Virus record (IMG/VR): IMGVR_UViG_3300047095_000752 | Span: 62,001 to 126,000 of that record | Length of the DNA stretch: 64,000 nt | Strand: one strand, 5' to 3' | In this document: piece by piece, positions 1 through 64,000 of the stretch | Layout of the letters: every line of letters begins with the position of its first letter | Position numbering within the stretch: the stretch's first letter is position 1 | Notes under the pieces: generated by a model | Seen by the model: only the letters and a program-made list of their open reading frames with translations | Told to the model about the DNA's origin: nothing | Databases searched by the model: none | Program-made: the position numbers and the translations under genes

Positions 1-492
1 GACTTCAAGCTTATCGAATTCGTTGAATGAATATTCGTTATTTGAATGTTCCACGTTGCGGAGCTTGCTGGCGAAGTCCGGGAGCGTGGCGAGATTACGC
101 TGCACTTTCTCCCGTGGTGGAGCCTTGGGCTTGGCGGTTGTGTTTGCGTTTGTAGAACCCTTGGGACGACCGCGACCACGCTTCACCGTAACAACAGGGG
201 CTTCATGTTGCACTGTTGGTGAAGTGATGGGTTGTGTGGGTTCGGGATCTGATGTGTCGGAATTAATATTGAAGATACCGAGAGCTTTGCTATATTCGAC
301 ATCGTCGTCGTCTTCTTCTTCGATGTCTTCATCTTCATCTTCGTCAATATCTTCGTCGGGTTCGTATGATATAATCGTGCGGGGTTCAAGAAATGGGTTC
401 GTATTGTCTTCGACACTATCAAAATTGAATGCGTCGTTGATGTTTGAAATAAGTGAATCGGTATCATTAACTTGGTCTACGTGTTCTGACAT
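1..492 (-). CDS. Acidic low-complexity protein with AT-hook motif (partial, runs off window)
   Basis: Manual translation from ATG at 492: MSEHVDQVNDTDS...EDEDEDIEEEDDDD...KRGRGRPKGS; frame open to position 1; not in the ORF track. Confidence 0.75.
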   Translation of the reverse strand, partial: MSEHVDQVNDTDSLISNINDAFNFDSVEDNTNPFLEPRTIISYEPDEDIDEDEDEDIEEEDDDDVEYSKALGIFNINSDTSDPEPTQPITSPTVQHEAPVVTVKRGRGRPKGSTNANTTAKPKAPPREKVQRNLATLPDFASKLRNVEHSNNEYSFNEFDKLEV

Positions 493-513
493 GAAAGTCA
501 ACTCCAATAACCA

Positions 514-906
514 TTACGAGAATGGCTTAATGTTTGGTGAGAAGTGTTTCTTGGCGTGTAGTTCAAACGATTCAAACTTCGCCTTTGCGATATTACTTAG
601 ATCTCTTATGCTGTCTATGTCATTTAATTCATCACTTACAAATATAATAATTTCATCTGGAATTAATTTTTGTACTTTTAATACAGCTTTACGGTATGAG
701 TATGGATTTGGTTTAAATACCTTCCCGCCCGTATATATTTTCACTGGATATATCCCGTGTTTAAAGCACCACCACATTATTTTAAACCGTGAGAATATAG
801 TCCTATTGGTCACCAAATAATAGTCTATATCGTACTCGTACAATATATTATTTTTTGGATCGAAATTCTTTTGCAATGTTTCGAACGATAGTATTATATT
901 CTTCAT
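514..906 (-). CDS. Hypothetical protein, degenerate HAD-like C-terminal motifs
   Basis: KPNPYSY and IIFVSDELNDI resemble HAD motifs III/IV, but there is no N-terminal DxD. Confidence 0.4.
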   Translation of the reverse strand: MKNIILSFETLQKNFDPKNNILYEYDIDYYLVTNRTIFSRFKIMWWCFKHGIYPVKIYTGGKVFKPNPYSYRKAVLKVQKLIPDEIIIFVSDELNDIDSIRDLSNIAKAKFESFELHAKKHFSPNIKPFS

Positions 907-1009
907 AATAATTCCAACAATAAAAATATAGGTTTCATATTATAACAACTATAGACCTTTAAGTAAAGTTGACCCCATCTTTGTAAAAAAGATGAATGAG
1001 ACTTAAGGT

Positions 1010-1029
1010 CAATAATTAATATATATAAT
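1010..1029 (-). promoter_or_regulatory. AT-rich repeated motif (putative phage early promoter)
   Basis: + strand CAATAATTAATATATATAAT, one of 9 near-identical copies upstream of minus-strand genes. Confidence 0.55.
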
Positions 1030-1043
1030 AGCATTGGATTCGT

Positions 1044-3515
1044 TTACATCCGGAGTTCTTCGTCAGCTTGAATCCATTCCTTTTGAGTATGTGTTATTAA
1101 TAATACGAGGTAGTCTTTGGATAGCATTTCAAATATACTCACCACTATAGACGAATTCTCTTCATCGAGGGAATCTAATAATTCGTCAAGTAAAAGTATA
1201 TTAGTTTTATACCCAGACATATATTCTAACAGATATCGTATACACAGTAGAATAATAATATTAGCAAGTTTAGTCTCACCGGCAGATAGGTCGGCGTATT
1301 CGGATAGTTTTGTATTATGTACAACATTTATACTGAATTTATTGTTACTCTTACCAGACTTTAGTGTCTTCTGGCTTGAGAACGTGACACGTAAAACGCC
1401 TATGAACTCCGATAGTTCTCTGGCTTTTTTATTGAGAATTGGAATGGACTCATCCATGAGAACAGACTTTATGCCTACATCCCCGAAAGCCTTCTTCCAA
1501 AATTTAACGATTTCAAGCTCTTCGTTTACGGCTTCGACTGCGGTGTAAAGATTTGCTTTTTCCGCACCCAATATTTTTATATTATCTTTTGTAGTTTTAA
1601 TAAATTCTTTTGTATTTTTCTTTACCGCTAATGTTGTTGATGTGATCACTTCCATCTTTTTAGTTATATCCGACAATTCTTCATTTTTAGAATTTATTGT
1701 ATCTTGTCGCTCATTGAGGGATCTGAGGTCGATATTGATATTCGATTTATCGATTTCGCATTGGTGTATTTGTTGTTCATACGCCTGTATAGATGATATG
1801 TGTCCGCCCTTAAACTCCGCTACTTTAGCTTGAAAGTCTGTATTGAATTTAGTCTTAAGTTTGGTAATTTCATTCTTTATATGATCACCTTTAGTATCCA
1901 ATTGAATTTTTAACTGGTCTAGTTTATTCTTAAGTGTTTCAGTTGATAGTGTGAGTGTAGATTTGAATCCAGTTATATCACCATTAAGTTTAGCTATTTC
2001 TTCTATTTTTGGAGTTGTCAATTCTTGTATTTTATTGTTAGCTCCGGTTTCAATATTTTCAATAAATTTATTAAAGTTTTCAATTATATTTACTTTTTCT
2101 TGTTCTTTAGTGGACTTTTGTTGAAAACAAATTGAACGAAGTTCAGATTCATTAATTAGATTTGACTCCAGATTTACTTTATCATTTTGGAGTCTTGTTA
2201 TAGTGTCATTTATACTTTGTATATTATCGTTTAGAGGCTGATTGCATGTATTACATTTATTCAATGCTTTAGATTGTTCGTATGATTGGATTTGGGTGTC
2301 TATTGCCGCCATATTAGTATTTATATTACTTATTGTTGAGTCGTGCCGCAAGAATTTAGATTCAAGTTCATGCAACTCATTATTAACTGTATTTAAATTT
2401 AGAGTATACTTATCAGTTTCTTGTTTTATATTATTTTCTTTAATTTTATTAATTTTATTTGTTATATCTGTTATCTCGGTGTGTAAATTATTTATATGTG
2501 ATATTATTGTATTGATCGTCTTAGCCGTTTCATTTTCAATTGTGCTAAGCTCGGATGTTTTATTAGTTATATCATTATTTAGTGCTAATATTTCATCCGA
2601 GAACGAATTATTCAACTCAGCTTCCATATCTTTATATTCAAGAGTCGCTGTGTTCTTAATAGACTCTAAGTGAAGCTGGTACGATGTTTGTAGTGATTCG
2701 ATCTGAGTTTTAAGTTGAACTTCTTTAGATTCGATATCTTTGATCTTAGCTTGCAATTCAGTTAGTTTATTTATATCTAAATCTGTGATTAAGTTTTCGA
2801 TATGACACTTTAGAACCGTCTTATCTCGGTTTAGATTTTTATACATACCTTCGTTATACAATAAGTTAGTTTTTAATTTATCATTTTCAGAATTTATATT
2901 ATTATTGTGTAGTTCTATTTTACCATCTATACCTTCAATCTTATATTGAATGTTATCGAGATCTCGCTTTAGTATATTTGTATTATTTGTTAGTGTCTCA
3001 TGGTGCTGATCGAATCGGTCTAACATTAGAATACTGTCTAGAATTTCCTTTTGACCCGAGTGCGTCATATTCACAAAAGATCTTGCTATATATTGTGAAA
3101 ACAACATCGTATTCAAGAAAACATCTTTATTTATAAAAATTGAATTTATGATCTGATTTGTAGCCTTGACATCCATGTCCGTGGATAATTGAGTTCCATT
3201 TTGATATAAGATTTTTGTATTTTTGTATTTGGAATGTTTTCTATAATTATGGATTTCATATTCGACACCGTCTTTTTCGAATACTAATTTAACATAACAA
3301 TTTTTACCAACTATATTATTTACTACAGCATCGCCACCTAAGCCCTTCGAAGTCTCATCGAAGATAGCCCAGATTATAGCGTCAATTATAGTTGTCTTAC
3401 CTGAGCCATTTGCCCCAACAACCATTAGTAATTTATTTGTACTAAGATCCATATCAAATAATGTATGGCATTTAAAATTTTCTAGATATAAACTTTTGAA
3501 GGTTATTGTCTTCAT
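1044..3515 (-). CDS. sbcC: SbcC/Rad50-like (T4 gp46-like) SMC ATPase
   Basis: Walker A GANGSGKT, long coiled coil with CNTC zinc hook, signature LSAGE, Walker B LLLDE, H-loop ITH. Confidence 0.93.
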   Translation of the reverse strand: MKTITFKSLYLENFKCHTLFDMDLSTNKLLMVVGANGSGKTTIIDAIIWAIFDETSKGLGGDAVVNNIVGKNCYVKLVFEKDGVEYEIHNYRKHSKYKNTKILYQNGTQLSTDMDVKATNQIINSIFINKDVFLNTMLFSQYIARSFVNMTHSGQKEILDSILMLDRFDQHHETLTNNTNILKRDLDNIQYKIEGIDGKIELHNNNINSENDKLKTNLLYNEGMYKNLNRDKTVLKCHIENLITDLDINKLTELQAKIKDIESKEVQLKTQIESLQTSYQLHLESIKNTATLEYKDMEAELNNSFSDEILALNNDITNKTSELSTIENETAKTINTIISHINNLHTEITDITNKINKIKENNIKQETDKYTLNLNTVNNELHELESKFLRHDSTISNINTNMAAIDTQIQSYEQSKALNKCNTCNQPLNDNIQSINDTITRLQNDKVNLESNLINESELRSICFQQKSTKEQEKVNIIENFNKFIENIETGANNKIQELTTPKIEEIAKLNGDITGFKSTLTLSTETLKNKLDQLKIQLDTKGDHIKNEITKLKTKFNTDFQAKVAEFKGGHISSIQAYEQQIHQCEIDKSNINIDLRSLNERQDTINSKNEELSDITKKMEVITSTTLAVKKNTKEFIKTTKDNIKILGAEKANLYTAVEAVNEELEIVKFWKKAFGDVGIKSVLMDESIPILNKKARELSEFIGVLRVTFSSQKTLKSGKSNNKFSINVVHNTKLSEYADLSAGETKLANIIILLCIRYLLEYMSGYKTNILLLDELLDSLDEENSSIVVSIFEMLSKDYLVLLITHTQKEWIQADEELRM

Positions 3516-4523
3516 TTATTCCCTTGGCTCCAGATTCGTTAGTCCAATTTGAAGATACCGATCCCGATCATATTCTGGTACGTTATTTATCTCTAGATAT
3601 TTTATCATTTGTTCGCCGAGAGCCATTGAAGATGATATACCGCGAATAACATCTTCAGGTTCGTATTTATCAATAACGGGTACTGCAGCTTCTTTAACGA
3701 TATTGCTTATTTCTTTTGGTATTTCTTGTAGGTTATTATGGACAGTTATGAAGTCATCTTTATTTTCTAATATTTGCTTTACTTCTTCAAAATTAGTATT
3801 TTCATCGATTTGGATATCTACATATTTTCTAAAGCCGGTTACTTCAACGAATTCAGTCTTTAGAGTTTCATCATCGAATACAATAAAACCTTTAGGTCCC
3901 TTTTCTCCACGGTTCATAGGAACTAGAGTACCGGGATAATGGATATGATCTACAGTTTGGTGGGTATGATAATCGCCGAGTAATACGAGTTTGAATTTAT
4001 GTAGATCCTTTTTAGTAAAGCGCGTAGATACCTTCAGCCCACTGTCCGTTGCTGCCTCGCTTAACGGGAAGTGTGATATCAATATATCATTCGGTTCCGC
4101 TCCTGCAATATCAGTTTGCATATCTTGTGAGTCGGGTATATACGTTATATTATCAACTACAGTCGGATATACATGAACAGTTGTGTTCGGCATGGTCTTG
4201 AATAATGATACTGAATTCTGACCTACATACAAACTGGATCCATCGTGGTTGCCGGGGATGAATACATAATTTAATTTATCACAATATTTCAATAATAATT
4301 CTTGGAATAGATAAAATGGTCTGGTGTAGATCGTGTTTCTATGATGTCCTATATCACCACCAAAAATCACGGTATCGATATTATTTTTAACCCCGTACGT
4401 GAGGACTTGTTCTATAGAATCTAATAATTCTTGCAATTTTAATGTGATGCCATTTTCCAGTTCTACTGTATCATTTGCGAACGGCTGAAGGTGTAAATCT
4501 GCTGTGAATATCTTTTTAGCCAC
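3516..4523 (-). CDS. sbcD: SbcD/Mre11-like (T4 gp47-like) metallophosphoesterase nuclease
   Basis: ADLH, GGDIGH, PGNHD, SHF, GDYH motifs; abuts sbcC. Confidence 0.92.
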   Translation of the reverse strand: MAKKIFTADLHLQPFANDTVELENGITLKLQELLDSIEQVLTYGVKNNIDTVIFGGDIGHHRNTIYTRPFYLFQELLLKYCDKLNYVFIPGNHDGSSLYVGQNSVSLFKTMPNTTVHVYPTVVDNITYIPDSQDMQTDIAGAEPNDILISHFPLSEAATDSGLKVSTRFTKKDLHKFKLVLLGDYHTHQTVDHIHYPGTLVPMNRGEKGPKGFIVFDDETLKTEFVEVTGFRKYVDIQIDENTNFEEVKQILENKDDFITVHNNLQEIPKEISNIVKEAAVPVIDKYEPEDVIRGISSSMALGEQMIKYLEINNVPEYDRDRYLQIGLTNLEPRE

Positions 4524-4563
4524 GTGACTTACTCACTTTCTTTCTCCGGGTGGGTGGACTATT

Positions 4564-5322
4564 TTAATTTCTATTATCTGTGTACTTCGTAGCTGCCCAT
4601 ACGGTAATCGGGATCTTATCCAACAACGCTTCGTACTTCATTGTGAAGACAGAGCTATACTTCGAATTTTTGTATAGGGTCAATTTCAATTCTTCTGTTG
4701 CTAATATAAACGAATTTACCTCATAGCGGGTATCACAGTAATATGTATTTACACTTAAATTATCCACTGAATGTACATCGAATTTTGTCTCAGATACCAG
4801 ATCGGATGGAATCAAAATAAAACTCGCATGGTCGCCATCTATCTTAAGGGTGACTACGGCGCTCTCCAGTGTCTTGGATGCCTTCTCAATGCGTTTTAGC
4901 ACTGTCCGGTCCATAACTGTCTCAAACACCTTAGATTCGATTGCCTTGGCATTTGTAGATGTTACATTCTCAGGGTCTAGATACTTTGGTTCGAGCATGG
5001 AAGTATCTGGTATTAGGTATGTTATCTTACTCTGAGGATCCATCCAGACATATTTACCTTTTTCAAAGTTCAGACGGACTTCATTATTATCCAAACTAAA
5101 AAGACTTAATAGTGCATGCTGCTGCTTAATGTTATTAATATAAACAGTTGAATTACCAAAATATTTAGTAAGATCAATATCAAATAATAGAGTCCGAGGT
5201 TTATTTAATTGGTGTATTTTACCTTCTTGGATAGTTAGATCCTGACATGAATCCTTTAGATAAGAAAACAAACTCATGATAGATCGAAATTGGTCAGCAC
5301 TGAAGTTCATAGAAACTGGCAT
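4564..5322 (-). CDS. Probable DNA polymerase sliding clamp (gp45/PCNA-like)
   Basis: 252 aa, two-repeat alpha/beta pattern, position in replication cluster; no diagnostic motif. Confidence 0.5.
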   Translation of the reverse strand: MPVSMNFSADQFRSIMSLFSYLKDSCQDLTIQEGKIHQLNKPRTLLFDIDLTKYFGNSTVYINNIKQQHALLSLFSLDNNEVRLNFEKGKYVWMDPQSKITYLIPDTSMLEPKYLDPENVTSTNAKAIESKVFETVMDRTVLKRIEKASKTLESAVVTLKIDGDHASFILIPSDLVSETKFDVHSVDNLSVNTYYCDTRYEVNSFILATEELKLTLYKNSKYSSVFTMKYEALLDKIPITVWAATKYTDNRN

Positions 5323-5324
5323 TG

Positions 5325-5828
5325 TTATTTTTCTCCGTTAAATGTATATGATACGACCATCCATTTAAGATCGCATGTGCGTGGAACTATGATTGGAAAT
5401 TTAGGGATTATATTGAATTTACCCAACCAATTGTAAAAGTTATCTTTAGCCTTCTTGCTTATTTTAGGGTTTTTATTTGGTAGATCGAGTAATGAATCGT
5501 GTCCGTGTTTAATACATTTATTTTTGTTATTTTTGTTTAATTGTACAGGATGTAATATATATCGTTTATCATTTTCAAAATTATACTGACATAAATCAAC
5601 AACAGGTTCTGCGTCAAAGTATGCTTTCTCGAATGCAACTAAATTCAAAAAGAACATTTCAATATCATTCTTCTCAAGGTGTGTGTATATATCATTTATG
5701 TCTTCGACGTGATTGGAATACAGGGATACCATGTCGTTTTGAATTTCATATAAGAATTTGATTGTATCTTCGGAATTCCCAAGCTCAATACCATATACAA
5801 GTTTAACCACTGTCTTTTGGATTTTCAT
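5325..5828 (-). CDS. Hypothetical protein (paralog of 7729-8268 and 36709-37194)
   Basis: Shared N-terminal (L/A)xYG/YA strand and C-terminal WxI/V motif. Confidence 0.6.
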   Translation of the reverse strand: MKIQKTVVKLVYGIELGNSEDTIKFLYEIQNDMVSLYSNHVEDINDIYTHLEKNDIEMFFLNLVAFEKAYFDAEPVVDLCQYNFENDKRYILHPVQLNKNNKNKCIKHGHDSLLDLPNKNPKISKKAKDNFYNWLGKFNIIPKFPIIVPRTCDLKWMVVSYTFNGEK

Positions 5829-5856
5829 TTAACAAGTCCTTTTTAAGGTTAAGGTA

Positions 5857-6222
5857 TTAAGTGTTAGTTATAGAGATAACGTGATTCACTCGGTCTGAAA
5901 CACTTTTAATATTAGTTGATATATTCGTCAATTTATTTTTTAACTGTGTATTTTCATCAAGGAGTTTAGCTTCATTGGAACACTTGTCCAGCCTATCTTT
6001 GAGGGATTTATTTTCAGATATCAATTTTGATATTGTAGTTTTCATTTCACATACCGAGTCTTCGTATACAGATATTAAAAACTCAGCAGAAGCTCCGGGG
6101 TATACAAACCACGCTCCTGTGGATGTTTTTATACAAACCTTGTCGGATAGTTTTGGATCTTCGGATTTTTCAATTTCCCATACTGTATCTGTATAATTTT
6201 CAGTTGGTATTAATACATCCAT
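5857..6222 (-). CDS. Hypothetical coiled-coil protein
   Basis: In-operon ORF with GGAG RBS. Confidence 0.6.
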   Translation of the reverse strand: MDVLIPTENYTDTVWEIEKSEDPKLSDKVCIKTSTGAWFVYPGASAEFLISVYEDSVCEMKTTISKLISENKSLKDRLDKCSNEAKLLDENTQLKNKLTNISTNIKSVSDRVNHVISITNT

Positions 6223-6235
6223 TTGTAACGATCTC

Positions 6236-7648
6236 CTATTTGAGTGAAATGTTGTAGGGCCAGTTCTTTTCGTCGTACACTGCTAGTCGGTCTAATAAAC
6301 CCTTTTCAAAGCTTTGAATTTTTTCGGTTTTATCTCTGTTCCAGACTTTACGAATAGTTGGATCTGTGTCCACAATGTCAAAACATATAGGGCGTTTTTT
6401 ACCTTCAAGTTGGCGGATCAATCTACCAATTAACTGAACTGGATTATTTGTAGGCGATGTCATAATAGCACAGTCGAGATTGGGTCGGTTGTTTCCGTCT
6501 CGGCACGCTTTATATGATGAAAAGACTAACTGTTTAGTATGGAATGCATCTTTCATATTTGTTATATCGGATACCTTCAATATTTCTTTTGGCTTCGCGG
6601 TAGGTAAGAACATACCAATAGATTCTCGTGGTGCCTTACACTTCTCAGCTAAGAACATCAAAGGACTGATATAATTCCCGACGATAAGAGTATTACGGCC
6701 TTCATCAAAAGCTTTATCGATAAGATATACAATTAAACTAACATACATCTCAGACTTTTTACTCTGAGTATAATATTTAGATAACTCGAAAAAACCGGAA
6801 TAGTTTATGTACTTGTATGAATTTTTATTTATATTGAAGTTTGATTTAATAACTAAAATCTTAGGAACAATAGTATCTTTGACGTCGACTTCAAATTCTT
6901 TTATTTCACCAAAGTGATATCCAATAATTTTATTTGAAGGACCGGGTCTCTCGGGGGTTGCGCTCAGGGCTAGGGTTACTCTTGCGTTGACTGATATACA
7001 CGACTTAGAGAAGGTCTCTGCGCCACTCACCGCGTGACATTCATCACACACAAGTACTCCTATACCACATTCCTTGAAATACTTAAGAAAATCATATTTT
7101 TGATTTTTTACTGCAATACCAATTACGTGAGGAGTTGTAAGTAAAACTGATTTATCTAATTCTTTTTTGTATTTCTTTTCTTGTGTGGTCAATACTCCGA
7201 TATCATCTATAGATAAGGTCGTGTGGTCTGTTATTTCTTTTATCCATTGTTTTAATAAATCTTTTTTATGTACAATAATTAATGTCTTTTTCTTTCGGCG
7301 GCACATCATAGCAATTGTGCATATAGTTTTACCAATTCCCGGTAGAGCTTTTAATATGCCATTATTATTTGTTGATAAATAGTCGACGGCTTTAATCTGA
7401 GTATCATTACGAAGTTCAATTTTAGAATCAATATCTATGTCAAGCCCTTCACACGTTTGATCTTCAACCTCATCATTGACGGGATAGTATCTAGGTATTA
7501 GAATTCCATTATTAATATTTTCATAAAATACAAAGGTTTCACTATCAGTTGAGTTGAATTTTTGTTGTGTTATTGTTAGGTCTTTGATTATTGCGTTAAA
7601 TCGTGGGTGGTCGGATGGAATTTCAATACCGGAATTTCGTATAAGCAT
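6236..7648 (-). CDS. Superfamily 2 DNA helicase (UvsW/ResIII-like)
   Basis: PGIGKT, DECH, SATP, QLIGRLIR motifs. Confidence 0.9.
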   Translation of the reverse strand: MLIRNSGIEIPSDHPRFNAIIKDLTITQQKFNSTDSETFVFYENINNGILIPRYYPVNDEVEDQTCEGLDIDIDSKIELRNDTQIKAVDYLSTNNNGILKALPGIGKTICTIAMMCRRKKKTLIIVHKKDLLKQWIKEITDHTTLSIDDIGVLTTQEKKYKKELDKSVLLTTPHVIGIAVKNQKYDFLKYFKECGIGVLVCDECHAVSGAETFSKSCISVNARVTLALSATPERPGPSNKIIGYHFGEIKEFEVDVKDTIVPKILVIKSNFNINKNSYKYINYSGFFELSKYYTQSKKSEMYVSLIVYLIDKAFDEGRNTLIVGNYISPLMFLAEKCKAPRESIGMFLPTAKPKEILKVSDITNMKDAFHTKQLVFSSYKACRDGNNRPNLDCAIMTSPTNNPVQLIGRLIRQLEGKKRPICFDIVDTDPTIRKVWNRDKTEKIQSFEKGLLDRLAVYDEKNWPYNISLK

Positions 7649-7679
7649 GGGTAGCTCCTATTATACACAATTATAACAT

Positions 7680-7714
7680 AAAAAGCCCCGCTTGGGCAAG
7701 GAGTCCAAGCGGGG
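7680..7714 (-). terminator. Rho-independent terminator
   Basis: CCCCGCTTGG/CCAAGCGGGG stem followed by T-run on minus strand. Confidence 0.75.
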
Positions 7715-7728
7715 TAACTAACAATTCT

Positions 7729-8268
7729 CTATTTAATATTACTTGATATAGCCATACCAATCAACCAATTGAATTGAAATCCGGATACATCAACTTTATA
7801 TTCTTTGAAAAATTTAGTGAATTCATTTATTTTTGATGATAGCGACTTTCTACTTATCGTATTTATAAGAAAGTCGATGCCATCCCATTCATCAGTTGAA
7901 TTGTATATATCACAATTTACCACACCGGGTACAAGTAATATAGCAGGAGATTGATTCTTATCCATAACTTTATACCAGTTAAACGGTAAGGGTCCGGGTG
8001 GACCTGAGAATGGAGACAACTCATCAAAGAAATCCAATAGTGTATTTATAATATTTTTATTATCACAGTTAATTAATTTATGAAACAACTCATAGTCTAT
8101 ATCATCTTCTGGATCTAATGTTTTATAGTATGGTTCAAATTTTTTCATGAATTCTATTGATGACTGCTCAGACAATATATGACCATATGCTATATACGAT
8201 TTAACCCCAATCGCGATCTTCATTGGATGTGTCCTTCTCGGTAATCTTCTCTTCAATCTTTTCTTCAT
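7729..8268 (-). CDS. Hypothetical protein (true start probably at MKIAIG)
   Basis: ORF in operon; similar to 5325-5828. Confidence 0.6.
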   Translation of the reverse strand: MKKRLKRRLPRRTHPMKIAIGVKSYIAYGHILSEQSSIEFMKKFEPYYKTLDPEDDIDYELFHKLINCDNKNIINTLLDFFDELSPFSGPPGPLPFNWYKVMDKNQSPAILLVPGVVNCDIYNSTDEWDGIDFLINTISRKSLSSKINEFTKFFKEYKVDVSGFQFNWLIGMAISSNIK

Positions 8269-8524
8269 TCTTTTTGTAATAGTGTTCGTACAGGTGAATT
8301 ATAATCCCAAACGAAACACCAATAATAGTTATACAGATCCAAAGCGGAATGAAGCTGATAAGATATAGAATCGGGTATATAGCTTTCAAAAATATAGCGG
8401 AAACACCAAACCAAAACCATGTAAGAGCTATTATATAAACCATAAATAATCTAAAGTCAGATTTTGTTTCAAGTTTAGATTCAAGTATTACTTGTAAATA
8501 TTTATTTAGTTGCGGCATTTTCAT
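8201..8524 (-). CDS. Small membrane protein (2 TM)
   Basis: Two long hydrophobic segments, charged tail. Confidence 0.65.
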   Translation of the reverse strand: MKMPQLNKYLQVILESKLETKSDFRLFMVYIIALTWFWFGVSAIFLKAIYPILYLISFIPLWICITIIGVSFGIIIHLYEHYYKKNEEKIEEKITEKDTSNEDRDWG

Positions 8525-9830
8525 ATTCCTTTATGATGTAAGATTCTACGCTCGCTATAACTTTTACAATTTGATTAATATTATTTTCAATTTCAGGCTT
8601 ATCTATTTTTACTGTTAGTAATTTCTTAATATTATATTTTTCAATAACTGCTTTCACATCATCTTCAGTTTCTTTAATTTGTTTTGCTATGTCGGTTATG
8701 ATGGTTTCAATTGGAGCCTTAAGTCTAAGTTCGGAAATTATAGGTCGTAATTTTTCAATAATATTTACTTCTTTTAATTGCTCTTCATATCTCGCTTTTG
8801 TATACGCGCAGTATTTTTTATATGTTATTTTGTAATGCTCATAGCACTTTAATAACATTTCATCGACTGACGCTATCCTAAAGGCTTTATTTTCATCCAC
8901 TACATACATTGAATATCTTACATTTGATGTCAATGCGAAGTCAATTGATTTTTTCATTTCATTGTATATCTCTTGTGTATTTCTTTGCTTTATAACTTCA
9001 AATTTAATGCTGGTACCATTCTTCTCATTAGATTCGTCAATAAATGCGATGCTATTAGATGTGATCAAATCATTGTATTTTGCAATTCTGTTATAAACAT
9101 TTTCAAAATTAACTCGCGGTGCCCAGCCGTGTATTGTTATAGTTTTGTTAACTTTATCTTCGGTGTATTGACCTTTTACCGATAGGGTTGCTTCACCTTT
9201 AGTGAGTATAGATTTCAATACATCTTTTGATGATAATATATCGCAATTTGGGATATTGGGTTTTATGATTACATTTCTATCGGTTTTTCTCAATAAATAT
9301 AAAAGTCGTTTATATAATGATTCTCTTTTGTATATGGGGAAGTCAGCTTTAACACCAAATCCGATGGATGATAGTTCTTCTGTACCCATTAAACAAAATG
9401 GAAAGAATGTGGGTAAATATTCCGGTTCTTGGAAATCTAATTCATTCAACGTCCAAGTCACATGCTTCACGTATTTCATTGCAGTATTTTCAACAAATGG
9501 GTGTGCTTTTATGGATGTATATCTGTCCGCCGATGGTGGAGTTGGTTCTATACCAATGGTAGAACCCCACTGACCACCACCGATTGCAAACTTATTTCTG
9601 ATAGCCCAAGTAGCAGGACCAATGCTGGGGGCATGTGGGTGGTATTTACCGAGAAGTTCGCCGTTAGCAGTTACGGTCTTAACTTCTGATTTTGAAGCTA
9701 TTGTATGGAGTACTAACAGAAGCCTTCTTTGAACTGGTAAAAGACCGTCAATGATAGACGGTAGCATTTTTTCTTTGTTTACATAATTGCCATAAGTTTT
9801 ATAGCAATCGATTGCGAGTTTGAAGCTCAC
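8502..9830 (-). CDS. Type IIA DNA topoisomerase subunit A (GyrA/ParC/T4 gp52-like, no CTD pinwheel)
   Basis: DGLLPVQRRLL, KYHPH, catalytic SADRYT; 442 aa. Confidence 0.9.
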   Translation of the reverse strand: MSFKLAIDCYKTYGNYVNKEKMLPSIIDGLLPVQRRLLLVLHTIASKSEVKTVTANGELLGKYHPHAPSIGPATWAIRNKFAIGGGQWGSTIGIEPTPPSADRYTSIKAHPFVENTAMKYVKHVTWTLNELDFQEPEYLPTFFPFCLMGTEELSSIGFGVKADFPIYKRESLYKRLLYLLRKTDRNVIIKPNIPNCDILSSKDVLKSILTKGEATLSVKGQYTEDKVNKTITIHGWAPRVNFENVYNRIAKYNDLITSNSIAFIDESNEKNGTSIKFEVIKQRNTQEIYNEMKKSIDFALTSNVRYSMYVVDENKAFRIASVDEMLLKCYEHYKITYKKYCAYTKARYEEQLKEVNIIEKLRPIISELRLKAPIETIITDIAKQIKETEDDVKAVIEKYNIKKLLTVKIDKPEIENNINQIVKVIASVESYIIKEYENAATK

Positions 9831-9858
9831 TATATTTTCCTTTTTGTGCTAGATGCGA

Positions 9859-10434
9859 TTAGAAAGGAATGTCGTCTACCGGAATCGGCGCGTATTGGTT
9901 TGGGTTATACGCCGGTTGTGGTTGGTTGTTATATTGTGGTGGTGCTTGCTGAGCATATGCTGCCTTTGGCTGGGCTTGTTGATAGCCGCCCTGCTGCTGG
10001 GCTGGGTACTGTGTGTTCCCCGCTCCTGTGGCACCACGGACATCTTCTTGACGAAGAACATCCACCTTATGTGCTTTAACATATGTCTTTTGCTTATTTT
10101 CACCGGATGTCTTATCTACCCAGTTAGACATGTGAAGCGATCCATGAACGATTAGGGGTGAACCCTTACGAACACGTTCGCCAATGAACTGAGCCAGCTT
10201 ATCCCAGATTTCTACATCGTAATAAATAGATGTATCATTCTGAGCCGCCCCTTGTTCCGCTGCACGTTGTTCGGCGGACTTGGGTGGGTTATATGCAAAT
10301 CGGAATCGACATACGGACTTACCGGATTGTGTGGTATTCAGGACAGGATCTGCGACGACCCGACCACTTAGAGAAATAGTATTGATATCAGGTACATTAA
10401 GGGTATTGCCAGTTACAGGTTGATTTGGATTCAT
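9859..10434 (-). CDS. ssb: Single-stranded DNA-binding protein
   Basis: LSGRVVADP, VEIWDKLA, KGSPLIVHGSL OB fold; Q/P-rich linker; acidic DDIPF tail. Confidence 0.93.
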   Translation of the reverse strand: MNPNQPVTGNTLNVPDINTISLSGRVVADPVLNTTQSGKSVCRFRFAYNPPKSAEQRAAEQGAAQNDTSIYYDVEIWDKLAQFIGERVRKGSPLIVHGSLHMSNWVDKTSGENKQKTYVKAHKVDVLRQEDVRGATGAGNTQYPAQQQGGYQQAQPKAAYAQQAPPQYNNQPQPAYNPNQYAPIPVDDIPF

Positions 10435-10448
10435 GCTTACAAGTTCCT

Positions 10449-10670
10449 TTAGATTGCTGTTTTATTTTTTGATGATTTGTTTGCACAGGAGCTACAAAAC
10501 CATTTGTAGTCCACATTTTTCCACCCATATCCATTTAATACTTCGACGTGATCTTCGTCATAAATATCTATAAATACAGGTACTTCATTCTTTCGATTTT
10601 TTAGAATTTCTTCACATTGTGAATTTGAAAATAAATTATTCTCACAATAAAACTCTTTCTGGTGAGTCAC
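10449..10670 (-). CDS. Small hypothetical protein with CxxC
   Basis: GW...WFCSSC; GTG start with purine-rich RBS. Confidence 0.5.
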   Translation of the reverse strand: MTHQKEFYCENNLFSNSQCEEILKNRKNEVPVFIDIYDEDHVEVLNGYGWKNVDYKWFCSSCANKSSKNKTAI

Positions 10671-10752
10671 TTTCTTCTTCCTTCTGTTAGATTGTTGATT
10701 GATGTTGGGGGTTAGCTAACTGTATATATGATATCACATGTAGGGTTAGTTG

Positions 10753-12579
10753 TCAATAAATATACTTGTCGAGTACAAGATCTTTCTTAAGTTTCGGATC
10801 CTTCATAAGATCAAATAACTTTTTACAAATAACGTCATCCCATTCGATTGGGATTAACTTTCGGTGAGCTTCATCTAAAGTTATTTTCTTTAGTTCAGGT
10901 GGGTTAAATTGACCCAATCCTTTGAATCGACGTATTTTATTATTTCCAGCTTCTCTGGCTTTATCCAGTTCAACTTGATTCCATATGGGGACGAATTTAG
11001 CGTTAAGTCCATATCCAAACAATGGAGTTTTACATACATATAGCTTTTTAGCTTGAATTAATTCTGGAGTCAATTTGGCGAATAATGTTATTAGCAGAGC
11101 CGTTATAAATTCCCCCGCCGGGTCAGCATCCGCGCTCAAAATTATTTTAGAATATCTTAATTTATCAATATTACAATGAGGAGTTATACCGCACCCAATT
11201 GCAGTTATAATATCTTTAACTACATCATTTGCCAATACTTCTGATAACCGTTTACGAGTTACATTTACAACCACTCCCCGTAGTGGAAGGATGGCGTGCT
11301 TAGTAGGATCCCGCATTTGAAGAAGACCGCCAATAGCAGATTCTCCTTCACCAATCAGGAGTTCTCCGCCTTCTTTAGTGCAATCTCGTAACTTATTAAA
11401 TCCGGGTATGCTTCGCTTTGATGTGTTGTTTGCATTTTTGTTTATCTTTTTGTTTTGCATTGATGTACGATAATATTCGAATTTTTCTAGAATCTCATTC
11501 AAGTTGGGTAACTTCTTGAAATATGATTCCATTAAAGCTGGGATAGCATCCATAACCAATAGATTTGATTTCGAACTTAATTTTTCTTTAGTCTGGGATT
11601 CAAATTCAACATCGACTACTTGCAGATTAATATAGATGCGTAGCCAATTTAAAGCATCTGATGAATTGAACTCAAATTTATTTTTCTTAGCTAATTTTTG
11701 AAATAAATCTTCAATTATATCTTTAACCTTATTAATATGTGCACCCTGCTCAACCTTTACAAAGTTTACCGTGGTGAACACATCCATCTTTGTATTTTCG
11801 GAATTAAAATCCCATCCAATTTTTACTACACATTTTTCAGAATTTTTATTTTCAGTTGTAAATTCATGCCATTCTTTTACATTCTTGCCTAGATAAGATT
11901 CAATAAGATTCGACTCGGAACCTTTTATAGCTATCTTCTCACCATCTACATTCAATACAATATGGACTTGGTCGAAATTCGCCGCTGTGATTATCAATCG
12001 TTCTTTAACAATTGTAGTATTTATCTTTAGTGTATCAAAATGATTTTTATGTGGCTTTACTGTTATTATTGTTGAAAATGCATTTTGAGATTTCTTTTCC
12101 AGTGTGTGTCTTACTGGTTCTTCTTTATACTTAAATTCATATCGCGCATGTTTTTTATTCTTGAATATATTAATCTTCATATATTCTGATAGGGCATTTA
12201 CGCAAGTTAGACCTACACCATGTAGACCACTCGATACTTTATACGCTGAGTCTTCATCATTCTTTTTATATTTACCAGATGTGAAAATTGAATTGCATAT
12301 TAAGATTGGACGATCTTCGTATAACGGTAACTTATGATCGAACGGTATACCACGACCCGAATCCGCTACAATGAATTCCCCGGAATTATTATCGATTTGA
12401 ACATATATATTTTTAGCAAATCCTGCCGATACTTCATCAATTGCATTATCCAAACATTCTAAAAGTAATTTAGTAGGGTCAGCAGATCCACCAATGTACA
12501 TACCGGGTCGTAGACGTATTTGATCTAATGCCCCGAGTTGCTGAATTTTATCTACACCATAATCGTCTTTTTTTGCCAT
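10753..12579 (-). CDS. Type IIA DNA topoisomerase subunit B (GyrB/ParE-like, GHKL ATPase + TOPRIM)
   Basis: IRLRPGMYIG, ECLDNAIDE, DSGRGIP, GLHGVG, GEGESA, PLRG, DAD, RFKGLG. Confidence 0.93.
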   Translation of the reverse strand: MAKKDDYGVDKIQQLGALDQIRLRPGMYIGGSADPTKLLLECLDNAIDEVSAGFAKNIYVQIDNNSGEFIVADSGRGIPFDHKLPLYEDRPILICNSIFTSGKYKKNDEDSAYKVSSGLHGVGLTCVNALSEYMKINIFKNKKHARYEFKYKEEPVRHTLEKKSQNAFSTIITVKPHKNHFDTLKINTTIVKERLIITAANFDQVHIVLNVDGEKIAIKGSESNLIESYLGKNVKEWHEFTTENKNSEKCVVKIGWDFNSENTKMDVFTTVNFVKVEQGAHINKVKDIIEDLFQKLAKKNKFEFNSSDALNWLRIYINLQVVDVEFESQTKEKLSSKSNLLVMDAIPALMESYFKKLPNLNEILEKFEYYRTSMQNKKINKNANNTSKRSIPGFNKLRDCTKEGGELLIGEGESAIGGLLQMRDPTKHAILPLRGVVVNVTRKRLSEVLANDVVKDIITAIGCGITPHCNIDKLRYSKIILSADADPAGEFITALLITLFAKLTPELIQAKKLYVCKTPLFGYGLNAKFVPIWNQVELDKAREAGNNKIRRFKGLGQFNPPELKKITLDEAHRKLIPIEWDDVICKKLFDLMKDPKLKKDLVLDKYIY

Positions 12580-12600
12580 GTTAGTCTTTCTGTTCCTTTA

Positions 12601-12641
12601 AAAAATCCCAGTCAAGAGTATAATATCTTGACTGGGATTTT
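12601..12641. terminator. Perfect 16-bp inverted repeat, bidirectional terminator-like
   Basis: AAAATCCCAGTCAAGA-N8-TCTTGACTGGGATTTT. Confidence 0.75.
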
Positions 12642-12664
12642 AAGTTAATGATGTTATGATTTAA

Positions 12665-13630
12665 TTACAGACCAAGCTCTTCATCACTAAACATATTTCC
12701 GATATCGTCATTATTCATATGATGTACATTTTGAGGTGGTTGATTCTGAGTCACAACATTCTGATATTGAGGTGGCGCTGGGGTGTACTGTGGCTGTTGT
12801 GGAGGCGCGGTCACCGGAGCCACATATTGAGGTTGTGTTACTGGTGGCTGCTGATATTGTGGTGGCGATTGTGGCTGTTGATATTGTGTAGGTTCGGGTT
12901 GGTTATATTGTGGTGGTGCATTATTATATTGAGGTTGATTGTTATATTGTTGGGGTTGCGCTTGATTATTATAAGTCTTCTTATAATTACCTTGCTGATT
13001 ACCACCGGCATTTGGTGGATTTTCTCGAAGTTTATAAATAGCAGAATTAATAACCTTGAACATTGCTTTTTGTAGAAGGATATCATACGGCGCGTCGGTA
13101 CCAACCTTACGCAGAATACCTTCAAATATAGCCAACGAATACACACCACCATACATAGACGAGTTACTTAACATGTACGAACCATTTTTACCATCTTGAC
13201 CCTTAATCCAAACAATAAGCTTATCTGGGTTGGGATCATTCGGTAACAATGAAAATGTAATTATACTAGACTGACGATTAGATCCGGGAGGGGCAGGGTG
13301 CATAATACCCAATGAATTCTTATATTTAGGATCTGTATTTTTGTCTGGATTTTCATATGTACCATTCTTAACCAATGGTAGATGCTTTAGAATATGAATC
13401 ACATTATCATGACTAAGGGTCATACACGCCTTAGCTTCTTCATTATATCGCTTTTCGCCCTTCTGTGGCATCTTACTTACACCAGCTAGGATGGGGGCGA
13501 TATGGAGTTGCAACCGACCATCCATAGCCAATTCGAGTCCGAAGCGAGCTTTCGAACTACAGAATGTATACGGGTATGTATTGGCGCGAGTGCATATATT
13601 GAAGATTTGGTCTGTCACTTCAGAAGACAT
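12665..13630 (-). CDS. Hypothetical protein with Q/P/Y-rich tail and acidic C-terminus (possible ssDNA-binding/recombination mediator)
   Basis: Globular N-domain, repeats of PQY(N/Q)Q, ends MFSDEELGL, SSB-like architecture. Confidence 0.55.
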   Translation of the reverse strand: MSSEVTDQIFNICTRANTYPYTFCSSKARFGLELAMDGRLQLHIAPILAGVSKMPQKGEKRYNEEAKACMTLSHDNVIHILKHLPLVKNGTYENPDKNTDPKYKNSLGIMHPAPPGSNRQSSIITFSLLPNDPNPDKLIVWIKGQDGKNGSYMLSNSSMYGGVYSLAIFEGILRKVGTDAPYDILLQKAMFKVINSAIYKLRENPPNAGGNQQGNYKKTYNNQAQPQQYNNQPQYNNAPPQYNQPEPTQYQQPQSPPQYQQPPVTQPQYVAPVTAPPQQPQYTPAPPQYQNVVTQNQPPQNVHHMNNDDIGNMFSDEELGL

Positions 13631-14380
13631 TTACAACAAGTCCTTTTCGTTAAGGTTATGCTTTGAGGTTTCTTTTTGAATGATTTCCCACTTATAAAAT
13701 GGGTGTATTTCAATATTAGATCCACTATATATATTTTCTTTTATAAGACGTAATATAGTTGGATTTTTATTGTAGTTTCCAATTTTCAGGGACATTGTGT
13801 TATGACTTAATATATCCTTTTTATAGTCTAGTGTGTGGGTGACTTTACTTGCAATTAAATCGTCAAAATCTACCCGATAAAAATTATCAAGTATGTAACT
13901 ATTTAATTCACGTAGGCTAAAGTCGGATATATGACCAGTATTTGATTTAATACTTGAGCATGTGAATACAATTGCAATTTTTTTAATTTCTTCATAAAAG
14001 ATAATATATTTGGAACTTATATAAGGACCGTCTAAAGCGTGATTTAAATTAGAATCCAAGTACTCCGGAAATATATAGTCATTTAATTTTACATAAGATC
14101 CATTCGTTTCAATAATATCTTTAATTATAAAGTGCTTAGATAGACTTACGTCTTTATGGTGGTGGATTGTGGTTCCATTCTTGTTTACACTTTCTTTATA
14201 ATCTAAAATTGAATCTTGAATATAATCATCCATATACGTCAGGTCTCGGCGAGTCATATTTGGAATTTTATTCAGATTTTCTTTTATATTATTGTAATAG
14301 CATAGAAGCAGCTTTAATATCGACTCCGCTCTGATAACGGAGTCGATATTATTATTATACAACAAGTCTGATGTTTTCAT
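13631..14380 (-). CDS. Hypothetical protein
   Basis: 249-aa ORF abutting the next gene. Confidence 0.65.
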   Translation of the reverse strand: MKTSDLLYNNNIDSVIRAESILKLLLCYYNNIKENLNKIPNMTRRDLTYMDDYIQDSILDYKESVNKNGTTIHHHKDVSLSKHFIIKDIIETNGSYVKLNDYIFPEYLDSNLNHALDGPYISSKYIIFYEEIKKIAIVFTCSSIKSNTGHISDFSLRELNSYILDNFYRVDFDDLIASKVTHTLDYKKDILSHNTMSLKIGNYNKNPTILRLIKENIYSGSNIEIHPFYKWEIIQKETSKHNLNEKDLL

Positions 14381-14401
14381 ATAATATAATCCAGCTTTAA
14401 A

Positions 14402-14803
14402 TTATCGGGTGTACTGGTCGAGGACATTCTTGTCCAGATGCGCCACGTTACCCTGCGGCTCCTGTGTGAACTTACCATCAATGAGAGGCGCGGATGGACG
14501 TTCGGACTGTACAGAGTTTGCGGTTCCGATAATAGACTTATACAAAGTCTTTGCGTCATCGGTGGCGTCAATGCTCACTGTGCCGCGAGGGATATTAATA
14601 AACGCGATAGCGGGACTTGATACATTGACATTCTTCAAATAGTTCTGTACTTGTTCGAATCGTTGATCGTTATAGTTTTCTTTGGTGAAAATCAGCCGCT
14701 CGCGACCACGCATCTCAAAACGGATTTCAGCCGAATCAATGATGATTTTGAGAACATCGCCAGCAAATTTAGAGGAGTCGTTTGTAGTTACAACAATTTT
14801 CAT
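14402..14803 (-). CDS. Hypothetical protein
   Basis: First gene after the sigma70 promoter, AAGGA RBS. Confidence 0.7.
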   Translation of the reverse strand: MKIVVTTNDSSKFAGDVLKIIIDSAEIRFEMRGRERLIFTKENYNDQRFEQVQNYLKNVNVSSPAIAFINIPRGTVSIDATDDAKTLYKSIIGTANSVQSERPSAPLIDGKFTQEPQGNVAHLDKNVLDQYTR

Positions 14804-14877
14804 TTTTTCAAATTCCTTCTTGTTTTTGAACTTTGGTGTGATTTAAAAAATTCTGCAGCATTAAACTGCAGAATATA

Positions 14878-14906
14878 ACTATACCAGATTATTTTTTATA
14901 TGTCAA
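14878..14906 (-). promoter_or_regulatory. Sigma70-type promoter for the replication cluster
   Basis: TTGACA-17 nt-TATAGT with TG extended -10. Confidence 0.75.
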
Positions 14907-14907
14907 A

Positions 14908-15423
14908 TTATTCTATAAAGTCTTGTTTCACTTCAATAAATAGTCTTGATATAAATTTTTTATAACTTTCAGCGTCAATGTATTTAATACAATCTATGAG
15001 TAATTTAGGTGCAGATTCTATGTGTAAGAACTGTTCCATCTCTTCGCGAGATATATCTTTATCTATTTTTTTGATCTCGACTAAACTGATCATTTTAATT
15101 TTAATGAATCTTATCGTCTGGATGATGTTTTTAATATATTCATTACGATCATTTATATTATAATTCTCTAATTTCAAATAATTCAAGCTATATGTCTTTG
15201 CAAGTGAATTTAATACTAATGTAAAATAATCGGTATTACTCATATCCAAATGATCTAAATAATACTTGAGCATAGAATCTGAAATTCTTAAATTAAATGA
15301 TCTTAAGAATTCAATTTGATCGTGCTCGAATAATAGATCTTCATTCATTGCAGTCTGTGCGTAGTCCGATTCTTCAGGATCTACAATATGCCCTAAAAAT
15401 CTTTGATCTGTAATACCCATCAT
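14908..15423 (-). CDS. Hypothetical protein
   Basis: 171 aa, GAGGA RBS. Confidence 0.7.
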   Translation of the reverse strand: MMGITDQRFLGHIVDPEESDYAQTAMNEDLLFEHDQIEFLRSFNLRISDSMLKYYLDHLDMSNTDYFTLVLNSLAKTYSLNYLKLENYNINDRNEYIKNIIQTIRFIKIKMISLVEIKKIDKDISREEMEQFLHIESAPKLLIDCIKYIDAESYKKFISRLFIEVKQDFIE

Positions 15424-15547
15424 AATCCTCTTTACTGTTAAAAAATATATAACAAAAAAATCGTAACTTCAATTAATGAATGACTTTATGATATATGAAG
15501 ATCGCATATACTTTAATCTGGGATAAAAATAAACCAGAGTATATACT

Positions 15548-15567
15548 CAATACTTAATATATATAAT
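15548..15567 (-). promoter_or_regulatory. AT-rich repeated motif (putative early promoter)
   Basis: CAATACTTAATATATATAAT. Confidence 0.5.
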
Positions 15568-15572
15568 CGTAC

Positions 15573-15797
15573 TTATTTTGGAGTTGGTAATGGTTTACCG
15601 GTTATCGATCTTCCCTTTAAAGCTCTCTTATCAATTTCATTTTTAAGGGCTGCAGCGGCAAGTACTCGACGATTTGCATCCACGGTCTTGATCGTCTGTC
15701 CAGCAAAAGGAACTGAGTTCTTTGTAGTTACACTTGCTGCTGGTACATATGGTACTTTCATGTGCTCATCTTCATAGAAAAATTGAGTAGTAAACAT
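15573..15797 (-). CDS. Small basic protein downstream of RNAP beta-C (possible head protein)
   Basis: 74 aa, AAGGA RBS, N-terminal FFYED. Confidence 0.6.
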   Translation of the reverse strand: MFTTQFFYEDEHMKVPYVPAASVTTKNSVPFAGQTIKTVDANRRVLAAAALKNEIDKRALKGRSITGKPLPTPK

Positions 15798-15829
15798 TAA
15801 TATAATCCTTTATAGTTTATTTTTAAACA

Positions 15830-18313
15830 TTAACTCTTTAGTAGGATCGCTGACATGTACTGAGAAAATATTTCTTTCACGGGGTTTTGACGTGATACCT
15901 TAAAGGTTGCATCCCCCTTTTGAACGATCTCGGAAATCAATTCGTTTTTAACCCCGTGATCCGAACTCTGAGGTCCGAACAATTCATCGAGCAATACAGG
16001 TACATCCCAAGCAAGAAGCGAGTATAAGTCGCCTTCACCGATCTTCTGTCCGCCTCCTCGTTTAGCACCAGCCGTGGGAGCTAAAGTCCCAGTAGCATAG
16101 GAGCCGGTCGATCTCGCTGAAATCTTCTTATCCGACATATGCTCAAGTTTGTTTACATATAAATAACCAACCGAAATTGGATCTGTAATTTTATTATTAA
16201 ACGTAGGTAGCATTAATGGATATTTGGTTTTAAGTCCTAATACACGTAAAGCTTTTAATATATTATCTCTAGCTGGAGTTTTAAATGGAGGAAATACTAA
16301 AGGTACAAATCCGTTTTCTTTAATTTGATTGACCATATCCCTGTACATTGGATCGCTCATTGATTTAAGCTTAGTTATACTACTTTTACTGTAATGGAAT
16401 CCGTCTGTATTATCGAGAAGTGATAAAGCTGCAGCATATTTTGTGGTAAATTCTATTCTGGATTTTGTGGTTGCAATTATGGCTAACTCTTTGGCGATCA
16501 ACCCTGTGTGTAGCTCCATTAGCTGACCGGGGTTCATTCGATTAATTACAGATAGAGTTGAATATAACATTTCAATTTTACGACCATCTGGCATCCGAGG
16601 CATCTCATCATCGGGGACAATTGCCGCAACTACACCTTTATTGAACGCTCTATTATTAAGTTTATCCCCCTTGATCATTTGAAGCTCTTGTTGGATCGTG
16701 AATTTAATTAAGACCCCGATAAATGGCTTTCCACGTTCCTTAAATGACCCCAGAGGGTATCTACCATTGAGACGAGTGTAGCGCTCACGGAATGCTTCGA
16801 ACGCCGGTACAAGCAACTGAGGGATGTCCTCTTCGGGTATATTTGAATATACTTCGATATCTACAATCTTACCACCATCCGCTCTTAAGTGCTTCAAAGT
16901 TTGGGTATCGTAAAGGGTGGTAGAGTGTGTCATCAACACCGCCCCTTTATCTACATAATCCCCAATATTGGCTATAAATGAAAGATCGTCTTCTTCGGTT
17001 ATATACACACTTTGTTCTTCTTGGTGGAGAGATGTGAATCTTTTCGATGCACTTTCGCTCACAACCATGCCATCCTCGAAGTTATACCCATACCAAGGCA
17101 TAAACGCGCAAAGCATGTTGATCCCAGTGCTGATTATCCCATCCTTTACACCGGATCCTTCGGCTAAGATCTCTCCAGTTTTTACTTTTTGTCCGATCTT
17201 GACTAAAGTTTGAAATACTCCAAGTCCATTTTTGCCCTGCCCAGATTTTAACAACACAGGTTTAATATCTACAGCATGGATCTTATTTTTATCATCTCTT
17301 ATAATAATTTCAAGTGTAGTTATATCCGTAATGACACCATCAATGGGGGCTTTTTTAATAAACGAATCTGATAATAGACCCGATAATACACTTTCAAATC
17401 CAGTTTGGATCGCTGGAAATTCTTTATACTTAAGTGGGATCGCTTGTTTAGCCTGACCTGACGCCATGCAAACGCGAGCACCTTCATTTGATTCAACGAA
17501 TGGGATCATTGCCGGTCCGACAGAAAGGATCTCGTGCGGCATGACCTTTGATCGATCTCGTTCGGCAAATAATCCACGGGTGTTTGTTAGTGCAGATCCA
17601 ATCGTTAAATGTTGTAGGATCCCCATTTTATCCGATGCAGGTGTATCCAACGGATCGATGTTACCAAAATAGCTTGGGTGAATATTCATTGCTGCTGCGG
17701 GCCACGCTGCCGCTTTTGGGATCCCGCCGATCCCAATCGGCGTGATCCGCGTCAGCATGCTCAATTCCTCAAGTGGATTTATATTTTCAGCCGTAGTAAA
17801 GTTCTGACTTGTTACGATCAGACTCATAACGGTAGTGGGATTTATGAATAAACGGGCATCCTTATCACCTGAAAGGCGCTTTGACATATATTCGGTATAA
17901 GCCGCATTCAACTGCTTTTGGAGCAGAGATACGAATACTTCGGATGATCGAACGCGCAAGTTATGGGTGTCATTCCAATCGTCAATACGACCTTTTACTA
18001 CCTCCTCAACCATGTTTTGGATTATATATCTTAACTCGGTTGGGTGATTGCGGCTGGCCAAGATGTTCTTCTCAATAGCAGTCACGATATTATCGAGAAT
18101 GTTATTGAGGATATAGGTACAGTTTCTATTACCTATAGACTTTTCAAGAACACTCTGCCAGAACAATGGAGTTTCCATCGCATCTATATTTTTTGGGAAA
18201 AACGGAACAGATTTATTGAAGCATTCAATTTGTTGCTTCCCTGCCTCATTATTGTCCGCGCACTCGAATGTTGCAATTTGCCCATTAGGTAATTTTATAG
18301 ATCTATTGTACAT
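15830..18313 (-). CDS. rpoB: DNA-directed RNA polymerase beta subunit, C-terminal fragment
   Basis: NPLEELSMLTR, YNFEDG, GDKLNNRAFNKGVV, RMNPGQ, KLEHMSDKKISARSTG, GGQKIGE. Confidence 0.95.
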   Translation of the reverse strand: MYNRSIKLPNGQIATFECADNNEAGKQQIECFNKSVPFFPKNIDAMETPLFWQSVLEKSIGNRNCTYILNNILDNIVTAIEKNILASRNHPTELRYIIQNMVEEVVKGRIDDWNDTHNLRVRSSEVFVSLLQKQLNAAYTEYMSKRLSGDKDARLFINPTTVMSLIVTSQNFTTAENINPLEELSMLTRITPIGIGGIPKAAAWPAAAMNIHPSYFGNIDPLDTPASDKMGILQHLTIGSALTNTRGLFAERDRSKVMPHEILSVGPAMIPFVESNEGARVCMASGQAKQAIPLKYKEFPAIQTGFESVLSGLLSDSFIKKAPIDGVITDITTLEIIIRDDKNKIHAVDIKPVLLKSGQGKNGLGVFQTLVKIGQKVKTGEILAEGSGVKDGIISTGINMLCAFMPWYGYNFEDGMVVSESASKRFTSLHQEEQSVYITEEDDLSFIANIGDYVDKGAVLMTHSTTLYDTQTLKHLRADGGKIVDIEVYSNIPEEDIPQLLVPAFEAFRERYTRLNGRYPLGSFKERGKPFIGVLIKFTIQQELQMIKGDKLNNRAFNKGVVAAIVPDDEMPRMPDGRKIEMLYSTLSVINRMNPGQLMELHTGLIAKELAIIATTKSRIEFTTKYAAALSLLDNTDGFHYSKSSITKLKSMSDPMYRDMVNQIKENGFVPLVFPPFKTPARDNILKALRVLGLKTKYPLMLPTFNNKITDPISVGYLYVNKLEHMSDKKISARSTGSYATGTLAPTAGAKRGGGQKIGEGDLYSLLAWDVPVLLDELFGPQSSDHGVKNELISEIVQKGDATFKVSRQNPVKEIFSQYMSAILLKS

Positions 18314-18353
18314 AAATTTTCCTCTAAACCGAATAAAATGTTGGGGTTATATA

Positions 18354-18366
18354 TAGAAATTTGTCC
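18354..18366 (-). promoter_or_regulatory. Putative phage late promoter RACA-N6-TA
   Basis: GGACAAATTTCTA upstream of beta-C; 4 copies in the window. Confidence 0.55.
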
Positions 18367-18426
18367 TACGATATGATATCATATGTATATGTAGTATGTA
18401 AAAAGTTTAAATAAAAGGATTTAAAT

Positions 18427-19191
18427 ATGCCTGTAAAATTGAAATATGATTTTGTTTACAATTTCTTTAAAGAAAAAGGTTGTGAATTATTAGAAACGGA
18501 ATATGTCGGTACACACACTAAAATGAGATATATATGTGAATGTGGTGATGAAAGTGTAATCTCATATAATAAGTTCCAACGAGGTAACAGATGCGCAAAA
18601 TGTGCCGGTAATGAAAAACATACATATGAAGAAGTATATAAGGCATTTGCCTCTAAAGGCTATGAGTTGTTAGAAACTGAATATGTTAATATAGGTACCA
18701 AAATGAGATATAAATGTGAATGTGGTAATGTAAGTGAAATAAGATTTTACGCTTTCAAAAGGGGAAGTGGATGTAAAAAATGTCAAATCGAAAATAATTC
18801 CGGAGAAAATCACTACAGATTTAAAAAAGATCGTTCCCGATTATGCCGAACTACTTATTTATCGTTTGATCTTAAAAAACTCCACATCTTAAAAGACGAT
18901 CCAAATTATGATAACCACCTTCAATCCAAACATAAAGCTCAATTAAATCCTTCCCGTTGGGCTAAATCCGAGTACGCTGTAGATCATATATTCCCTCGCG
19001 TAGCTTTCATAGATAACAATTTAGATAATATTCACGGGGGAGTATTAATCAAAGAAATCTGCAATCTCAGAGAAAACTTAAGAATAATAAATAGAAAAGA
19101 TAACCAAACAAAAGCCGGAAAATACTCCCAAGAAGACTTCCTCCAATGGTTTAACAATAACCTAAATAAAAAAATAAAAGCCAGTGTATAA
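18427..19191 (+). CDS. HNH-family putative homing endonuclease with zinc-ribbon repeats
   Basis: Repeats ELLETEYV..KMRYxCECG..F.RG..CxKC; VDHIFP...NLR...N..K; AAGGA RBS; the only convincing plus-strand gene. Confidence 0.85.
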   Translation: MPVKLKYDFVYNFFKEKGCELLETEYVGTHTKMRYICECGDESVISYNKFQRGNRCAKCAGNEKHTYEEVYKAFASKGYELLETEYVNIGTKMRYKCECGNVSEIRFYAFKRGSGCKKCQIENNSGENHYRFKKDRSRLCRTTYLSFDLKKLHILKDDPNYDNHLQSKHKAQLNPSRWAKSEYAVDHIFPRVAFIDNNLDNIHGGVLIKEICNLRENLRIINRKDNQTKAGKYSQEDFLQWFNNNLNKKIKASV

Positions 19192-19215
19192 ACTGACTTT
19201 AAATATTATAATATA

Positions 19216-21349
19216 TTATTTCATTTTTAGAAAATAAGGATTTTTTAAATTTGTGGAATAACGCTTAATGTTTGGTGTGTACATATACAGTTGGATGTTA
19301 ACATGAGACCCATCTCTCGGATATAACGCAAGAGCCACATTAAATGAACTTACATAGAAATTAATGTTACACATCCCATATTGGGCGATACTATTTATCA
19401 ATTGTGTTATCCTATGTCCGATTTTAGCATATCCTTTGAACATATCATACATCGAAGTTCACCATCGGTTTGTCATCCTTATAGGTCTTTTATAATATGC
19501 CGGTCCTATCGACTTGATCATTGGAGTATATACATAGAGATGCCAATGTATTAGCTTCCGACCATCCAGTCGGGGTGAGTGTAATATATCAACGCCTACA
19601 CTTGTCAGTGTATAAAAGTGAACACGTAATAACTCAAATCCAAGTATACTATCTATAAACATTTTTAATTTTTCTGTCACGGTTTGAATATTTTTATAGG
19701 TCATAACCCCATAGTCCCTAATAACATCGGTCGTTTATATGTATCGCCGGACATCCTATTACTGGCGGCATAAGCATAAATGTGAAATTTATAGCTATAT
19801 CCATTCGTTACCGAGAAAAAACCAATCCCAACATTACCGGTCGCACCATAAAAATTTATAGACCATATCTCGTGTCCTGTTATTTTTTCCATGAATTTAC
19901 TTAACATATGCGCGACTCTTCTAATAACATTAATGGGCATATTTAATCATCCTTATCATTTCTTTATTGGATTTTTTTGGTAAAGTTCCATGATTACTTA
20001 TGTACTTGTATATATTTAAATGTATTTGATCTGATGTTACATAAGCGCCGTGTTTAAAAATACGAACCCCTACATTTTTAGTTATAGGAAAGTAAATGAT
20101 GTCATAAAATCCAATTCCAAGAATCTTATTTATAAAGCGGATGAGCCGCCTCGCTATTTTTATAGTGAAACTACTCATGAATAGGCACCTTTCCATTGAA
20201 TGCATACGTCAGTACCCATGCCGCGTCGGATTATTTCGCATTTGTTCTTTATAAGACATCCCAAACGTATGAGCTTCAAGATGGAGCCAGCACGAAAACA
20301 TTCCTATATGTTCGTACATTATTATCCTTGACGTTGTATTATTTAGTACTATATAGTTTTTATTGTTAGGTTGTTCAAAGGATTTTATATGGGTTCTGAT
20401 GTCATATATAAGGGCGCTTGATACCGATTTATTTATTGCGTTTAAAAATTTTTCAATCCAATATGATGAATCGTAGATCCATTCGTCCATTTGTGTTTTA
20501 TGTGAAAGCATACTAATCTTTTTTTATTAATTTTTTTGATATTAAAATATACTTGGTTGATAGCGGTCGGACGCTATTATGACGAGATCGCATTTGTTCT
20601 CCTACGCTTACTTTACCATTCCTCATGTAAACTCCTTTTAAAGTTAATAAATAATATGGTGCATACAACAGAATATATGTAAGCTTTTTGAATTTCTTTT
20701 GGATAAATAAATTACATAGTGTGATTCTGTATATCTTAAAAAGTGATTTGTTAAGGTGGTGTGTATATAAAAATCTAAATTAAAATTACTAACTACGTGA
20801 AATACCTTATTTATAAACTTTGCGATAATATATAGGGTGTGCCCAGTATACTCTTCAAAATAAGGTGCTATATTTATCATTTGTAATAGCTTATTTTATG
20901 ATGTAAAAATGAAATGCATAAAAATCCGTATCTATTATTATTCATTATTTTAAAGTTAGATTGGTGCAGAGCTATATTATTTGTTGGTATTCCAACGTGG
21001 ACCATATATCTTATAAGTGATGTGTGTTGAGCCGTGATAGTATTTACAAAGAGTCGCAGTATATTTGATAAATTACCTACAATTGTCACATATGCTTTTC
21101 GCATTTGATTGAAATTCATTATATTGTATACCTTATTTTAAACACAGTAAAGTAAACTTGTAATAGATGATGAGTTCTTAAATTTAATACTGAGAGTACA
21201 GATGGGATGGAGTAGTTCTCAATTGCTAAAACAACTATGTGATGAATATCGGGGCGTGATATATTTAATGCATTTATAAGCAATCTAATAGTGGAGCCTA
21301 CATTAAGACATGTCAGTTTAATGCAAGTATTATAGTGGTTACTAATCAT
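19216..21349 (-). CDS. Tandem array of 8 short paralogous hypothetical ORFs (76-100 aa)
   Basis: ORFs at 19216, 19459, 19701, 19930, 20209, 20644, 20877, 21119; overlapping stop/start codons; shared helix (L/I)xxFI(N/D)xI. Confidence 0.6.
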
Positions 21350-21515
21350 TTCTGTATACTTTATAAAAATCTATGATTACATCCAATGCTAAGCTAGCAA
21401 TTATACCTACTATTGCAGATTCTATAAAATTCATATTCCATATTTGATCTGTTACAATTATACATGTGAGGACGAATAAAAAATACGATACAGTACGTAA
21501 CCAAGGTCGATTCAT
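21342..21515 (-). CDS. Small membrane protein (57 aa, not in ORF track)
   Basis: MNRPWLRTVSYFLFVLTCIIV...AIVGIIASLALDVII; ATGA overlap and GGAGG RBS. Confidence 0.6.
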   Translation of the reverse strand: MNRPWLRTVSYFLFVLTCIIVTDQIWNMNFIESAIVGIIASLALDVIIDFYKVYRND

Positions 21516-21919
21516 TTACCCTCCAGTTCTTCTTTAAGTTTATTGAATAGTTTTTGTTTTTCAGTTTTTGTTAAATTTAATGCATCTATTTTATTTTGTC
21601 TTCTAGTTCTTTCTATAGCTCTTTTATATTCTTTTTCCTTTTTAATTCGTTCGTTAAATTCATTTTCTGTTTCATATCTATACAATACAAATTTTTCATC
21701 AAAACTGTCATAATAAGATTCCGATCTTTCAAGTTGCATTGAATAGTAGTCTCTATACTCAGGGTCGATAAGGTCTTCGAATTTCTTTTCGGCTTCGTCT
21801 AGACTTTTACGTATCTCTTCAAATGTCACATCGTAAAATCCACTATCTAAATTTATCGAATGAACTTTTTTATACTTTCTACTTATATTGTATTGAGTGT
21901 ATGTATCTTGCTTTGGCAT
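21512..21919 (-). CDS. Hypothetical protein, YRYETxxE family
   Basis: FVLYRYETENEFNER shared with 21879-22292 and 50239-50691. Confidence 0.7.
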   Translation of the reverse strand: MPKQDTYTQYNISRKYKKVHSINLDSGFYDVTFEEIRKSLDEAEKKFEDLIDPEYRDYYSMQLERSESYYDSFDEKFVLYRYETENEFNERIKKEKEYKRAIERTRRQNKIDALNLTKTEKQKLFNKLKEELEGK

Positions 21920-22292
21920 TGTATTTAATCCTCCTTCGTTGTCTTTTTACTCTTTTATTATAACAATTAAACATTCTGTGAATAAATTCTCCACGAGTCT
22001 CGTATCTATAAAGGACGACCATAAATGTCGACCCATGGGATGCGTTGATAAAATAATTCGAGTACTCATATTTATGTGGTGCCAACCTTGATAATAAACG
22101 ATTAAGTATATTTCCAATAAACATAGGTATTTCATTTGTGGAGACCATCCAAATATCAGCTACACCAATAAACTCAGATGTATGATATTTATCTCGTCTA
22201 TTTGAATTATAAAACGCTTCAATGTTATCTATATTATTTTCGTCTATTTTTGTATATTGATTCTCATCATCTATGCTTTTTAAATACATCAT
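21879..22292 (-). CDS. Hypothetical protein, YRYETxxE family
   Basis: VVLYRYETRGEFIHR. Confidence 0.65.
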   Translation of the reverse strand: MMYLKSIDDENQYTKIDENNIDNIEAFYNSNRRDKYHTSEFIGVADIWMVSTNEIPMFIGNILNRLLSRLAPHKYEYSNYFINASHGSTFMVVLYRYETRGEFIHRMFNCYNKRVKRQRRRIKYNAKARYIHSIQYK

Positions 22293-22311
22293 TTCACGAA
22301 AAAATCTCCAT

Positions 22312-22337
22312 AAAAAATGGGAGTGGTACTACCTCCC
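22312..22337 (-). terminator. Rho-independent terminator
   Basis: GGGAG/CTCCC stem plus T-run. Confidence 0.55.
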
Positions 22338-22353
22338 AAAAAGTACTAGACGG

Positions 22354-22446
22354 TTAGATCGCACGGAAGACGAAATCGTCATCCATTAGGAGTTGCCACG
22401 CGGGGATTGCAGGATGAACTTCAATCAACTTCGGTACCACGTTCAT
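22354..22446 (-). CDS. 30-aa peptide
   Basis: MNVVPKLIEVHPAIPAWQLLMDDDFVFRAI, AAGGA RBS, followed by a terminator. Confidence 0.5.
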   Translation of the reverse strand: MNVVPKLIEVHPAIPAWQLLMDDDFVFRAI

Positions 22447-22568
22447 GTTCCGTTCCTTTGGTTGGGTGGGAGATAAGCATGAGACTTGATTGTGGGGATA
22501 GGATGAAATTGTATTGATGTTTGTCAGAATCTATGTCGCATATAAATACAGATTTTGTATCTCCGAGT

Positions 22569-22790
22569 TTAGATTGCGACTGTATCATTGCGGGACATTT
22601 CTTGTAACTGCTTGTAGAACAGGTATGCAGATGTGTGCCTGTTATCAGGAACATTTTTGGATTTGATCAGTCTCTGTCCGTGGAGGCTATATTCAAAATC
22701 TCCATCAGGTTTCTTTTCGACTGATATAATGACTCCGTATTTAACTAAGGCGCTCTCCATCTCCTCAGTTGTAAGTTCTTCCGTGCACAT
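22569..22790 (-). CDS. Hypothetical protein
   Basis: GGAGG RBS, first gene after an AT-rich motif. Confidence 0.65.
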   Translation of the reverse strand: MCTEELTTEEMESALVKYGVIISVEKKPDGDFEYSLHGQRLIKSKNVPDNRHTSAYLFYKQLQEMSRNDTVAI

Positions 22791-22822
22791 TTTGACCTCC
22801 GTTTTTGGTTAAAGGATATATA

Positions 22823-22879
22823 CAATAATAAATATATATAATAAAAAAATAACCCCGCAGCCTGTAGTGGCAGCGGGGT
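22823..22879 (-). promoter_or_regulatory. Terminator hairpin fused to AT-rich promoter-like motif
   Basis: CCCCGC stem (22843-22879) abutting CAATAATAAATATATATAAT (22823-22842). Confidence 0.6.
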
Positions 22880-23003
22880 AAAGAGGTATCAGTCCCCGTC
22901 GAGGTTCCGCCCCCTCACCACCGAGGGATTGATGTTATGGAACCTCTCAGCGAAGGCGAACCCAGCAAGGATGGAGATATCCCTTCCGTTAGATTGGTGT
23001 CGG

Positions 23004-23396
23004 TTACATCGCTTCAATCGCGTTGACCGGGTTCAGTTCGGCACGAGATACACGGCGCGCTTCCAACAAGTCATTGCGAAGGGCTTCCGAAATGACCGAG
23101 GATCCAGCCATTCGAATTTGGAGTACACGGGCGCATTCGTGAACCTTTTTGGTATCGCGTCCCTTGAGAGCTTGTACTGTCTCCAAAAGTTCAGGAGCCA
23201 GCCGGAAGGCGATGAAGCCCTTGTCGTCGGTCGGGGCGACCGGGTTCTTCTGGATGTACTTCTGCAATGACACGATGATATTATCCATCACCTTGTCGTT
23301 GTCAACGGTGATGGGCGGTGCTCCTTTACATCCGCCGTCCGCCACCCCGTTGAAAATTCCGATGAGGATGTTCACAATTTTAATCTGGTTTGTCAT
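23004..23396 (-). CDS. Hypothetical protein (GC-rich codons; start MTNQIK)
   Basis: AAAGGA RBS before ATG at 23396; AT-rich motif at 23472-23491. Confidence 0.7.
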   Translation of the reverse strand: MTNQIKIVNILIGIFNGVADGGCKGAPPITVDNDKVMDNIIVSLQKYIQKNPVAPTDDKGFIAFRLAPELLETVQALKGRDTKKVHECARVLQIRMAGSSVISEALRNDLLEARRVSRAELNPVNAIEAM

Positions 23397-23506
23397 GGCG
23401 AGATTCCTTTTTGCCCGGTGGGCGTTATAACCTAACAACTTAACTCCCATAAGTTAGCGTCAGATTATTTACACTTCTTAATATATATAGTGAAAACTCA
23501 CTGAAA

Positions 23507-24664
23507 TTAATCAGTGAGTTTGCCTTTAAACCATTCCATGAACTCTTCTTGGTCGTATTTACCGGACTTCTGTCCATTCTCTTCTCTTGGTATTATTCTC
23601 AAGTTTTCTCTTAAATTGCAAATATTTTTTACTATTAGAGGACCATGAATATTATCTAGATCATTATCTATAAAAGCTTTACGGGGGAATATGTGATCTA
23701 CCGTGTAATCAGATCTATCCCATATATTACTTGATGCCTTGGCGACTTTTTGGGATTGGATGTGATTATTGTAGTTTGGATCGTCTTTTAATATATGTAG
23801 TTTACCATAATCAAACCCAAGATATGTCATTCTTAGAATACGGGTTCGATCTGGGTTAAATCTTGGATTGTTCTCACCTCTAACTTTATCATCTAAATAA
23901 CATTCCCGACACCGTTGTCCTATATTTTTAAAGTTATTAAATTTCATTTTAAATGTATGATTTCGGTCACATTTCATTATAAGGTATTTATGAGCATTTA
24001 TATATGTTTTACTTAATAAACTATAACCAAAACTTTCTATATGACTTTTAACGACTTCGTATTCGGGTCGAAATTTACCAAAACATTCTGGACATCGGTG
24101 ACCCACGTGAACAAACCCGACAAAACTCATTTCAAATATGTGATTATCCGGGCACTTGATTTTCATGTTTGTTTTATTGTTGATGTATTCTGTATCTAAC
24201 AGTAAATATCCTTCAACATTTATTTTAGACTTTACATAATTAAAATCATTTTTACGTTCCTGTGCAAATCGTATTGAGACGCACTTATTACATCGATTAT
24301 CCTGACTATAAAAACTGCTAAACCGTACCTTATATGTGTGGTCTGCGGGACATTTTATTGTTATTTTTGAGTTTACACCCTTATAATTTCCTATATCAAT
24401 TAATGTGTAACCATAGTCATTTAGTATTTTAGATATTTCATCAGATCCATGCTTGACCTCTTTCTTAATACATTTCTTACAACTAGTAGTCCGTCTAAAA
24501 TTATTATATGGTATCTCCGATATATTACCGCATGAGCATTTATATTTCATTTTGGTTTGTGTATTAATATATTCTTCTTTACTGACTAATAATACACAGT
24601 TTCGATCTAAATATGTTTGTAATACTTGTTCGTAGGGTACGGGTTTAGACATATGAATTTTCAT
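23507..24664 (-). CDS. HNH-family putative homing endonuclease with 4 zinc-ribbon repeats
   Basis: Repeats LLxxxYIN...KCxxxH.F...RCxxC; VDHIFP...NLRENLRII; likely start ATG 24664 (ORF track starts at 24778). Confidence 0.85.
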   Translation of the reverse strand: MKIHMSKPVPYEQVLQTYLDRNCVLLVSKEEYINTQTKMKYKCSCGNISEIPYNNFRRTTSCKKCIKKEVKHGSDEISKILNDYGYTLIDIGNYKGVNSKITIKCPADHTYKVRFSSFYSQDNRCNKCVSIRFAQERKNDFNYVKSKINVEGYLLLDTEYINNKTNMKIKCPDNHIFEMSFVGFVHVGHRCPECFGKFRPEYEVVKSHIESFGYSLLSKTYINAHKYLIMKCDRNHTFKMKFNNFKNIGQRCRECYLDDKVRGENNPRFNPDRTRILRMTYLGFDYGKLHILKDDPNYNNHIQSQKVAKASSNIWDRSDYTVDHIFPRKAFIDNDLDNIHGPLIVKNICNLRENLRIIPREENGQKSGKYDQEEFMEWFKGKLTD

Positions 24665-24723
24665 TCTAAAAATACCTACATGAACTTGTCGTGTAGGTAG
24701 TATATTTAATTTATTTATTTGAA

Positions 24724-26364
24724 CTAAGCTATGGTATAAGTGACACCATAATCTTTTAAACTTTCTTTTAATCCCCATTTATAAGCTAACACCATCAATA
24801 GGGGAAATTTGTAGGATCCCATGTACCCTATGAGGTATGCGCCGTTTTGGAGGAACTTACTGTGGATCTTCATGATCGAATACGATGATTCGAAGCGCCC
24901 TACGTTAATTGTGGGATAGAATATCGGATAACGTACGATCTGGTTGACTAGTATTTTCTGTTGTCCATTTATCACGAACGTTCCATTCGCAGTAAGATAC
25001 GGTAGGTCCACATGCACTTCGTGTATGTTACCCTCCGGATCTTTAAGTTGGATCTGGTAGCGCTCCTTGATCGATTGATATATCTCCGATGCTCCTGTAT
25101 GCACTTGTTTTACTTCCATACTCTTCAATTTCAGCGGAACATCTTTATCTTCGAGGAGTTTGAAGGCATCTGAGATATCATCTTTTAAATTAACTCTAAA
25201 ATCAGTCATACGTTTATTTAAAATATGTGCAGGGCTTTGATAATCTAAAAGCTTGGGTACATCGGCGGACTTAATGATCATATTCGTTGAAAAGTTTTTG
25301 GCAGGATCTCTTTTTAATAATTGAGTTACAAGTTTATTTATAATCTCAGCTTGCTTCTCAGGACTCTTCCGATCAATCTTCTTTGAAATTTCTTTAGCCT
25401 TCTCAAGATCACCCATAACGCTATAAACAACAGATCTTGTGATTAATTTATTATGATTTTCAAAATCTTTTTCGCGATCAATTGTAGAGTCAGCTTTTGT
25501 ATAGTTCTTAATAGCGTCCTGTACGATTTGTTCGTGCTGCTTACTTACGAGAGGAGATTCCTTAGTGGCTATTTGAGCTACTTCTTCAGCGTGATTTGAT
25601 TCCCCTGTGACTCCATCTGTATTTTGTTGTAGTCTTAATAGTATATTTTTAACTCGGACTAAACTATTATTTTTAGCTAAGACATCATACAGCTTTACGA
25701 AGCGCCCACCATCTTTATTATAAACGAACATTATAATTTTTTCGAATGGTATTGATTCTCTTTTACCAGCTTCTAACATTAATAACATATTAAAAAAGAT
25801 ATAACACTTCTTGTAGAATAGTTTATCGGATAAAGGCTTATCGACGTTCACGGCATATAACAAGATTGTTTCAAATTTATCTTTATCGATCTCACTAGCA
25901 GTTTCTAAATATTGATTATATAATTTAGATCCCTGACCTGTATCAAATCTTTTTGTACGATACATTAAGTCTACGGCGTTTAAATACCGTGTGGCATCGT
26001 AAAAGAAGTTGTATCCATTTACTTTAGTGTACTCACCGGGTCTACCTTTAATTGGTAGGAGGTCTCGATCTTTAATTAATTTTGTATATTCTGGGGTGAG
26101 ATATGATTGTGGTCTTGTTATGGTAGGTACAAAAACATATCGAGCATATTGCTTTTTGAAATTTAAAAAGTTATAGGTCTCTAATAAATTTACATTTTCA
26201 CCATAGAAATAAAAACATAAGTTCTTTTTACTATTTGGATCTTTTATTGGTATGACTAATTCATCATACGGTATAAAAAGCTTTTGGTTTAATAAATTCA
26301 TGTTGAGTACCTTATGTTCTTTAAATCCGGTATTGAAAATAATTGGGTTATTACGTAAACCCAA
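24724..26364 (-). CDS. rpoB: DNA-directed RNA polymerase beta subunit, N-terminal fragment with large N-terminal extension
   Basis: LPYLTANGTFVINGQQKILVNQIVRYP matches beta region IPLMTxxGTFxINGxERVxVSQLxRSP; likely start ATG 26301. Confidence 0.85.
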   Translation of the reverse strand: MGLRNNPIIFNTGFKEHKVLNMNLLNQKLFIPYDELVIPIKDPNSKKNLCFYFYGENVNLLETYNFLNFKKQYARYVFVPTITRPQSYLTPEYTKLIKDRDLLPIKGRPGEYTKVNGYNFFYDATRYLNAVDLMYRTKRFDTGQGSKLYNQYLETASEIDKDKFETILLYAVNVDKPLSDKLFYKKCYIFFNMLLMLEAGKRESIPFEKIIMFVYNKDGGRFVKLYDVLAKNNSLVRVKNILLRLQQNTDGVTGESNHAEEVAQIATKESPLVSKQHEQIVQDAIKNYTKADSTIDREKDFENHNKLITRSVVYSVMGDLEKAKEISKKIDRKSPEKQAEIINKLVTQLLKRDPAKNFSTNMIIKSADVPKLLDYQSPAHILNKRMTDFRVNLKDDISDAFKLLEDKDVPLKLKSMEVKQVHTGASEIYQSIKERYQIQLKDPEGNIHEVHVDLPYLTANGTFVINGQQKILVNQIVRYPIFYPTINVGRFESSYSIMKIHSKFLQNGAYLIGYMGSYKFPLLMVLAYKWGLKESLKDYGVTYTIA

Positions 26365-26399
26365 TTATAGTATATATTTATATATTTTTCAATATATTA

Positions 26400-27827
26400 T
26401 TAAAATAGAATACCCTTTTGCATAGCATCCATAACCTGTGCCCGTTCGGACTGTAGTGAGCTTACACACTGGGGATCGCCTTGGCATTGTTGGAGTAGAC
26501 CATCTATATTGCTTAATTTCAGTTTATTCATATAATTGATACAAGCTTGTTGTTTACCGCCAGTTAAATTTGCACAACCTTGTTCAGTATACTTTTCCTG
26601 TTTACGAGCTTGATGTCTTTTCCATAGTATTGAAGCTGCAGTACCGGCGGCGGCGAGACCACCGGCAACAGCAGTCGCCGTTTGTGCTGTTGGGGACATT
26701 TGTTTATATCCATTTATAACGGCATTAGCACCATTTTTAGCCCGTTGCATTATACTTGGACCCTTGGGTTCTTCCGGTGTACCCCTAACCATATTAGCCA
26801 GATCATAATATGTATATCCGGCTACACCCATACCTGCAGTCGCTCTAAGTGGTTTACGCATTAAATTACGGCCAGCTCCAGTCAATGAGTTACCGACCCA
26901 TTTTGGGGCGACTCCAGATTTAGCAACGGCGGCTCCACCTTTTCTAAGCCCTAATCCAGCCATTTTAGGTAGGAATCTGGCAGCCGCACCAATAGCAGCC
27001 CCAATTTCATTAAATGTATATACGCCATCAACCCAAGGTGAATAATAAGATTCTTCAAAGTTCATAGCCTCAGACATCTCATCTTCATCAAACTCATTGG
27101 CTACAAAATTAACAGGGGTATCGACTGTAGCCTTGTCTAAAATAGATGGTTTAGAACTTGTTATAATACTTCTAATCTTATTAATATTAGTATTTACACC
27201 TTTTTGATATAATAGCTTGTATTCTTTAGTTCCATTCTTAGGTGAATACTCACAATATATAATCTTATCGAATGGGACTTCGGAGTCAATGTTCTTAATA
27301 TTTTTAATCATAGCTAAATATAATGGTAGAATCTTTTTAGTTAATAACTTTTCGGAAAATTCCAAATCTGTATTTAATGTATATAATAATACTTTTTCGG
27401 AGTTACTCGGTGAATTATTACATAATAATTTAAAATATGAACTCATCAATTCTCTAAACTTCTGATGATTGAATACAGTGATATTGTACCTGTCAATGAT
27501 AGCATCAAAATATCGATTAGCGTCTATATAGGTGTGAAATTTATCGAAGTCTTTTAGCTCGTTCAAGTTAGCTTTAATAGGTACAAAACCAGCATCTTTT
27601 ATACCGACCTTGTAATCTGAATTCATATAGGTTCGGAACGGGGCTGGAGATGTGGGTACAACATACTTACGTATACCGTTACCTGTAAATTTAGACCCTT
27701 TTATTGCAGAAAGAGTATCTTCGTTTTCACTTAACACCATTATTGACAGTAGCTTACCACCAACTGGGGATGTGGTTACACTTATGTCATTATATGAAAT
27801 GTAGGGTTTAATTGATGAATATATCAT
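26400..27827 (-). CDS. Putative internal virion protein (N-domain shared with RNAP beta-N; Ala/Gly-rich, Cys-rich C-terminus)
   Basis: Manual alignment to both neighbours; function inferred. Confidence 0.55.
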   Translation of the reverse strand: MIYSSIKPYISYNDISVTTSPVGGKLLSIMVLSENEDTLSAIKGSKFTGNGIRKYVVPTSPAPFRTYMNSDYKVGIKDAGFVPIKANLNELKDFDKFHTYIDANRYFDAIIDRYNITVFNHQKFRELMSSYFKLLCNNSPSNSEKVLLYTLNTDLEFSEKLLTKKILPLYLAMIKNIKNIDSEVPFDKIIYCEYSPKNGTKEYKLLYQKGVNTNINKIRSIITSSKPSILDKATVDTPVNFVANEFDEDEMSEAMNFEESYYSPWVDGVYTFNEIGAAIGAAARFLPKMAGLGLRKGGAAVAKSGVAPKWVGNSLTGAGRNLMRKPLRATAGMGVAGYTYYDLANMVRGTPEEPKGPSIMQRAKNGANAVINGYKQMSPTAQTATAVAGGLAAAGTAASILWKRHQARKQEKYTEQGCANLTGGKQQACINYMNKLKLSNIDGLLQQCQGDPQCVSSLQSERAQVMDAMQKGILF

Positions 27828-27833
27828 TATTTA

Positions 27834-28796
27834 TTATCCAAGTTCGTTTAACTTTGCTCTAATTGCGGCGGTGCACTTATCAGGATTGTTGGCTAACTTA
27901 CAACGCTTCATTTTAGCCATTAATTCCTTGCGAACCTTATCCCCAACATGAGCTAAACACGCGGACTTCTTTTCGGGATCTTCGATTTTATTACAACCGT
28001 TATTATACCAGTCTTTTTTCTCTAATGCATCTTTAATTAATTTAGCTGCTAATACGGTACCACCAACGACGGCGGCTCCTGTGGCTACTTTGGATGTAGT
28101 AGAAGAGTTCTTTATACCAGATGCTACACTTCCGGCTTTTGCTTTTACGGAAGATGCGCCATTTGTAATAGCACGCACAATGGATGCGCGGCACCTACTT
28201 GGGTGTAACAGACACTCTCCTGTTATGCGCCCACTATCCACAGCGGCGTTAAATCCCGCCGTTGCAGCGGCAATACCACCTACTGTAGCGGCGGCGGATT
28301 GTACCATTAAGGACAACACTCTGGCTGATGCTTTGGGTACATCGACGGCACCAAGACGAACTGTCGCACCGACCCCAAGTTTGGCGGCGTTTGCTACACT
28401 TTTAACATTAGTGAAGTCATCTTTAATTTCATTAGCCGCCATACCTGTACCTAAAACTGCAGCACCTACTTTAGCTCTAGTACGAGTCTTATCCAACTCA
28501 CCCTTAAGCTGTAGGGCTTTACCCTTCCAAGCATCTTTACTTTTTAATTTTGCAAGGGTACCTTTCGGATCAGCTTTGAAATTCTTATATGAAGTCAATT
28601 TACCGAAGTCGATGCCTTTACTTACATCTCGTAGGGTATGCTTCTTAAATGCTTCCACTGGTACGGATACAAGCTTCTTACCAGCCTTCTTGGCACCGCT
28701 GCCTAAAAATTTCGCCAATTCCAGTCCGGTTTCGACTTTACCCGCTTCATTTATAACATCATCTTCGTAATATTTTTTCACTGTGTAACTCCTCAT
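27834..28796 (-). CDS. Putative internal virion protein (Ala/Gly/Lys-rich, 4-Cys C-terminal motif)
   Basis: Follows late-type motif; C-terminus GCx10-11C...C...C like 26400-27827. Confidence 0.55.
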   Translation of the reverse strand: MRSYTVKKYYEDDVINEAGKVETGLELAKFLGSGAKKAGKKLVSVPVEAFKKHTLRDVSKGIDFGKLTSYKNFKADPKGTLAKLKSKDAWKGKALQLKGELDKTRTRAKVGAAVLGTGMAANEIKDDFTNVKSVANAAKLGVGATVRLGAVDVPKASARVLSLMVQSAAATVGGIAAATAGFNAAVDSGRITGECLLHPSRCRASIVRAITNGASSVKAKAGSVASGIKNSSTTSKVATGAAVVGGTVLAAKLIKDALEKKDWYNNGCNKIEDPEKKSACLAHVGDKVRKELMAKMKRCKLANNPDKCTAAIRAKLNELG

Positions 28797-28813
28797 AAAA
28801 TATAGATTTACTA

Positions 28814-28826
28814 TATAAATTTGTCC
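28814..28826 (-). promoter_or_regulatory. Putative late promoter RACA-N6-TA
   Basis: GGACAAATTTATA, just downstream of a terminator at 28845-28874. Confidence 0.55.
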
Positions 28827-28894
28827 TAAAAATAAAAAGTCTACAAAAAAACACGGTAGTTATAATACCGTGTTAATCATTATTTTTTATTATA

Positions 28895-30135
28895 TCACTT
28901 CAAAGACAATAAATACGAACTGTTTATTATTTTAATTACAGTCAGTTCCAAGAAACATATGTACATAATCCACATTATTATAGATGATGTGTAGTTAATA
29001 CATCTCCATATGCGAGAATAATATTTACTATTGGTGCCTGATGTGTATATAGGTGGTCTTATATAGTATTCACTGAAGGTCCCACGATGGGTCAAGGTTA
29101 TAGATTTGTAATTAAATCCAGATCCCGGAAACATATGATTTATCGGTCTAAATGCAACCTCAACGACATTATATAGTTTCATTAAAAGTTATTCCGCGTA
29201 AAGTTGAATGTGCTAGGCTTAGATATCATATATTCGGAATTTGGTATTATTATACTATTATTTGGAAAAATTAAATATAATATTTCTAATGCCATTATAA
29301 TTATTGGACTCAGGCAACGTCGTATAAACATGGCAAACTGATGGTTAGAAGTTACTGACAATAAAAATGTTTCCATAATTTGATATCTAGTCCACTCACA
29401 TAGTTGTATTCTATATACTTTACAGTCTTTAGTATGTATAGTAAATCTTAATTTCATGAATGTAAATGGTTTACGCTCAGGTTTATTATCCCATGTATAC
29501 ATAATGACTCGATTTTGGAATTAATACTGAGAAGCCAGCGTAATCAAATTGGGAAAACCCTTTGGTGCGGCGACTAACTAAATTTAGCAAAAGTCCAAAT
29601 ACGTGCTCACTCGATACAAATATAATATCGGAAAACCATTTACCATGGTTATATATAAATGGACTTGCAAATAAAGTCTCTACAATCTTGTAACTGTGGA
29701 ATCTAGGTCTCATGTCAAACAAAGAATATAAATGATATCCGGGATGTGTTCTACTTTTAAATATAGAATATTGAAGTCGGATACAAGTAAATTTGAATTT
29801 CATACAATCCAGTTGTGGTTACGGTCATCGTTTGAAGCCGTTCTGTATATATGCATAAAACTCACCGTTAGGAATGGTTTCATTTTTCTGTCAATAAAAA
29901 ACAATATATCCAATATTAATAATAGAGTTGAACTTAAAGATGATATTAGATACATTATACATACTCTATTTGGTACTGGTACATTTCCATACTCGGGCGG
30001 AAATAATAAAACCATACTAACGGTATTAAAATGAGTTGGATTCGGATATGGAGCAAATGTAACTGAGTTATATAATTTTCTAGGATCTTTACGATACCCC
30101 GTGTATGTGAATCGATTGAACGGACCTTTAATCAT
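28895..30135 (-). CDS. Tandem array of 4 short paralogous hypothetical ORFs (95-111 aa)
   Basis: ORFs at 28895, 29182, 29486, 29800; coupled; beta-rich N-half and hydrophobic C-terminal helix. Confidence 0.55.
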
Positions 30136-31000
30136 AATTTTTAATCAGAAGTTCTGTTACATTTCCTCTTTTATCACCACTTGAGTTTATATTTCGTTTA
30201 GCTGATACTTCTGTGACTTTATAGTTCTTATACAAATCTCGTATTTCATCTGCACTCGAATTCGACATAAGGAATTTTACCCCAAGCCCATGTAGGTAAT
30301 CGCACACTTCTTTTAACTTCTTATGATCTTCGATGCCAAATCCATCGCTTGTATATGACGTAAAGTTCGATGTTTTCGTCAATGGGAGATATGGAGGGTC
30401 GAAATAAAAGAAATCGTGCTCAGAGTCTTCGTTGGAATATATCTTGAATACAAAGTCTATATATGATTCATTGTATATACTTACATTCTTGAGATGTAGG
30501 CTGCATTCTCGTAGATTCTTTTCATCACAGATACAAGGGTTCCTGTAATCTCCAAATGGGGTATTGAAGTAACCTTGCTTACTCACTCTGTATAATCCGT
30601 TGAAGCAAGTTTTATTTAGAAACAAGAATCGAGACGCCCTCTGTACGTCATTTAGCTGTACATACACTTCTGGGTCTCTGTCTAGCTTTCTAACTTCTAC
30701 ATAATATTCTTTTGAGTTTTCATGTTCTTTCAAATCTTCTATTAAATCTTCTACGTTTTCTTGTACTACTTTATATAGATTTATTAATTCTGAATTTGAA
30801 TCGTTGATGTAACTGTATTGTACATTTTTATGTTTTAATATATTAAATAGGACTGCTCCTCCACCTACAAATGGTTCGTAATAGTTGCTTATAACTTCTG
30901 GTAAATTTTCTTTTATTTTTGGTAGTAATTGCGTTTTTCCACCAGCCCACTTTACAAATGGTTTTGGTAACTTCACATTAGTTGTGAGATTCACGGACAC
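30128..31000 (-). CDS. dam: DNA adenine methyltransferase (Dam/D12 class)
   Basis: KWAGGK, YYEPFVGGGAV, FNGLYRV, YFDPPY, MSNS. Confidence 0.93.
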   Translation of the reverse strand: MSVNLTTNVKLPKPFVKWAGGKTQLLPKIKENLPEVISNYYEPFVGGGAVLFNILKHKNVQYSYINDSNSELINLYKVVQENVEDLIEDLKEHENSKEYYVEVRKLDRDPEVYVQLNDVQRASRFLFLNKTCFNGLYRVSKQGYFNTPFGDYRNPCICDEKNLRECSLHLKNVSIYNESYIDFVFKIYSNEDSEHDFFYFDPPYLPLTKTSNFTSYTSDGFGIEDHKKLKEVCDYLHGLGVKFLMSNSSADEIRDLYKNYKVTEVSAKRNINSSGDKRGNVTELLIKNYD

Positions 31001-31449
31001 ATTCCTTTTGTTATAGACGATTCTATTTGGTTATTGAGTTCGGTTAATTCTTTTATTTTTTGTGTAGTTTCAAGTTTTTTCTTTCTTAATTCTTCTAGAC
31101 TTACCACCTCGCCGTTGAACATAGCTTGTGACGACATTGCTTCCATTATATAAACTTTAGCTATTTTGCCGCGTTGGTTATGATATCTATCTTTAAATGT
31201 GAAAGGTCGCATATTTTGATCGATCCATACTTGATCGACATCACTGTATTTATACTCATTCGAAGTGGCATCAATCCAATTATATTGAATTCCATTATAA
31301 GCCACCATTATTGTAATGTCTGGTATTTTTTCAAGTATGGCTCTAAGAAATAAATATGTTTGAGTTGGTGATGAGAATCCTATAGACCCTATACACGTAC
31401 CTGACTCCGCATCCACGTGAAACCCATCGAGGTTTAGTTCGGGATTCAT
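30991..31449 (-). CDS. Hypothetical protein
   Basis: 152-aa ORF overlapping the dam start. Confidence 0.6.
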   Translation of the reverse strand: MNPELNLDGFHVDAESGTCIGSIGFSSPTQTYLFLRAILEKIPDITIMVAYNGIQYNWIDATSNEYKYSDVDQVWIDQNMRPFTFKDRYHNQRGKIAKVYIMEAMSSQAMFNGEVVSLEELRKKKLETTQKIKELTELNNQIESSITKGMCP

Positions 31450-31512
31450 GTCAATTGTAACACCTTTTCGGGTTAAGTTAGTAGTTCCAATATTTATACA
31501 TCATATATAAAT

Positions 31513-32337
31513 TTATTTCAATAATTTAATTTCATCTATAATTTTACTTTTAAACCATTTTAAAAATTTCTCTTTGTTGTACTTATCAAATTTCTTCATA
31601 TTTTCCGAATGTAGAAGTAATTGTAGATTGTCTCGTGTATTAGCTATTTTTCGAACTATTTGTTCCGTATGAATTTTTTCCGATAAAATTTTAGAAAATG
31701 CGCAAATCGGAAAAATATGATCTACATTATAATCTCCGGGATTTATTAAAAAATTGTTATAATTCGGATCATCTTTCATATTTTTAATAATCCATCGTAT
31801 TTTCTTTTTTCGTCTTAATTTGGAGTTTGATGTAACTTCGTCTCGAATTGGATTAAAATTATAATGATTTGTACCCGATCTATTTTTTGACATTCTTTCT
31901 TTAAAACATTCTATACAAATTTTATAACGATCCAATCGATTGGAATATGGGTGTCCTTTTTGACACACGAAATCTAATTTTTGCCGGTATCCCTCATATA
32001 TTTCTGATGTGCAAATTATGTTATCTTTTTTACACATCTCTTTAATTTGATTTAATTTTTTGACTTTAAGTATCACTTTATTACTTTTTATTTTTTCTAA
32101 CGTTTTAGATTTTATTATACTTTTATTTTCTAGTTTAATTTCTTTATTACAAACTTTACAACAATTTCTTTTTCTTTTTATAAGATCTTTATACGTTTTT
32201 TGCTGTAAATGCCCATCGGGACACAAACAATCCATATGGTGGGTGGTTCCATTATAGTGTTGATCTAATAAAACCCACCCCAAATCAAAAAATGCTTTAT
32301 CTACAATTGATATATCTATCTTAGATTTATTTTTCAT
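31513..32337 (-). CDS. HNH-family putative homing endonuclease
   Basis: CPDGH...CKVC, GTNHYNFNP, KDDPNYNN, VDHIFP, NLQLL...NMKK; third paralog of 18427 and 23507. Confidence 0.8.
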   Translation of the reverse strand: MKNKSKIDISIVDKAFFDLGWVLLDQHYNGTTHHMDCLCPDGHLQQKTYKDLIKRKRNCCKVCNKEIKLENKSIIKSKTLEKIKSNKVILKVKKLNQIKEMCKKDNIICTSEIYEGYRQKLDFVCQKGHPYSNRLDRYKICIECFKERMSKNRSGTNHYNFNPIRDEVTSNSKLRRKKKIRWIIKNMKDDPNYNNFLINPGDYNVDHIFPICAFSKILSEKIHTEQIVRKIANTRDNLQLLLHSENMKKFDKYNKEKFLKWFKSKIIDEIKLLK

Positions 32338-32765
32338 TTAATATCTTTTCCTAAAATTAAATTTATATTATTCAATGCACGCCGACCAACTTGTTTAAAA
32401 TATTTAGAATTTTTTAATTCGTATGCCGCCATCTTTGAATCCCCTTCCGATAAATATTTAGTAAATTTTGGGAAATTCAAATAAAAATTACCACCCATAT
32501 TAAAACAAAGATCTACTACAACAATCTGCTGTTTTCCTGTCAACTTTTCAAAATTCGGAAATTTCTTAGCCTCATTGAAATGTTTTGTAAAATCTTTTTC
32601 AAACAATTCATCTGCTTGTTTTTGTGTAATTACTGAGTACTTTTCACCGGGCACAATTAGGTGCCCCCAGCCTATCGTCCACTTACCCAGACTATCCTTG
32701 TATTTTTTTAGTCTCAGACCCTCGTGGTTTTTTATATATTCTTTAGCCATATCTAAACTTGACAT
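32334..32765 (-). CDS. Phage lysozyme (GH24, T4 lysozyme-like)
   Basis: HEGLRLKKYKDSLGKWTIGWGH (E-x8-D-x5-T), FNMG. Confidence 0.9.
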   Translation of the reverse strand: MSSLDMAKEYIKNHEGLRLKKYKDSLGKWTIGWGHLIVPGEKYSVITQKQADELFEKDFTKHFNEAKKFPNFEKLTGKQQIVVVDLCFNMGGNFYLNFPKFTKYLSEGDSKMAAYELKNSKYFKQVGRRALNNINLILGKDIK

Positions 32766-32781
32766 ATCATATTCTCCTTTA

Positions 32782-32794
32782 TATAAATTTGTTC
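32782..32794 (-). promoter_or_regulatory. Putative late promoter RACA-N6-TA
   Basis: GAACAAATTTATA directly upstream of the lysozyme RBS. Confidence 0.55.
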
Positions 32795-33255
32795 TATTTA
32801 TCCAAATTTACGGAAGGTACACTCAATTTAATCCAATAATATACAATCGCGCCCGGATGGATACTTCTAACGTCTACCCACTTGGAGTCTTTATTAGAGT
32901 ATATCATCCAAGCATTTGTATCATTGAAGGTCGAATGTTTAAACCCTATTTCAAATCCACGGTTAAATATATTTTTTTCTGTGTAAAATAATATAAAGTA
33001 TAATTGCTTTTTATCTTTACTCGTCTTAACCGGACTCAATTTTGACAGTAATGATATGTCAGCGTTATGGGTAAACCCTATATCAAAAAAAGTTGGATAT
33101 GGATAATGTCTATTATTTGTGTGTAGAAATTTATTTGCGGTGTATCTTGAATTTCCACTACCATCTTTATATTTTAATTTCACATGTTTAAAGTAATCTT
33201 TACTAATATCTTTCTTGCTTTTCATTAAATTTCCTTTCACAAAAAAATCACCCAC
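32794..33255 (-). CDS. Hypothetical protein (DUF551-like C-terminal family)
   Basis: LYFIL...EIGFK...W..Y...W...VYYWIKL, shared with 33975-34670. Confidence 0.55.
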   Translation of the reverse strand: MGDFFVKGNLMKSKKDISKDYFKHVKLKYKDGSGNSRYTANKFLHTNNRHYPYPTFFDIGFTHNADISLLSKLSPVKTSKDKKQLYFILFYTEKNIFNRGFEIGFKHSTFNDTNAWMIYSNKDSKWVDVRSIHPGAIVYYWIKLSVPSVNLDK

Positions 33256-33274
33256 CCGACGTGGTGGGTGATTT
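33241..33274 (-). terminator. Rho-independent terminator
   Basis: AAATCACCCACC/GGTGGGTGATTT stem plus T-run. Confidence 0.75.
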
Positions 33275-33279
33275 CAACA

Positions 33280-33885
33280 TTACTCGATGGGGGACACCTG
33301 ATTTTTATATGTGTAGGTCCCCCAGCCCTTGGTGTTCACGAATACATCCTTGACACTGAAGTTCTCAAGGATGTATTTGTATGGGCGTGAGGGCTTATCC
33401 TTTCGGTCGGTCGGATCAAGGTCGATGCGCTTACCAGCGGACACCCACATCGCATCCGACAGGAGATAACCAGCCGCGTAACGGCGATCCATCTCGAAGT
33501 GCGGGAGACGGTCATACTCCAGCAGAAACGTGACGGCAATGTTAATCGACGTGTCGAAGTCGATTGAACAGTCCGTGAAATTGCAGTTCTTGAAGACTGC
33601 TTTCGAGTCGTCCGTGAACTTGAACACACTCCCTGAGAAATCGGTTCCAATAAAAGAGCCAGAAATCGAAGAGTAAGTCAAATCACATTTGGTCAAATCG
33701 AGGACAGACGTATCCCCCTTCACCCGGATGTCATGGTCCCGAAGATCCACCAATCCGTTGTGAGTTGGATACAATTTTTTATTGTCGTTAAATGTTGTCA
33801 GATGTCCATGCTCAAGACGGCTAAGCATGGTATTCTGAACTTTAACGGCAATTTTCTCATCCTCTGTTAGTGTGTTTGTATCCAT
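33280..33885 (-). CDS. Pentapeptide-repeat-containing protein
   Basis: LDLTKCDLTYSSISGSFIGTDFSGSVFK...AVFKNCNFTDCSI. Confidence 0.65.
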   Translation of the reverse strand: MDTNTLTEDEKIAVKVQNTMLSRLEHGHLTTFNDNKKLYPTHNGLVDLRDHDIRVKGDTSVLDLTKCDLTYSSISGSFIGTDFSGSVFKFTDDSKAVFKNCNFTDCSIDFDTSINIAVTFLLEYDRLPHFEMDRRYAAGYLLSDAMWVSAGKRIDLDPTDRKDKPSRPYKYILENFSVKDVFVNTKGWGTYTYKNQVSPIE

Positions 33886-33918
33886 ACATCTCCTTCAAAG
33901 TTAAAGTAAAATCCATTA

Positions 33919-33968
33919 CAATATTAAATATATATAATAAAAAAATAAAGGGAGGATGATACCTCCCT
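33919..33968 (-). promoter_or_regulatory. Terminator + AT-rich promoter-like motif
   Basis: AGGGAGG/CCTCCCT stem abutting CAATATTAAATATATATAAT. Confidence 0.6.
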
Positions 33969-33974
33969 AAAATT

Positions 33975-34670
33975 TTAATAATCTTCTACTTTAATTTTTG
34001 GTATCTTTAGATAAGTCCATGAATGTACGCTATAATTTTCATATTTAGTATGTGGAGTAACCCAACGACGAAGGTCGGAATCGCAGTAAAAAGTCCAATC
34101 GTTGAACATAGTTGTGCAATTTGTTTTAAATCCAATTTCTACGTTCAATTGTCCGTTTGACTTATCTTCTACTAAAATGCAATATAGAGTTTGTAGATTC
34201 TTTTTATTATCATTTACCATCGGTTTACTTTTATTATTACCGACACGCAAATATTTATTTGAATATAACTGCTTAGTCAGATCTGTAAGTGGTTCTGCAG
34301 TATCAATAATCTTATCATGAAATGTGTAGATTCGTTTACACGATGGAATGTCGTATACTTTACCATTTGGGTGTTTAATTAAAAACTTATATTTAAACTT
34401 ACCATTTTTCTTTTTAGCGTGAATTGAGCGATATGCAATTGGTTCGAAAATAGGGGCTTTGAATATTTTCTTTGGGAATGTATAGCTAATACGCTGGTCA
34501 TTGATCCAGTCCGATGTCTTTTGCGACAATGTTGCCACTTGGTCTATATCTAGAATGATATTATTTCCAGCTACTGTGAACTTTAGTTTATTTTTTCCAA
34601 TATCTTCGTAAATTGTTAGTGTGGATTCATCTTTGACTTGAGACTTTGCTTCAAACAATGTTTTTTGCAT
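33975..34670 (-). CDS. Hypothetical protein (DUF551-like C-terminal family)
   Basis: LYCILV...EIGFK...WTFYC...W...VHSWTYL. Confidence 0.65.
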   Translation of the reverse strand: MQKTLFEAKSQVKDESTLTIYEDIGKNKLKFTVAGNNIILDIDQVATLSQKTSDWINDQRISYTFPKKIFKAPIFEPIAYRSIHAKKKNGKFKYKFLIKHPNGKVYDIPSCKRIYTFHDKIIDTAEPLTDLTKQLYSNKYLRVGNNKSKPMVNDNKKNLQTLYCILVEDKSNGQLNVEIGFKTNCTTMFNDWTFYCDSDLRRWVTPHTKYENYSVHSWTYLKIPKIKVEDY

Positions 34671-34746
34671 TTTGATACCTTTACAATTAATTTTGGACAG
34701 GGTTCACGTTCTTTCGTATAAAGTGTATCACATAACCTTGGATCTG

Positions 34747-36031
34747 TCAATTCAAACGGCGGTTCGGCATCATATAATATCTAACATATGTATGATATAC
34801 CTTCATGAATGCAATTAAAATACTACTCGAATCTAGAACTGCTGATTCGTCCCCCAATCTTGATGAATAAAAGAAATTATAGTTCATATAACCAATCGAA
34901 CATAGGTCTTCGAAATAATAAACAACTACACGTGATATAACACGTCCGCTTCTTGCACTATCTGGTAACCCTTCCCATATTAAATCCAAAAATTTACACA
35001 ATGATTTACTGATCTGACCTATCAACACGTCCAATTCATTGAGTTTAAACATATCACGCAGGACCCCAGTATTTATCTAATGGTAAACATAATGCTTTAT
35101 ACGGTGTAATGAATAACATCATAACATTATCTCTAAGTTCTGAGAGCTGATGGGATACGGAATAATATTTCGCTTTAGGTTTATGTGCATATGTTAATCT
35201 CCGTGTATCTGATAAGTAATCATGTGCGATAATTTCTTTATTAATTTTATATGTAGATCTAATAACTCCAACCAATAGCTTTTGAAGTTTCTGTATTGAG
35301 AGGTAATAATAGTTGTTTATAGGGTGATTATAACTCATTTGGACCTGTCGTATAATAGTTCTTTCGCTTTGTCTAATATTTTTCCGCGAATCCAACTGTT
35401 ATTGGAGGTTCCCGATCCGAATAAATCGACTCCTACTAAGAAATTTGCTAGGTCGGAAGAATTTCGATTCACATAATCATTCACAAATATAACTCTATTT
35501 ACACCATTGATTTGTTTGTTGTATGTTCTTATATACCCATCCTCTATTTTGACTACAATGTCCTGATCTGATACGTTATATCCAAACACTTCGGATTTAT
35601 TTTCGGTTATGTACTTTCTGGTTTCACCATTTAGATATATCGATGTAGTCAAGTCATCTAAGTGTTTTTTATAATCTAATGGTGACATTTCGTTTTCTTG
35701 AATTTTAATAGAATCTAAAGCGACTAACGACTCTATGTATTTGGGGTCTACTGGTATATTGGTCACTGTGTTATCCCCTGTAGTAAGGTTCTTTCGAAAG
35801 TTGAAATATGAATAATTTAGAACATACATAATTTAATACAGATTCCGTCCTATAGTATGAATTTATATGTTTTGGAAATGATTTTTTATAACTTACAAAC
35901 CGGAGTGTCTTCCTATCATATTCGTGTGGTATTTTATCCGGATGTAATCTAACTAATACAGAACTAATCTCATGTATGTATATTCTCAAGTCCAGCATAA
36001 TATCGCAGATTTTATTTAATAAATCACGCAC
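34747..36031 (-). CDS. Cluster of 4 short hypothetical ORFs
   Basis: ORFs at 34747, 35054, 35335, 35771; three resemble the helix-first array proteins. Confidence 0.5.
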
Positions 36032-36704
36032 ATGAAAACTGCTTTTTAGTTAGAGTTTGTTTTAGAGGGCACACTTCAATACAATTCAAGGTCAGATCAT
36101 CTTTATCGGCAAATAGGTATTCCCAGATTTTTGATTTTTTGTTATATGTGTATAATTTAGAATCTCCTAGATCCGCTGCAAGTTCACAATACTGTGTTTT
36201 ATTATATTTGAATAATAGTATGCATAATTTAATTTGATTTGCATTTACTTTTCTTTTACAATATTTTGATGCTGGGGTTGTCTCAAAAAATCGTGATATT
36301 TGTGAGTATAGATTTCTGGTTGGTATTTTAGTCAATTTATGTATATCCATTCCATAATACACACTATTGAATGATTCTGGCTCCATTGGAGATCCGCTAC
36401 CAAGCAAGTAGTATTTTCCGTTTATATGTTTATATACTATATTCTCTACATAACCCGCCCACCCACGAGTCATATCTTTCACACCGTACATAGTGAAGAT
36501 TTGATGTGAGTTGCTTTTCATTACATTTTCTATTTTTCTAAGTTTATTTTGATGTACCCACAAGTTTAAATCAGATCTCAAATTGATGATATCTTGTTCT
36601 GATAGTTCAGAATTATCAGTAAATAAATTGTCATGTCCAGCCATCTTGATCCGAGAGCCATCATCCGGAAACTTGATAGCCGCGTCACCGTATCTTTTAA
36701 ACAT
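36024..36704 (-). CDS. Hypothetical protein (paralog of 33975-34670)
   Basis: Shared W(I/V)xxQ/N, KHxNGKxY and LCILL segments. Confidence 0.65.
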   Translation of the reverse strand: MFKRYGDAAIKFPDDGSRIKMAGHDNLFTDNSELSEQDIINLRSDLNLWVHQNKLRKIENVMKSNSHQIFTMYGVKDMTRGWAGYVENIVYKHINGKYYLLGSGSPMEPESFNSVYYGMDIHKLTKIPTRNLYSQISRFFETTPASKYCKRKVNANQIKLCILLFKYNKTQYCELAADLGDSKLYTYNKKSKIWEYLFADKDDLTLNCIEVCPLKQTLTKKQFSCA

Positions 36705-36708
36705 CTAT

Positions 36709-37194
36709 TTAATAATCCCTGTAGTCGCGTGTGTCGTATATTATATGCCATTCTAATTGCTTTGCTATATAATCATAAAAATTCGATTCCATAAGATATA
36801 TAAAATCCCGAATTGCTTCTGTATTTTCTGAAGTCTTTAAACTTTGGATACTGGTATTATTATCATCGTCAAACAAATGGACTGCAACGCCCTCATCGGA
36901 TGGGTATATGAATCCGACATCTTCCCCGTTTATTTTACAGATTTCCATGGTAAATGGATAGTATACATGTAAATACCTAAATAGCCTTTCATAATTTTCT
37001 TCTTCATATAAATTTACCAATTCTATATTGTCTATATTAAATATTTCCAATTTTGAATTTTTATCGGGTACTCTGTTATGTATCATATATAATGAAAATC
37101 TACGCAACTCGTCTATCGTTTTAAATCTATATGCGTAAAGCATGTATATATTAACGTCTACTGTAGATGTCGTGGTTATTAACACTGTTTTCAA
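36709..37194 (-). CDS. Hypothetical protein
   Basis: Weak similarity to 5325-5828 and 7729-8268. Confidence 0.6.
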   Translation of the reverse strand: MKTVLITTTSTVDVNIYMLYAYRFKTIDELRRFSLYMIHNRVPDKNSKLEIFNIDNIELVNLYEEENYERLFRYLHVYYPFTMEICKINGEDVGFIYPSDEGVAVHLFDDDNNTSIQSLKTSENTEAIRDFIYLMESNFYDYIAKQLEWHIIYDTRDYRDY

Positions 37195-37834
37195 CTCCTT
37201 GTGTGGTAAATGGTTAACCTAATATCCGGGAACCCTAAGCTTATACCAATCTCTCGTTGGTGGAATATAAGTATGCTGGGTGGCACTCGTTTATTAATCA
37301 ATCGAGTATATGATGTCTTGTAGTCCAGTCTGATTATCATACCATACTTTACTATGTGTGAACTTTGTATTTGGTCCGGTGGTACGGTTATAACTGGTTT
37401 TATTATATGTACTTTTTTAGAATTTATTATAGTGCATATAAATACTGTATACATAAAACTTATTATATTTAATATTGTATTGTTAATTTTCATATTAGCG
37501 ACATCTTGAATGTTATCTCATAGCTTCCGGATTTCTTTTTTATTGTTAAGTATTTAGTTAATATTCGATTCTGTTGCTGAGATCTATGTACATACCCAAG
37601 TCCTATCCCACTAACCCATCCTATTTTATAAGGGACTTCAAATTGAGCTATACCCCAAGTTGCTTTCTGGATGGTGGAATGATCTACTTTAAACATATGT
37701 ATATCGAATTTTTTATTAATCTTTAACAGCAATAACTTTAAATGCATTATTTGAAACAAGATTACATGTTTTGCACCAAGGCTCGGTGATAGACATCCTC
37801 CTCTCCCAACGAGTCGGATTGAAAACATCTTCAT
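37191..37834 (-). CDS. Two short hypothetical ORFs (37191-37493, 37490-37834)
   Basis: ATGA-coupled; composition like the array proteins. Confidence 0.5.
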
Positions 37835-37859
37835 AAAGTTCCTTTCGATTTAGACGAAT

Positions 37860-37891
37860 AAAAAAATCGGGGGTTTGTACGACCCCCGATT
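37860..37891 (-). terminator. Rho-independent terminator
   Basis: AATCGGGGGT/ACCCCCGATT stem plus T-run. Confidence 0.75.
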
Positions 37892-37901
37892 AATTCTCAG
37901 T

Positions 37902-38627
37902 TTACTTTTTGCGTAGGACCACACCGTACAGTGAGGCGTCGTCCTGAGTTGCTCGGTCTACCTTTATGTAGTGGCTGGCGAACAGAATCCAGACTCTACC
38001 GAGAACAAACCGAACCACTCGTGGTAGTTTCCAATACAGGCGGGTGAACTTAGACGTATTCGAGTCCTTAAAGAAGAACTCTTTCTCAACCGTGAAGTGC
38101 TTGTGGAACCTTTCCACTATAGCCTCGTGGTTGTAAGTCTTCTCATCCCACTTATAGTGGATTTGAAATTTGTATTCGGGTCCGTACGGTACCGTTATAT
38201 AGACGGCTCCACCGGGTACCAGAATTCTATTGATTTCATTCATTATATCAAGATCGCCATCACCGGGGAAGTGCTCGATGGTGGAGATGATTGTCACTAT
38301 GTCCGCACTTTGACTTGGAAATCCGAGTTTTATAGGCTCTCCTAACTCGAAGTATTTCATTCGGAACGTCCGCATTTCCGAGCAATACTTTCTCTGGACC
38401 ATGAGTCCTTCCTCCACGTCGAGGACTGACTGTATTGTCCCATGACGGCGGCTTAAATATGACGCCAGTGGACTTTTCCAAGGTCCAATGTCGAGCACCA
38501 CCTTATCGTACAACTTCCCTTTGAAGTGCTGCAGGAACCAGTGATTCTCTACGCACCTGTAAAACTCCACGCCTTTTATGAACTGGATAAACCCCAGTCT
38601 AAATGTAAAAAGCCATATTTCCCACAT
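37902..38627 (-). CDS. Class I SAM-dependent methyltransferase
   Basis: VLDIGP, SADIVTIISTIEHF, EINRILVPGG, ITVPY; start MWEIWL with GGGAG RBS; AT-rich motif at 38672-38691. Confidence 0.85.
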   Translation of the reverse strand: MWEIWLFTFRLGFIQFIKGVEFYRCVENHWFLQHFKGKLYDKVVLDIGPWKSPLASYLSRRHGTIQSVLDVEEGLMVQRKYCSEMRTFRMKYFELGEPIKLGFPSQSADIVTIISTIEHFPGDGDLDIMNEINRILVPGGAVYITVPYGPEYKFQIHYKWDEKTYNHEAIVERFHKHFTVEKEFFFKDSNTSKFTRLYWKLPRVVRFVLGRVWILFASHYIKVDRATQDDASLYGVVLRKK

Positions 38628-38702
38628 CGTGGGTGTACTCCCAGTATTTTTGTTAAAGTTGATGGTTAATTCAATAATTGATATATATAATGTTACCCTC
38701 AC

Positions 38703-39251
38703 TCATTGTAAATGTGATTTCCTATAAAACCCTTCGATCTTATACCAAGCCACTATAGTTTCGATGCGAGTTGATATCCACATATCCAAATCCGGGCAGT
38801 AGAAGTTCCAGTATTCTCTTGGACTCATTATATGTGCTATGTGGTATGCGTATGTGAATTTATGATTTTTATATTGCCTTTGAGCAATCAAATATAATTG
38901 TCTAGCTTTTGTGTATTTTGGGAGTTTATTAAAGTCGAATTCATATTCACTATCATTCATTATTATTGTATCTATTGCTAATTTATTTGGATGAAATATT
39001 CCTACTCTTCTTTTTATATAATCAATCGAGTCGTTATCGTAATTTATATCCAATTGCTTATCACCAAATATTTTATGTAATTCACCATCTTCCGTTTTGA
39101 ACGACAACTGATCGAATAGCTCATCTACGCAGTCGTGCGTCGGAGTTAACACAGTATACGGTGGGAGTTTATCGTATTTGCTCATATGACCTTCTTTCTC
39201 TTTAACTGCTTTAGTCGCCATCCCAAATTCCTTTCGGGTGTAGTTTCGCAA
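38703..39251 (-). CDS. Hypothetical protein (DUF551-like C-terminal family)
   Basis: WNFYCPDLDMW...IVAWYKI. Confidence 0.6.
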   Translation of the reverse strand: MRNYTRKEFGMATKAVKEKEGHMSKYDKLPPYTVLTPTHDCVDELFDQLSFKTEDGELHKIFGDKQLDINYDNDSIDYIKRRVGIFHPNKLAIDTIIMNDSEYEFDFNKLPKYTKARQLYLIAQRQYKNHKFTYAYHIAHIMSPREYWNFYCPDLDMWISTRIETIVAWYKIEGFYRKSHLQ

Positions 39252-39525
39252 TTTCCAATAATTTCTTTATTGGTTCTTTAGCGTTGCCACCAGTCGGTGT
39301 CCAATAGTTTGGATCTTTATTATTAGGTAATTTTGATATAGCGAACTCAAGTATAGGAATCGTCTCTTCCGCTGTCATCCCATATAGTCTGCGTATACCC
39401 CTTTCACTATTAAACACTCGGCGATAATACCACACATAATTGAATGTAATGCTTACAGGACATTCGATACCATCGTTTATAACTCGGTGTGTATCCGGAT
39501 CTAGAAGTGTGATGTCATACCCCAT
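39211..39525 (-). CDS. Phage hypothetical protein
   Basis: MGYDI...SITFNY...LYGMT...YWTPTGGNA...HPKGIW. Confidence 0.7.
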   Translation of the reverse strand: MGYDITLLDPDTHRVINDGIECPVSITFNYVWYYRRVFNSERGIRRLYGMTAEETIPILEFAISKLPNNKDPNYWTPTGGNAKEPIKKLLEIAKLHPKGIWDGD

Positions 39526-39528
39526 GGT

Positions 39529-40101
39529 TTATACAAAAAATATAATTTCGGATAGAATTGGCTTAGATACTCTTAGATTTGGATAGGTATCATTTTCTAT
39601 GTCATACATATTTTCAAATCCGGTTTTTTTAAATAGTAGGCTACAATTCAGTTGGTTGTTATCTTTATAATATCTATATTCGTCTGTATATGAGGTATGA
39701 CTTAAAGTAGGCATAGATAAAAATGTTGTGGTGGCTGGTTCGTTCGTATCATGAGTAAAATGATGAAATTTCAATTTACATAACAATTGTTTATAACCAT
39801 CCATCTTAATATAATATAATGGTAAATAAGTTCTTTCTGAAATTTTATTATATATTTCTCCTATTAAGTTTTTCTGAAAATACATACCGATTAGATCATA
39901 TAATATTTGGTCTGGAGATTGTGGATTTCTATTTAGAACGCAGTTATTAATTAAGTTGTATTCGGATTTATAATGGGCTGAGGCGGCGGACCGTATTGAG
40001 TTGTTTAGTGGTTTCGTAACGTGACTCCAAAACTCATTGTTACCTAGTACAAACGGAAACCCATATACTTCTCCGTCTTTTGGGGCGAATATCCTGCTCA
40101 T
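39529..40101 (-). CDS. Hypothetical protein
   Basis: 190-aa in-operon ORF. Confidence 0.6.
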   Translation of the reverse strand: MSRIFAPKDGEVYGFPFVLGNNEFWSHVTKPLNNSIRSAASAHYKSEYNLINNCVLNRNPQSPDQILYDLIGMYFQKNLIGEIYNKISERTYLPLYYIKMDGYKQLLCKLKFHHFTHDTNEPATTTFLSMPTLSHTSYTDEYRYYKDNNQLNCSLLFKKTGFENMYDIENDTYPNLRVSKPILSEIIFFV

Positions 40102-40103
40102 AG

Positions 40104-40472
40104 TTAAACTCCTATTCCAGTTTTAAGACAACCCATACTACAAAAATACGAGACTTTATTACCTTTAGAAATACAAAATCCTTTATTCTGTTTAAATCCC
40201 GCAATACAATCGGGGTTACCACAGAATTCTATATGAATTCCCTTATCTAATAATACTTTATTCATATAGTTATTTTTAATAACCAACCGTCTTATCTTTC
40301 GGATTATTGGGAGTTCTTCCTTTGGCTTAATCTTTGCATCGGTCTCACCCAATATATTTAAAATCTCAAGATCTTGTTTATGATAATTATCGATTATTTC
40401 TAATTGCTCTTTACATTGTTCTTTCAGTTGAGCAATATCGTGATCCGATAGTTTTGATTTATTTCCCATCAA
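40104..40472 (-). CDS. Hypothetical protein with treble-clef/TRASH-like Cys motif
   Basis: CGNPDC...YFCSMGC. Confidence 0.6.
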   Translation of the reverse strand: MMGNKSKLSDHDIAQLKEQCKEQLEIIDNYHKQDLEILNILGETDAKIKPKEELPIIRKIRRLVIKNNYMNKVLLDKGIHIEFCGNPDCIAGFKQNKGFCISKGNKVSYFCSMGCLKTGIGV

Positions 40473-40560
40473 GATTTATTCCGATTTGCGTACCAATAAC
40501 CTGCAGCGAAACAAACTATAAGCAGTATTAACGTTGTCATTTGAACTTTCCTTTTGGTTG

Positions 40561-41827
40561 TTAGTTATAATATGAATACACTATGCTAAAATTGTACAAC
40601 TTGTAGAAGTATATACGAACTTCATATGAGGTGTGGCAATCCATTTTATTTTTTGAAAACATCATTAATTCGGCGCTGTGCATCCATACATTATCTCCAA
40701 AATGTGTGAAGATATATTTATCATGCAAAATCATATCTATTAAACAGTTTACTTTATAAAACATTCTTGATGTTAGGCTTAAGGTCGGCGTTGTAAATAC
40801 CATTTACATCGACCTTTTAACTAGATAATAATCTATAGGAAATGGACTCCCCATAGAATCGAAAGTCTCATTCGCATCAAAAGCGACAAGTATATATCGT
40901 TTGATTTCAATATCAGTAATATCTACTAAAATTTTGGGGTGATAATTTTTAAATACAAATCTATATGTAACTTTAGGTTCTCCGTATTCGATATTATATC
41001 CATACAAATAATGTGAAGGTAGCATCAATATTTTATTTATATTTATTTTACTCAATAGATTAATACAAGAACCAATCAAACTTCTTAACTCATGATTGTC
41101 GTAGTCGTCAGGTAGTAGTGTAATCATCAAAAAGATCCTATCACATTATACACCACGGCTTCATTAATATCATTTTTCCTCCAAAGTAATGTGATTAAAT
41201 AATCGTTCACCGAGAATTGACCAATCTTCTTTATGTATACAGCTTTACTTTCATCAAATGCAAATTTCACTGTATAATACGTGTATTTATTATTAGTTTT
41301 ATAATTTTTGAACATGTACACAGGAAGTATAAGAATTGGTTTATTGTTGTGTGTGAACCCAGCCGCTGTAGTTAAACATAAATTTATAATACGATATAGC
41401 CTCCCAACAACTCCATTTAAATGAAATCCTGTAATAGAGTAAGTCTCCGACATTAGAAACTACTGTTTACCGAGTAGACTATATTAGGCGAAGTATAGTA
41501 TGTACCAATACAATACATAAAAATATAGTTTTTAAGGTTTAGATCGGATTTACGTAGAGTTATATCTTTTCTTTTTTTATCACCATTCTTATGTCGGATT
41601 GAAATTGACTTAAACCAGTATATCTTAAATTCTTCCGTAAATAGATAAGTTGGGAATATTATGTTGACCTTGCGTCCCGTCGAGTTATACATATAACATC
41701 TATGTAACAGATAAAATACTTCTCCTATTACAAAATTTATATCATTCGTAAAATTGTTAATGTACTTCAATGGTCCACTCCTTTTTGTGTGTCTTCTATT
41801 ACTCCACATTATCCAGCGAGCCTTCAA
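40561..41827 (-). CDS. Tandem array of 4 short paralogous hypothetical ORFs
   Basis: ORFs at 40561, 40804, 41127, 41453; shared helix then I(L/I)xPxY(L/M)(F/Y). Confidence 0.6.
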
Positions 41828-41943
41828 TTACATCTTCTATCGTCAAGTCGTTAGAAAATGCAATAAAAATAAATAGAATAGCAGCTTGCACTTTAGTCAT
41901 TTTCTAACTCTTTTGATGCAAAAAAGAAAACTTGTATTATATA

Positions 41944-41997
41944 CAATATTAAATATATATAATAAAAACTAGCACAACTCCGATGGTTGTGCTAGTT
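41944..41997 (-). promoter_or_regulatory. Terminator + AT-rich promoter-like motif
   Basis: AACTAGCACAAC/GTTGTGCTAGTT stem abutting CAATATTAAATATATATAAT. Confidence 0.65.
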
Positions 41998-42018
41998 CTT
42001 AAAATGATTTTGGTTGTA

Positions 42019-42312
42019 TTATTCTTCAGCGCCTACATACTCGATGAACTTATTGTCTTCGGTCAATTCGTAGATTGTATTTGCTGTGGGATTCTCCGGG
42101 AGAGTAGTCTCCGCCAGAAAGTCCTTGGGTGCTGTGATTGGGTCATACACCACACCTTCCTTGCCAGACAGGCGCTTCAGGAAGGAGAAGTCGTACGAGA
42201 TGGAGATTGTACCGTTGGGGCGCTTGAACTTGTACACTTTGAGCTTGTAGTAGCCCTTGGACTTGGAGTCTGACTTGGGTGTGGTCTTGGTGGCTTTTTC
42301 GGTCTTAGGCAT
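42019..42312 (-). CDS. Hypothetical protein (strong codon bias)
   Basis: AAGGA RBS, C/G-ending codons, followed by a terminator. Confidence 0.75.
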   Translation of the reverse strand: MPKTEKATKTTPKSDSKSKGYYKLKVYKFKRPNGTISISYDFSFLKRLSGKEGVVYDPITAPKDFLAETTLPENPTANTIYELTEDNKFIEYVGAEE

Positions 42313-42339
42313 TGTTGTATTCCTTTTAAGTTGAGTTGG

Positions 42340-42750
42340 TTACTTGCGTTTATCGACATTTAATACTTTTATTTCTTCTGGAGTCAATTTAGATCTTGCA
42401 GACTCTATTAATGCTTTTCTCTTCTTATCTTTCTCTTCTTTTTCAATGCGTCTTTTATCTGCTCTTTGATGTGTTTCCCACCAGTTTGCTAAATTTCTGG
42501 ATTGCCGGACTCTACCATTATATACGATATTGGTCAGTTCATCTTCGGTCATTTCAGATACCGTTTTACAAAGTAGAACTACTATATCATTTAACCTATG
42601 TGAATTTCCATAAAAATCTTGAGCGGCTTCTTTTATCCAGTCTGGGAGATCTATTGATTTTATAGAATTTATATATACCAAATGTTCCGATGCTTCTTTC
42701 GAGTCTTGTTCGGAGCGGTTCGGATTCATATACGACGAGTCGCATGGCAT
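42340..42750 (-). CDS. Phage hypothetical protein (MPCD...WWxxHQxxD type)
   Basis: MPCDSSY, LC, NWWETHQRAD, KLTPEE. Confidence 0.7.
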   Translation of the reverse strand: MPCDSSYMNPNRSEQDSKEASEHLVYINSIKSIDLPDWIKEAAQDFYGNSHRLNDIVVLLCKTVSEMTEDELTNIVYNGRVRQSRNLANWWETHQRADKRRIEKEEKDKKRKALIESARSKLTPEEIKVLNVDKRK

Positions 42751-42780
42751 TGTGGAGTTGGTGTCCTTTTGGTCCGGGAA

Positions 42781-43536
42781 TTACTTGTTAAAAAGTTTAG
42801 TCCAAGAAATAACACTATCTTTTGAGATAATTTGTTCACCCATTTTAAGCACTTTACCGTCACAGTGTACAATATTATTATAATATACATTTTTATTACC
42901 CTTGGTCGATTTTACCAGAGCAAAGTAATATCCTTTTTTATTAATTTGGTTTTCATGATCAAACTCGCGGTTTGTAAAAAACTCTGATATTGCATCGGAT
43001 TTGAGTTTATATTCGGTATTAAACAATTTAAACTCAGAAGCTTCGATACCATCATCTATATCTGTAAATTCATAACATTCAAAGTCTTGAAATCTCTCCA
43101 ATAAAGTGATTTCAAATATATTATCTTTATTGTCTTTGAATATAATATTGAAGCCACACTCATCGGTGTATAATGTATATGGCGTTTTTAGTTTAACTAA
43201 AAGCTGTTCATTAAATCTAACAAAATGTCTATCATAATATTCATTATATACTTGTTGGATGTCACTTTTAATAGAACTAAGATCCTCTAATTCCGAATAT
43301 GATATGCAATATATTTTACTCTCGCAAAGGAAATCGCCTAATGGCTCACACATTATGGTCAATGCTTTTAATTGCTCGGAGCTTACTTTATAGAACTTTT
43401 TGATATATCTGTCGAATTTTTCCACAGTTGTCAGCGGAAAATATTTGACGTGTGCATCCAACGTTTTTTGGTCCATTATGGATTCCTTTAAATTTTCGAC
43501 CATGCCAAAAGTCTGTATTTCAAATCGGTCCAGCAT
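42781..43536 (-). CDS. Hypothetical protein
   Basis: C-terminal YYFALV...VISWTKL like the DUF551-like family. Confidence 0.6.
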   Translation of the reverse strand: MLDRFEIQTFGMVENLKESIMDQKTLDAHVKYFPLTTVEKFDRYIKKFYKVSSEQLKALTIMCEPLGDFLCESKIYCISYSELEDLSSIKSDIQQVYNEYYDRHFVRFNEQLLVKLKTPYTLYTDECGFNIIFKDNKDNIFEITLLERFQDFECYEFTDIDDGIEASEFKLFNTEYKLKSDAISEFFTNREFDHENQINKKGYYFALVKSTKGNKNVYYNNIVHCDGKVLKMGEQIISKDSVISWTKLFNK

Positions 43537-43988
43537 TTGTTTTTATTATCATAAGTTTTAAACCAATCGTTGTCTATATACTTACATACGTACATGTTGT
43601 AGTTTGATAATCTTTTTGTTGTCATACTGAATATATCCATAGTTACACAAAAATAAAGATCATTTTCAGTTGAATTCTTAGGGTAATTGAATAACTCCAT
43701 TTGTAGTCCATTTATAATATAACTATAATCACTCGATACCATTTTATTCAAAATTTTATCGGAAGATGTAATTGATGGTAAATCAATTTCGTAATACATA
43801 TCAGCGTAACTTGTATTACTTTGGATTTCCCGTATAGCTCCAGCTTCATCTTTATAACATAAATCCGTCATGTTTAATCTTAATAGACTACCACGTAAAC
43901 TATGATCTGGTATGTAAACTTTATATGGGATTAATTTTTTGTATTTTGTTTTAATTTTCTTTTCGAGTTTACTCTGGTCTTCGTCCAT
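43488..43988 (-). CDS. Hypothetical protein (DUF551-like C-terminal family)
   Basis: LYFCV...W...W...LLAWSKI; GGAG RBS. Confidence 0.65.
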   Translation of the reverse strand: MDEDQSKLEKKIKTKYKKLIPYKVYIPDHSLRGSLLRLNMTDLCYKDEAGAIREIQSNTSYADMYYEIDLPSITSSDKILNKMVSSDYSYIINGLQMELFNYPKNSTENDLYFCVTMDIFSMTTKRLSNYNMYVCKYIDNDWFKTYDNKNKCWTDLKYRLLAWSKI

Positions 43989-44012
43989 GCTCGACTCCTT
44001 GTTGTTGCGAGG

Positions 44013-44180
44013 CTATTTTCTATTTTTATCAAGCCACTCTTTTAGTTCATCTTCGGAATACCGTATACAACTACCAATTATCATATGTGGTATTTCCTTA
44101 TTTTCTCGGAGTTTACATAGTGTACTTTTTGATACACTTAGCCATTCAGACACTTCGGATTCGGTCAACATTTTTTTCAT
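44013..44180 (-). CDS. Excisionase-family (HTH_17) small DNA-binding protein, 55 aa (not in ORF track)
   Basis: MKKMLTESEVSEWLSVSKSTLCKLRENKEIPHMIIGSCIRYSEDELKEWL; AAGGA RBS. Confidence 0.85.
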   Translation of the reverse strand: MKKMLTESEVSEWLSVSKSTLCKLRENKEIPHMIIGSCIRYSEDELKEWLDKNRK

Positions 44181-44193
44181 TATGAGATTCCTT

Positions 44194-44607
44194 TTAGTTT
44201 TCGGTGGTGTTTATCGTGAATTGTTCTAAGAGATTAAGTACTTCTAAAGCCTCTTCAAACCTTAATGCTGGGTGTTCAGATCTATGTTTAGTTCTAACTC
44301 CCGTTATTTCAACCTTATGTAAATAGCGGTGCCCATCCCAATGGAATTCATAAAATATTTTTTCTTTTTCAACTTCATCGTATCTCGCATTATCCCTCAA
44401 AAATTTATTTACGGAATTCATAAACTTTTCTTTTTTCTTATATTTCCATATAATGAATATACCTAAGCTTAGATTGTGACCTGATTTTAACATATCGCCC
44501 CCTAAAATTTCATTGACTTTATGGTATTTTTCTAATATCTCACGTAACAAAATAGTTCGTTTTTCCAAGTCTTTTAATAGCCGTTCTATGGCTCGTCCGG
44601 ATTTCAT
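44194..44607 (-). CDS. Hypothetical protein
   Basis: 137 aa, AAGGA RBS. Confidence 0.65.
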   Translation of the reverse strand: MKSGRAIERLLKDLEKRTILLREILEKYHKVNEILGGDMLKSGHNLSLGIFIIWKYKKKEKFMNSVNKFLRDNARYDEVEKEKIFYEFHWDGHRYLHKVEITGVRTKHRSEHPALRFEEALEVLNLLEQFTINTTEN

Positions 44608-44622
44608 TTTTGGTGGTGTCCT

Positions 44623-45699
44623 TTAAGGTTGAATATAAAATCCGAAATAAAATATTGTACATAACATGAGTATAAATGATATGAATATAAATACTGTGTC
44701 GAAGTATATATGTGGTTTGATAAACTCTTTAAACTTATGAAATAAATCATCAACCTCATCTACAATATCTGTTAGAATTGTATTATTCCCTATATATTTT
44801 GTAGCTTGATATGTAGGTTCTCGGACTATTATCGGAGTCTGTACTATCATGGGATCCGGAGTCTGTAACTTATAATCGTTATTCATATTTCGAATCATAT
44901 GAGCGATATTATCATCACTTTCATTTGCGATCCATTTTATAATCTGTTCAACTTCGGCTATAGCACAGTCCATGCGTTCTTTTGTTTCAACATGTATTGA
45001 TTTAAAAGTTGTTTCGGTATTTGTTGGTGTCATTGTAAAGCTAGATATATATGGTTTAACATTGAGTATCGACTTTATGATAGTTATTTTATCGGCTGTT
45101 ATATCACCATCTGTATGAATTGTTCGATTACTAGGTAACGGTGGGGGTAAATCCGACCTATTATAATTCGTATATGATGGATTTCTATGATATTGTTTTA
45201 AATCATTTACTAAGCTACTTATACTAAAATTTTCATCTACATAATAATATTTATGACTCCCTTCAACAATTTCAATATATTGTATAAGGTCATCATGATA
45301 ATACTGATATGCCTGTGATGGTGAGTATGACCAATCTATATTATCATTATCTAGACATTTTAATATAGGTCTAGTTTCGAATATAAAACATTCATTCGTA
45401 TCACCCACAAAACATGATGTTGGTAATGGATCATCTGAATACTTCGTCTGTAGCTGTTTTAAATAAAATATACATTGTATTATAACGGATTGTCTATTTG
45501 ATGCTTTTGTAAAATCTTTTTTGTATTTAACTTCTATTAGACAATGGACGCCATCGCCTTTCATTAAGCCGTCTGATATACATGGAGAAGTTATAATACA
45601 ATTATCTAAATTATTATAAAACATTGTTCTATATGCGGATTCTACATCCTTCTCAGCATGTGCCACATCTAGTTGTTTCATTAATTGTTTTGCATTCAT
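44623..45699 (-). CDS. PD-(D/E)XK nuclease-domain protein with C-terminal transmembrane helix
   Basis: SDG...LIEVK...IIQCIFYL aligns with the N-terminus of 46148-48583; C-terminal FIFISFILMLCTIFYFGFYI; start MNAKQL. Confidence 0.75.
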   Translation of the reverse strand: MNAKQLMKQLDVAHAEKDVESAYRTMFYNNLDNCIITSPCISDGLMKGDGVHCLIEVKYKKDFTKASNRQSVIIQCIFYLKQLQTKYSDDPLPTSCFVGDTNECFIFETRPILKCLDNDNIDWSYSPSQAYQYYHDDLIQYIEIVEGSHKYYYVDENFSISSLVNDLKQYHRNPSYTNYNRSDLPPPLPSNRTIHTDGDITADKITIIKSILNVKPYISSFTMTPTNTETTFKSIHVETKERMDCAIAEVEQIIKWIANESDDNIAHMIRNMNNDYKLQTPDPMIVQTPIIVREPTYQATKYIGNNTILTDIVDEVDDLFHKFKEFIKPHIYFDTVFIFISFILMLCTIFYFGFYIQP

Positions 45700-45730
45700 T
45701 ATAAACAAACTCCAAAATAAAATGCAGTAA

Positions 45731-46144
45731 TCAACATTCCCAATCAAAATCCGAGTCATCAGTATCATCTGATTTATTTATTGTATTTGATTTTACATTT
45801 TGTCTAAGTTTATATAAAATAGAAACCCATATCCAACATATCCAACATATCCATAATAATAAAATGGGGGGTCCGAAAAGCTTTTCTTCAACTATATCTA
45901 ATGCGCCAAACGTAAAAGATAGAATAATTAAAACTATTAATGATATAATTTTCAGTGTAGTACTTTTAGCACATTTTTCATATATATTATAATTAGAATT
46001 TAAGTCCTCTGTTATATCAATTACGAATTTAATTAATATACCAAGTACAGCAACTATTAAAACTATAATAGCTATTGGTGGAGATAATATAAATACAATT
46101 ATAAATAAAAATAAACACCCCAGAAGAGCACATATTTCAATCAT
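45731..46144 (-). CDS. Integral membrane protein (about 4 TM)
   Basis: Four hydrophobic segments, acidic tail. Confidence 0.7.
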   Translation of the reverse strand: MIEICALLGCLFLFIIVFILSPPIAIIVLIVAVLGILIKFVIDITEDLNSNYNIYEKCAKSTTLKIISLIVLIILSFTFGALDIVEEKLFGPPILLLWICWICWIWVSILYKLRQNVKSNTINKSDDTDDSDFDWEC

Positions 46145-46147
46145 TAT

Positions 46148-48583
46148 TCATTTCCTTAAGAACCCAAGTTCATAGACCATTGGAATCATACGTTGTTCAA
46201 ATGCCTTGTACTGGTCTCTAAAGGCTTTGAACTCTTCCGCATAATACTTCTTCCATACGAGCTTTAGCTGGGCGTAGCCACTGTCCCAGCTATCCAGATG
46301 GTAGTCCGGATGTGATTGTGACATCAACTTGCGAACAGCCATAGACTTCAACAATAACTCTGTGGCTGCATCCAATACTTCGCGAGCATCTTGTGATAGC
46401 TCTATATCTTTTAGTTTATTATATACGAATCTTTCTTGTTTATTATTTTTGACATCTTTATAAAGACTATCATAATTAGCATTATTTGCCGCCTCCATTA
46501 TTTGATCTGTTGATAGCCAGAAGAATTCGTTTTTAATATCCCATAGTTTATCTTTATATGTTATTTGACGTAGGGATGATTGTTGGGAAGAATTATTGAA
46601 AAGTGAATATACAATAGAGTCATTTACAAATTGTTGCCATTCCGGGTGGTCTTCATTCGGAGCTATATATTCGTCTTTATCATTAATCCAAGTGCCTTTA
46701 ATGGATTTTCTTGCTGTGAACAATGTAGTCACTTTATAAAAGTTTTCATTCATAATCGAGAACCCATTACCTTTGGATGAGCAACTTGAAAATAAAGCGA
46801 CTCCACATGAATTTTCATATGCATTATTTGAAGTGTTTAACATATAACCCATATTATTATCTAAAGATGTTCCATAGCCGGTCTGTTTAATTTTCATGGA
46901 GCTACTTAGATATGGAAAATCTTTTTTAACTTTATTTTTTAAATTTTCTCGAACCCAATCACTACATGGCTTTAAATTATCTAAATTGTATAAAGATTTC
47001 CTACTAATACTTGATATACCGGTGTAAATTATATCCTTAATGTCGCTATTAAATTCATTATTTATAGTTTTTCCACTTTTCCATATACTGAAATCAATTC
47101 CCCAAGATTCCGCTGTGTCTGAAAAATGATTTGCGCAAAATAACATACTATATATAAATTCAAATTTATTTAAAAATTTTTCTCTAAATTTATTAAATGA
47201 TGGGCTTGTCTTGTATGATGATTTGGCGAATACTACTATAGTTATATTATTATTTATATTCAATTTATATATTCTATATAAGAATTGTGTGTATAAATTT
47301 TGGGCAGATTTACCCCATCCTTCTTCTATCATTTTTTTATTTAGTTTTGTATTTGCAACACCATCTTTATGTGAACCGTTCGATTTCATCATATTCCCCT
47401 GCCGAGCATAAGGAGGATTGATAAAAAACAGTATTTCTTTACCTTCCTTTAATGAAGATTTAAGTCTATCGGGTAGTTTTCTACCTTCATCATTCAAAAA
47501 GTCAAATTGAAATATCGTAGCATTTGAATTATACCCCATATCTTTAATTGTATCTATATCAGACTGTTCCAAAGTCGATAGATACAATTCTTTGAAATTA
47601 TAGTCCCGAGTTAAATTGGCAGATCCACATGCACAGTCCCATACGATATAGCGATCTTTCCAGTCTTCGCCGAGATGATTTGAAATCTCTTTATGTGCTT
47701 CGTCGGCCCAGACGGCGGGAGTGAAAAACTCTCCCTTGCGCCTACGAGTCTCGTCTTCAATTAATCTATCCCCATATGCAGTCAATTCTTCTTTTTCATT
47801 TGGTGTATAATTAATACCTTCGTATTTCTTAAAAAACGATTTAAATTCTTTTACTTTAACATTCCCATAATTTTTAGTAAAAAGAATAGTGGGGTTATTA
47901 GAATTGAGACCGTTTTCATCTGAATTTATAAGCAATTGTAGAAACAAATTAACCCGTTGATTGATAGATAATTTACAAGGGCTAGACTTTGTATCTACAA
48001 GGATTTCTTTATCGAATATATCAAAAGCCGCAACAATGTTTTTATTGTTGATTTTTACTTTAGTCAAATCACCGGAGTGGATCTTAATCAAAGTATCAAC
48101 TACATCATTAAGCTTAAATTTATCATCTATGAAATAGCAAAATGAATTATATTCTTGTATGTCAATATCTTCTGAGAGTTCAACCATAAGCTCAGGGTTG
48201 TTCATATGGGCAGTAGATGCCGAACCCTTGATATCTTTATTCAAATACTTCTTTAGAACCTTAGCGTCTAAAATAAAGCATTCGTCATTATCACCGATAA
48301 ATATGGAGGTTGGTAAAGCTTTACCATTTTTATGAAAATCTTGTAGATAATACAAGCACTGTATAAGGACAGTTACTCGGTCTTCGATTTTCTTAAAGTT
48401 TAGATCTCGCTTGAATTCCAATAATGAAAAAATATTATCACCAATGATAATACCATCCATATTTTGTTCGCGAGTTATCTGGATATCCTTTTCTTTTTTG
48501 AATAGCTTATCAAAATATTTCTTGTAAACCATTTCAATGTCGGATTCATTCTTCGTTTTTTGCAGGTCTGCGTATAGGCTCAT
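46148..48583 (-). CDS. Type IIG-like restriction-modification fusion (PD-(D/E)XK nuclease + N6-adenine methyltransferase + TRD)
   Basis: MDG...LLEFK; GEFFTP; WDCACGSANL; INPPY. Confidence 0.85.
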   Translation of the reverse strand: MSLYADLQKTKNESDIEMVYKKYFDKLFKKEKDIQITREQNMDGIIIGDNIFSLLEFKRDLNFKKIEDRVTVLIQCLYYLQDFHKNGKALPTSIFIGDNDECFILDAKVLKKYLNKDIKGSASTAHMNNPELMVELSEDIDIQEYNSFCYFIDDKFKLNDVVDTLIKIHSGDLTKVKINNKNIVAAFDIFDKEILVDTKSSPCKLSINQRVNLFLQLLINSDENGLNSNNPTILFTKNYGNVKVKEFKSFFKKYEGINYTPNEKEELTAYGDRLIEDETRRRKGEFFTPAVWADEAHKEISNHLGEDWKDRYIVWDCACGSANLTRDYNFKELYLSTLEQSDIDTIKDMGYNSNATIFQFDFLNDEGRKLPDRLKSSLKEGKEILFFINPPYARQGNMMKSNGSHKDGVANTKLNKKMIEEGWGKSAQNLYTQFLYRIYKLNINNNITIVVFAKSSYKTSPSFNKFREKFLNKFEFIYSMLFCANHFSDTAESWGIDFSIWKSGKTINNEFNSDIKDIIYTGISSISRKSLYNLDNLKPCSDWVRENLKNKVKKDFPYLSSSMKIKQTGYGTSLDNNMGYMLNTSNNAYENSCGVALFSSCSSKGNGFSIMNENFYKVTTLFTARKSIKGTWINDKDEYIAPNEDHPEWQQFVNDSIVYSLFNNSSQQSSLRQITYKDKLWDIKNEFFWLSTDQIMEAANNANYDSLYKDVKNNKQERFVYNKLKDIELSQDAREVLDAATELLLKSMAVRKLMSQSHPDYHLDSWDSGYAQLKLVWKKYYAEEFKAFRDQYKAFEQRMIPMVYELGFLRK

Positions 48584-48607
48584 GAGAGTTCCTCGTGTTG
48601 GTTTTTA

Positions 48608-49102
48608 TTATTTTATAGCTTTTAATCCTAATTTCCATCTTTTCTTGATTGAGGTTAAATATTTACTTACATCTTTATCATGTCCATGTATAATTGCATA
48701 TGGTGGGTCGTCTTCGTAAAAAGTCCATTGGTCCTCATGGGGTCCGTCCAAATCCTCTGCTAATTCCTTAATTTTCAAATATATATTTTCAATTTCTTCA
48801 TTTTCATAATATCGAAACTTAGACGGTTTAAGTGAAAAACATCCTTTACGTTCACCAAATATAAGTCCGGTATGTATATAACCGTCGGTGTATATTTTAT
48901 CTAAAAGGCGTATAACCCTCGTATCATGATCTTCATCCCAAAGAACAGCAAAATCTAAGTGCTTAGGTTTTTTCAAATCGTTATTATCAAAATCTTTCCA
49001 AACTACAGTCCTAAATATAGAATAATGGGTTCCCCGTCCGAGATCGGTTGATGGACTTTGTTCATCATAAATAGTTTTAAAATAGCTGGAATATTGTACC
49101 AT
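48608..49102 (-). CDS. Hypothetical protein
   Basis: 164 aa, GAGG RBS, first gene after a sigma70 promoter. Confidence 0.7.
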   Translation of the reverse strand: MVQYSSYFKTIYDEQSPSTDLGRGTHYSIFRTVVWKDFDNNDLKKPKHLDFAVLWDEDHDTRVIRLLDKIYTDGYIHTGLIFGERKGCFSLKPSKFRYYENEEIENIYLKIKELAEDLDGPHEDQWTFYEDDPPYAIIHGHDKDVSKYLTSIKKRWKLGLKAIK

Positions 49103-49286
49103 ATTAATTGTCCCTCGTGTTCTTGGAAAATAAATAACGGTCCGCGCTAAATGCCACTAAATGACTATAAGTGACGAAGTAGGTGATTGCTTAAACTTCA
49201 GCGTTACTTCAACTAAAGCTAAACCCTCTCAGACCGGGGAACGTAAAGTTCCCTGTACTCAAAACGTGATCATATCAAGTAAATAT

Positions 49287-49315
49287 AGTGTACCATCGAA
49301 TCTAGATCCTGTCAA
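49287..49315 (-). promoter_or_regulatory. Sigma70-type promoter upstream of the R-M cassette
   Basis: TTGACA-17 nt-TACACT with TG extended -10. Confidence 0.65.
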
Positions 49316-49337
49316 CTTATGATGTTAGTTTATACTT

Positions 49338-50180
49338 TTATTGAATCGAATCCAACAAGTTTCGAGACTCTATGAGTTGGGATTGGGTTACAAATGGAGC
49401 ACGTGGTGGATCGGTGACATCATCGGATACAGTGACATCCGGAAAATCATATACGCTATCGGATGTATTCATAGCGGCAATTTGATTTGAAAGTGAAGTG
49501 AACGACTCCAGTATATTTTTATATCGTGCGTTTTCTGCATTTCTCAGTTTATTCAAATTGGCTTCAATTGTTTTAATATTCGTTTCAAGTGTCGCAAATT
49601 TCTGATCCATATCATTTTTAAATTCATTGAATTTTTCAATCATTACAATTTCAACATTATCTGCAATCTCGGATGTTCTGTATTGAATTTCATTTTTAAT
49701 ATCGGTCGACTGCTTTTCGATGGTTTCTTCGAATGTGGATTTAACGTCCGAACCAATTCTCGTTAGAGATACTTCCCGGTGAGTATTCTTATATGTATCC
49801 TGTAGATTTTGGGTCTGTTCGCCCAATATTTCTCTCAACATACTCGAAATATTATTATACAATTTATTATGGGCTGTGGTTTTATTTGGACTTCCTTTGG
49901 GGCGTCCGGTACGTTTTTGTTCGCGGCGCACTTTGCCCCACAATTCCAGATCAGACTTGAGGTTCAAAAGAGCGGGACAATCTTGAAAGTTATTCCAGTT
50001 ATATGTGTACGGATAATCATTTTCTACAAGTATATTTTGTATAGATCTCATTTTATCTCGGCAGGTTGGGTCCGAATGATTATACAAAAACCCCCGGATG
50101 GTGTATATCGAATAGCCGGAGTGGTTAGCAATGAACTGTACAATGCAGGTGGTTTGATCTGTTTTTGGGTTAGTGGGCAT
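49338..50180 (-). CDS. AT-hook and coiled-coil protein
   Basis: KRTGRPKGS, heptad-rich C-terminal half. Confidence 0.65.
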   Translation of the reverse strand: MPTNPKTDQTTCIVQFIANHSGYSIYTIRGFLYNHSDPTCRDKMRSIQNILVENDYPYTYNWNNFQDCPALLNLKSDLELWGKVRREQKRTGRPKGSPNKTTAHNKLYNNISSMLREILGEQTQNLQDTYKNTHREVSLTRIGSDVKSTFEETIEKQSTDIKNEIQYRTSEIADNVEIVMIEKFNEFKNDMDQKFATLETNIKTIEANLNKLRNAENARYKNILESFTSLSNQIAAMNTSDSVYDFPDVTVSDDVTDPPRAPFVTQSQLIESRNLLDSIQ

Positions 50181-50238
50181 TTTTAAACCTTTTCATGTTA
50201 AGTTGGGGGGTGAGTGTACTTACAGTGGTCTGTTAAAC

Positions 50239-50691
50239 TTAAACGGTTGAGGTATGCCCCGACTCCACCGGAATTTTACAATTGGCATTTATTGTCTTAA
50301 TCAATTCCATCCGAGATTTCATGGGTAGACTATTTACGGCTTTATATACCCGATCTATCTGTTCTTGCTCATGTTGTTCCCGGCGGCGAATCTGGTCCTT
50401 TATGTTAAAATCCATCGTGTCACATCTATTGTTGTATTCTTCTTCGGTCTCATATCTATAATTTACAATCTCATATCCGCCACATTTATAGTCATCACCA
50501 AATTGATATTTAACAACTTGTTTAACCCATTTTGGATTGTGGTTGTTATCAAGCAATTCTATAATTTTATTTTTAGCGTCATCCAAAAGTAATCCGTCAA
50601 GGTCATCAATCATAGAGTCTAGCTCAATTATCGATGATCTTTTCAAAAGCTTCTTGGATTCGTAATCTCTGGCTGTGAGTTCTACTTTCAT
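50239..50691 (-). CDS. Hypothetical protein, YRYETxxE family
   Basis: IVNYRYETEEEYNNR. Confidence 0.65.
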   Translation of the reverse strand: MKVELTARDYESKKLLKRSSIIELDSMIDDLDGLLLDDAKNKIIELLDNNHNPKWVKQVVKYQFGDDYKCGGYEIVNYRYETEEEYNNRCDTMDFNIKDQIRRREQHEQEQIDRVYKAVNSLPMKSRMELIKTINANCKIPVESGHTSTV

Positions 50692-50692
50692 T

Positions 50693-53600
50693 TTAATTCC
50701 TTTGTAGGTTCAGGTGCTTTGAAATCGTTAATCTAAATGCTGGGATATAAGACGGATTTAGATTACGAAGGTCGGCGATTTCCGTCTGGATTTTTATATA
50801 ATGCTCGTTGCCGTCATCCCCATATAAAGTGTATTTATAATAAAACGGGGAATTGAAAAATCTTTTCATATGAGTTGTTACTGGTAAATCTCTTAAGTAA
50901 ACCCTATAATATTGGGTTATTATCTTTGGTTTTATAACATATAATAGTTCATATACTTTAAACATGGAATCTGTAAATAATTTTATAATTTTAGAATACT
51001 TTTTAATATCGGAAGAAGTCATCATACAATTTTGGACTCGATGCTGTGAATTTTATCTCTGATGTTGTATATGCACGTGCGCCCCACGAGAAAAACTTAG
51101 AATGTACTACCCATATATTTGCTATTCCAATTACCTTCTGTAACATGGTTGACGAATATGTTATTGATCGATTTATAGATTGGCTTGTATTTAAGAAATA
51201 ATCATTCTTGATATAAACTCTATTGTATTGTATGAATATTCCTGCTTTCTTCCCTATCACGTGTATAATAGATTGCGCCCGACATAATAATTCATTGTAT
51301 ACCCGTAGTGGAAGTTTATGGAGCATCATTCTTCATCATCTCCATAATCATCGAATTCGTCGATTTCATCGTATTGTGCCGCAACCCCATTATAATATTT
51401 TGTTTTATTATATGAATCTTGATAGTCCATGAAAAATGCCTTAAATAACTGACTAAATTCATCCGTGTATCCATGTTCACCTCGTCCGCCGGTATAATTG
51501 AAAAACATTATAAACACAAATGAACTATACCCCAATCCAAATATATTTATCGTTTGAGACTTTTCCCGTAAAAAATCAAATATTTTATTCACATCATTGT
51601 ATAATACAGAGTGTACAGACGTATTTATATAAGATCCTAGACTACAGGTTCGACTTAATATGAACTGGAAAACATCCATCAGAAATCCTATACGCACACA
51701 AAGTTCGTACATAGGACTACACCTACCCTCGTCATTACAACACGCGACGATATACGTTTCATGCAATGAGGCGTGTGGATCTGGATAGTACTCGCTTTTT
51801 AGTAAATTCTTGATATAATCTCTAAAACAAAATCCATCGAGAGTTGTCTGGTGCCTTCCGTTGAGTTGCACTATCATTCGGGTACGCTCCAAGTCTTTCG
51901 GGTCAACGTAGTGTCCTTAGTGTAGATAATCTCGTAATGTAACTCCAAAGTGTTATACGACTGATCATCATATGAACCCTTCAACCGTAGTATATTCAAT
52001 TTATTATACGCTGCAAATAAATAATCGTGATCTCCATGCGGGGGTTCTTCCTTAACTTGGCATATCGTATAGGGGGTTGAATTTAAATCTATAGTTAGAC
52101 CCACATCTTTATTTTTTATAGGAGATTTGTTGTATGTTGGAGCCATATAATACATATAAGTCGGTAGGGCTATATATTTCAACTTAGGTGTACAGCGGTA
52201 TAATAAATAGAAAAGCCCCGTTATAAGTTTTTCTATTTTGAGTGCAAATTGTTTACACATCATTTGATAGCTTCGGATGCGAATGTAATTTGACTAAATT
52301 TTGTATGGACAGTTTTATCAAATTTGTTGGGAGAACCACTATATTTGAATATACTAAATAATGTAAGTTTGAAGTTAGATATATTCATAATTTGAGTGCC
52401 AGACCATGCTATATCACTCGATATAAAATTTGTATTAACAATCAACTTATAGTCATCCAAGCCCGAATCTAATGTAAAGTCATAATACGATCTATTATTA
52501 TGTAAGGAGGGCTGCAAAGTTCTATACATATACCCTGATATCGCTATTATGTCGACGTTAAGTTCTCGTAATAAACTCAAAATTTCACATATCGAATTCT
52601 CTAACTTTAGTATCATGCTTTACCTTTCGGTCTAGTTGTGTGTAACTGGGTATACGATAAAGATATATCACCACCGTCATCCTCGGCGGATACTAATTTA
52701 AATATAGTCAGTCTACATTTGTTTATATAAATATTTTCAAACCTTGATTTTTGACCATGATTAATTTTTGGTATGTATTCAAATCTAGTCATTATATATC
52801 GTATACTATCATTTATATTGAATGATACGTGGAATTCGTTATAATTGTCTGGTGTTGATGTGTATGATGGACTCATATAATACAAAAATGAATGAAAGCA
52901 TATACACTCCATCGGTCTTTTAATGCTTAACATTCTGAATATGGTCACTATACAATTCTCGATTAATTCTGGTATATGATTCATTTGTATTTAATAAGGA
53001 TAGGGTTGATCATACAGTCAAATGCTTTTTGGTCTAATACAAATAACTTGGGGGGTTCACTATCCGGTCCAACCTCGAATATCGGGCATTTTACGCATGA
53101 CATGTGATAAATAATATTTGATGTACCCTCGATTCTTTTGTAAAAGTCCACTTCATCATTTGTGTTGAATACGTAATCTATAAGGTCCCAATAGAGCGAC
53201 GGATCCCCAGTTCTATACAGGTAGTTTGGAATATGTATATATTTAGGTTTAAATTTTAATATTAAATTTAATATTTTACAAATCGAAACTTCAACGTAAT
53301 GAATAGGGTCAGTCGTTGCCATTGTTAAATCCTTTTTTAAGAGTTGGAATATCAACCGAATCAAAAATGTATATTGGGTATGGTGAATGTGAGAATTTAT
53401 TTAAATTGAATTTAAATAATGTATTTTTACCAGTACTCCTATATACTTCGTTGAGGTCATTGGGTTTCATGTTGTACATTTTTCTGGGTGGGTTATCAAC
53501 TCCGAATCCACTGGAGTCTATATAGTAGTTCGTAGTTCGCCTCCATATATAACAAGGTGTAAATAACACGAAGGGTCGTACACCAGAACTTCCTAATTTC

Positions 53601-55727
53601 GATTTAACTATTAATATAAGGGTAGATGATATTGCAGATTCTATCATGTCGATGAAATCCATAGTTAACATCTATAACCTCCTGTCGGTAAGATTTGATG
53701 TTATTCGGATATCAGCGTAACCCTTCTTTATATTTACATAATATAAATTGTTGGCATTTGATAGCCCATTAAAATAAATCAGTTTTAGATTATCTACTAT
53801 ATAGTTTTTTGGTCTAGGTGGGCTATAAATGAGTATGTCACCAACACCATCGATACGATATGGTTCAAACATTAAGGTATTGACTATAAAATGAACATGC
53901 CGATCATGTACACTTGATGCGGCTGGTGCATATGCTACTAAATTTAAGTACAAAAGTGAATTCCTAATATCATATAAATTAAAAATAGTTTTTATTATTG
54001 TCATTACCGCTGGTATGGATGCTGATATATAATTTCTGGTGCTACTCATGGCATTCTCTATAATCGTATATTTCGATTCCGCGCCCCATAAATGAAATTG
54101 AGAATAAAGTTGGCTTGTGAATAAATGCTACCGCTAAGTCGACCTTTGTGTCAAAGTCGAATCCTAACGTCATAGTGGTTGAGGCATACGGTTTATATCT
54201 GTATATATCGGGAGTTAAGCTAACTTCAACATACCCTAAAAAACTTTTACAACAATCATGGACGGCGTATCTATACATAGAATCGCAGTATATGTCAGTA
54301 ACCTTTCTACTCTGCACTAAATATGACATCAAATGACTACATAATGTTATAACGAATTTACGTTTAAATATTTTACATAATATACACAGAACACTACACA
54401 CACTATATTCTATTTTTCGAACTAACACGAGATTCAATTCAATATCCTTTCGTGGTTTTACTCTCTTGTTAAAATATATATAGTGAGTGTTTTAATATAC
54501 ACTGAGTGTTAGATGTAACCTGTCGGTCAAGGGTGAACCACTGTATTCATAGTCCAAATGTAATATATCCGACTTGTGAATATTAAATACATTTATTTCA
54601 TTATTGACGTTAGTTGTATATGTTTTGTATGACTTTATTTGGTCATATACTTTAAGTGAAATTAACGGCTCTCTGTATAATGTCATATAATTATCAAAAC
54701 CGTCCAGATCAGTTTGCGAAGAAAAGAATACTAAATTCTGAGACTTCATATCGATTGAACATATATCTTTTGGCTTACATATAATATGATAAAAAAGAAC
54801 AAAAGATTTGGATATTGAGTTTTCAATTTTAGCATATAAGTCCCGTATAAAATCTTCAGCCATACGCATATTGTTACCTCCCTTAAGTTCGATTACAAAA
54901 ATAAATATCATAAGGTATGATATCAATAATTAATATATATAATTAAAAATCACTTACCAAAATTAATGGTAAGTGATTTAATGTAGGACTTTTAACTTAT
55001 ATTAGAATGCTGTATATTCCTCGATGGGTATTATGTCGAAGTGAGCGCTACGAGGAAATGATAACCCTATTATATGCCTTTTGTGTATACATGTTTTGAA
55101 ATCGGGAGTTTGGCATGGGTAGTAATTAAAATCTTTCAGAAAAATTGTCAAACCTTCGAATAAAGGGGTGTCATCAGACCATCTAACTTTTTGTATATAT
55201 CTCGGATACAAAACCGAATAATGACCATCTAAAATTAATGGGTTGTATGTGAATATGTATATTATTTCACCAATTGGATCTAGGATACGACGTAATAATT
55301 TAAAAAGTATAGGTACACATTTTAAATACAGGTCGCTTATCAATTGCTTCAGTCTCCGGTTTGTTAACATCTAAAATGCGTTATAATCACAAAGTTTTAT
55401 CATTTCAAATGACGTGTCATCCACCCTTTTTATTCCTATTAAATTCTTCTTACGGACCAGCATTCTATAGTCTTCTCGACCCGTTTCGTAATCGTTAAAA
55501 TCTTGAGCCGAAAATGTCGTATAATAATTTGTATATAATTCTAGACCCCACAGTACCTTATCTTTATGTTTCGGGTATACAATTGAGGTATGGCAATATA
55601 TAGTAATAGGGTTTGTAACAAATATGTATGTGACTTTATTTATGGGTTGTATAATATTTCTAATTAAATGAAATAATAATTCTATTTTATGTGCTATTTG
55701 AGTGTATTTGTCAAAGTCTTCGTTCAT
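50693..55727 (-). CDS. Tandem array of ~12 short paralogous hypothetical ORFs (108-144 aa) plus one unrelated ORF (51326-51892)
   Basis: ORFs at 50693, 51003, 51874, 52260, 52613, 52981, 53309, 53672, 54042, 54492, 55002, 55371; KIExxIxxI(L/F)xxL...I..PxYxY pattern; coupled stops/starts. Confidence 0.65.
54924..54979 (-). promoter_or_regulatory. Terminator + AT-rich promoter-like motif
   Basis: AAATCACTTACCA/TGGTAAGTGATTT stem abutting CAATAATTAATATATATAAT. Confidence 0.65.
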
Positions 55728-55766
55728 TTGATTTCCTGAAGTTTAAGATTAAACCATTCTATGAAT

Positions 55767-57323
55767 TTATTTCTTCTTTTCTTTTAATTTTTCTATACTC
55801 AACTCACTGAGGGGTTCGCCGAATAATACTTTTTCGATCTGTGAATATTTCTTCGAGTCTTTTGAGATCAACCCAAATGTTAAACTTTTACCAAGGTTCT
55901 CATAGGCGACCCCCAGAGACCACGATATAATCGAAGGAAGAGATTTAATGCTATGTAATTCCGGATCGTATGGATCCTTCAATCTGGCTGCAATCATCGG
56001 ATCTTTCTTATTTCTTAAAATCGTTGCGAGGATGACCTCAAGGTGGCAACTATCCCAAGGTCCAAAAGTACTTAGAGCTTCGTAAAACTTCTTGTATAGG
56101 TTCTCTGGGGTCTCCCATGGACCCTTGCCCGCAACCAATGAGTCTAGGCTCTGGGCGATCTTTTCAGGAGCGATCTTAAAGAATTTAATTGTAAATAATT
56201 TAACATCTTTACCATACATTAAAGTGATACTATCAGCAGTTTCATTATAATCATCGTGGATATTAATTTCAACAGGCATTTCAATAGTAGCATTAACTTC
56301 AATATTACCAATATACATTCTAAAATAGCCTAAAGGTAACTTATAAGTATTTCCTACTTTTTCAATTGCATACTCGTCCTTGAAGATACTTTTATTGATC
56401 TTAATCGTTGTTACTTCAGCGCTGGAGTATAGATCGTTATCTTTTTGATATACCATACCTGATAAATATTTTTCTTCGTCATCTGTAATAGAGTCCGCAA
56501 GTTCTTTTAAGATATCCACCTTCTTGAAGACTACGGCCCCGCCTGTGTGAAATGAATTGTGTGTCTGAACATTATTATTCAAAAATTCTTCGGAGTCAGT
56601 TTTAAGATCATATACATATCCACAATATCCCTCTATACCGGGAACTACCTGCTCAATATCAATGTAATCATTAATATCCTGTATAAGCTTATCTGAAGGC
56701 ACAGCATTCTTTAAAGTCCAATATACAAGTCCGTCTTCAGTATTAATATCAAAGTTACAAGTATGACTTAAATGATCTGCTACAAGCTTCAACTGTGATA
56801 CAAAGTTAAAACTAAAAATCTTAGACTTGGTGTTGACTTTATCGTCGGACTTAATATTATCAAATAAGAAATGATATAAAAGGTATGTTAAGTTACTAGT
56901 ACTTATTTTAGATAAATAATCAGGATTAATACAAAAATTATATATCGAATCGCCATTAAAATATTCGGAATGATTTGCAATTATATGTAAATTAGGATCT
57001 TCAAATATATTCAACAAAATGTCAAATAGTATATCTACATCAGGCGGCTCTACCCCGTAAACAAATTCTAATTTACGTTCGGTGTTATCAACCCAAATTC
57101 TATCATGGAACATTACTATATCTTTAGCTTCAACCACCGTAGGTTGCCCGTCAAGCGACTGAATCCATACAGGGTGGTCTTCTTGGCAAAACAGCATATG
57201 TCCAGTCACAGTGCGAATAAAGCACATTGGTGCCGTTGGTGTATGCCTTTGGATCTTATATGCTCGGGTTAAACCGTCTTTACCCACGACATTGAGATCT
57301 AACTCTTTAGTTTCTAAATTCAT
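55767..57323 (-). CDS. rpoC: Split-intein C-part (256 aa) fused to RNA polymerase beta' C-terminal fragment
   Basis: CQEDHPVW (block B), VYDL (block F), QTHN|SFHTGG (block G + trigger loop), HLEVILATI, AYEN. Confidence 0.9.
   Translation of the reverse strand: MNLETKELDLNVVGKDGLTRAYKIQRHTPTAPMCFIRTVTGHMLFCQEDHPVWIQSLDGQPTVVEAKDIVMFHDRIWVDNTERKLEFVYGVEPPDVDILFDILLNIFEDPNLHIIANHSEYFNGDSIYNFCINPDYLSKISTSNLTYLLYHFLFDNIKSDDKVNTKSKIFSFNFVSQLKLVADHLSHTCNFDINTEDGLVYWTLKNAVPSDKLIQDINDYIDIEQVVPGIEGYCGYVYDLKTDSEEFLNNNVQTHNSFHTGGAVVFKKVDILKELADSITDDEEKYLSGMVYQKDNDLYSSAEVTTIKINKSIFKDEYAIEKVGNTYKLPLGYFRMYIGNIEVNATIEMPVEINIHDDYNETADSITLMYGKDVKLFTIKFFKIAPEKIAQSLDSLVAGKGPWETPENLYKKFYEALSTFGPWDSCHLEVILATILRNKKDPMIAARLKDPYDPELHSIKSLPSIISWSLGVAYENLGKSLTFGLISKDSKKYSQIEKVLFGEPLSELSIEKLKEKKK
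56556..57323 (-). mobile_element. IntC half of atypically split intein with degenerate endonuclease-like insert
   Basis: Residues 1-256; ends His-Asn followed by Ser+1. Confidence 0.88.
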
Positions 57324-57333
57324 TTACAGTTCC

Positions 57334-57603
57334 TTAAATAATAGGTGAAGATGCTAATTGCCAATATACGGGCGCGTAATATTCTTCCGGGACATGTGAT
57401 TTTTTGTAGTTCTTTTCGCCTTCCCAGCAACCCATATGTTTATATTGACTAAACTTTTTATTATATCTTAATAAACATATCTTAAATTCACGAGGTTCTT
57501 CGGAATAATATAATGCACGTGTTAAACAGTCGTTGTCAGGGAGTTTATCAACGGTTTTAATCCAGTTGCTTAAATTAATTTCGTCTTTACTTATTTTGTG
57601 CAT
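57334..57603 (-). CDS. DUF551-like small protein
   Basis: WIKTVDKLPD...PVYWQL. Confidence 0.65.
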   Translation of the reverse strand: MHKISKDEINLSNWIKTVDKLPDNDCLTRALYYSEEPREFKICLLRYNKKFSQYKHMGCWEGEKNYKKSHVPEEYYAPVYWQLASSPII

Positions 57604-57605
57604 TG

Positions 57606-59324
57606 TTAAGCAACTTTCTTCTTAAATACATTATTTCCACAATCCCAAACACGATCATATTCATTACTTTGCATATTTTGCCACTCGGTTAATGTTGGAT
57701 CAAATGATTCTAATAGATTGTTTAATTTATGTTTTTGAAATTTAAGTCTGGAATCTCGATTCATATAATCATTGGTATAAAAGTAATTTGGTGAGCCTGT
57801 ATGCGTTAATTCAAATCCAGAGCTTTCATATATATTACCATATCCATATCTTAGATCTGAATAGGTTATTATATCACACTTGATATCTTTTGAGAAGTCA
57901 TTTACTAACTTTTGGAAACCACCGACTACATTTGTATTTAATTTTGTGCAGAATCTTAATATTTCGTAATTGTCTTTGGATCTAATTACTGTAATCATGC
58001 TAATTAAATTATTATTACTATCATAAAGTCCATAATTGAATCCACGATGAGTGTAACCTTGTATATGATTTTGGTCTAAAAATAACTCTGCGTCCTTGAA
58101 GGGAACCTTATGTATATTTAGATCCGATGTATTATATGTATTTTCATATATTTTTAATTTATTTGCAATAATCGAACAAACTATATCTTGCTTATTAAAC
58201 CATTCATCATCGAATATATGAATTAAATCAATTCCTTTTTCTTTACATAAATTCGTTTTATTGATATGGTAATGTTCATCTTTGCCTTGTTTTTCGGAGT
58301 GCCAATAGAGTCCGTTGAATTCAATTGCAAGTTTGTAGTCTGGAATGTAAATGTCGATTTCAAGTGGATTTATTAATGACCGGTCATTTTCTATTATAAT
58401 TGTATTTTCTGGTAGGATCGATTTAACGAATTCGTAAACTTCGTGCTCGCCTTTGGAAGTGCCTGACATACCCTGATGTGGGTAACAATTAAAACATCTT
58501 GGTATGTGTCCATCCGCTAAATTATCTAAAAAGATATGATTACAAGTATTACATTTGAATTCATATCGGTTATCTCGTGATATTCCATTATATTCATCTA
58601 GGCTAAATACTGGCGTTACTTTACTTAATAATCTTTTTGAATTCAACAATTTTATATAAAATACTTCTTTTAATTTAACTTTACCAGCGGCAGACGATAT
58701 ATAGTGTTTATGACCATATCGTTTAACCATTGTGTTTTCGGCTTTGTTTCTTATCTCTTTTATTTTAGATACGTTATCCACACCGTATTTTTCTTGTACT
58801 GTATTTTTAATCTTTTCACGAATTTCATTAGATTCGAATGGAGTTAGTGCTCCATATTTTTCTAAATTAGTTTTATTTCGTTTTTCGTTTATTTCTTTAT
58901 TGTCAAACAGATTTACACTACCATATCGCTCAATTCGTGTATTAAGTATTTTATTCTTAACTTTTTCATTTTTTGCCGATTGTTCATACCCATACTTTTT
59001 TAGATTTGTGTTTTTTATTTTTTGTTTTACATCTTCATTTTGAAACCCATATTCAGATCCATATCTCTCCAGATTTGTTTGTTTAATTTTGTTTTTAGTT
59101 TCTGTATTTAATCCCCTGCATTTATTAGAGCATGTTTTATAAAATCCATCTTTAAAACTTTTATATGGGGTTGGGCTTTTACAAACTTTACACAAATGTT
59201 CGTCATTAACTGAAATATATTTAATATAATATTCTGATATATGTATTTCTTTGTGTGAATGCATTATATGATTTTTTAAAGAATTTGTATCATCAAACAC
59301 TCTCTGGCAGATCTGACATTGCAT
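57606..59324 (-). CDS. Free-standing putative homing endonuclease (Zn finger, TNLERYG repeats, Vsr-like/Hef-like nuclease)
   Basis: CQIC..H..H; TNL(E/K)(R/K)YG repeats; EIDIYIPDYKLAIEFNGLYWH; LIHIFDDEW; NHIQG, RFC, YSDLRYG. Confidence 0.85.
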   Translation of the reverse strand: MQCQICQRVFDDTNSLKNHIMHSHKEIHISEYYIKYISVNDEHLCKVCKSPTPYKSFKDGFYKTCSNKCRGLNTETKNKIKQTNLERYGSEYGFQNEDVKQKIKNTNLKKYGYEQSAKNEKVKNKILNTRIERYGSVNLFDNKEINEKRNKTNLEKYGALTPFESNEIREKIKNTVQEKYGVDNVSKIKEIRNKAENTMVKRYGHKHYISSAAGKVKLKEVFYIKLLNSKRLLSKVTPVFSLDEYNGISRDNRYEFKCNTCNHIFLDNLADGHIPRCFNCYPHQGMSGTSKGEHEVYEFVKSILPENTIIIENDRSLINPLEIDIYIPDYKLAIEFNGLYWHSEKQGKDEHYHINKTNLCKEKGIDLIHIFDDEWFNKQDIVCSIIANKLKIYENTYNTSDLNIHKVPFKDAELFLDQNHIQGYTHRGFNYGLYDSNNNLISMITVIRSKDNYEILRFCTKLNTNVVGGFQKLVNDFSKDIKCDIITYSDLRYGYGNIYESSGFELTHTGSPNYFYTNDYMNRDSRLKFQKHKLNNLLESFDPTLTEWQNMQSNEYDRVWDCGNNVFKKKVA

Positions 59325-59343
59325 TTAATATTTTCTTTCGTAA

Positions 59344-60834
59344 TTAGTTTTGGTCCCAAAGTTCATCTAATGAGATTATACCATGCTTTTCCGTATTTAC
59401 CAACCCCGTTGAACACTTCATAATCTTTTCTGATAACGAACAACAGGCTTGGGCAGCAAGCATACCCAGTGCCCGTGACTTTACCTGATAAATCAAATCG
59501 CCATAACAAGTGCGGCATATTTCACGACTTTTGCAAAATGTAGGGCTACGGAGTTCTACGAACTTTCCGATATGTGCATCAGTCAGTCTTTCTACCTTCC
59601 GATCCTTCTGATTTATAATATAACGACCTTGCATCCGACCAAATAATTCGGATGTTATCTTAAGTTTTAGTCCTCGTTTAGTTCCACAATCCGCATTTGT
59701 GATGTCACCCTCACACGATCCAATCGAATACACCATTTTACGATATGCATATCCACCGAACGCGGTATTTACGGCACGGTCAATAATACCCTTACGACTA
59801 CCTGCGGCGGATTCTAGGTATTGCTCAGGATCGAAACCATCAACCAACGCTTTTTCGACAGGCGGAAGGAGTTCGCCACTGGCGTTACTGATCAATCCTT
59901 TGGATACCATAATCTGACGCAATTGCGATCCACCCTTGGCCGCCCCACTTGCTATCTGGATATAAAGTCCTTCTTCTTGTGTCCTCAAATATTCCATCAA
60001 GGCAACATCCATCTCATCTAAAATTTTAATTTGTTTATTTACATCCGGCTCAGCCTTAAGTTTCTTTGAAAGGCTTTTTAATTCGGGTGAAGGTATAAAC
60101 ATATCTAAACTAATAGTCTGGGGATATTGAGTAGCAGCCTCGAAGGACATCTTGCACATCTTATCAATTGTAAGTGCGAAATCAGCTTTGTTTTTAAGCA
60201 TCACTTCTTTTAATACTTTACTCACATCTCTCGCATTCATAGGTTTATCTATAAATGGAATGTAAGATGGGAGAACACTATTGAATATAACTCTACCTGC
60301 GGTTGTGTTTGTAAGCCCGATATTCGTGTTGATCCGGACGGGATCCCCCGGATGTAGTTTTTCAGCATCTTGTACATTGTTTATAACTCTTATAGGTTTT
60401 TTATTTTCCAAGTAAGTAATTGTAAAAATACCGATATTCATTTCTTTTGATAGTGAAAAGTTAGGAGAATTTAAGAATTCAAAGCCCTGTGTTGTAATCA
60501 TTTTATTCTTAACTTCATTCTGAGCTTCAATTGAAATTGGGACGACAATAGCCATTTGGTCACCATCGAAATCCGCCATGTAAGGACCCACAACAACCGG
60601 GTGAATATCAATAGTCGGTCCATCGATTATAGTAACGTAAGCACCTTGGATCCGTCCTCTTTCGACGTTAGGATCACGTTTATATAATACTACTCGATTT
60701 TTATCTTCGATTTCTTTTACTGCGATTTTTCGAATAGTATCATAAATTATAGGATTTACTTTATATCCCTTAGAGATGTATTTCAATATCTTACGGATAT
60801 CGTCGATGGAGACTTTTTCACTTTCATGTAACAT
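59344..60834 (-). CDS. rpoC: RNA polymerase beta' middle (catalytic) fragment fused to split-intein N-part
   Basis: YMADFDGDQM, SGAAKG, GSRKGIIDRAVNTAFGGYAYRKM (bridge helix), DCGT/RSPTFC/CRTCYG, GMLAAQ. Confidence 0.95.
   Translation of the reverse strand: MLHESEKVSIDDIRKILKYISKGYKVNPIIYDTIRKIAVKEIEDKNRVVLYKRDPNVERGRIQGAYVTIIDGPTIDIHPVVVGPYMADFDGDQMAIVVPISIEAQNEVKNKMITTQGFEFLNSPNFSLSKEMNIGIFTITYLENKKPIRVINNVQDAEKLHPGDPVRINTNIGLTNTTAGRVIFNSVLPSYIPFIDKPMNARDVSKVLKEVMLKNKADFALTIDKMCKMSFEAATQYPQTISLDMFIPSPELKSLSKKLKAEPDVNKQIKILDEMDVALMEYLRTQEEGLYIQIASGAAKGGSQLRQIMVSKGLISNASGELLPPVEKALVDGFDPEQYLESAAGSRKGIIDRAVNTAFGGYAYRKMVYSIGSCEGDITNADCGTKRGLKLKITSELFGRMQGRYIINQKDRKVERLTDAHIGKFVELRSPTFCKSREICRTCYGDLIYQVKSRALGMLAAQACCSLSEKIMKCSTGLVNTEKHGIISLDELWDQN
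59347..59415 (-). mobile_element. IntN half (23 aa) of atypically split intein
   Basis: CSTGLVNTEKHGIISLDELWDQN-stop, intein block A pattern beginning with Cys1. Confidence 0.85.
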
Positions 60835-60855
60835 TCAGGATTCCTTTAATACGTA

Positions 60856-61218
60856 TTAATCCAATTGCTTATATCGTTTATCTAATTCGTTAATTAAAGC
60901 GTGGATACTATCGTCCATTTTATATTTATTTGCTGTCGCCCAAGATCCAGCATAAGCATTATCATCTTCTTTTATTTCCGGTGTTATTTCAAGAACGGAT
61001 ACGAGAGCCTCATACAGTTTGTGTGTATCTATTGATTTGTATGTACTGTCTCTATCTCTTGATTTATCAAGTTCACTTCTTAATTGTAGTAATTCTTGTA
61101 TATACTCAGCATTCTGTTTTTTTAATGTACTGATAATGGATATTGAATCTATATTTGATCCTTCATACTTATCCATATCGTTTATATTGAGACCAAAAGA
61201 TCCATTTTCAGATTCCAT
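60856..61218 (-). CDS. Hypothetical protein
   Basis: 120 aa, between beta' fragments. Confidence 0.65.
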   Translation of the reverse strand: MESENGSFGLNINDMDKYEGSNIDSISIISTLKKQNAEYIQELLQLRSELDKSRDRDSTYKSIDTHKLYEALVSVLEITPEIKEDDNAYAGSWATANKYKMDDSIHALINELDKRYKQLD

Positions 61219-61233
61219 TTAAATACCCTTTTG

Positions 61234-61560
61234 TTAAATGCCTCTGCTGTACTCTTCTTGTGCATCTGCTAAGACAGGTACAACATACCGAGTATAACCT
61301 CTTCGTCCATCACTTACAAATTTTGGGGCAGCGATAAAGTGGGCGGCTTGCTTATCATTCTTCATCTTAAATGGAAATTTACCATCCCATCCTTCGACTT
61401 TGTCTAAGTTCGTCTCGCCAACTTCAACTTTAGTACCATCTGATAATTTAATATCATTCGGGATACCATTACCTTCAAAATCATCATTAGCCTTATACTT
61501 GAGGATTTCTTTCTTGGTCATACTATCAATTTGTTCGAATATAATCTTTTTCAATACCAT
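61234..61560 (-). CDS. Hypothetical protein (possible head protein)
   Basis: 108 aa, AAGGA RBS, N-terminal IIFEQ. Confidence 0.65.
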   Translation of the reverse strand: MVLKKIIFEQIDSMTKKEILKYKANDDFEGNGIPNDIKLSDGTKVEVGETNLDKVEGWDGKFPFKMKNDKQAAHFIAAPKFVSDGRRGYTRYVVPVLADAQEEYSRGI

Positions 61561-61578
61561 TGTTATTTCCTTTGTGGG

Positions 61579-62499
61579 TTAATCGTCTTCTAATAAATCG
61601 GATTCTTGAGATAAGAATTTCTTAACTTCTATGTGAAATTCATCGGGAATCATGCTTTTGTATGGTGAATTAATAATGCCATATATAAGATATGGTTCAA
61701 AAAGCTGACACGCTAGTCGTAATGGTACACCAACATTACCAACTTTTAATTTATAATTCGGTGTAATGACCGCACGAGCAGAATAGTCCACCCGCTTACC
61801 CAGAAGATGGTTTCGTATCAGACCTTCCTTCTTGGATACTTTTACTTTTACAAGCTCATATAGATCTCGCATAAATAATTGCATTCTATAACTGAAAATA
61901 TCAAACAACTGACCGGATACACTACCTAACTGAGTTCCTGCCATAATTATTTTTTGATATAACTTTGTGAGATCATCGATCTGGATATCCCCAGTAATTT
62001 CGTCAATCTGAATTGGTCTATATTCGGGTGAAATTACAGGTAATTTATTTATAAAGAAAGTTCGATCATCAACTGCTTTGTAAAGTACATCGATAATCTT
62101 ATTTCGGTCTCCACCCTCTTCACCGGTCGAAAAACGTATCTTATGGATGTTGTTTACAAATGCAGTCATACCATTAATATCACCCATATCATCTTCGACT
62201 AAATTATTATTCGAATCCAGTGAAAATATGGCTTCCCCAGATAATAAGTCGGGGATGCGTCTAAAGATACGCTTCTCTAAAATATCATATAGAAATGGGT
62301 GAACAACATTACAGTTTAGATCAATCCAAGAATAATTAGAACGTCTCTCTTTAGATCCTTCTACCCCGAAGATAGTTTCTGAATATAAACCTTGAGGGTG
62401 GAAATTCATAGACTTATCGAAGTAGATTTGATGTGATGTTATAGCTTCTAGTGCCTTCTTTTCTTTTAAAAAGACATCTACGTGAATTGGTTCGATCAT
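61579..62499 (-). CDS. rpoC: RNA polymerase beta' N-terminal fragment
   Basis: GLYSETIFG, LPVISPEYRP, DDLTKLYQKII, GLIRNHLLGKRVDYSARAVI, LFEPY. Confidence 0.93.
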   Translation of the reverse strand: MIEPIHVDVFLKEKKALEAITSHQIYFDKSMNFHPQGLYSETIFGVEGSKERRSNYSWIDLNCNVVHPFLYDILEKRIFRRIPDLLSGEAIFSLDSNNNLVEDDMGDINGMTAFVNNIHKIRFSTGEEGGDRNKIIDVLYKAVDDRTFFINKLPVISPEYRPIQIDEITGDIQIDDLTKLYQKIIMAGTQLGSVSGQLFDIFSYRMQLFMRDLYELVKVKVSKKEGLIRNHLLGKRVDYSARAVITPNYKLKVGNVGVPLRLACQLFEPYLIYGIINSPYKSMIPDEFHIEVKKFLSQESDLLEDD

Positions 62500-62510
62500 A
62501 AAAATACCTC

Positions 62511-62574
62511 TAAAAATTTGTCCAATTAATTAAATTTTATAAAAAAACATGGTGGAAATACATATTCCACCATG
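62511..62574 (-). promoter_or_regulatory. Terminator (62541-62574) followed by putative late promoter (62511-62523)
   Basis: CATGGTGGAA/TTCCACCATG stem; GGACAAATTTTTA. Confidence 0.6.
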
Positions 62575-62592
62575 CTTCTAATTTCTATTATA

Positions 62593-62955
62593 TCACAGAT
62601 CCTTATAGGATCCCTTAATAAAATGTTCGATTATGTTGTCTTTCATCTTGTCAAGGACTGGAAATGAGGATCGGTTCTTCTCAATCACAGTTTCCAATAT
62701 CCCCAATATGACTTTATAGTCTATCTTATCTTTATCATCTTTAACATATTTATTATGGAATTCAACAAATTTTCTGATATCTTTTAAATTGTATTTTTTA
62801 AGAATTTTGAAATGTCGTATGGATATGGGGTTGTGTTCTATATAAACGTCCTCATATACCGCGTATAATTCCTTCATATTTTTTATTGTTTTATATTTGA
62901 CTTTGAATAGAATTAAGTCGATAAACACTTTGAGTTTATTATATTTTTCATCCAT
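62593..62955 (-). CDS. Hypothetical protein
   Basis: 120-aa ORF ending before a terminator. Confidence 0.6.
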   Translation of the reverse strand: MDEKYNKLKVFIDLILFKVKYKTIKNMKELYAVYEDVYIEHNPISIRHFKILKKYNLKDIRKFVEFHNKYVKDDKDKIDYKVILGILETVIEKNRSSFPVLDKMKDNIIEHFIKGSYKDL

Positions 62956-62961
62956 AATATA

Positions 62962-63846
62962 TCAGTCCGATTCGATCTTGGATTCAGGGGTGTGTCCAAT
63001 CTTGAAGAGCGAATCCATGTTGCCGCTCAGGGCGTCCAGATCAACTTTCGCGTTCTGGACATTGTCATGGATATAGTCGCCCCACGGGATTTTGCGTTTG
63101 TCGATGGACTTGAAGAAATCGATTTCGTATTCGCACCATTTCTGGTACATCGGGAAATCCGCCGCGTTGGCTTCTTCGTTCATCTGACCTTGGAAGTCCG
63201 CCATGTACAGTTCCCAAATCCGAAGGAGTTCCGTGTCCTTCAGCTTGACTATGAACAGGTCGGCTTCCTTGTCTGAGTTCATGGCGACAGCGTACAGGGA
63301 GAACAGAGTGTTCATCTGCGTGAAGGCGTACAGGAGAAGCTTGCACTGGTCCTTGGTGTACGGGAAGTGGGTCAGGTCGCCGTAACAGTCGTAGTTGGAG
63401 TCCTTGTGATCCTTCATGACATCGAAGACTTCATTCTTGAGGTTATCATAGTTCGGAAGCTTGGACAGGATCTTCCGGAAGGTGCCATCCGGATCGTCTT
63501 CAACGTCCTTGAGGAGTTCATCCATGTTGATATCGTTGACAAGGGTGTCGTGGATGTGCTGGACGAGGTTGTGATACAGACGCTGTTCAATGGTGAGTTG
63601 CTCACCACCATCTTCGGAGCATATGTTGGACATCATGGCTGTGGTGTAAAAGCGATTGATGTCAGCTTGACTGTTGAAGAATGCGATGGTGTTGACATTT
63701 CGGGCAACACGGTCGGGGGAGCCGAGTTCACCGTCGTAAAAGTCGATTCCCTTGATGTTGTGGAAGAAAACCATCCACGTCTCGGGGAGTTCAAGCGCGT
63801 CAATCCGCGCACGCATCTTCTTTGTGAGCTTTGCCATTGTTTTCAA
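62962..63846 (-). CDS. Hypothetical acidic protein (GC-rich, strong codon bias)
   Basis: 294 aa, C/G-ending codons, AAGGA RBS. Confidence 0.75.
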   Translation of the reverse strand: MKTMAKLTKKMRARIDALELPETWMVFFHNIKGIDFYDGELGSPDRVARNVNTIAFFNSQADINRFYTTAMMSNICSEDGGEQLTIEQRLYHNLVQHIHDTLVNDINMDELLKDVEDDPDGTFRKILSKLPNYDNLKNEVFDVMKDHKDSNYDCYGDLTHFPYTKDQCKLLLYAFTQMNTLFSLYAVAMNSDKEADLFIVKLKDTELLRIWELYMADFQGQMNEEANAADFPMYQKWCEYEIDFFKSIDKRKIPWGDYIHDNVQNAKVDLDALSGNMDSLFKIGHTPESKIESD

Positions 63847-64000
63847 ATTCCTTTATTCACACTACGGTTTAAGAGACACAACAGTTTATATACTATAATA
63901 ATATTTTGCCCGTGGAACCAATTGTCTTAACATAAGCATAATGTCGACATCGTACTTATGATTCATCCCGCGAGGCTTTAAATACTTATAGAATACTAAA

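What the first reader, a model, noticed from the sequence alone, without database searches (positions are those of the whole stretch)
18314..24723. RNAP beta gene split by a 6.4-kb island bounded by two convergent, closely related HNH genes
Seen: beta-N ends ...DYGVTYTIA-stop and beta-C starts MYNRSIKLPNG with its own RBS and late-type motif; neither end has an intein motif. The intervening DNA begins and ends with HNH genes in inverted, inward-facing orientation. Their C-terminal domains are highly similar (KLHILKDDPNY, VDHIFPRxAFIDNxLDNIHG, ICNLRENLRII). They enclose ~14 small accessory ORFs, and 18427-19191 is the only plus-strand gene in the window. Inference: an endonuclease-driven gene fission, with a composite-transposon-like cargo island or an inversion substrate; the two beta pieces would assemble non-covalently.
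Basis: partly seen in the sequence, partly recalled or inferred. Interest (0 to 1): 0.72.

Follow-up and report, generated by a model that had tools for sequence, protein, structure and literature searches.

The report
Split phage RNAP gene, variable gap
A giant lake-water phage encodes the beta subunit of one of its own RNA polymerases as two genes, but the break is old and shared by relatives that lack the two flanking nuclease genes, so the DNA between the halves is a fast-changing slot for small accessory genes that two selfish nuclease genes entered later.

Summary
Window 15830-18313 (-) is the C-terminal 827 aa and 24724-26301 (-) the N-terminal 525 aa of one RNA polymerase beta subunit. 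They are separated by 6.4 kb that starts and ends with convergent HNH-type nuclease genes and holds about 14 small ORFs.

This is a true gene fission. Contiguous ~1370-aa homologues exist, and the break maps to a short variable linker. The halves are predicted to bind (ipSAE 0.78, controls 0.00).

These HNH genes did not cause the fission:
- Split-type sequences form one clade nested among contiguous forms.
- Five relatives with identical protein ends have no HNH gene in the gap.
- The gaps measure 0.5, 3.2, 3.8 and 6.4 kb, with almost no shared content.
- The two HNH genes are two of at least 14 paralogues in this 245-kb genome, placed beside core genes, and are not each other's closest relatives.
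- Their DNA is 70-75% identical, with a longest exact run of 17 nt.
- Six assemblies show one orientation.

The gap fits a hyperplastic accessory-gene region bounded by conserved terminator and promoter-like motifs.

Side finding: the beta' gene of the same enzyme is a fractured gene with an atypically split intein.

The parts
24724..26301 (-). beta-N: the N-terminal piece of the RNA polymerase beta subunit (525 aa from Met22; the ORF is open to 26364). Residues 1 to about 380 are a lineage-specific extension. Residues about 410-525 correspond to bacterial beta residues about 100-220.
   Evidence: relatives are 524-525 aa. (profile match to RpoB chains). (equals residues 14-539 of the contiguous 1369-aa P0016).
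15830..18313 (-). beta-C: the C-terminal piece of the same beta subunit (827 aa), carrying the fork and catalytic-site domains.
   Evidence: Rpb2_6 E 6e-39, Rpb2_3. (RpoB chains, E 7e-63). (equals P0016 547-1368, 55.5% identity). (predicted to bind beta-N 330-525: ipSAE 0.78 against 0.00 for the controls).
24673..24699 (-). Hairpin followed by a T run directly after the beta-N stop codon (terminator-like). The likely ribosome-binding site and start of HNH-B sit in and just after its 3' arm.
   Evidence: Every relative has an analogous hairpin plus T run after beta-N.
23507..24664 (-). HNH-B: a free-standing nuclease gene with four CapR/treble-clef zinc-ribbon repeats and a C-terminal His-Me (HNH-like) domain. 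It sits between the beta-N terminator and the first class-1 motif of the gap.
   Evidence: CapR E 1e-14. (PHROG 'endonuclease/HNH endonuclease')..
23466..23496 (-). Class-1 promoter-like motif (variant form) in front of the 148-aa ORF.
   Evidence: (D4). The genome holds 35 matches to this motif.
23004..23450 (-). 148-aa ORF with no family match. It lies in a stretch with higher G+C (about 40%).
   Evidence: Called as a gene in independent assemblies.
22817..22847 (-). Class-1 promoter-like motif (consensus form), followed by a GGAGG ribosome-binding site and the 73-aa ORF.
   Evidence: (D4). The same motif follows the beta-N terminator in relatives L004, L005/L007 and L011.
21342..22790 (-). 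Four small ORFs of 73, 137, 135 and 57 aa. The 137-aa and 135-aa products share a short motif. The 135-aa ORF is the only cargo gene with homologues in a relative's gap (L008). The 57-aa product looks like a membrane protein.
20209..21349 (-). Four to five small ORFs (76, 80, 78, 51 and 100 aa) with no family match.
19216..20205 (-). Tandem array of four diverged paralogous small ORFs (78, 81, 79 and 91 aa).
   Evidence: alignment. (leave-one-out HMMs recover each member at E 4e-7 to 3e-9 among 982 ORFs; the next best hit is above 0.05).
19177..19200 (.). Hairpin between the convergent ends of the cargo ORFs and HNH-A (terminator-like).
18427..19191 (+). HNH-A: a free-standing nuclease gene of the same family with two zinc-ribbon repeats, on the opposite strand. 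It sits between the cargo terminator and the beta-C promoter-like motif.
   Evidence: Its nearest paralogues are elsewhere in the genome.
18347..18367 (-). Class-2 promoter-like motif (AGGACAAATTT...) 35-55 nt upstream of the beta-C start codon. It is conserved upstream of beta-C in all relatives (30-60 nt from their start codons).
28807..28827 (-). Class-2 promoter-like motif in front of the 320-aa / 475-aa / beta-N gene string, so both beta halves carry the same motif class on separate units.

Best explanation

The fission:
- In one polymerase the beta gene underwent a single, old fission in a short, poorly conserved surface linker. By arithmetic on the alignments, this linker lies about where E. 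coli beta carries its lineage-specific lobe insertion.
- Since then the two halves have been separate transcription units. Beta-N ends an operon and is followed by a terminator hairpin. Beta-C has its own class-2 promoter-like motif and ribosome-binding site.
- The two polypeptides most likely assemble non-covalently into one beta fold (inferred).

The gap:
- The space between the halves behaves like a hyperplastic region. Small accessory genes, driven by a different AT-rich class-1 promoter-like motif, are gained, lost, duplicated and replaced there.
- This probably happens by recombination at the repeated terminator/promoter motifs (inferred, by analogy with T4-type PeSL cassettes).

The HNH genes:
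- In the lineage of this phage, two members of a 14-copy family of free-standing HNH-type homing endonuclease genes later settled at the two edges of the gap, next to the conserved beta pieces.
- Their paralogues sit in the same way next to the terminase, DNA polymerase and the other polymerase's genes.
- They probably spread by cutting endonuclease-free relatives near those conserved genes during co-infection (inferred).
- They did not create the split, and they do not make the island a transposon or an invertible segment.
For: Shown:
- Both pieces are beta.
- Contiguous homologues of about 1330-1400 aa carry the same N-terminal extension. P0016 covers beta-N up to residue 539 and beta-C from residue 547, and has Rpb2_3 and Rpb2_6. 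The junction in contiguous forms is a short variable linker.
- A contiguous paralogue in the same genome places the break at about its residues 155-175.
- Split-type sequences form one clade (SH-aLRT 100) nested in contiguous forms.
- Relatives at 54-63% (beta-N) and 69-75% (beta-C) identity have identical ends and order, with gaps of 0.5 kb (L005, L007), 3.2 kb (L004), 3.8 kb (L011) and 6.4 kb (L008). None has an HNH gene in the gap. Only one ORF family is shared between any two gaps.
- All relatives show the same layout: beta-N stop, hairpin with T run, cargo, class-2 motif, beta-C. In all but L008 the class-1 motif follows the hairpin. Both motifs recur genome-wide in front of genes.
- HNH paralogues lie beside the terminase, both split DNA polymerase pieces and the second polymerase's beta'/beta genes.
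- The complex model gives ipSAE 0.78 against a best control of 0.00. That mark was reached by 58 of 80 solved complexes and 2 of 110 mismatched pairs.
- The same arrangement is seen in six assemblies.
Against: - No transcript, protein or cleavage data exist. Promoter and terminator roles are inferred from conserved motifs only.
- The complex score may reflect the model's memory of contiguous beta structures.
- The tree is the quick version, because the careful search did not finish. One further split-length sequence (P0040) sits elsewhere, and one clade member (P0012) has an unrelated 152-aa tail.
- In the two more distant split-type relatives, the large genes downstream of beta-N are not beta-C. 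Adjacency of the halves is therefore not universal.
- No closely related genome pair was available to show recombination at the motifs.
Confidence: 0.75

Rival explanations
1. Hitch-hiking cargo island. The two inward-facing endonucleases cut endonuclease-free relatives in or near the conserved beta-N 3' end and beta-C 5' end. Double-strand-break repair then copies the whole 6.4-kb gap, so the HNH pair mobilises the cargo as one unit.
For: The nuclease genes sit at both edges, directly next to conserved genes. The family shows the genome-wide placement typical of free-standing homing endonucleases. The island is identical in six assemblies.
Against: The two genes are not sister copies. No relative carries this cargo or these HNH genes. 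Gaps of similar size and turnover exist without any HNH gene. No cleavage sites are known.
Confidence: 0.12
2. The original fission was made by a mobile element (an intein or intron with its endonuclease) that was later lost. This is the gene-breaking route proposed for fractured genes and for jumbo-phage polymerase genes. The present HNH genes are merely later visitors. This concerns the origin of the split and is compatible with the best explanation for the present state.
For: - The beta' gene of the same polymerase shows the intermediate state. A relative (L004) has an intein at the trigger loop. This phage has a split intein there, with a nuclease-like gene in between.
- The model is published (PMC2677866).
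- Intron mobility was proposed as a cause of split jumbo-phage polymerase genes (PMC7598289).
Against: None of 13 split-type cluster representatives keeps any intein-like residue at the beta junction. The break lies in a variable linker, whereas inteins and homing endonucleases usually sit in highly conserved motifs (for contrast). Inteins found in contiguous relatives sit elsewhere, in Rpb2_6.
Confidence: 0.2
3. Invertible or excisable segment. Recombination between the inverted HNH genes flips the island and changes the expression of beta-C or of the cargo.
For: Inverted arms of 114 and 197 nt exist.
Against: The arms are only 70-75% identical, with a longest exact run of 17 nt. No recombinase gene is in the island. 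One orientation is seen in six assemblies.
Confidence: 0.03
4. A pseudogene or an assembly artefact, that is, a broken beta gene.
For: None beyond the interruption itself.
Against: Both halves are conserved at 54-75% identity, with intact ends, in many genomes. The same structure appears in independent assemblies. Each half has its own expression signals.
Confidence: 0.01

Closest known systems
Split beta subunit genes of jumbo-phage multisubunit RNA polymerases (AR9 non-virion enzyme g105/g089; phiKZ-type virion and non-virion enzymes)
   Same: - The phage encodes two multisubunit polymerases, and beta is made as separate N and C polypeptides.
- In AR9 the two halves are also separated by many unrelated genes, about 8 kb and 15 genes.
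- Homing endonucleases and introns are common in these genes (PMC7598289).
   Different: - The break is at another position. The AR9 non-virion split maps to about residue 245 of this beta-C. The virion-type split maps to about residue 600.
- Here contiguous close homologues still exist, and the second polymerase has an unsplit 1012-aa beta.
- Identity to known jumbo-phage proteins is only 20-30%.
Hyperplastic regions and promoter/stem-loop (PeSL) cassettes of T4-type phages (PMC2839356, PMC4122927)
   Same: A block of small, fast-turning-over, mostly unknown genes lies between conserved core genes. It is bounded by a repeated composite of terminator hairpin and conserved promoter-like motif.
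   Different: The phage lineage and the motif sequences are unrelated. Recombination at the motifs is not shown here. The slot lies inside what was once a single gene.
Free-standing homing endonuclease genes of phages (T4 seg/mob type, 'intronless homing'; from general knowledge)
   Same: The nuclease genes are packed tightly between conserved essential genes. There are many diverged paralogues per genome, they are sporadically absent from relatives, and they have no intron or intein around them.
   Different: The domain make-up differs: tandem CapR/treble-clef zinc ribbons plus a GmrSD_C-like His-Me domain. No activity or target is known.
Fractured genes: split intein halves separated by a free-standing endonuclease gene (Dassa et al. 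2009, PMC2677866)
   Same: A conserved enzyme gene is broken in two, with nuclease genes between the halves, in an environmental phage.
   Different: For beta there is no intein at either end, so it is not a fractured gene in that sense. The beta' gene of the same polymerase does fit that pattern (see Noticed in passing).

Membership tests
RNA polymerase beta subunit (RpoB/Rpb2) | Catalytic-site and fork domains (Pfam Rpb2_6, Rpb2_3) | tested here: met
   Beta-C has Rpb2_6 at E 6e-39 and Rpb2_3 at E 7e-6. It matches RpoB chains at E 7e-63.
RNA polymerase beta subunit (RpoB/Rpb2) | Conserved N-terminal beta segment present in the upstream piece | tested here: met
   The beta-N profile, positions 420-475, matches RpoB residues about 105-170 at E 9e-6 to 1e-4. 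The match is weak. It is supported by contiguous homologues that cover both pieces.
RNA polymerase beta subunit (RpoB/Rpb2) | The two pieces form one subunit | tested here: inconclusive
   The prediction supports binding, with ipSAE 0.78 against controls at 0.00. There is no experimental evidence, and the score may come from the model's memory of solved beta structures.
phiKZ/AR9-type split beta | Split at the non-virion site (after the fork domain) or at the virion site | tested here: not met
   The AR9 g105/g089 junction maps to about residue 245 of this beta-C. Virion N-beta (phiR1-37 g099, phrog_3148) extends to about residue 600.
phiKZ/AR9-type split beta | Two sets of multisubunit polymerase genes in one phage genome | tested here: met
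Composite transposon | Two near-identical copies of one insertion sequence encoding a transposase at the ends | tested here: not met
   The flanking genes are nucleases of the His-Me type. They are 46% identical as proteins and 70-75% as DNA. Their closest paralogues are elsewhere, and they share no end sequences.
Invertible DNA segment | Inverted repeats able to recombine, a recombinase, and both orientations present in the population | tested here: not met
   The longest exact run is 17 nt. No recombinase family was hit. Six assemblies show one orientation. A read-level test failed.
Intein or split intein at the beta junction | Cys/Ser/Thr-initiated Hint block after the N piece, and an ...HN + Cys/Ser/Thr block before the C piece | tested here: not met
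   Beta-N ends ...YTIA and beta-C starts MYNRS. The same kind of ends appear in 13 split-type cluster representatives.
Group I or II intron | Match to intron covariance models between the exons | tested here: not met
   Rfam gave no match at gathering score in the window, and none at E up to 1 in 18000-25000.
Free-standing homing endonuclease (HNH/His-Me) | Conserved catalytic His-Me motif | tested here: met
   D186-H187, N213 and N226/K229 are invariant or nearly so in 14 paralogues. A GmrSD-type nuclease chain matches at E 0.013. HNH/GmrSD_C look-alikes were found. Pfam HNH models themselves do not hit.
Free-standing homing endonuclease (HNH/His-Me) | Intergenic position next to conserved genes, and sporadic presence among relatives | tested here: met
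Free-standing homing endonuclease (HNH/His-Me) | Cuts the endonuclease-free allele and is copied into it | not testable with these tools
   This needs enzyme assays and co-infection crosses.
Hyperplastic region with PeSL-like cassettes | Variable gene content between conserved core genes | tested here: met
   The gaps are 0.5, 3.2, 3.8 and 6.4 kb, with one shared ORF family.
Hyperplastic region with PeSL-like cassettes | Repeated terminator/promoter composites at module borders | tested here: met
Hyperplastic region with PeSL-like cassettes | Insertion/deletion endpoints at the motifs in closely related genomes | not tested
   No relative between 63% and 99% identity was found.

The most novel reading that the evidence does not exclude
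The island is a hitch-hiking cargo module. The two inward-facing endonucleases each cut endonuclease-free relatives in the conserved end of one beta half, and repair copies the entire gap. A once-single essential gene would then have become a landing pad through which accessory genes are driven across a phage population. Together with the fractured beta' gene next door, this polymerase would display several stages of mobile-element-driven gene breaking in one genome.
Probability: 0.12. Interest if true: 0.6.

Novelty: new variant of a known kind. Interest (0 to 1): 0.4.

Why it matters
How the polymerase genes of jumbo phages came to be in pieces is an open question (PMC7598289). In this family, contiguous and split beta genes both survive, so three things can be read from sequence:
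- The fission can be placed on a tree.
- The break maps to a few linker residues.
- The later history of the gap can be followed, with accessory-gene turnover first and endonuclease invasion later.

The case shows that flanking endonuclease genes are not evidence for the cause of a split. It also gives a third beta split site, useful for understanding which surface positions of the enzyme tolerate a break. The neighbouring beta' gene, with a conserved split intein in the trigger loop, offers a natural contrast between a covalently healed and a non-covalent split in one enzyme.

Tried and rejected
- Megablast of the region and tblastn of beta-N against the phage collection found nothing.
- Peptide-pattern scans of IMG/VR with single proteins found no relatives. 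Relatives came only from the protein searches.
- Rfam and tRNA scans of the window were empty.
Contig contexts were used instead.
- The AlphaFold model of beta-N alone was poor in the beta-like C-terminal part (pLDDT below 50). Its Foldseek matches had TM about 0.2 and were uninformative.
- A profile of the putative C-intein piece of beta' found no intein in PDB sequences, only chance SUMO hits. Motifs and Atlas look-alikes carried that point instead.
- The large genes downstream of beta-N in the distant relatives L030 and L031 turned out not to be beta-C.
- All cargo ORFs lack Pfam and PHROG matches.
- The four ORFs at 20209-21349 could not be shown to belong to the tandem family at 19216-20205.
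- The sigma-70 promoter scan did not exceed the shuffled expectation.

Full report
**What the window is.** The window is bases 62001-126000 of a 245,225-bp IMG/VR virus record from lake-water metagenomes. The genome has two sets of multisubunit RNA polymerase genes. Identity to known jumbo phages is only 20-30% at the protein level. Nearly all genes in the window are on the minus strand.

**Checking the observation.**
- ORF 15830-18313 (-) encodes 827 aa with Pfam Rpb2_6 (E 6e-39) and Rpb2_3. It matches bacterial RpoB chains at E 7e-63.
- ORF 24724-26364 (-) ends ...YTIA-stop. Relatives are 524-525 aa, so it probably starts at Met22.
- Pfam does not recognise the upstream piece. A profile of it and seven relatives matches the conserved N-terminal beta segment of RpoB chains, residues about 105-170 (E 9e-6 to 1e-4).
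- The two ORFs at the ends of the 6.4-kb interval are convergent and 46% identical (E 1e-70).
- Each has tandem CapR/treble-clef zinc ribbons. Each also has a C-terminal domain with invariant D-H, N and N/K positions. That domain resembles GmrSD_C/HNH nucleases.
- Between them lie 13-15 small ORFs without family matches.
- There is no intron and no intein motif at the beta ends.

**Is it one gene in two pieces?** Yes.
- A search of 1.84 billion representative proteins with the beta-N profile found 164 hits. Many are 1330-1400 aa long and match the whole profile at their N-terminus.
- P0016 (1369 aa) aligns with beta-N up to its residue 539 and with beta-C from its residue 547 (55.5% identity). 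It carries Rpb2_3 and Rpb2_6.
- In contiguous forms the junction is a short, variable, polar linker between two conserved segments. In this phage, the stop of beta-N and the Met of beta-C replace that linker.
- The contiguous 1012-aa beta of the second polymerase in the same genome places the break at about its residues 155-175.
- From the RpoB matches, the break falls at about E. coli beta residue 220 on one side and 340 on the other. As far as I recall, E. coli carries a lineage-specific lobe insertion there. This last point is from memory and was not tested.
- A complex model of beta-C 1-790 with beta-N 330-525 scored ipSAE 0.78 (three runs: 0.77-0.85) against 0.00 for all three controls. 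That mark was reached by 58 of 80 solved complexes and 2 of 110 mismatched pairs. This supports non-covalent assembly but does not prove it, and it may reflect memory of contiguous beta structures.

**When did it split, and did the HNH genes do it?**
- In a quick maximum-likelihood tree of 50 sequences, 12 of the 13 split-type sequences fall in one clade (SH-aLRT 100). That clade is nested among contiguous forms. It also holds P0012, whose beta-N region is followed by an unrelated 152-aa tail. The 13th split-type sequence (P0040) lies elsewhere on the tree.
- Within that clade, five relatives keep exactly the same protein ends and the order beta-N, gap, beta-C. They are 54-63% identical in beta-N and 69-75% in beta-C.
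- Their gaps are 0.5 kb with one 68-aa ORF (L005, L007), 3.2 kb (L004), 3.8 kb (L011) and 6.4 kb (L008). None contains an HNH gene.
- An all-against-all comparison of gap ORFs found only one shared family: the 135-aa ORF at 21512-21919 and two ORFs of L008.
- The HNH genes are two of at least 14 paralogues in the genome. HNH-A is closest (57-59%) to copies at other loci.
- They share no DNA end motifs and are packed tightly between their neighbours.
- This is the pattern of free-standing homing endonuclease genes.

**Anatomy of the gap.**
- In every relative, beta-N is followed by a hairpin with a T run. In L004, L005/L007 and L011 an AT-rich class-1 motif then follows directly.
- A class-2 motif (AGGACAAATTT...) lies 30-60 nt upstream of the beta-C start codon in all of them.
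- Both motifs recur across the genome in front of genes: 35 and 15 matches at two mismatches. The exact 10-mer of class 2 occurs 5 times against 0.8 expected.
- Class 2 also precedes the operon that ends in beta-N (28827) and the first beta' piece (62523).
- In this phage, HNH-B sits between the beta-N hairpin and the class-1 motifs at 23489 and 22840. HNH-A sits, inverted, between the cargo's hairpin (19177-19200) and the class-2 motif of beta-C.
- Both HNH genes therefore look like later insertions at the edges of a pre-existing cassette.
- Inside the gap, four ORFs at 19216-20205 are a tandem paralogous family (leave-one-out E 4e-7 to 3e-9).
- The layout resembles the hyperplastic regions and promoter/stem-loop cassettes of T4-type phages (PMC2839356, PMC4122927). 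Recombination at the motifs is inferred, not shown.

**Transposon or inversion?**
- The inverted arms are 114 and 197 nt at 70-75% identity, with a longest exact run of 17 nt.
- No recombinase or transposase family is present.
- Six independent assemblies show the same order and orientation.
- A read-level test could not be run.

**Comparison with known systems.**
- Split beta and beta' genes are a known hallmark of jumbo phages with their own polymerases. Intron mobility has been proposed as their cause (PMC7598289).
- In AR9 the two non-virion beta halves lie about 8 kb apart, with 15 genes between them.
- The break here is at a different place. AR9's junction maps to about residue 245 of this beta-C, and the virion-type junction to about residue 600.
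- This is therefore a new variant: a third split site, in a family where contiguous forms survive.

**Side finding.** The beta' gene of the same polymerase is in at least three pieces.
- Its middle piece (59344-60834) ends with about 23 residues that look like the start of an intein, right after ...EKIMK.
- Next comes a DUF7487 nuclease-like gene (57606-59324) and an 89-aa ORF.
- Then comes a 518-aa ORF (55767-57323). Its first ~256 residues look like the rest of an intein with a LAGLIDADG domain, ending ...THN, followed by SFHTGGAV.
- Contiguous relatives read ...EKIMK-SFHTGG at this point, which I take to be the trigger loop.
- At least 16 protein clusters share the short N-intein ending.
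- Relative L004 has a complete intein at the same site.
- This fits the 'fractured gene' arrangement (PMC2677866) with an atypically short N-intein.
- It contrasts with beta, where no intein trace remains.

**Verdict.** The split is real and the halves probably assemble. The HNH genes are late, unrelated invaders of an ordinary variable slot, not the cause of the split, and they do not form the ends of a transposon or an invertible element.

Noticed in passing
window 55767-60834 (-): The beta' gene of the same polymerase is a 'fractured' gene.
- The 496-aa piece (59344-60834) ends with a ~23-aa intein-like start, right after ...EKIMK.
- A 572-aa DUF7487 gene (57606-59324) and an 89-aa ORF follow.
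- The 518-aa ORF (55767-57323) begins with ~256 aa of intein plus a LAGLIDADG-like domain, ending ...THN|SFHTGGAV.
- Contiguous relatives read ...EKIMK|SFHTGG at this point.
- At least 16 protein clusters share the short N-intein.
- L004 has a full intein at this site.

   Followed up: yes
window 59344-62499 (-): The first beta' piece (306 aa, 61579-62499; Pfam Rpb1_2 positions 1-49) is separated from the next piece (Rpb1_2 positions 90-164) by two small ORFs (60856-61218 and 61234-61560). This is a split inside the catalytic double-psi barrel region, with no intein signs.
   Followed up: partly
G000:C1:50336-57993 (outside the window): The second polymerase set is arranged as beta' (902 aa), HNH, contiguous beta (1012 aa), HNH, all on the minus strand.
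   Followed up: partly
G000:C1:152623-159206 (outside the window): The family-B DNA polymerase is in two genes, with the C-terminal piece upstream of the N-terminal piece. Each piece is followed by an HNH paralogue.
   Followed up: no
whole genome G000; in the window also 31513-32337 (-): There are at least 14 paralogues of the zinc-ribbon plus His-Me nuclease family, with 2-4 zinc-ribbon repeats each. One overlaps the end of the large terminase gene.
   Followed up: partly
window 26400-27827 (-) and 24724-26301 (-): The N-terminal ~220 aa of the 475-aa ORF upstream of beta-N are paralogous to the lineage-specific N-terminal extension of beta-N (26% identity over 217 aa). The same pairing is seen in relatives. 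The fold of this domain was not identified.
   Followed up: partly
whole genome; window 22840, 23489, 15565, 18367, 28827, 62523: Two conserved promoter-like motif classes were found: an AT-rich ~20-nt class 1 (35 matches) and AGGACAAATTTATATA class 2 (15 matches). Class 2 precedes the pieces of this polymerase. Their timing and the polymerase that reads them are unknown.
   Followed up: partly
window 24664-24699 (-): The likely ribosome-binding site and start codon of HNH-B lie in and just after the 3' arm of the beta-N terminator hairpin. This could keep its translation low. This is inference only.
   Followed up: no
G000:C1:223982-228326 (outside the window): A volactin-like (actin-fold) gene (Pfam E 4e-52) and a GH9 cellulase-like gene flank another HNH paralogue.
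   Followed up: no
proteins P0021 and P0035 (contiguous beta relatives): Two longer contiguous beta homologues (1702 and 1742 aa) carry LAGLIDADG-type inserts inside Rpb2_6, a site different from the split site. P0012 has beta-N fused to an unrelated 152-aa tail.
   Followed up: no

What the first reader, a model, noticed from the sequence alone, without database searches (positions are those of the whole stretch)
18354..62523. Candidate late promoter G(G/A)ACA-AATTTN-TA before RNAP, putative head and lysis genes
Seen: GGACAAATTTCTA (18354-18366, beta-C), GGACAAATTTATA (28814-28826, head/beta-N operon), GAACAAATTTATA (32782-32794, lysozyme) and GGACAAATTTTTA (62511-62523, beta' operon). All are on the coding strand within ~10-40 nt of a start codon, two directly after terminators. 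Known: the AR9 non-virion RNAP late consensus is AACA-N6-TA. Inference: the RNAP here is expressed late (virion enzyme) by a second phage polymerase. AR9 reads template-strand uracils, so base modification is worth checking, although nothing here demonstrates it.
Basis: partly seen in the sequence, partly recalled or inferred. Interest (0 to 1): 0.62.

Follow-up and report, generated by a model that had tools for sequence, protein, structure and literature searches.

The report
Late promoter of lake jumbo phage
A short DNA signal (GGACAAAT, then T-purine four bases on) sits before about twenty structural, lysis and virion-RNA-polymerase operons of an uncultivated lake jumbo phage; it looks like a longer, stricter relative of the late promoter that phage AR9's own second RNA polymerase reads.

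Summary
The four sites exist as described, all on the minus (coding) strand (4 found, 0.07 expected). They belong to a larger set. In the 245-kb phage record, GGACAAAT is the most enriched 8-mer upstream of genes. Seventeen of its 22 copies are intergenic and gene-oriented, against 0.45 expected. The consensus is GGACAAAT-NNN-T-R-T-A-A, with about 21 strong sites. Three partial genomes of related lake phages show the same top word: GGACAAA(T/C) in one, GAACAAA in two. The spacing ACA-N6-T-R matches the AR9 late promoter, AACA-N6-T-A/G with the last base as start. The sites precede tail-tube-like, portal, tail-lysin, virion-structural and lysozyme genes, and the RNA polymerase set most like AR9's virion enzyme. 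A second AT-rich motif resembles AR9's early promoter. It precedes replication genes, a second unsplit RNA polymerase set most like AR9's non-virion enzyme, and a 492-aa protein whose model matches AR9 gp226 (Z 14.6). The late-promoter reading is therefore well supported, but no start site is mapped. Three details need correction. The core is GGACAAAT, not AATTT. The "head" label has no support. A ThyX gene argues against uracil DNA. This is a new variant of a known kind.

The parts
18350..18366 (-). Late-type promoter site GGACAAATTTCTATATA. The predicted start is the A at window 18354. It lies before the virion RNAP beta gene.
   Evidence: score 20.2
15830..18313 (-). Virion-type RNAP beta (827 aa). 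It covers residues 270-979 of the paralogous 1012-aa beta.
28810..28826 (-). Late-type promoter site GGACAAATTTATATAGT, 16 nt after a terminator's T run.
   Evidence: (score 21.4)
28850..28874 (-). Terminator-like hairpin with a T run. It ends the lysozyme operon just upstream of the 28826 promoter.
23507..28796 (-). Operon behind the 28826 site. It holds a 315-aa K/A/G-rich protein (not capsid-like) and a 475-aa protein of unknown function. It also holds a 525/546-aa protein with only weak RNAP-beta PHROG hits, and an HNH endonuclease.
32778..32794 (-). Late-type promoter site GAACAAATTTATATAAA. It is the only strong site with A at -11, which gives AR9's AACA.
   Evidence: score 18.3
28895..32765 (-). 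Operon behind the 32794 site. It holds a phage lysozyme (32334-32765), a 274-aa protein, a 152-aa protein, a Dam-like D12 N6-adenine methyltransferase (30128-31000) and four small ORFs.
62507..62523 (-). Late-type promoter site GGACAAATTTTTAGAGG, 15 nt after a terminator's T run. The Shine-Dalgarno AGAGG begins at the predicted start base.
   Evidence: (score 17.5)
62548..62574 (-). Hairpin followed by TTTTTTT on the minus strand, upstream of the 62523 promoter.
55002..62499 (-). Virion-type RNAP beta' operon. Three ORFs (61579-62499, 59344-60834, 55767-57323) are colinear with residues 7-309, 343-752 and 806-900 of the unsplit paralogue. Small ORFs and a homing endonuclease (57606-59324) lie between them.
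1003..1034 (-). Early-type AT-rich promoter site, TTATATATATTAATTATTGA class. It heads the operon that runs out of the window to the non-virion RNAP beta' and beta genes.
33912..33943 (-). Early-type AT-rich promoter site. Others lie at window 15572, 22847, 23496, 38696, 41968 and 54948. They mark the other promoter class, between the late operons.

Best explanation
GGACAAAT-N3-T-R is the late (or middle/late) promoter of this uncultivated freshwater jumbo phage. It is read by the phage's own non-virion multisubunit RNA polymerase. That enzyme would consist of an unsplit beta (1012 aa) and beta' (902 aa) plus a 492-aa sigma-like subunit of the AR9 gp226 / phiKZ gp68 family. All three are made early, from AT-rich promoters that the injected virion polymerase reads. 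By analogy with AR9, the conserved block lies at -12 to -5, the T at -1 and the invariant purine at +1. There is no -35 element, and the gp226-like subunit would contact the melted -11 to -8 region. Late transcription then yields virion proteins, lysozyme and the split virion polymerase encoded in this window, which is packaged for the next infection. Shown here: the motif, its enrichment, orientation and conservation, the gene content of the operons, the two polymerase sets and the gp226-like fold. Inferred: the timing, the start base, which enzyme reads the motif, and which strand is read.
For: The motif is the top unbiased upstream 8-mer, with 17 of 22 copies intergenic and gene-oriented. 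A matrix scan gives 21 strong sites against 1.5 expected. The same core tops the upstream words in relatives: G001 (GGACAAA[T/C]) and G002 and G004 (GAACAAA). Their virion beta'N is only 37-55% identical to this phage's. The AR9 late consensus is AACA-(6N)-TA/G with the last base as start (PMC5312081; PMC7598289). Rebuilt from 83 mapped AR9 starts, that matrix correlates best with this motif at zero offset (r 0.62). AR9's own virion beta'N promoter reads AACAAATTATTA. Position 12 is a purine in 17 of the 17 intergenic GGACAAAT sites. At two sites the Shine-Dalgarno sequence begins at position 12-13, so the start cannot lie further downstream. Four sites lie 1-16 nt after a terminator. Downstream genes include a tail-tube-like protein, virion structural proteins, a tail lysin, a portal and a lysozyme, plus a baseplate-hub-like lead. 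The window's beta' pieces match AR9 virion beta' best (102 against 62.8 bits; 73.6 against 69.7). The other set matches AR9 non-virion beta' best (82 against 56.6; 87.8 against 79.7). The gp226-like protein gives Foldseek top hits 7um0_A and 7s01_A (AR9 gp226) and 8que_B (phiKZ nvRNAP), with the next hit at E above 0.1. VIA-align gives Z 14.6 over 323 residues, with the next unrelated row at Z 3.2. About 35 early-type AT-rich sites resemble AR9's annotated early promoter. They precede DNA polymerase, topoisomerase II, SbcC, the non-virion polymerase and the gp226-like gene. No sigma-70 region 2 gene was found.
Against: There are no RNA data, because only lake-water DNA runs hold this phage. 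Timing and start base are therefore untested. Position -11 is G in 20 of 21 sites, whereas AR9 strictly needs template U at -11 and -10. In relative G001 the T-A lies one base closer (N5). The gp226-like model has low confidence (pLDDT 59), and sequence searches with AR9 gp226 find nothing. Some non-structural genes sit behind motif sites: an exonuclease at genome 204198, and a UvsX-like gene behind a weak CGACAAAT. The large terminase sits behind an AT-rich variant motif instead. The beta subunits do not discriminate virion from non-virion. The major capsid and sheath genes were not identified. The record is about 78% complete.
Confidence: 0.75

Rival explanations
1. GGACA is a -35-like hexamer (compare TTGACA) of an ordinary two-part promoter. 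It would be read by host RNA polymerase with sigma-70 or a phage sigma, with a -10 box about 17 nt downstream.
For: The consensus scan paired AGGACA-17-TATATT and TGGACA-18-TATGAT at two of the sites.
Against: Positions 22-27 after the motif carry only 0.15-0.46 bits each, and the two bases before GGACA are not conserved. The invariant AAT and the T-R-T-A-A block have no place in a -35/-10 layout. In 9 of 21 sites the start codon lies at motif position 35 or earlier. A start about 35 nt after the hexamer would therefore fall at or inside the gene. No sigma-70 region 2 gene is present.
Confidence: 0.04
2. The motif is an early or middle promoter read by the injected virion polymerase. The polymerase genes behind it would then be the non-virion set.
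For: Early promoters of polymerase-encoding jumbo phages are short, highly conserved motifs near -10 that can be found by computation. Late ones usually cannot (PMC7598289).
Against: A different AT-rich motif with about 35 sites matches AR9's early promoter. It precedes small ORFs, replication genes and the other polymerase set. The genes behind GGACAAAT are virion and lysis genes. The beta' behind it is closest to AR9's virion beta'. A middle class read by the non-virion enzyme cannot be told apart from a late class here.
Confidence: 0.07
3. This is a T4-style late promoter. The T-R-T-A-A-A block would be a -10 element (compare TATAAATA) read by host polymerase with a gp55-like factor. GGACAAAT would be an upstream activator site, and the start would lie about 7 nt further downstream.
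For: The best sites read TATATAAA, and the relatives keep TAAA or AA after the core.
Against: Position 12 is G in 9 of 21 sites. The window 62523 and genome 238966 sites read TAGAGG and TGAGGA there, and these serve as the Shine-Dalgarno sequence 7-8 nt before ATG, so the start cannot lie downstream of them. The invariant part is the upstream 8-mer, not the TAAA. The phage carries two polymerases of its own and a gp226-like factor. A gp55 homologue was not searched for.
Confidence: 0.07
4. The motif acts at another level. It could be an operator for a phage repressor or activator, or an RNA processing or translation signal in the 5' leaders.
For: A conserved word upstream of start codons does not by itself prove initiation.
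Against: Four sites lie directly after terminators, where a new transcript must begin. The distance to the start codon varies from 24 to 147 nt from the first motif base, which does not fit a translation signal. The spacing matches a mapped promoter class. The motif is depleted inside genes.
Confidence: 0.04

Closest known systems
Late promoters of Bacillus phage AR9 (AACA-(6N)-T-A/G, read by the non-virion RNA polymerase with gp226)
   Same: The ACA triplet is at the same distance (N6) from a T-purine pair, and there is no -35 element. Leaders are short, the sites precede virion, lysis and virion-polymerase genes, and some stand in tandem with early promoters. The matrix correlation peaks at zero offset. 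Homologues of virion and non-virion beta' and a gp226-like protein are present.
   Different: The core is an invariant 8-mer, GGACAAAT, not a 4-mer. Position -11 is G (template C), where AR9 needs template U. Conserved T-A-A follows the start. There are about 21 sites, against 118 in AR9. The phage encodes ThyX, so its DNA probably holds thymine. The non-virion beta and beta' are unsplit and much closer to bacterial enzymes than AR9's are.
Late promoters of Pseudomonas phage phiKZ (T-A-T-G, G = start; non-virion polymerase with gp68)
   Same: A phage-encoded non-virion polymerase with a gp68/gp226-family subunit works on thymine DNA. The model of the 492-aa protein also matches phiKZ nvRNAP chain B.
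   Different: phiKZ shows no conservation upstream of -3. Here the conserved block lies at -12 to -5, and TATG is not general.
Early promoters of AR9 (AAATATATATTAT..TTGA), for the second motif found here
   Same: The run TATATATATTA followed by TTGA is shared. There are about 35 sites here and 34 predicted in AR9. They lie before small ORFs, replication genes and non-virion polymerase genes.
   Different: There is a one-base shift between the AT run and TTGA, and the flanks differ.
T4 late promoter (TATAAATA at -10; gp55 with host polymerase)
   Same: It is a single compact AT-rich element without a -35.
   Different: The invariant part here is G/C-containing and lies upstream. No dependence on host polymerase is indicated.

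Membership tests
AR9-type non-virion-RNAP late promoter | ACA at -10 to -8, six bases, then T(-1) and purine(+1) | tested here: met
   ACA is invariant. T is at position 11 in 17 of 21 sites and a purine at position 12 in 21 of 21. The matrix correlation with 83 mapped AR9 promoters is best at zero offset. Relative G001 has N5 instead of N6.
AR9-type non-virion-RNAP late promoter | A at -11 (template U-11, required by AR9 gp226) | tested here: not met
   G is at -11 in 20 of 21 sites. A occurs only at window 32794. Relatives G002 and G004 do have A, as GAACAAA.
AR9-type non-virion-RNAP late promoter | Transcription starts at the final purine | not testable with these tools
   No RNA run holds this phage. 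The only indirect bound is that the Shine-Dalgarno sequence begins at position 12-13 at two sites.
AR9-type non-virion-RNAP late promoter | Precedes late genes (virion, lysis, virion polymerase) | tested here: met
   Tail-tube-like, virion structural, tail lysin, portal, lysozyme and virion-type beta and beta' genes lie behind the sites. Exceptions are an exonuclease, and the terminase, which sits behind another motif.
AR9-type non-virion-RNAP late promoter | The genome encodes a second (non-virion) multisubunit polymerase with a gp226/gp68-family specificity subunit | tested here: met
   A second beta and beta' set is present and is closest to AR9 non-virion beta'. The 492-aa protein's model matches AR9 gp226 at Z 14.6. 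The model has low confidence (pLDDT 59), and there is no sequence-level hit.
AR9-type non-virion-RNAP late promoter | Uracil-containing DNA; recognition of template-strand uracils | tested here: inconclusive
   ThyX is present (E 4e-40) and absent from AR9. This points to thymine DNA. No chemistry can be done here.
Sigma-70-type promoter | A -35 hexamer plus a conserved -10 hexamer 16-18 nt downstream, with the start about 7 nt after it | tested here: not met
   There is no conserved -10. In 9 of 21 sites the start codon comes too soon.
phiKZ-type late promoter | T-A-T-G overlapping the start, with nothing conserved upstream | tested here: not met
   The conserved 8-mer lies upstream, and TATG is present in only a few sites.

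The most novel reading that the evidence does not exclude
This lineage may hold a natural thymine-tolerant version of the AR9 mechanism. A gp226-like subunit would read the melted promoter (template 3'-CCTGTTTA-5') on ordinary T-DNA. A longer 8-base core would then do the job that uracil does in AR9, namely telling phage promoters apart from host DNA. The G/A switch at -11 between sister clades would record co-evolution of the promoter with the specificity subunit.
Probability: 0.3. Interest if true: 0.7.

Novelty: new variant of a known kind. Interest (0 to 1): 0.5.

Why it matters
Late promoters of polymerase-encoding jumbo phages have been hard to find by computation. A 2020 review (PMC7598289) states that bioinformatics fails for them. 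Only AR9 and phiKZ have defined late consensus sequences, and the two differ strongly. Here an uncultivated freshwater lineage shows a late-type motif that sequence statistics alone can find. It is conserved across at least four genomes and has the AR9 spacing, but in a phage that probably has thymine DNA and bacterial-like, unsplit non-virion subunits. That yields a ready-made operon map for these genomes. It links the AR9 scheme to a wider group of phages. It also provides a compact three-protein system (beta, beta', gp226-like) in which to test how template-strand promoter reading works without uracil.

Tried and rejected
- The loose AACA-N6-TA pattern is not enriched in the window.
- No near relative exists among 50,697 deposited phages. 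PHROG and Pfam left most late-operon proteins unnamed.
- AR9 gp226 found no sequence match, either by phmmer or with its PHROG. The PHROG control matched nothing anywhere, so that blank says little.
- PDB sequence searches with the beta and beta' genes showed only that both sets are closer to bacterial enzymes than to AR9's. They did not separate virion from non-virion. Beta tblastn did not discriminate either.
- No run on record as RNA holds the stretch. Laying four DNA runs showed strain variants only and nothing about starts.
- The predicted complex of the gp226-like protein with beta' residues 1-460 gave no verdict. It is not evidence either way.
- The crude operon-level promoter classes of orthologues agree for late genes (30 of 34). 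They are noisy for early genes, because the early-motif pattern and the 8-kb walk are rough.
- The atlas search gave no lead for the 315-aa 'head' candidate. Its four homologues are unnamed.
- Rfam and tRNA scans of the window found nothing.
- Two scripts returned no answer and were rerun.
- The major capsid and sheath genes were not identified.
Full report
**What the window is.** The window is bases 62001-126000 of a 245,225-bp IMG/VR virus record, about 78% complete by CheckV and about 34% G+C. Only lake-water metagenome DNA runs hold it. No deposited phage is close at the DNA level. Its RNA polymerase beta reaches only about 22-31% identity to any record. Coordinates written 'g' below are genome coordinates, equal to window coordinate plus 62000.

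**The observation.** They lie about 11-40 nt before start codons. Two follow hairpin-plus-T-run terminators. The short AR9 pattern AACA-N6-TA is not enriched in the window.

**The true extent of the motif.**
- The most enriched 8-mer is GGACAAAT, ranking above all Shine-Dalgarno words.
- Of its 22 copies, 17 are intergenic and within 150 nt upstream of a gene on the same strand. That compares with 0.45 expected (P about 2e-16). Coding sequence is depleted, with 5 copies against 11.8 expected.
- The logo is GGACAAAT-w-w-n-T-R-T-A-a with nothing conserved further upstream. Position 12 is a purine in every site.
- A matrix scan finds 21 sites scoring 15 or more, against 1.5 in shuffles. Twenty of them lie 9-132 nt before a start codon.

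**Conservation in relatives.** Using the first beta' piece as query, I found partial genomes of related phages in IMG/VR: G001 (55% identity), G002 with its near-duplicate G003, and G004 (37-40%).
- The same unbiased count gives GGACAAA(C/T) as the top upstream word in G001.
- It gives (T)AGAACAAA as the top upstream word in G002 and G004.
- The family core is therefore G-R-A-C-A-A-A. The A form contains AR9's AACA, and within this genome the lysozyme promoter (window 32794) has it too.
- The beta' operon has such a site in all four genomes, one small gene further upstream in the relatives.
- Genes of the late class here are in the late class of the relatives in 30 of 34 orthologue pairs. That test is crude.

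**Comparison with AR9.** The AR9 late consensus is AACA-(6N)-TA/G with the last base as the start, found at 94 of 118 late starts (PMC5312081; PMC7598289).
- I rebuilt the AR9 matrix from 84 listed starts on the AR9 genome. Of these, 83 have AACA at -11 to -8, T at -1 is 94%, and +1 is A or G.
- Its correlation with this phage's matrix peaks at zero offset (r 0.62; other offsets 0.09-0.40). This places GGACAAAT at -12 to -5, T at -1 and the purine at +1.
- AAT is the commonest triplet after AACA in AR9. AR9's own virion beta'N promoter reads AACAAATTATTA.
- The differences are G at -11, four more invariant bases, and T-A-A after the start.

**Geometry.** At window 62523 and at g238966 the Shine-Dalgarno sequence (AGAGG, GAGGA) begins at motif position 12-13, with ATG at position 24. 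The start therefore cannot lie further downstream. In 9 of 21 sites the start codon lies at position 35 or earlier. This rules out reading GGACA as a -35 hexamer, which a consensus scan had suggested at two sites. With +1 at position 12 the leaders are 12-71 nt for 19 sites.

**A second promoter class.** About 35 strong sites of the form (A/C)TTATATATATTAAnTATTGnA are almost all intergenic and gene-oriented. AR9's annotated early promoters read AAATATATATTAT..TTGA, the same apart from a one-base shift. The motif is also enriched in G002. It stands before the gp226-like gene in G000, G002 and G004.

**What lies behind each class.**
- Behind GGACAAAT lie a tail-tube-like protein, two virion structural proteins, a 1513-aa tail lysin, a portal, a phage lysozyme, a baseplate-hub-like lead and the window's polymerase genes.
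- Behind the AT-rich motif lie runs of small ORFs, DNA polymerase, topoisomerase II, SbcC, a helicase and the other polymerase set.
- Exceptions are an exonuclease behind g203876, a UvsX-like gene behind a weak CGACAAAT site, and the large terminase behind an AT-rich variant (ACTATATATATTTTAAAAAGAG).
- One locus has late and early sites in tandem (g152292 and g152277), as in AR9's continuously expressed genes.

**Two polymerases.**
- Set A (g51248-54286 beta, g55285-57993 beta') is unsplit and lies in the operon headed by the early site at window 1034.
- Set B lies in the window. Beta is at 15830-18313. Beta' is three ORFs colinear with Set A's beta', with a homing endonuclease between them.
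- Against the AR9 genome, Set B's first piece scores 102 bits to the annotated virion beta'N and 62.8 to the non-virion one. Set A's N part scores 82 to the non-virion one and 56.6 to the virion one.
- The C parts agree more weakly, 87.8 against 79.7 and 73.6 against 69.7. Beta does not discriminate.

**The specificity subunit.** A conserved 492-aa protein (g126498-127976, just past the window's end) lies behind the strongest early site.
- It has no family hit and no sequence match to AR9 gp226.
- Its model, built from four orthologues with pLDDT 59, has as its only significant PDB matches AR9 holoenzyme chain A and phiKZ nvRNAP chain B. The Foldseek E-values are 4e-5, 2.7e-4 and 5e-4, and the next hit is above 0.1.
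- VIA-align gives Z 14.6 over 323 colinear residues. The next unrelated row is at Z 3.2. Chain A is the 464-aa gp226.
- gp226 is the sigma-like subunit that reads the template strand at -11 to -8 (PMC9209446).
- A complex prediction gave no verdict.

**Base modification.** The genome encodes ThyX (E 4e-40), and AR9 has none. It has no ThyA and has a dCMP-deaminase-like gene. It also has a Dam-like methyltransferase in the lysozyme late operon. This argues for thymine, not uracil, DNA. With C rather than U opposite -11, AR9's uracil rule cannot hold here as such.

**Verdict.** The motif is real, and it is very likely a promoter (about 0.9). It is likely the late-class promoter of a non-virion polymerase with a gp226-like factor (about 0.75). 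The start is probably at the T-R purine (about 0.6). It is a new variant of the AR9-type late promoter in an uncultivated lineage. The 'head' label for window 27834-28796 is unsupported. That protein is K/A/G-rich with conserved cysteines and has only four unnamed homologues.

Noticed in passing
window 1034, 15572, 22847, 23496, 33943, 38696, 41968, 54948 (minus strand; first base of each 32-nt site): A second, strongly conserved AT-rich motif, (A/C)TTATATATATTAAnTATTGnA, has about 35 sites genome-wide. It resembles AR9's annotated early promoter and is the likely virion-polymerase promoter.
   Followed up: yes
window 54487; genome 548, 10831(+), 40612: A variant motif, ACTATATATATTTTAA(C/A)AAGAG, stands once before the large terminase gene. 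It may be a third (middle?) promoter class.
   Followed up: partly
genome 126498-127976 (minus), about 500 bases past the window's end (L018:2498-3976): A 492-aa protein has a model that matches AR9 gp226 and phiKZ gp68, the sigma-like subunit of the non-virion polymerase. It lies next to the virion beta' operon in all four related genomes.
   Followed up: yes
window 55767-62499: Virion-type beta' is encoded as three ORFs. The Rpb1 domain-2 match is split between the first two, with two small ORFs between them. A 572-aa homing endonuclease lies between the second and third. Rfam finds no group I intron. AR9's virion beta'N is likewise joined from three pieces.
   Followed up: partly
window 30128-31000 (minus): A Dam-like D12 N6-adenine DNA methyltransferase (E 2e-67) lies inside the late lysozyme operon.
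   Followed up: no
genome 184256-185035 (minus): A flavin-dependent thymidylate synthase, ThyX, is present here and absent from AR9. It argues against uracil DNA.
   Followed up: partly
genome 162565 (plus): A strong motif copy, GGACAGATTTATGTAAA, has no plus-strand gene for 2.6 kb. It may be an antisense promoter, as seen in AR9, or it may precede a missed small gene.
   Followed up: no
genome 54326-55270 (minus), between non-virion beta' and beta: A 314-aa protein has a CapR homology domain (PF21817, E 1.5e-9) and a weak zinc-knuckle match. Its role is unknown.
   Followed up: no
genome 223982-225058 and 226008-228326 (plus): A Volactin-family actin-like protein (E 4e-52) and a GH9 cellulase-like 772-aa protein lie in the late-strand block. 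The first is preceded by a TGACAAAT variant.
   Followed up: no
It has only four unnamed homologues and is not capsid-like.
   Followed up: partly
genome 152277-152292 (minus): Late-type and early-type sites stand in tandem before one 97-aa gene. This is the arrangement of AR9's continuously expressed genes.
   Followed up: no

What the first reader, a model, noticed from the sequence alone, without database searches (positions are those of the whole stretch)
24724..27827. RNAP beta-N carries a ~230-aa N-terminal domain shared with the adjacent non-polymerase protein
Seen by manual alignment: beta-N RYVFVPT..PQSYLTPEY..IKD..LPIK / FFYDATRYLNAV / TILLYAVNVDKPLSDKLFYKK / IPFEKII / KLY...RVKNIL versus 26400-27827 RKYVVPT..FRTYMNSDY..IKD..VPIK / TYIDANRYFDAI / KVLLYTLNTDLEFSEKLLTKK / VPFDKII / LLY...KIRSII. 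Both are followed by acidic linkers. Cellular beta subunits have no such domain. Inference: a portable capsid-packaging or ejection tag fused to different cargoes, which would mark this RNAP as the virion-packaged enzyme.
Basis: partly seen in the sequence, partly recalled or inferred. Interest (0 to 1): 0.75.

Follow-up and report, generated by a model that had tools for sequence, protein, structure and literature searches.

The report
Phage RNA polymerase domain with neighbouring copy
A giant phage's probable virion RNA polymerase carries an extra ~230-residue N-terminal domain, and the neighbouring gene holds a diverged copy of it, which suggests a polymerase-specific partner pair for assembly or packaging and not a general packaging tag.

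Summary
The beta-N subunit (true start ATG 26301, 525 aa) and the upstream 475-aa protein share a ~230-aa N-terminal domain (26% identity over 217 aa, E 1e-15). The pair is conserved in related contigs.

An exhaustive profile search found 107 protein clusters with the domain, always at residue 1. Most are RNA polymerase beta subunits. The rest are free copies, some encoded between beta' and beta.

A confident model (pLDDT 95) gives an alpha/beta fold resembling P-loop NTPases but without a Walker A motif. Its only clear structural matches are the PBS1 protein that corresponds to AR9's virion-RNAP beta, and a protein with the length of phiR1-37's structural beta subunit g099.

Five indirect lines indicate that this polymerase set is the virion-packaged one.

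The "portable tag on different cargoes" reading is only partly supported. Each genome has at most two carriers, and many free copies carry no cargo. In this lineage the free copy ends in a hydrophobic-helix plus four-cysteine module shared with six other ORFs, including the gene just upstream.

My best reading is a polymerase-specific domain pair acting in assembly or packaging, possibly cleaved off by the encoded T4-type prohead protease. Function is inferred, not shown.

The parts
24724..26301 (-). beta-N subunit of RNA polymerase set B (525 aa from the ATG at 26301). [quoted passage not shown]
   Evidence: Homologues are 524-525 aa and end at the same residue. PHROG RNA polymerase beta gives a weak hit. 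Residues 422-497 align with E. coli RpoB 110-183, E 5e-9.
25597..26301 (-). Copy 1 of the ~230-aa N-terminal domain (beta-N residues 1-235).
   Evidence: The AlphaFold model has pLDDT 94.9 and pTM 0.91. 107 clusters carry the domain at residue 1.
25546..25569 (-). Conserved motif A-T-K-E/S-P-L-V about 20 residues after the domain (residues 245-252). It is a candidate prohead-protease site, cutting after Glu with Ser at P1'.
   Evidence: The E-S is kept in 7 of 8 beta-N homologues. Cleavage itself is inferred only.
24727..25038 (-). Stretch of beta-N that is alignable with cellular beta, containing the GTFVINGxxxxxVxQ motif.
26400..27827 (-). Neighbouring 475-aa protein. Layout: paralogous N-terminal domain, acidic linker, Gly/Ala-rich region, C-terminal hydrophobic helix plus four-cysteine module.
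27123..27827 (-). Copy 2 of the N-terminal domain (residues 1-235 of the neighbour).
27042..27062 (-). Conserved F-x-E motif (NFEE/SYY) directly after the acidic FDEDE run. It is a second candidate processing site.
   Evidence: The same pattern is visible in the L001, L003 and L004 orthologues. Cleavage is inferred only.
26421..26684 (-). C-terminal module of the neighbour: a Gly/Ala-rich hydrophobic helix, a basic stretch, then W/Y..GC-x10-C ... C-x5-C in this protein (C-x6-C in ORF320).
   Evidence: A profile of the ORF320 family hits it at E 1.2e-7. Eight extended free paralogues all end in this module.
27834..28796 (-). ORF320, the first gene of the unit. It has a variable Gly/Ala-rich body and the same C-terminal helix plus four-cysteine module (27840-28100). 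It has no copy of the N-terminal domain.
   Evidence: No Pfam or PHROG match.
28817..28828 (-). Late-type promoter-like motif TAGGACAAATTT(ATATA), 22 nt upstream of ORF320's start codon and heading the unit ORF320 - neighbour - beta-N.
   Evidence: The motif sits at the same position in L001, L003, L004 and L005. It resembles the AR9 late consensus AACA-6N-TA (PMC5312081).
28850..28874 (-). Terminator-like hairpin followed by a T-run. It closes the upstream unit just before the motif.
15830..18313 (-). beta-C subunit of set B (827 aa), preceded by the same motif at 18357-18368.
   Evidence: Pfam Rpb2_6 match, PHROG RNA polymerase beta, motif.
61579..62499 (-). beta'-N piece of set B (306 aa), preceded by the motif variant TTGGACAAATTT at 62514-62525.
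   Evidence: SPN3US gp240 (virion beta'-N) hits only this ORF, E 1.6e-11.
59344..60834 (-). Middle beta' piece of set B (496 aa).
55767..57323 (-). ORF of 518 aa whose C-terminal ~270 residues are the beta' C-terminal region of set B.
   Evidence: 53% identity to residues 855-1125 of the L001 beta' and a match to the C-terminus of the set-A beta'.
23507..24778 (-). Free-standing HNH homing endonuclease. It overlaps the 3' end of beta-N by 55 nt and is absent at this place in relatives.
   Evidence: PHROG endonuclease / HNH endonuclease at E 4e-39 and 3e-37, plus a Pfam CapR domain.

Best explanation
The ~230-aa domain is the lineage-specific N-terminal domain of the virion-type RNA polymerase beta subunit in a large, mostly uncultured group of jumbo phages. 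It is a compact alpha/beta domain that resembles P-loop NTPases but has no Walker A motif.

The neighbouring gene is a tandem paralogue of that domain. It is co-transcribed with beta-N from a late-type promoter.

My proposed mechanism is inferred, not shown. The free copy pairs with the beta-fused copy, or with the same partner. This makes it an accessory or adaptor subunit that acts before transcription, during assembly of the polymerase and its incorporation into, or release from, the head.

In this lineage the free copy also carries a C-terminal hydrophobic-helix plus four-cysteine module shared with six other ORFs. The protein would therefore bridge the polymerase to whatever structure those proteins form.

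The domain may then be cut off by the encoded T4 gp21-type prohead protease at a conserved Glu-Ser motif about 20 residues downstream. The precedent is the N-terminal 275 residues of the 201phi2-1 virion polymerase beta subunit, which are removed in that way.
For: Shown directly:
- The two copies are homologous, and the pair is conserved in relatives.
- 107 clusters carry the domain, always at the N-terminus. Of the 59 proteins of 300 aa or more, 48 fall in one family that includes full-length beta subunits with polymerase matches.
- Free copies of 251-269 aa lie directly upstream of beta (between beta' and beta in L038) and are 27-28% identical to that beta's own domain, E 4e-30 and 1e-35.
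- On the domain tree the free copies form two well-supported clades, each nested among beta-borne domains. A free copy therefore arose or was kept repeatedly.
- The model has pLDDT 94.9. Its only clear structural matches are PBS1 A0A223LD65 (E 1.4e-6, TM 0.56) and G4KK38 (E 1e-5, TM 0.61).
- These correspond by length and by AR9/PBS1 kinship to the first exon of AR9 gp188, annotated as a virion RNAP subunit, and to phiR1-37 g099, annotated as a phage structural protein.

Evidence that set B is the virion type:
- The set-A beta groups with non-virion polymerases, SH-aLRT 89.
- SPN3US virion beta'-N hits only the set-B beta'.
- The set-B beta' is in three ORFs, as described for virion enzymes in PMC7598289.
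- The late-like motif GGACAAATTT precedes all three set-B units, here and in L001-L005.
- The same motif also heads a baseplate-wedge gene cluster.
- The set-A operon lies downstream of an abundant early-like motif that resembles the AR9 early consensus.

Evidence bearing on processing:
- A Peptidase_S77 prohead protease is encoded, E 6.7e-18.
- A conserved E-S motif follows the domain.
- The 201phi2-1 virion beta loses a 275-residue N-terminal propeptide, while SPN3US gp241 keeps its N-terminal region (PMC5694885).

Evidence for the adaptor architecture.
Against: - No direct evidence exists that any of these proteins is in a virion or is cleaved.
- The surrounding genes are DNA-metabolism genes, not head genes.
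- The backbone of the beta tree is unresolved, and set B does not group with the phiKZ-type virion clade.
- Sequence profiles do not connect the domain to the N-terminal regions of SPN3US gp241, phiKZ gp178 or the 201phi2-1 beta. The propeptide precedent is therefore an analogy of position and length, not shown homology.
- hhalign support for the AR9 and phiR1-37 N-termini is weak, probability 24-34%.
- Foldseek does not report which part of the target was aligned.
- Pairing of the two copies is pure inference.
- Three relatives have no second copy within 10 kb, and AR9 has none next to gp188. A free partner is therefore not obligatory.
- The 12-mer late-like motif is only modestly enriched in the window: 4 observed against 1.15 expected, and 2 of 100 shuffles reach 4.
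Confidence: 0.45

Rival explanations
1. The domain is a general, portable capsid-targeting propeptide. Any protein carrying it is delivered into the prohead core, and the tag is then removed by the prohead protease, as with the T4 capsid-targeting sequence.
For: - The domain is strictly N-terminal in all 107 clusters.
- An acidic linker and a conserved Glu-containing motif follow it in both paralogues.
- A Peptidase_S77 prohead protease is encoded.
- There is precedent for a long propeptide on the 201phi2-1 virion polymerase beta, and for capsid-targeting sequences in T4 (PMC5694885 and PMC10052503).
Against: - Only two carriers exist per genome. No other protein in the 245-kb record has the domain.
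- Many free copies carry no cargo at all, only an acidic tail of 20-45 residues.
- The free copy is encoded inside the polymerase gene cluster, not in the head module.
- A folded 230-aa alpha/beta domain is far larger than the known T4 tag.
- SPN3US keeps the N-terminal region of its virion polymerase beta in mature heads.
Confidence: 0.2
2. The domain is a working part of the transcription enzyme and not a packaging device. The fused and free copies could form an assembly platform that stands in for the missing alpha dimer. Alternatively they could form a promoter-specificity or nucleotide-binding regulatory module for early transcription.
For: - Jumbo-phage polymerases lack alpha subunits and known initiation factors (PMC7598289 and PMC5312081).
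- In L038 the free copy is encoded between beta' and beta, with gaps of only 28 and 3 nt. This suits stoichiometric co-production with the enzyme.
- There are two copies, one attached to beta, which recalls alpha-I and alpha-II.
- Conserved polar residues (E35, N36, Y149) and a Walker-B-like hydrophobic strand ending in Asp (D154, invariant in the 12-sequence alignment) survive across 89 sequences.
- SPN3US retains the N-terminal region in the mature enzyme.
Against: - No structural similarity to the alpha N-terminal domain appeared in any search. The best solved matches are P-loop-type GTPases and kinases at Z of about 7, which is background level.
- There is no Walker A motif.
- A free copy is missing near beta in three relatives and in AR9.
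- In 201phi2-1 the N-terminal 275 residues are removed from the mature enzyme, although homology of that region to this domain is not shown.
Confidence: 0.2
3. The neighbour is a decaying or neutral by-product of a tandem duplication of the 5' end of the beta gene and has no function of its own.
For: - The two copies are adjacent and only 26% identical.
- The middle part of the neighbour is highly variable in length and composition, giving proteins of 284 to 654 aa.
Against: - The neighbour's domain is 45-53% identical among orthologues whose beta-N domains are 54-58% identical to the window's. This indicates similar purifying selection on both.
- Intact ORFs persist across deep divergence, in two separate clades.
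- The C-terminal module is conserved in eight extended forms.
- The operon structure and upstream motif are conserved.
Confidence: 0.03

Closest known systems
N-terminal region of the virion RNA polymerase beta subunit of AR9/PBS1 (gp188) and phiR1-37 (g099)
   Same: - Same position, at residue 1 of a virion-type beta subunit.
- Same predicted fold: Foldseek probability 1.0, E 1e-5 to 1e-6, TM 0.56-0.61.
- Weak colinear profile matches at the N-termini.
   Different: - No significant sequence similarity by HMMER.
- AR9 has no recognisable free paralogue among the neighbours of gp188.
- To my knowledge the domain has not been described as a family or given a function.
N-terminal propeptide of the 201phi2-1 virion polymerase beta subunit (cleaved at TFE-275), and the uncleaved N-terminal region of SPN3US gp241 (PMC5694885)
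   Same: - A long non-polymerase N-terminal extension of ~250-300 residues on the virion beta subunit.
- A gp21-type prohead protease that cuts after Glu is encoded in the same genome.
   Different: - Profile and profile-profile comparisons find no similarity, so homology is not shown.
- No paralogous neighbour is reported for those phages.
T4 capsid-targeting sequence of internal proteins
   Same: An N-terminal element followed by a prohead-protease site after Glu.
   Different: - From my own knowledge, the T4 tag is about 10 residues and sits on several unrelated cargoes.
- Here the element is a folded 230-aa domain found on only one enzyme subunit and its own paralogue.
SRP54/FtsY/FlhF-type and zeta/PPK2-type P-loop NTPase domains
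   Same: A three-layer alpha/beta arrangement. These are consistently the top solved-structure matches. From my own knowledge, SRP54 and FtsY are paralogous domains that work as a heterodimer, which makes them a useful analogy for a fused and free pair.
   Different: - Z is at most 7.2, which is at the tool's stated background.
- TM is about 0.3 in Foldseek.
- There is no Walker A motif. The domain is not a member of these families.

Membership tests
Jumbo-phage virion RNA polymerase (vRNAP) beta subunit | Homology to the beta subunit, including the catalytic double-psi beta-barrel region | tested here: met
   Pfam Rpb2_6 hits beta-C at 99 + 35 bits. PHROG RNA polymerase beta families match. 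beta-N aligns with RpoB 110-183.
Jumbo-phage virion RNA polymerase (vRNAP) beta subunit | A second, paralogous multisubunit polymerase set in the same genome | tested here: met
   Set A lies at G000 51248-57993, with a beta of 1012 aa and a beta' of 902 aa.
Jumbo-phage virion RNA polymerase (vRNAP) beta subunit | Groups with known virion enzymes and not with non-virion enzymes | tested here: inconclusive
   Set A joins the non-virion clade at SH-aLRT 89. Set B forms its own clade in an unresolved backbone. The virion beta'-N of SPN3US hits only set B.
Jumbo-phage virion RNA polymerase (vRNAP) beta subunit | Long N-terminal non-polymerase extension | tested here: met
   Roughly 310 residues precede the part with a cellular counterpart, judged from beta-N 422 aligning with RpoB 110. 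The fold matches PBS1 A0A223LD65 and G4KK38, which correspond to AR9 gp188 and phiR1-37 g099.
Jumbo-phage virion RNA polymerase (vRNAP) beta subunit | Genes expressed late | tested here: inconclusive
   This rests only on promoter-like motifs. A late-type motif precedes all three set-B units and is conserved in relatives. No expression data are available.
Jumbo-phage virion RNA polymerase (vRNAP) beta subunit | Protein present in purified virions | not testable with these tools
   The genome is a metagenomic record, and no proteome exists for it.
Capsid-targeting propeptide removed by the prohead protease | N-terminal location on the precursor | tested here: met
   The domain starts at or near residue 1 in essentially all of the 107 clusters, apart from a few N-truncated fragments.
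Capsid-targeting propeptide removed by the prohead protease | Cognate gp21-type prohead protease encoded | tested here: met
   Peptidase_S77 at 65.3 bits against a cut-off of 27, located at G000 240325-241083 next to the portal gene.
Capsid-targeting propeptide removed by the prohead protease | Protease recognition site at the domain boundary | tested here: inconclusive
   A conserved x-x-E/S motif in beta-N and an F-x-E motif in the neighbour fit cleavage after Glu. The specificity of this protease is unknown.
Capsid-targeting propeptide removed by the prohead protease | Shared by several unrelated packaged proteins | tested here: not met
   Only beta-N and its paralogue carry it in 245 kb. 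Many free copies have no cargo.
P-loop NTPases | Walker A motif GxxxxGK[ST] after the first strand | tested here: not met
   The position holds a nearly invariant E-N and no Gly-Lys.
P-loop NTPases | Fold similarity clearly above background | tested here: inconclusive
   The best Z is 7.2 and Foldseek TM is about 0.3. The tool's notes put typical background at Z 7-8.
RNA polymerase alpha-subunit N-terminal domain (assembly platform) | Alpha N-terminal-domain fold | tested here: not met
   No alpha chain appears among the Foldseek or VIA matches to solved structures. One 'alpha' label in BFVD belongs to a 787-aa phage polymerase fragment.

The most novel reading that the evidence does not exclude
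The beta-fused domain and its free paralogue form a heterodimer of inactivated NTPase-like domains. In this lineage the free partner's C-terminal hydrophobic-helix plus four-cysteine module plugs the polymerase into an assembly built from the six other ORFs that carry the same module. That would make a dedicated docking system that loads a multisubunit RNA polymerase into the head, or guides it out during ejection.
Probability: 0.2. Interest if true: 0.75.

Novelty: new variant of a known kind. Interest (0 to 1): 0.55.

Why it matters
How jumbo phages load a five-piece RNA polymerase into the capsid and deliver it through the tail is an open question. Work on SPN3US shows that the enzyme must be assembled before it enters the prohead, but no targeting element is known (PMC5694885).

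This finding contributes three things:
- It defines a conserved, confidently modelled N-terminal domain on the beta subunit across more than 100 protein clusters.
- It links that domain by structure to the virion enzymes of AR9/PBS1 and phiR1-37.
- It shows that phages repeatedly keep a free copy beside it, in this lineage fused to a module shared with other small proteins.

That gives specific constructs and protein pairs to test for polymerase packaging, processing and ejection.

Tried and rejected
- Pfam and PHROGs give nothing for the domain or the neighbour.
- megablast and tblastn of both proteins against 50,697 phage records find no match.
- A profile search of solved-structure sequences finds nothing.
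- HMMER profiles of 8 and of 95 copies find no third copy in the genome. They find no match in SPN3US gp240-246, phiKZ gp178, the 201phi2-1 beta, AR9 or phiR1-37 proteins.
- hhalign against the phiKZ-type N-terminal regions gives probability 0.1-0.2.
- None of the six AR9 neighbours tested (gp190-193, gp196, gp197) is a paralogue of the gp188 N-terminus.
- The ESM Atlas feature hits to restriction-enzyme recognition domains were dismissed. The recognition score was 1731, far below the tool's reliability level. The hits probably reflect composition. The Atlas search of the neighbour's C-terminal half was uninformative.
- A weak phmmer hit of the SPN3US protease to ORF 55767-57323 (E 0.003) was rejected. 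The C-terminal part of that ORF is beta', and the real S77 protease lies elsewhere.
- Rfam finds no intron or other RNA family in the window.
- The sigma-70 promoter scan is at chance level: 50 found against 53 expected.
- BLASTP does not detect the C-terminal module shared by ORF320 and the neighbour. Only profiles detect it.
Full report
**Setting**

The window is bases 62001-126000 of a 245,225-bp, 35% G+C viral record estimated about 78% complete. It encodes a portal, a large terminase, a baseplate wedge protein and a tail lysin. It also carries many DNA-metabolism genes, so it is a jumbo tailed phage.

It has two sets of multisubunit RNA polymerase genes:
- Set A is a compact operon just left of the window, with a beta of 1012 aa and a beta' of 902 aa.
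- Set B is scattered through the window.
  - beta-C is at 15830-18313 and beta-N at 24724-26301.
  - beta' is in three ORFs, at 61579-62499, 59344-60834 and 55767-57323.

**The observation**

The two products share 26% identity over 217 residues with three gaps, E 1e-15. The beta-N gene really starts at the ATG at 26301. Seven of the eight hits are homologues of 524-525 aa that cover 96% of the query, consistent with that start (N-termini aligned). They also end at the same residue as the window's protein.

In four related contigs the gene directly upstream of beta-N carries the same domain. Both domains are followed by acidic stretches.

The first part of beta-N that aligns with E. coli RpoB is residues 422-497 against RpoB 110-183. 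The domain plus a ~190-residue linker region therefore precede the alignable core, and roughly 310 of these residues have no cellular counterpart.

**How widespread the domain is**

A profile of 12 copies was searched against 1.84 billion representative proteins. It found 107 clusters at E of 0.001 or better, 31 of them below 1e-30. The domain starts at or near residue 1 in essentially all of them, apart from a few N-truncated fragments.

Of the 59 proteins of 300 aa or more:
- 48 fall into one family by their remaining sequence. This family includes full-length proteins of 1343-1742 aa as well as split beta-N forms. A sampled member matches bacterial beta subunits strongly, and the members whose contigs were fetched carry Pfam Rpb2 domains.
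- The remainder are free copies.

Some short hits are fragments. For example, P0045 belongs to a cluster that also holds a 1415-aa protein. Others are genuine complete genes:
- P0066 (251 aa) sits between beta' and a 1381-aa beta.
- P0034 (269 aa) sits directly upstream of a 1747-aa beta.
- In each case the free copy is 27-28% identical to the domain on that same beta.

Three other relatives have no second copy within 10 kb of beta.

On a tree of the domain, the free copies form two well-supported clades (SH-aLRT 97 and 98). Each clade is nested among beta-borne domains of its own lineage. A free copy has therefore been generated or homogenised more than once.

None of the sampled clusters carries a name or comes from a named organism.

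**Structure**

With 12 sequences the model had pLDDT 74. With 89 sequences it reached pLDDT 94.9 and pTM 0.91. It is a three-layer alpha/beta domain.

Solved structures give only background-level similarity. The best Z is 7.2 and Foldseek TM is about 0.3. The matches are consistently P-loop-type GTPases and kinases: SRP54, FtsY, FlhF, zeta toxin and PPK2. There is no Walker A motif. The loop after the first strand holds a nearly invariant Glu-Asn.

Among predicted viral structures, two hits stand clear of the rest with both models:
- PBS1 A0A223LD65 (921 aa): E 2e-7 and 1.4e-6.
- G4KK38 (1393 aa): E 3e-5 and 1e-5, TM 0.61.

By length and by kinship to AR9, the PBS1 protein corresponds to the first exon of AR9 gp188. 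That gene is annotated as [quoted passage not shown]. G4KK38 has the length of phiR1-37 g099, annotated as "RNA polymerase beta subunit; phage structural protein".

Profile-sequence alignments place the similarity at the very N-termini of both proteins, but weakly (P 4e-4 and 8.5e-4, probability 24-34%). Nothing links the domain by sequence to the N-terminal regions of SPN3US gp241, phiKZ gp178 or the 201phi2-1 beta.

**Is set B the virion enzyme?**

Five indirect lines agree.
1. The structural link just described.
2. On a beta tree, set A joins the non-virion enzymes of AR9, phiR1-37, SPN3US and 201phi2-1 (SH-aLRT 89). Set B and all the domain-bearing betas form a separate clade. The backbone is unresolved, so set B is not shown to be sister to the phiKZ-type virion clade.
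3. The virion beta'-N of SPN3US (gp240) hits only the set-B beta'-N piece.
4. The set-B beta' is in three ORFs. That is the architecture described for virion enzymes, whereas non-virion enzymes have two pieces (PMC7598289).
5. The genome has two classes of promoter-like motif.
   - An abundant motif, TATTATATATATTAAWTATTG, gives 8 matches in the window against 0.18 expected, 7 of them on the coding strand. It often sits directly after terminator hairpins. It resembles the AR9 early consensus AAATATATATTAT-6N-G, which the virion enzyme reads (PMC5312081). One copy at 1010-1027 lies upstream of the operon that contains set A.
   - A rarer motif, (T)AGGACAAATTT(ATATA), resembles the AR9 late consensus AACA-6N-TA. 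Its first base lies 26-55 nt upstream of the first gene of each of the three set-B units.
     - The same three positions carry it in L001.
     - The corresponding positions carry it in L002-L005.
     - It also heads a cluster that contains a baseplate wedge gene.
     - The 12-mer alone is only modestly enriched in the window: 4 observed against 1.15 expected. Its weight comes from position, orientation and conservation.

I put the probability that set B is the packaged enzyme at about 0.75.

**The transcription unit and the neighbour's other half**

A terminator-like hairpin at 28850-28874 is followed by the late-like motif at 28817-28828. Then come ORF320, the neighbour, beta-N and an HNH endonuclease gene. 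After these lie the next early-like motifs (a variant near 23482 and a better match at 22823-22840).

ORF320 has no copy of the N-terminal domain, but a profile of its family hits the C-terminus of the neighbour (E 1.2e-7). The shared module has three parts:
- a Gly/Ala-rich, weakly hydrophobic helix (Kyte-Doolittle mean of about 1.4 over 19 residues);
- a basic stretch;
- the pattern W/Y..GC-x10-C ... C-x6-C (C-x5-C in the neighbour).

Seven ORFs of the genome carry this module. One of them, at G000 179240-179647, has the late-like motif 33 nt upstream of its start. All eight extended free paralogues in the database, lengths 396-654 aa, end in it.

The short free paralogues end instead in acidic tails of about 20-45 residues.

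So the neighbour is a two-ended protein. One end resembles the polymerase's own N-terminal domain. The other is a module shared with a small family of proteins.

**Mechanism**

What is shown:
- The two copies are homologous.
- The domain is strictly N-terminal.
- It is tied to one beta lineage, with a recurrent free copy beside it.
- The fold is confidently modelled.
- The neighbour has a two-ended architecture.
- A Peptidase_S77 (T4 gp21-type) prohead protease is encoded next to the portal gene.

What is inferred:
- The fused and free copies interact.
- They act in assembly or packaging.
- The domain is removed at the conserved Glu-Ser motif (ATKE/SPLV, residues 245-252, kept in 7 of 8 homologues), or at the F-x-E motif of the neighbour.

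The precedent is that the 201phi2-1 virion beta subunit loses a 275-residue N-terminal propeptide to its prohead protease. SPN3US, in contrast, keeps the equivalent region, and its five subunits must assemble before entering the prohead (PMC5694885; PMC10052503).

A general packaging tag fits the data poorly for three reasons. There are at most two carriers per genome. Many free copies have no cargo. The free copy is encoded within the polymerase cluster.

A role in the working enzyme, as an assembly platform or a specificity module, cannot be excluded. The tight placement of the free copy between beta' and beta favours that reading.

**Verdict**

Its interpretation is partly right: the enzyme is probably the virion one. 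It is partly too broad: the domain is not a portable tag for assorted cargoes.

A long N-terminal extension on the virion beta subunit is already known. Three things appear to be undescribed in the literature searched here:
- the definition of this domain as a family;
- its structural link to the AR9/PBS1 and phiR1-37 enzymes;
- the recurrent free paralogue with its adaptor-like architecture.

Noticed in passing
window 1010-1027, 15548-15565, 22823-22840, 33919-33936, 38672-38689, 41944-41961, 54924-54941 (all minus strand): A strongly over-represented ~21-nt AT-rich motif, TATTATATATATTAAWTATTG. It gives 8 matches against 0.18 expected and often lies directly after a terminator hairpin. It closely resembles the AR9 early (virion-polymerase) promoter consensus, so these are probably this phage's early promoters.
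   Followed up: partly
window 18357-18368, 28817-28828, 32785-32796, 62514-62525 (minus strand); also G000 23863, 44680, 152294, 179211, 210252: A second promoter-like motif, (T)AGGACAAATTT(ATATA), whose first base lies 26-70 nt upstream of start codons. It is similar to the AR9 late consensus AACA-6N-TA. It precedes all set-B polymerase units, a baseplate gene cluster and a small four-cysteine protein. It is conserved at the same places in related contigs.
   Followed up: partly
window 27840-28100 and 26421-26684; G000 179240-179647, 179589-180008, 131588-131962, 142766-142996, 229198-229692: A seven-member family of ORFs sharing a C-terminal module: a Gly/Ala-rich hydrophobic helix, a basic stretch, then GC-x10-C ... 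C-x6-C. There is no Pfam or PHROG match. It may be a membrane-anchoring or oligomerising module of internal or ejection proteins. The function is unknown.
   Followed up: partly
window 55767-62499: The set-B beta' gene is broken into three ORFs of 306, 496 and 518 aa. A 572-aa HNH homing endonuclease gene (57606-59324) lies between the middle and C-terminal pieces. A 745-nt gap lies between the N-terminal and middle pieces, which split Pfam domain Rpb1_2 at profile positions 49 and 90. In relative L001 the middle and C-terminal parts are one 1135-aa ORF with a faint LAGLIDADG match. No Rfam intron was found.
   Followed up: partly
window 23507-24778: A free-standing HNH endonuclease with a CapR domain overlaps the end of beta-N by 55 nt. 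It is absent at this position in relatives. Homing endonuclease genes cluster around the polymerase genes of this phage.
   Followed up: no
window 26339-26368: A perfect 11-bp-stem hairpin (ATAATTGGGTT...AACCCAATTAT) lies in the 98-nt spacer between the neighbour's stop codon and the beta-N start. Relatives have only 3-32 nt there. It might attenuate or regulate beta-N expression.
   Followed up: no
window 15830-18313 and G000 51248-54286: Both beta subunits of this phage are much closer to bacterial beta subunits (E 1e-63 and 5e-72) than to the AR9 non-virion enzyme (E 1e-24 and 5e-29). They are each other's nearest relatives outside their own clades, at 28% identity. This phage group therefore has far less diverged polymerases than phiKZ-type phages.
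   Followed up: partly
window 54475; G000 536 and 40600: A third recurrent upstream sequence, GACTATATATATTTTAACAAGAG(W)G, occurs three times in front of genes. It is distinct from the main early-like motif.
   Followed up: no

What the first reader, a model, noticed from the sequence alone, without database searches (positions are those of the whole stretch)
44623..48583. Type IIG-like R-M enzyme followed by a membrane protein and a membrane-anchored duplicate of its nuclease domain
Seen: the first ~170 aa of 46148-48583 (ESDIE..Y / DG...LLEFK / VLIQCLYYL / LPTSIFIGDNDECF / YFIDDKF) align with 44623-45699 (EKDVE..Y / DG...LIEVK / VIIQCIFYL / LPTSCFVGDTNECF / YYVDENF). The catalytic D and ExK are intact in both. 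The copy lacks the methylase and TRD and ends in a TM helix; a 4-TM gene lies between them. Inference: a phage-encoded superinfection-exclusion or competitor-restriction module with a nuclease tethered at the DNA entry site, possibly activated by pairing with the R-M enzyme.
Basis: partly seen in the sequence, partly recalled or inferred. Interest (0 to 1): 0.7.

Follow-up and report, generated by a model that had tools for sequence, protein, structure and literature searches.

The report
Phage restriction enzyme plus membrane-anchored nuclease copy
A giant freshwater phage carries a combined DNA-cutting and DNA-marking enzyme, followed by a small membrane protein and a second, membrane-anchored copy of only the cutting domain; that copy is kept intact by selection and probably cuts DNA at the cell membrane.

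Summary
Gene A (46148-48583, minus strand, 811 aa) and gene C (44623-45699, 358 aa) share a ~165-residue N-terminal domain (31% identity, BLASTP E 9e-19; profile-profile E 1.5e-35). D43, E56 and K58 are intact in both. C ends in a hydrophobic helix, and gene B (45731-46144, 137 aa) has four hydrophobic segments.

No sequence library names A. Its confident model (pLDDT 86.8) matches single-chain Type IIG/IIL enzymes (DrdV, BpuSI, MmeI, M.TaqI). It belongs to a family of more than 844 proteins on huge-phage contigs, whose recognition domain is the most variable part.

C is rare, with five relatives. Its nuclease domain is under purifying selection (dN/dS 0.11), its tail is invariant and its middle is hypervariable.

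The idea that C must pair with A has no support:
- About 90 other A loci lack C.
- Near-identical C sits beside A alleles only 41% identical in that domain.
- A complete 167 kb phage has a 197-aa anchored nuclease (P0242) but no A.
- The complex prediction gave no answer.

Best reading (about 0.4): C is a self-standing nuclease facing the cytoplasm at the membrane, acting on incoming DNA. This resembles bacterial SNIPE but uses a different fold. All function is inferred.

The parts
46148..48583 (-). Gene A: single-chain Type IIG/IIL-like restriction-modification enzyme, 811 aa
   Evidence: ORF. AlphaFold model with pLDDT 86.8. Best PDB matches are DrdV, BpuSI, BsaXI, MmeI and M.TaqI. More than 844 homologues on huge-phage contigs.
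48059..48583 (-). A residues 1-175: PD-(D/E)xK nuclease domain (D43, E56, K58, Q75, D98, E101)
   Evidence: These residues are invariant in 47 family members. The model aligns from residue 1 to the N-terminal part of DrdV. Codons checked.
47729..48058 (-). A residues 176-285: linker domain of helices and a small sheet between nuclease and methyltransferase
   Evidence: Secondary structure of the model. Mean pairwise identity in the family is 0.60.
47099..47728 (-). A residues 286-495: gamma-class N6-adenine methyltransferase (motif I VWDCACGSANL at 314-324, motif IV NPPY at 389-392)
   Evidence: VIA-align Z 17.5 to M.TaqI starting at model residue 286. D316, G320, N389, P390 and P391 are invariant. 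Codons checked.
46514..47098 (-). A residues 496-690: target-recognition domain; the first part (496-612) is the most variable region of the family
   Evidence: Mean pairwise identity is 0.34 for 496-612, against 0.52-0.67 for the other domains. The region aligns with the recognition domains of M.TaqI, CamA and M.BseCI. Many lineages split the gene at this border.
46151..46513 (-). A residues 691-811: conserved C-terminal helical domain
   Evidence: Model helices 692-805. Alignments to CamA and M.BseCI run to model residue 807. Mean pairwise identity 0.61.
45731..46144 (-). Gene B: 137-aa membrane protein with four hydrophobic segments and an acidic C-terminal tail (SDDTDDSDFDWEC); its ATG lies 3 nt after the stop of A
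   Evidence: Hydropathy, junction. Only two homologues, 76-80% identical. Absent between A and C in L005.
44623..45699 (-). Gene C: tail-anchored nuclease-only paralogue of A, 358 aa
   Evidence: It is the only tail-anchored ORF of 150 aa or more found in the 245 kb contig by my hydropathy criteria.
45175..45699 (-). C residues 1-175: PD-(D/E)xK nuclease domain (D43, E56, K58, Q75, D100, E103)
   Evidence: pLDDT above 92. Best PDB matches are the nuclease domains of BpuSI (Z 9.3) and DrdV (Z 9.2). dN/dS is 0.11 against L003. Codons checked.
44716..45174 (-). C residues 176-328: hypervariable middle, with a small ferredoxin-like domain (about 186-262), disordered linkers and a helix before the anchor
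   Evidence: 53% identity and dN/dS 0.38 against L003. Different length and sequence in P0126. In other lake runs 44814-45171 is replaced by 329 unrelated letters. Fold matches are generic, Z 7-8.
44626..44715 (-). C residues 329-358: C-terminal transmembrane anchor (PHIYFDTVFIFISFILMLCTIFYFGFYIQP)
   Evidence: Hydropathy and model helix 329-355. The last 17 residues are invariant in all six family members. 100% amino-acid identity against L003 despite dS 0.77.

Best explanation
Shown by computation:
- The window is part of a 245 kb freshwater huge-phage contig.
- Gene A encodes a single-chain Type IIG/IIL-like enzyme. In order it has a PD-ExK nuclease domain, a linker, a gamma-class N6-adenine methyltransferase with NPPY, a variable target-recognition domain and a conserved helical C-terminus.
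- Gene C encodes a copy of only the nuclease domain with every catalytic residue kept. This is followed by a fast-evolving middle region and an invariant C-terminal transmembrane helix.
- Gene B encodes a small four-segment membrane protein that is found only in part of the clade.

Inferred:
- C has no signal peptide. It has lysines just before a helix that ends three residues from the C-terminus. So it should be tail-anchored, with the nuclease in the cytoplasm against the inner face of the membrane.
- I propose that C works on its own, probably as a homodimer, as a nuclease with little or no sequence specificity. The anchor would keep it away from the replicating phage genome and restrict it to DNA crossing or touching the membrane, such as the incoming genomes of competing phages.
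- The variable middle region would be the part that engages changing targets or partners.
- A would act separately, as a sequence-specific restriction enzyme that methylates the phage's own DNA and cuts unmodified host or competitor DNA.
- Together they would give two layers of competitor exclusion. B would be an optional membrane accessory.
For: A:
- The model has pLDDT 86.8. Foldseek matches are DrdV at E 3e-11, then BpuSI, BsaXI, MmeI and LlaBIII.
- VIA-align gives Z 18.5 to DrdV over model residues 1-585 and Z 17.5 to M.TaqI.
- D43, E56, K58, D316, G320 and NPP are invariant. The recognition domain is the most variable part. Other lineages split the gene at the methyltransferase/recognition border.

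C:
- Homology to A. Nuclease-domain matches to BpuSI and DrdV and to the N-termini of Type IIS/IIG proteins in AlphaFold DB.
- The catalytic residues are invariant, even in P0126 at 38% identity.
- dN/dS is 0.11 in the nuclease domain. The anchor is 100% conserved at dS 0.77. The middle has dN/dS 0.38 and is replaced in other strains.

Independence from A:
- P0242 is a 197-aa protein with the same domain, intact catalytic residues and a C-terminal transmembrane helix. It lies in a 167 kb phage rated 100% complete whose only match to the A profile is P0242 itself.
- No second nuclease domain occurs in 76 viral and 11 genome loci that carry A.
- B and C have dS of about 0.3 between the window and L003, while A has dS above 2.

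Precedent from the literature:
- SNIPE is anchored in the membrane with a cytoplasmic nuclease. It cleaves phage DNA during injection, is toxic without its anchor, and has a conserved nuclease with variable targeting regions (PMC13190303).
- Jumbo-phage fusions of a modification enzyme to an REase domain have been proposed to attack host or superinfecting DNA (PMC7824862).
Against: - No activity, localisation or phenotype has been measured. Topology and membrane insertion rest on hydropathy and a model.
- The isolated nuclease domain has no recognisable DNA-binding or targeting module, and the N-domain of C carries a net charge of -7. How it would find DNA is open.
- The nuclease domains of MmeI-type enzymes are inactive until they pair (PMC2582602). 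A lone copy may therefore be inactive without a partner.
- The conserved adjacency to A in all C-bearing contigs may mean a functional link after all.
- The host is unknown.
- The AU test does not reject a single origin of C and P0242 (p 0.43). Recurrent evolution of the anchored form is therefore not shown.
Confidence: 0.4

Rival explanations
1. C is a trans-acting catalytic subunit of A. MmeI-type enzymes have one catalytic site per chain and must pair two nuclease domains to cut both strands. C would supply the second nuclease domain to DNA-bound A. This would work as the small subunits of the heterodimeric enzymes BspD6I, BtsI and BsrDI do. Double-strand cutting would then occur only at the membrane.
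For: - C is homologous to the nuclease domain of A and is encoded in the same co-directional gene array in every C-bearing contig.
- The MmeI requirement for pairing is documented (PMC2582602).
- Heterodimeric enzymes with large and small subunits exist (PMC1950550, PMC3017599).
- The small subunit of R.BspD6I appears among the fold matches of C at Z 6.3.
Against: - A complete phage has an anchored nuclease-only protein and no A.
- About 90 A loci work without C.
- C that is 93% identical pairs with A nuclease domains only 41% identical to each other.
- The C domain is not the closest relative of its resident A domain.
- The complex prediction scored 0.00, which the tool says is no evidence either way.
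Confidence: 0.2
2. C is a regulator of A rather than an enzyme in its own right. It would act as a decoy nuclease domain that binds A's nuclease domain. That would hold A at the membrane, or poison its dimerisation, to protect newly replicated phage DNA that is not yet methylated.
For: Paralogy and adjacency. Pairing between nuclease domains is part of the mechanism of this enzyme class (PMC2582602).
Against: - All catalytic residues of C are invariant and the domain has dN/dS 0.11. A pure decoy would not need them.
- The anchored form exists without A.
- Most A-bearing phages do without it.
Confidence: 0.1
3. B and C serve host takeover or lysis rather than competition. This could be degradation of membrane-attached host DNA, or a holin-like role for B with C as a passenger.
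For: B is a small protein with four hydrophobic segments and a charged C-terminus, which is holin-like in shape only. Phages commonly degrade host DNA (general knowledge).
Against: - No endolysin or spanin genes were seen beside these genes.
- B is absent in the L005 lineage and next to P0242.
- Nothing explains why a host-DNA nuclease should be anchored.
Confidence: 0.1
4. C is a decaying leftover of a partial duplication of A and has no function.
For: Narrow distribution, with six protein clusters in 5.8 billion and one further fragment in metagenome contigs. The middle region is variable.
Against: - The ORF is intact in all copies.
- dN/dS is 0.11 in the nuclease domain, and the anchor is invariant despite synonymous change.
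- The catalytic residues are kept at 38% identity.
Confidence: 0.03

Closest known systems
MmeI / DrdV / BpuSI (single-chain Type IIG/IIL restriction-modification enzymes)
   Same: A has the same domain order as these enzymes: an N-terminal PD-ExK nuclease with D...ExK, a linker, a gamma-class N6-adenine methyltransferase with NPPY, a recognition domain and a C-terminal domain. They are the best structural matches of the A model. The variable recognition domain is as expected for this class.
   Different: There is no sequence-level match to any Pfam, NCBIfam, PADLOC or PDB entry. A is encoded by huge phages rather than bacteria and is unusually conserved over its full length, at 45-50% identity among the 120 best-scoring homologues. 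Its activity and recognition site are unknown.
Small subunits of heterodimeric Type IIS enzymes (R.BspD6I small subunit, BtsI and BsrDI A subunits)
   Same: C is a short catalytic-domain-only protein encoded beside a large site-recognising enzyme. PDB entry 2p14 is a weak fold match (Z 6.3).
   Different: C carries a membrane anchor and a variable middle domain. It is a paralogue of the large enzyme's own nuclease domain. Association with A is not shown, and a related anchored form exists without any large enzyme.
SNIPE (bacterial membrane-bound nuclease that cleaves phage DNA during injection; PMC13190303)
   Same: Both have a single-pass membrane anchor with a cytoplasmic nuclease. In both, the nuclease is the conserved part and the non-catalytic region is variable. 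The logic of telling self from non-self by location would also be the same.
   Different: SNIPE has an N-terminal anchor, a DUF4041 domain and a C-terminal GIY-YIG nuclease, and it is a host defence gene. C has the reverse order, a PD-ExK nuclease derived from a restriction enzyme and no DUF4041, and it is phage-encoded. C is an analogue, not a member.
Phage superinfection-exclusion membrane proteins (T4 Imm/Sp, P22 SieA, HK97 gp15; from general knowledge)
   Same: These are also phage-encoded membrane proteins proposed to act at DNA entry.
   Different: As far as I know, the known examples block injection and are not nucleases. C would destroy the incoming DNA instead.
Jumbo-phage Mom-REase fusions (Iyer et al. 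2021, PMC7824862)
   Same: These are also modification enzymes fused to an REase-fold nuclease in jumbo phages. They are predicted to protect phage DNA while attacking host or superinfecting DNA.
   Different: The modification chemistry differs (momylation versus N6 methylation), and no separate anchored nuclease copy is described for them.

Membership tests
Type IIG/IIL single-chain R-M enzymes (MmeI, DrdV, BpuSI) | N-terminal PD-(D/E)xK nuclease domain with the D...(D/E)xK motif | tested here: met
   A has D43-x12-E56-x-K58, invariant in 47 family members. The model aligns from residue 1 to DrdV. The paralogous domain in C matches the nuclease domains of BpuSI and DrdV at Z 9.2-9.3.
Type IIG/IIL single-chain R-M enzymes (MmeI, DrdV, BpuSI) | Gamma-class N6-adenine methyltransferase, with motif I before motif IV NPP(Y/F) | tested here: met
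   Motif I VWDCACGSANL at 314-324 and NPPY at 389-392. D316, G320, N389, P390 and P391 are invariant. Z 17.5 to M.TaqI.
Type IIG/IIL single-chain R-M enzymes (MmeI, DrdV, BpuSI) | Target-recognition domain after the methyltransferase in the same chain, varying between relatives | tested here: met
   Residues 496-612 have mean pairwise identity 0.34, against 0.52-0.67 elsewhere. The region aligns with the recognition domains of M.TaqI, CamA and M.BseCI.
Type IIG/IIL single-chain R-M enzymes (MmeI, DrdV, BpuSI) | Sequence-profile membership (Pfam MmeI_*, Eco57I, N6_Mtase, BpuSI_N) | tested here: not met
   No Pfam family at E up to 1 and nothing in NCBIfam, PADLOC or PDB sequences. One homologue, P0030, carries PF07669 Eco57I. 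A is therefore a distant branch recognised by fold only.
Type IIG/IIL single-chain R-M enzymes (MmeI, DrdV, BpuSI) | Site-specific methylation and cleavage at a fixed distance from the site | not testable with these tools
   This needs enzyme assays or methylome sequencing.
Heterodimeric Type IIS enzyme, small catalytic subunit (BspD6I, BtsI, BsrDI type) | Short protein consisting of a catalytic domain only, without DNA recognition | tested here: met
   The only recognisable enzymatic domain of C is the nuclease domain.
Heterodimeric Type IIS enzyme, small catalytic subunit (BspD6I, BtsI, BsrDI type) | Physical association with, and dependence on, the large subunit | tested here: inconclusive
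   The complex prediction scored 0.00 and gave the verdict 'no answer'. The distribution argues against dependence.
SNIPE family | DUF4041 domain plus GIY-YIG nuclease | tested here: not met
   C has a PD-ExK nuclease and no Pfam match at all. The SNIPE architecture is taken from PMC13190303.
SNIPE family | Membrane anchor with the nuclease on the cytoplasmic side | tested here: met
   By prediction only. The hydrophobic helix spans 329-355, three residues from the C-terminus. There is no signal peptide, and lysines precede the helix.
SNIPE family | Cleaves incoming phage DNA during injection | not testable with these tools
   This needs infection assays.

The most novel reading that the evidence does not exclude
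Huge phages have turned the nuclease domain of their own restriction enzyme into a tail-anchored 'gatekeeper' nuclease that destroys DNA entering an already infected cell. Location at the membrane, not sequence or methylation, would tell self from non-self. The hypervariable middle region would evolve to recognise the injection machinery of rival phages. This would be a phage-encoded counterpart of bacterial SNIPE with a different fold. It may have arisen more than once (the C family and P0242), although the AU test does not reject a single origin for the two.
Probability: 0.25. Interest if true: 0.8.

Novelty: new variant of a known kind. Interest (0 to 1): 0.55.

Why it matters
Gene A adds a very large, phage-borne and so far unnamed branch to the Type IIG/IIL enzymes. 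There are more than 844 proteins (528 clusters at 50% identity carry the nuclease domain), with variable recognition domains. Such enzymes are useful reagents and show that huge phages carry their own restriction systems.

Gene C is the more unusual part. It is a restriction-enzyme nuclease domain cut loose from all DNA recognition and fixed to the membrane by a tail anchor, and it is kept by selection. If it cuts incoming DNA, superinfection exclusion by phages would include a destructive, location-based mechanism like the one just found in bacteria (SNIPE). If it instead serves A as a subunit, it would be the first membrane-localised restriction complex of this class. Either result can be tested with ordinary expression, localisation and phage-challenge experiments.

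Tried and rejected
Searches that found nothing or little:
- Sequence libraries (Pfam, PHROGs, NCBIfam, PADLOC, PDB sequences) gave nothing meaningful for A, B or C.
- blastn and tblastn against 50,697 GenBank phages found no match.
- Foldseek of the whole C model against PDB gave no hit at E <= 0.001. Only the second-look aligner and AlphaFold DB resolved the nuclease domain.
- Scans for more C relatives found none in viral contigs and one fragment in metagenome contigs.
- The anchor, the middle region of C and B have no paralogues elsewhere in the 245 kb contig.
- The sigma-70 promoter and terminator scan was uninformative. There are no minus-strand terminators in the array, and the phage has its own RNA polymerase.
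- No RNA run holds the region, so expression could not be checked.

Tests that gave no decision:
- The complex prediction of A with C(1-180) scored 0.00 with the verdict 'no answer', so I do not use it as evidence.
- C and P0242 lie apart in the free trees, but the AU test does not reject one clade (p 0.43). I therefore claim only that the anchored form exists without A, not that it arose twice.

Ideas rejected:
- C is a recent tandem duplicate of the resident A. The C domain is nearer to other A lineages (41% to P0008/P0009 versus 31% to its own A) and sits on a long separate branch.
- The longer ORF start of C at 45768 is real.


Full report
**Setting.** The window is bases 62001-126000 of a 245,225-base virus record rated 78% complete. 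Nearly all genes lie on the minus strand. They include split RNA polymerase beta and beta' subunits, a gyrase B-like protein, an SbcC-like ATPase, a helicase and DUF7487. The sequence recurs in lake-water metagenomes. It is therefore a freshwater huge phage with an unknown host.

**The observation.**
A is 46148-48583 (811 aa), B is 45731-46144 (137 aa) and C is 44623-45699 (358 aa).
- The genes are tightly packed on one strand. There are 3 nt between the stop of A and the ATG of B, and 31 nt between B and C.
- A residues 3-169 align with C residues 6-171 at 31% identity, E 9e-19. The family profiles match at E 1.5e-35, but only over this domain.
- These are the only two copies of the domain in the contig.
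- D43, E56 and K58 stand at the same residue numbers in both proteins.
- C ends in a hydrophobic helix three residues from its C-terminus, and B has four hydrophobic segments.

**What A is.**
- No sequence library recognises A.
- A search of 5.8 billion proteins found more than 844 relatives of about 800 aa. The 120 best are 45-50% identical over the full length. Many lie on contigs of 100-330 kb, including the huge-phage record LR756498.1.
- An alignment of 47 members (A1) has the following invariant residues: D43, E56, K58, Q75, D98 and E101 in the first domain; D316 and G320 in motif I; and N389, P390 and P391 in motif IV.
- The AlphaFold model is confident, with pLDDT 86.8.
- Its best PDB matches are the single-chain restriction-modification enzymes DrdV (E 3e-11), BpuSI, BsaXI, MmeI and LlaBIII, and the methyltransferases M.TaqI, CamA and M.BseCI.
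- The second aligner gives Z 18.5 to DrdV over model residues 1-585. It gives Z 17.5 to M.TaqI over 286-655, and CamA/M.BseCI alignments run to residue 807.
- The first part of the recognition domain (496-612) is the least conserved region, with pairwise identity 0.34 against 0.52-0.67 elsewhere. That is the pattern expected if relatives recognise different sequences.
- Many lineages split the gene exactly at the methyltransferase/recognition border into two ORFs. Some lineages lack the nuclease domain altogether.
- A is thus a fold-level member of the Type IIG/IIL class, from a large uncharacterised branch that is almost entirely phage-borne. Only 11 loci were found in 185,579 species genomes, mostly MAG contigs. 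None were found in GenBank phages.

**What C is.**
- C has five relatives in the same database. Four are 70-75% identical. The fifth, P0126, is 429 aa and 38% identical.
- All relatives lie directly downstream of an A homologue. B lies between A and C in L003 and L004. In L005-L008 there is no B, and L005 has a hairpin in its place.
- The model of residues 1-176 has pLDDT above 92. It matches the nuclease domains of BpuSI (Z 9.3) and DrdV (Z 9.2) best. In AlphaFold DB it matches the N-termini of proteins annotated as Type IIS/IIG enzymes.
- The catalytic residues are invariant across the C and A families.
- Comparison of the window with L003 gives three different regimes. The nuclease domain has dN/dS 0.11 at 93% identity. 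The middle has dN/dS 0.38 at 53% identity. The last 33 codons are 100% identical in protein although dS is 0.77.
- The last 17 residues are identical even in P0126.
- In other lake samples the middle of the gene (44814-45171) is replaced by 329 unrelated letters between conserved flanks.
- C is therefore a functional gene with a conserved nuclease, a conserved anchor and a fast-changing middle.
- C has no signal peptide, and lysines lie just before a helix at the extreme C-terminus. The expected topology is tail-anchored with the nuclease in the cytoplasm. This is inference.

**Is C tied to A?** Several results argue against an obligate partnership.
- None of 76 viral loci, 11 genome loci or three further huge-phage loci that carry A has a second nuclease-domain ORF within 5-8 kb.
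- An exhaustive profile search with the domain found 528 clusters. Among the 150 listed is P0242. This is a 197-aa protein with the domain, all catalytic residues and a C-terminal transmembrane helix of unrelated sequence.
- P0242 lies in a 167 kb phage with inverted terminal repeats, rated 100% complete. That phage's only match to the A profile is P0242 itself.
- Between the window and L003, B and C are close (dS about 0.3). A is saturated (dS above 2, 55% identity, 41% in the nuclease domain). The same C therefore sits beside very different A alleles.
- The C domain is closer to other A lineages than to its resident A and forms its own long branch.
- The complex prediction for A plus C(1-180) returned 'no answer' and is not used as evidence.
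- In the free trees P0242 and C lie far apart. However, the AU test does not reject a single clade (p 0.43), so independent origin is suggested but not shown.

**Mechanism.**
- MmeI-type enzymes have one catalytic site per chain and must bring two nuclease domains together to cut both strands (PMC2582602). This makes a trans-acting extra domain an attractive idea. Heterodimeric enzymes with a small catalytic subunit are known (PMC1950550, PMC3017599). The distribution data above weigh against this for C.
- The pattern of conserved nuclease, variable non-catalytic region and membrane anchor is the pattern described for SNIPE. SNIPE is a bacterial nuclease held at the inner membrane. It cleaves phage DNA during injection and is toxic when released from the membrane (PMC13190303).
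- Jumbo-phage fusions of a modification enzyme with an REase domain have already been proposed to attack host or superinfecting DNA (PMC7824862).
- My best reading, at about 0.4, is that C is a self-standing, location-restricted nuclease acting on DNA at the membrane, and that A is a separate sequence-specific layer.
- The rivals are a subunit of A (0.2), a regulator of A (0.1), host takeover or lysis (0.1) and a functionless remnant (0.03).
- Open problems are how a bare nuclease domain with net negative charge finds DNA, and whether it is active without a partner.

**Novelty and score.**
- A is a new, very large phage branch of a known enzyme class.
- C is a new variant: a restriction-enzyme nuclease domain released from DNA recognition and tail-anchored to the membrane, encoded by a phage. 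I found no description of such a protein in the papers searched.
- The function is untested, the family is rare and the three-gene linkage is not general. I score interest at 0.55.

Noticed in passing
L053-L059, L067, L020, L064, L084 (about codon 500 of the A homologue): In many lineages the A-family gene is split into two ORFs exactly at the methyltransferase/recognition-domain border, just after the 'WGISFTIW' motif. The second ORF is in another frame in some lineages and in the same frame after stops in others. This gives a two-gene form with an RM part and an S-like part. About 20 clusters of roughly 500 aa end at this point.
   Followed up: partly
L037:5959-8429 and L017:5845-8325: In L037 the nuclease domain is a separate 169-aa ORF and the rest of the enzyme follows in another frame. 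In L017 there is a single in-frame TGA at codon 328. I did not resolve whether these are real fission, a frameshift or a sequencing error.
   Followed up: no
L041, L046, L063, L068, L071, L085: Relatives of A that match only from about residue 275 onward, with 4.8-6 kb of upstream DNA present and no nuclease domain found there. These are methyltransferase-plus-recognition forms without the nuclease.
   Followed up: partly
P0135 (326 aa) and P0191 (595 aa): The same nuclease domain is fused to other C-terminal parts. P0135 has short helical repeats of the 'VRYALARN...PE' type. P0191 has a long region without NPPY. The domain appears to be a mobile module in these phages.
   Followed up: no
window 44814-45171 (middle of gene C): Contigs from two other lake-water runs keep both flanks but carry 329 unrelated letters in place of these 356 bases. 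The middle of C behaves like an exchangeable cassette.
   Followed up: partly
window 44623-48583 versus L003:1847-5845: The region is a mosaic. B and C are close between the two contigs (dS about 0.3) while the adjacent A genes are saturated (dS above 2). The genes flanking the module also differ between the window, L003 and L005.
   Followed up: partly
L005:4596-4662: A GC-rich inverted repeat (AACCCCACT...AGTGGGGTT) followed by an AT-rich run lies between A and C, where gene B sits in the window.
   Followed up: no
window 44013-44607: The two genes after C are a 137-aa protein and a 55-aa protein; in the L005-L008 lineage the 56-aa protein at the matching position carries HTH_17. Both are conserved in the same order after C in that lineage, but not in L003, where a small membrane protein follows instead.
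   Followed up: no
window 23510-24778 / 31516-32337; 24727-26364 / 26403-27830; 55005-55370 / 55374-55742; 51877-53400: These are the other paralogue pairs or small gene clusters within the window at BLASTP E<1e-4. The first pair involves the CapR-domain protein.
   Followed up: no
L094 (Clostridium aquiflavi strain 5 N-1 scaffold of 111,676 bases): This is the only isolate genome among the 11 genome loci with an A homologue (39% identity, full length). It may be a prophage or phage-plasmid and could give a culturable entry point to the family.
   Followed up: no
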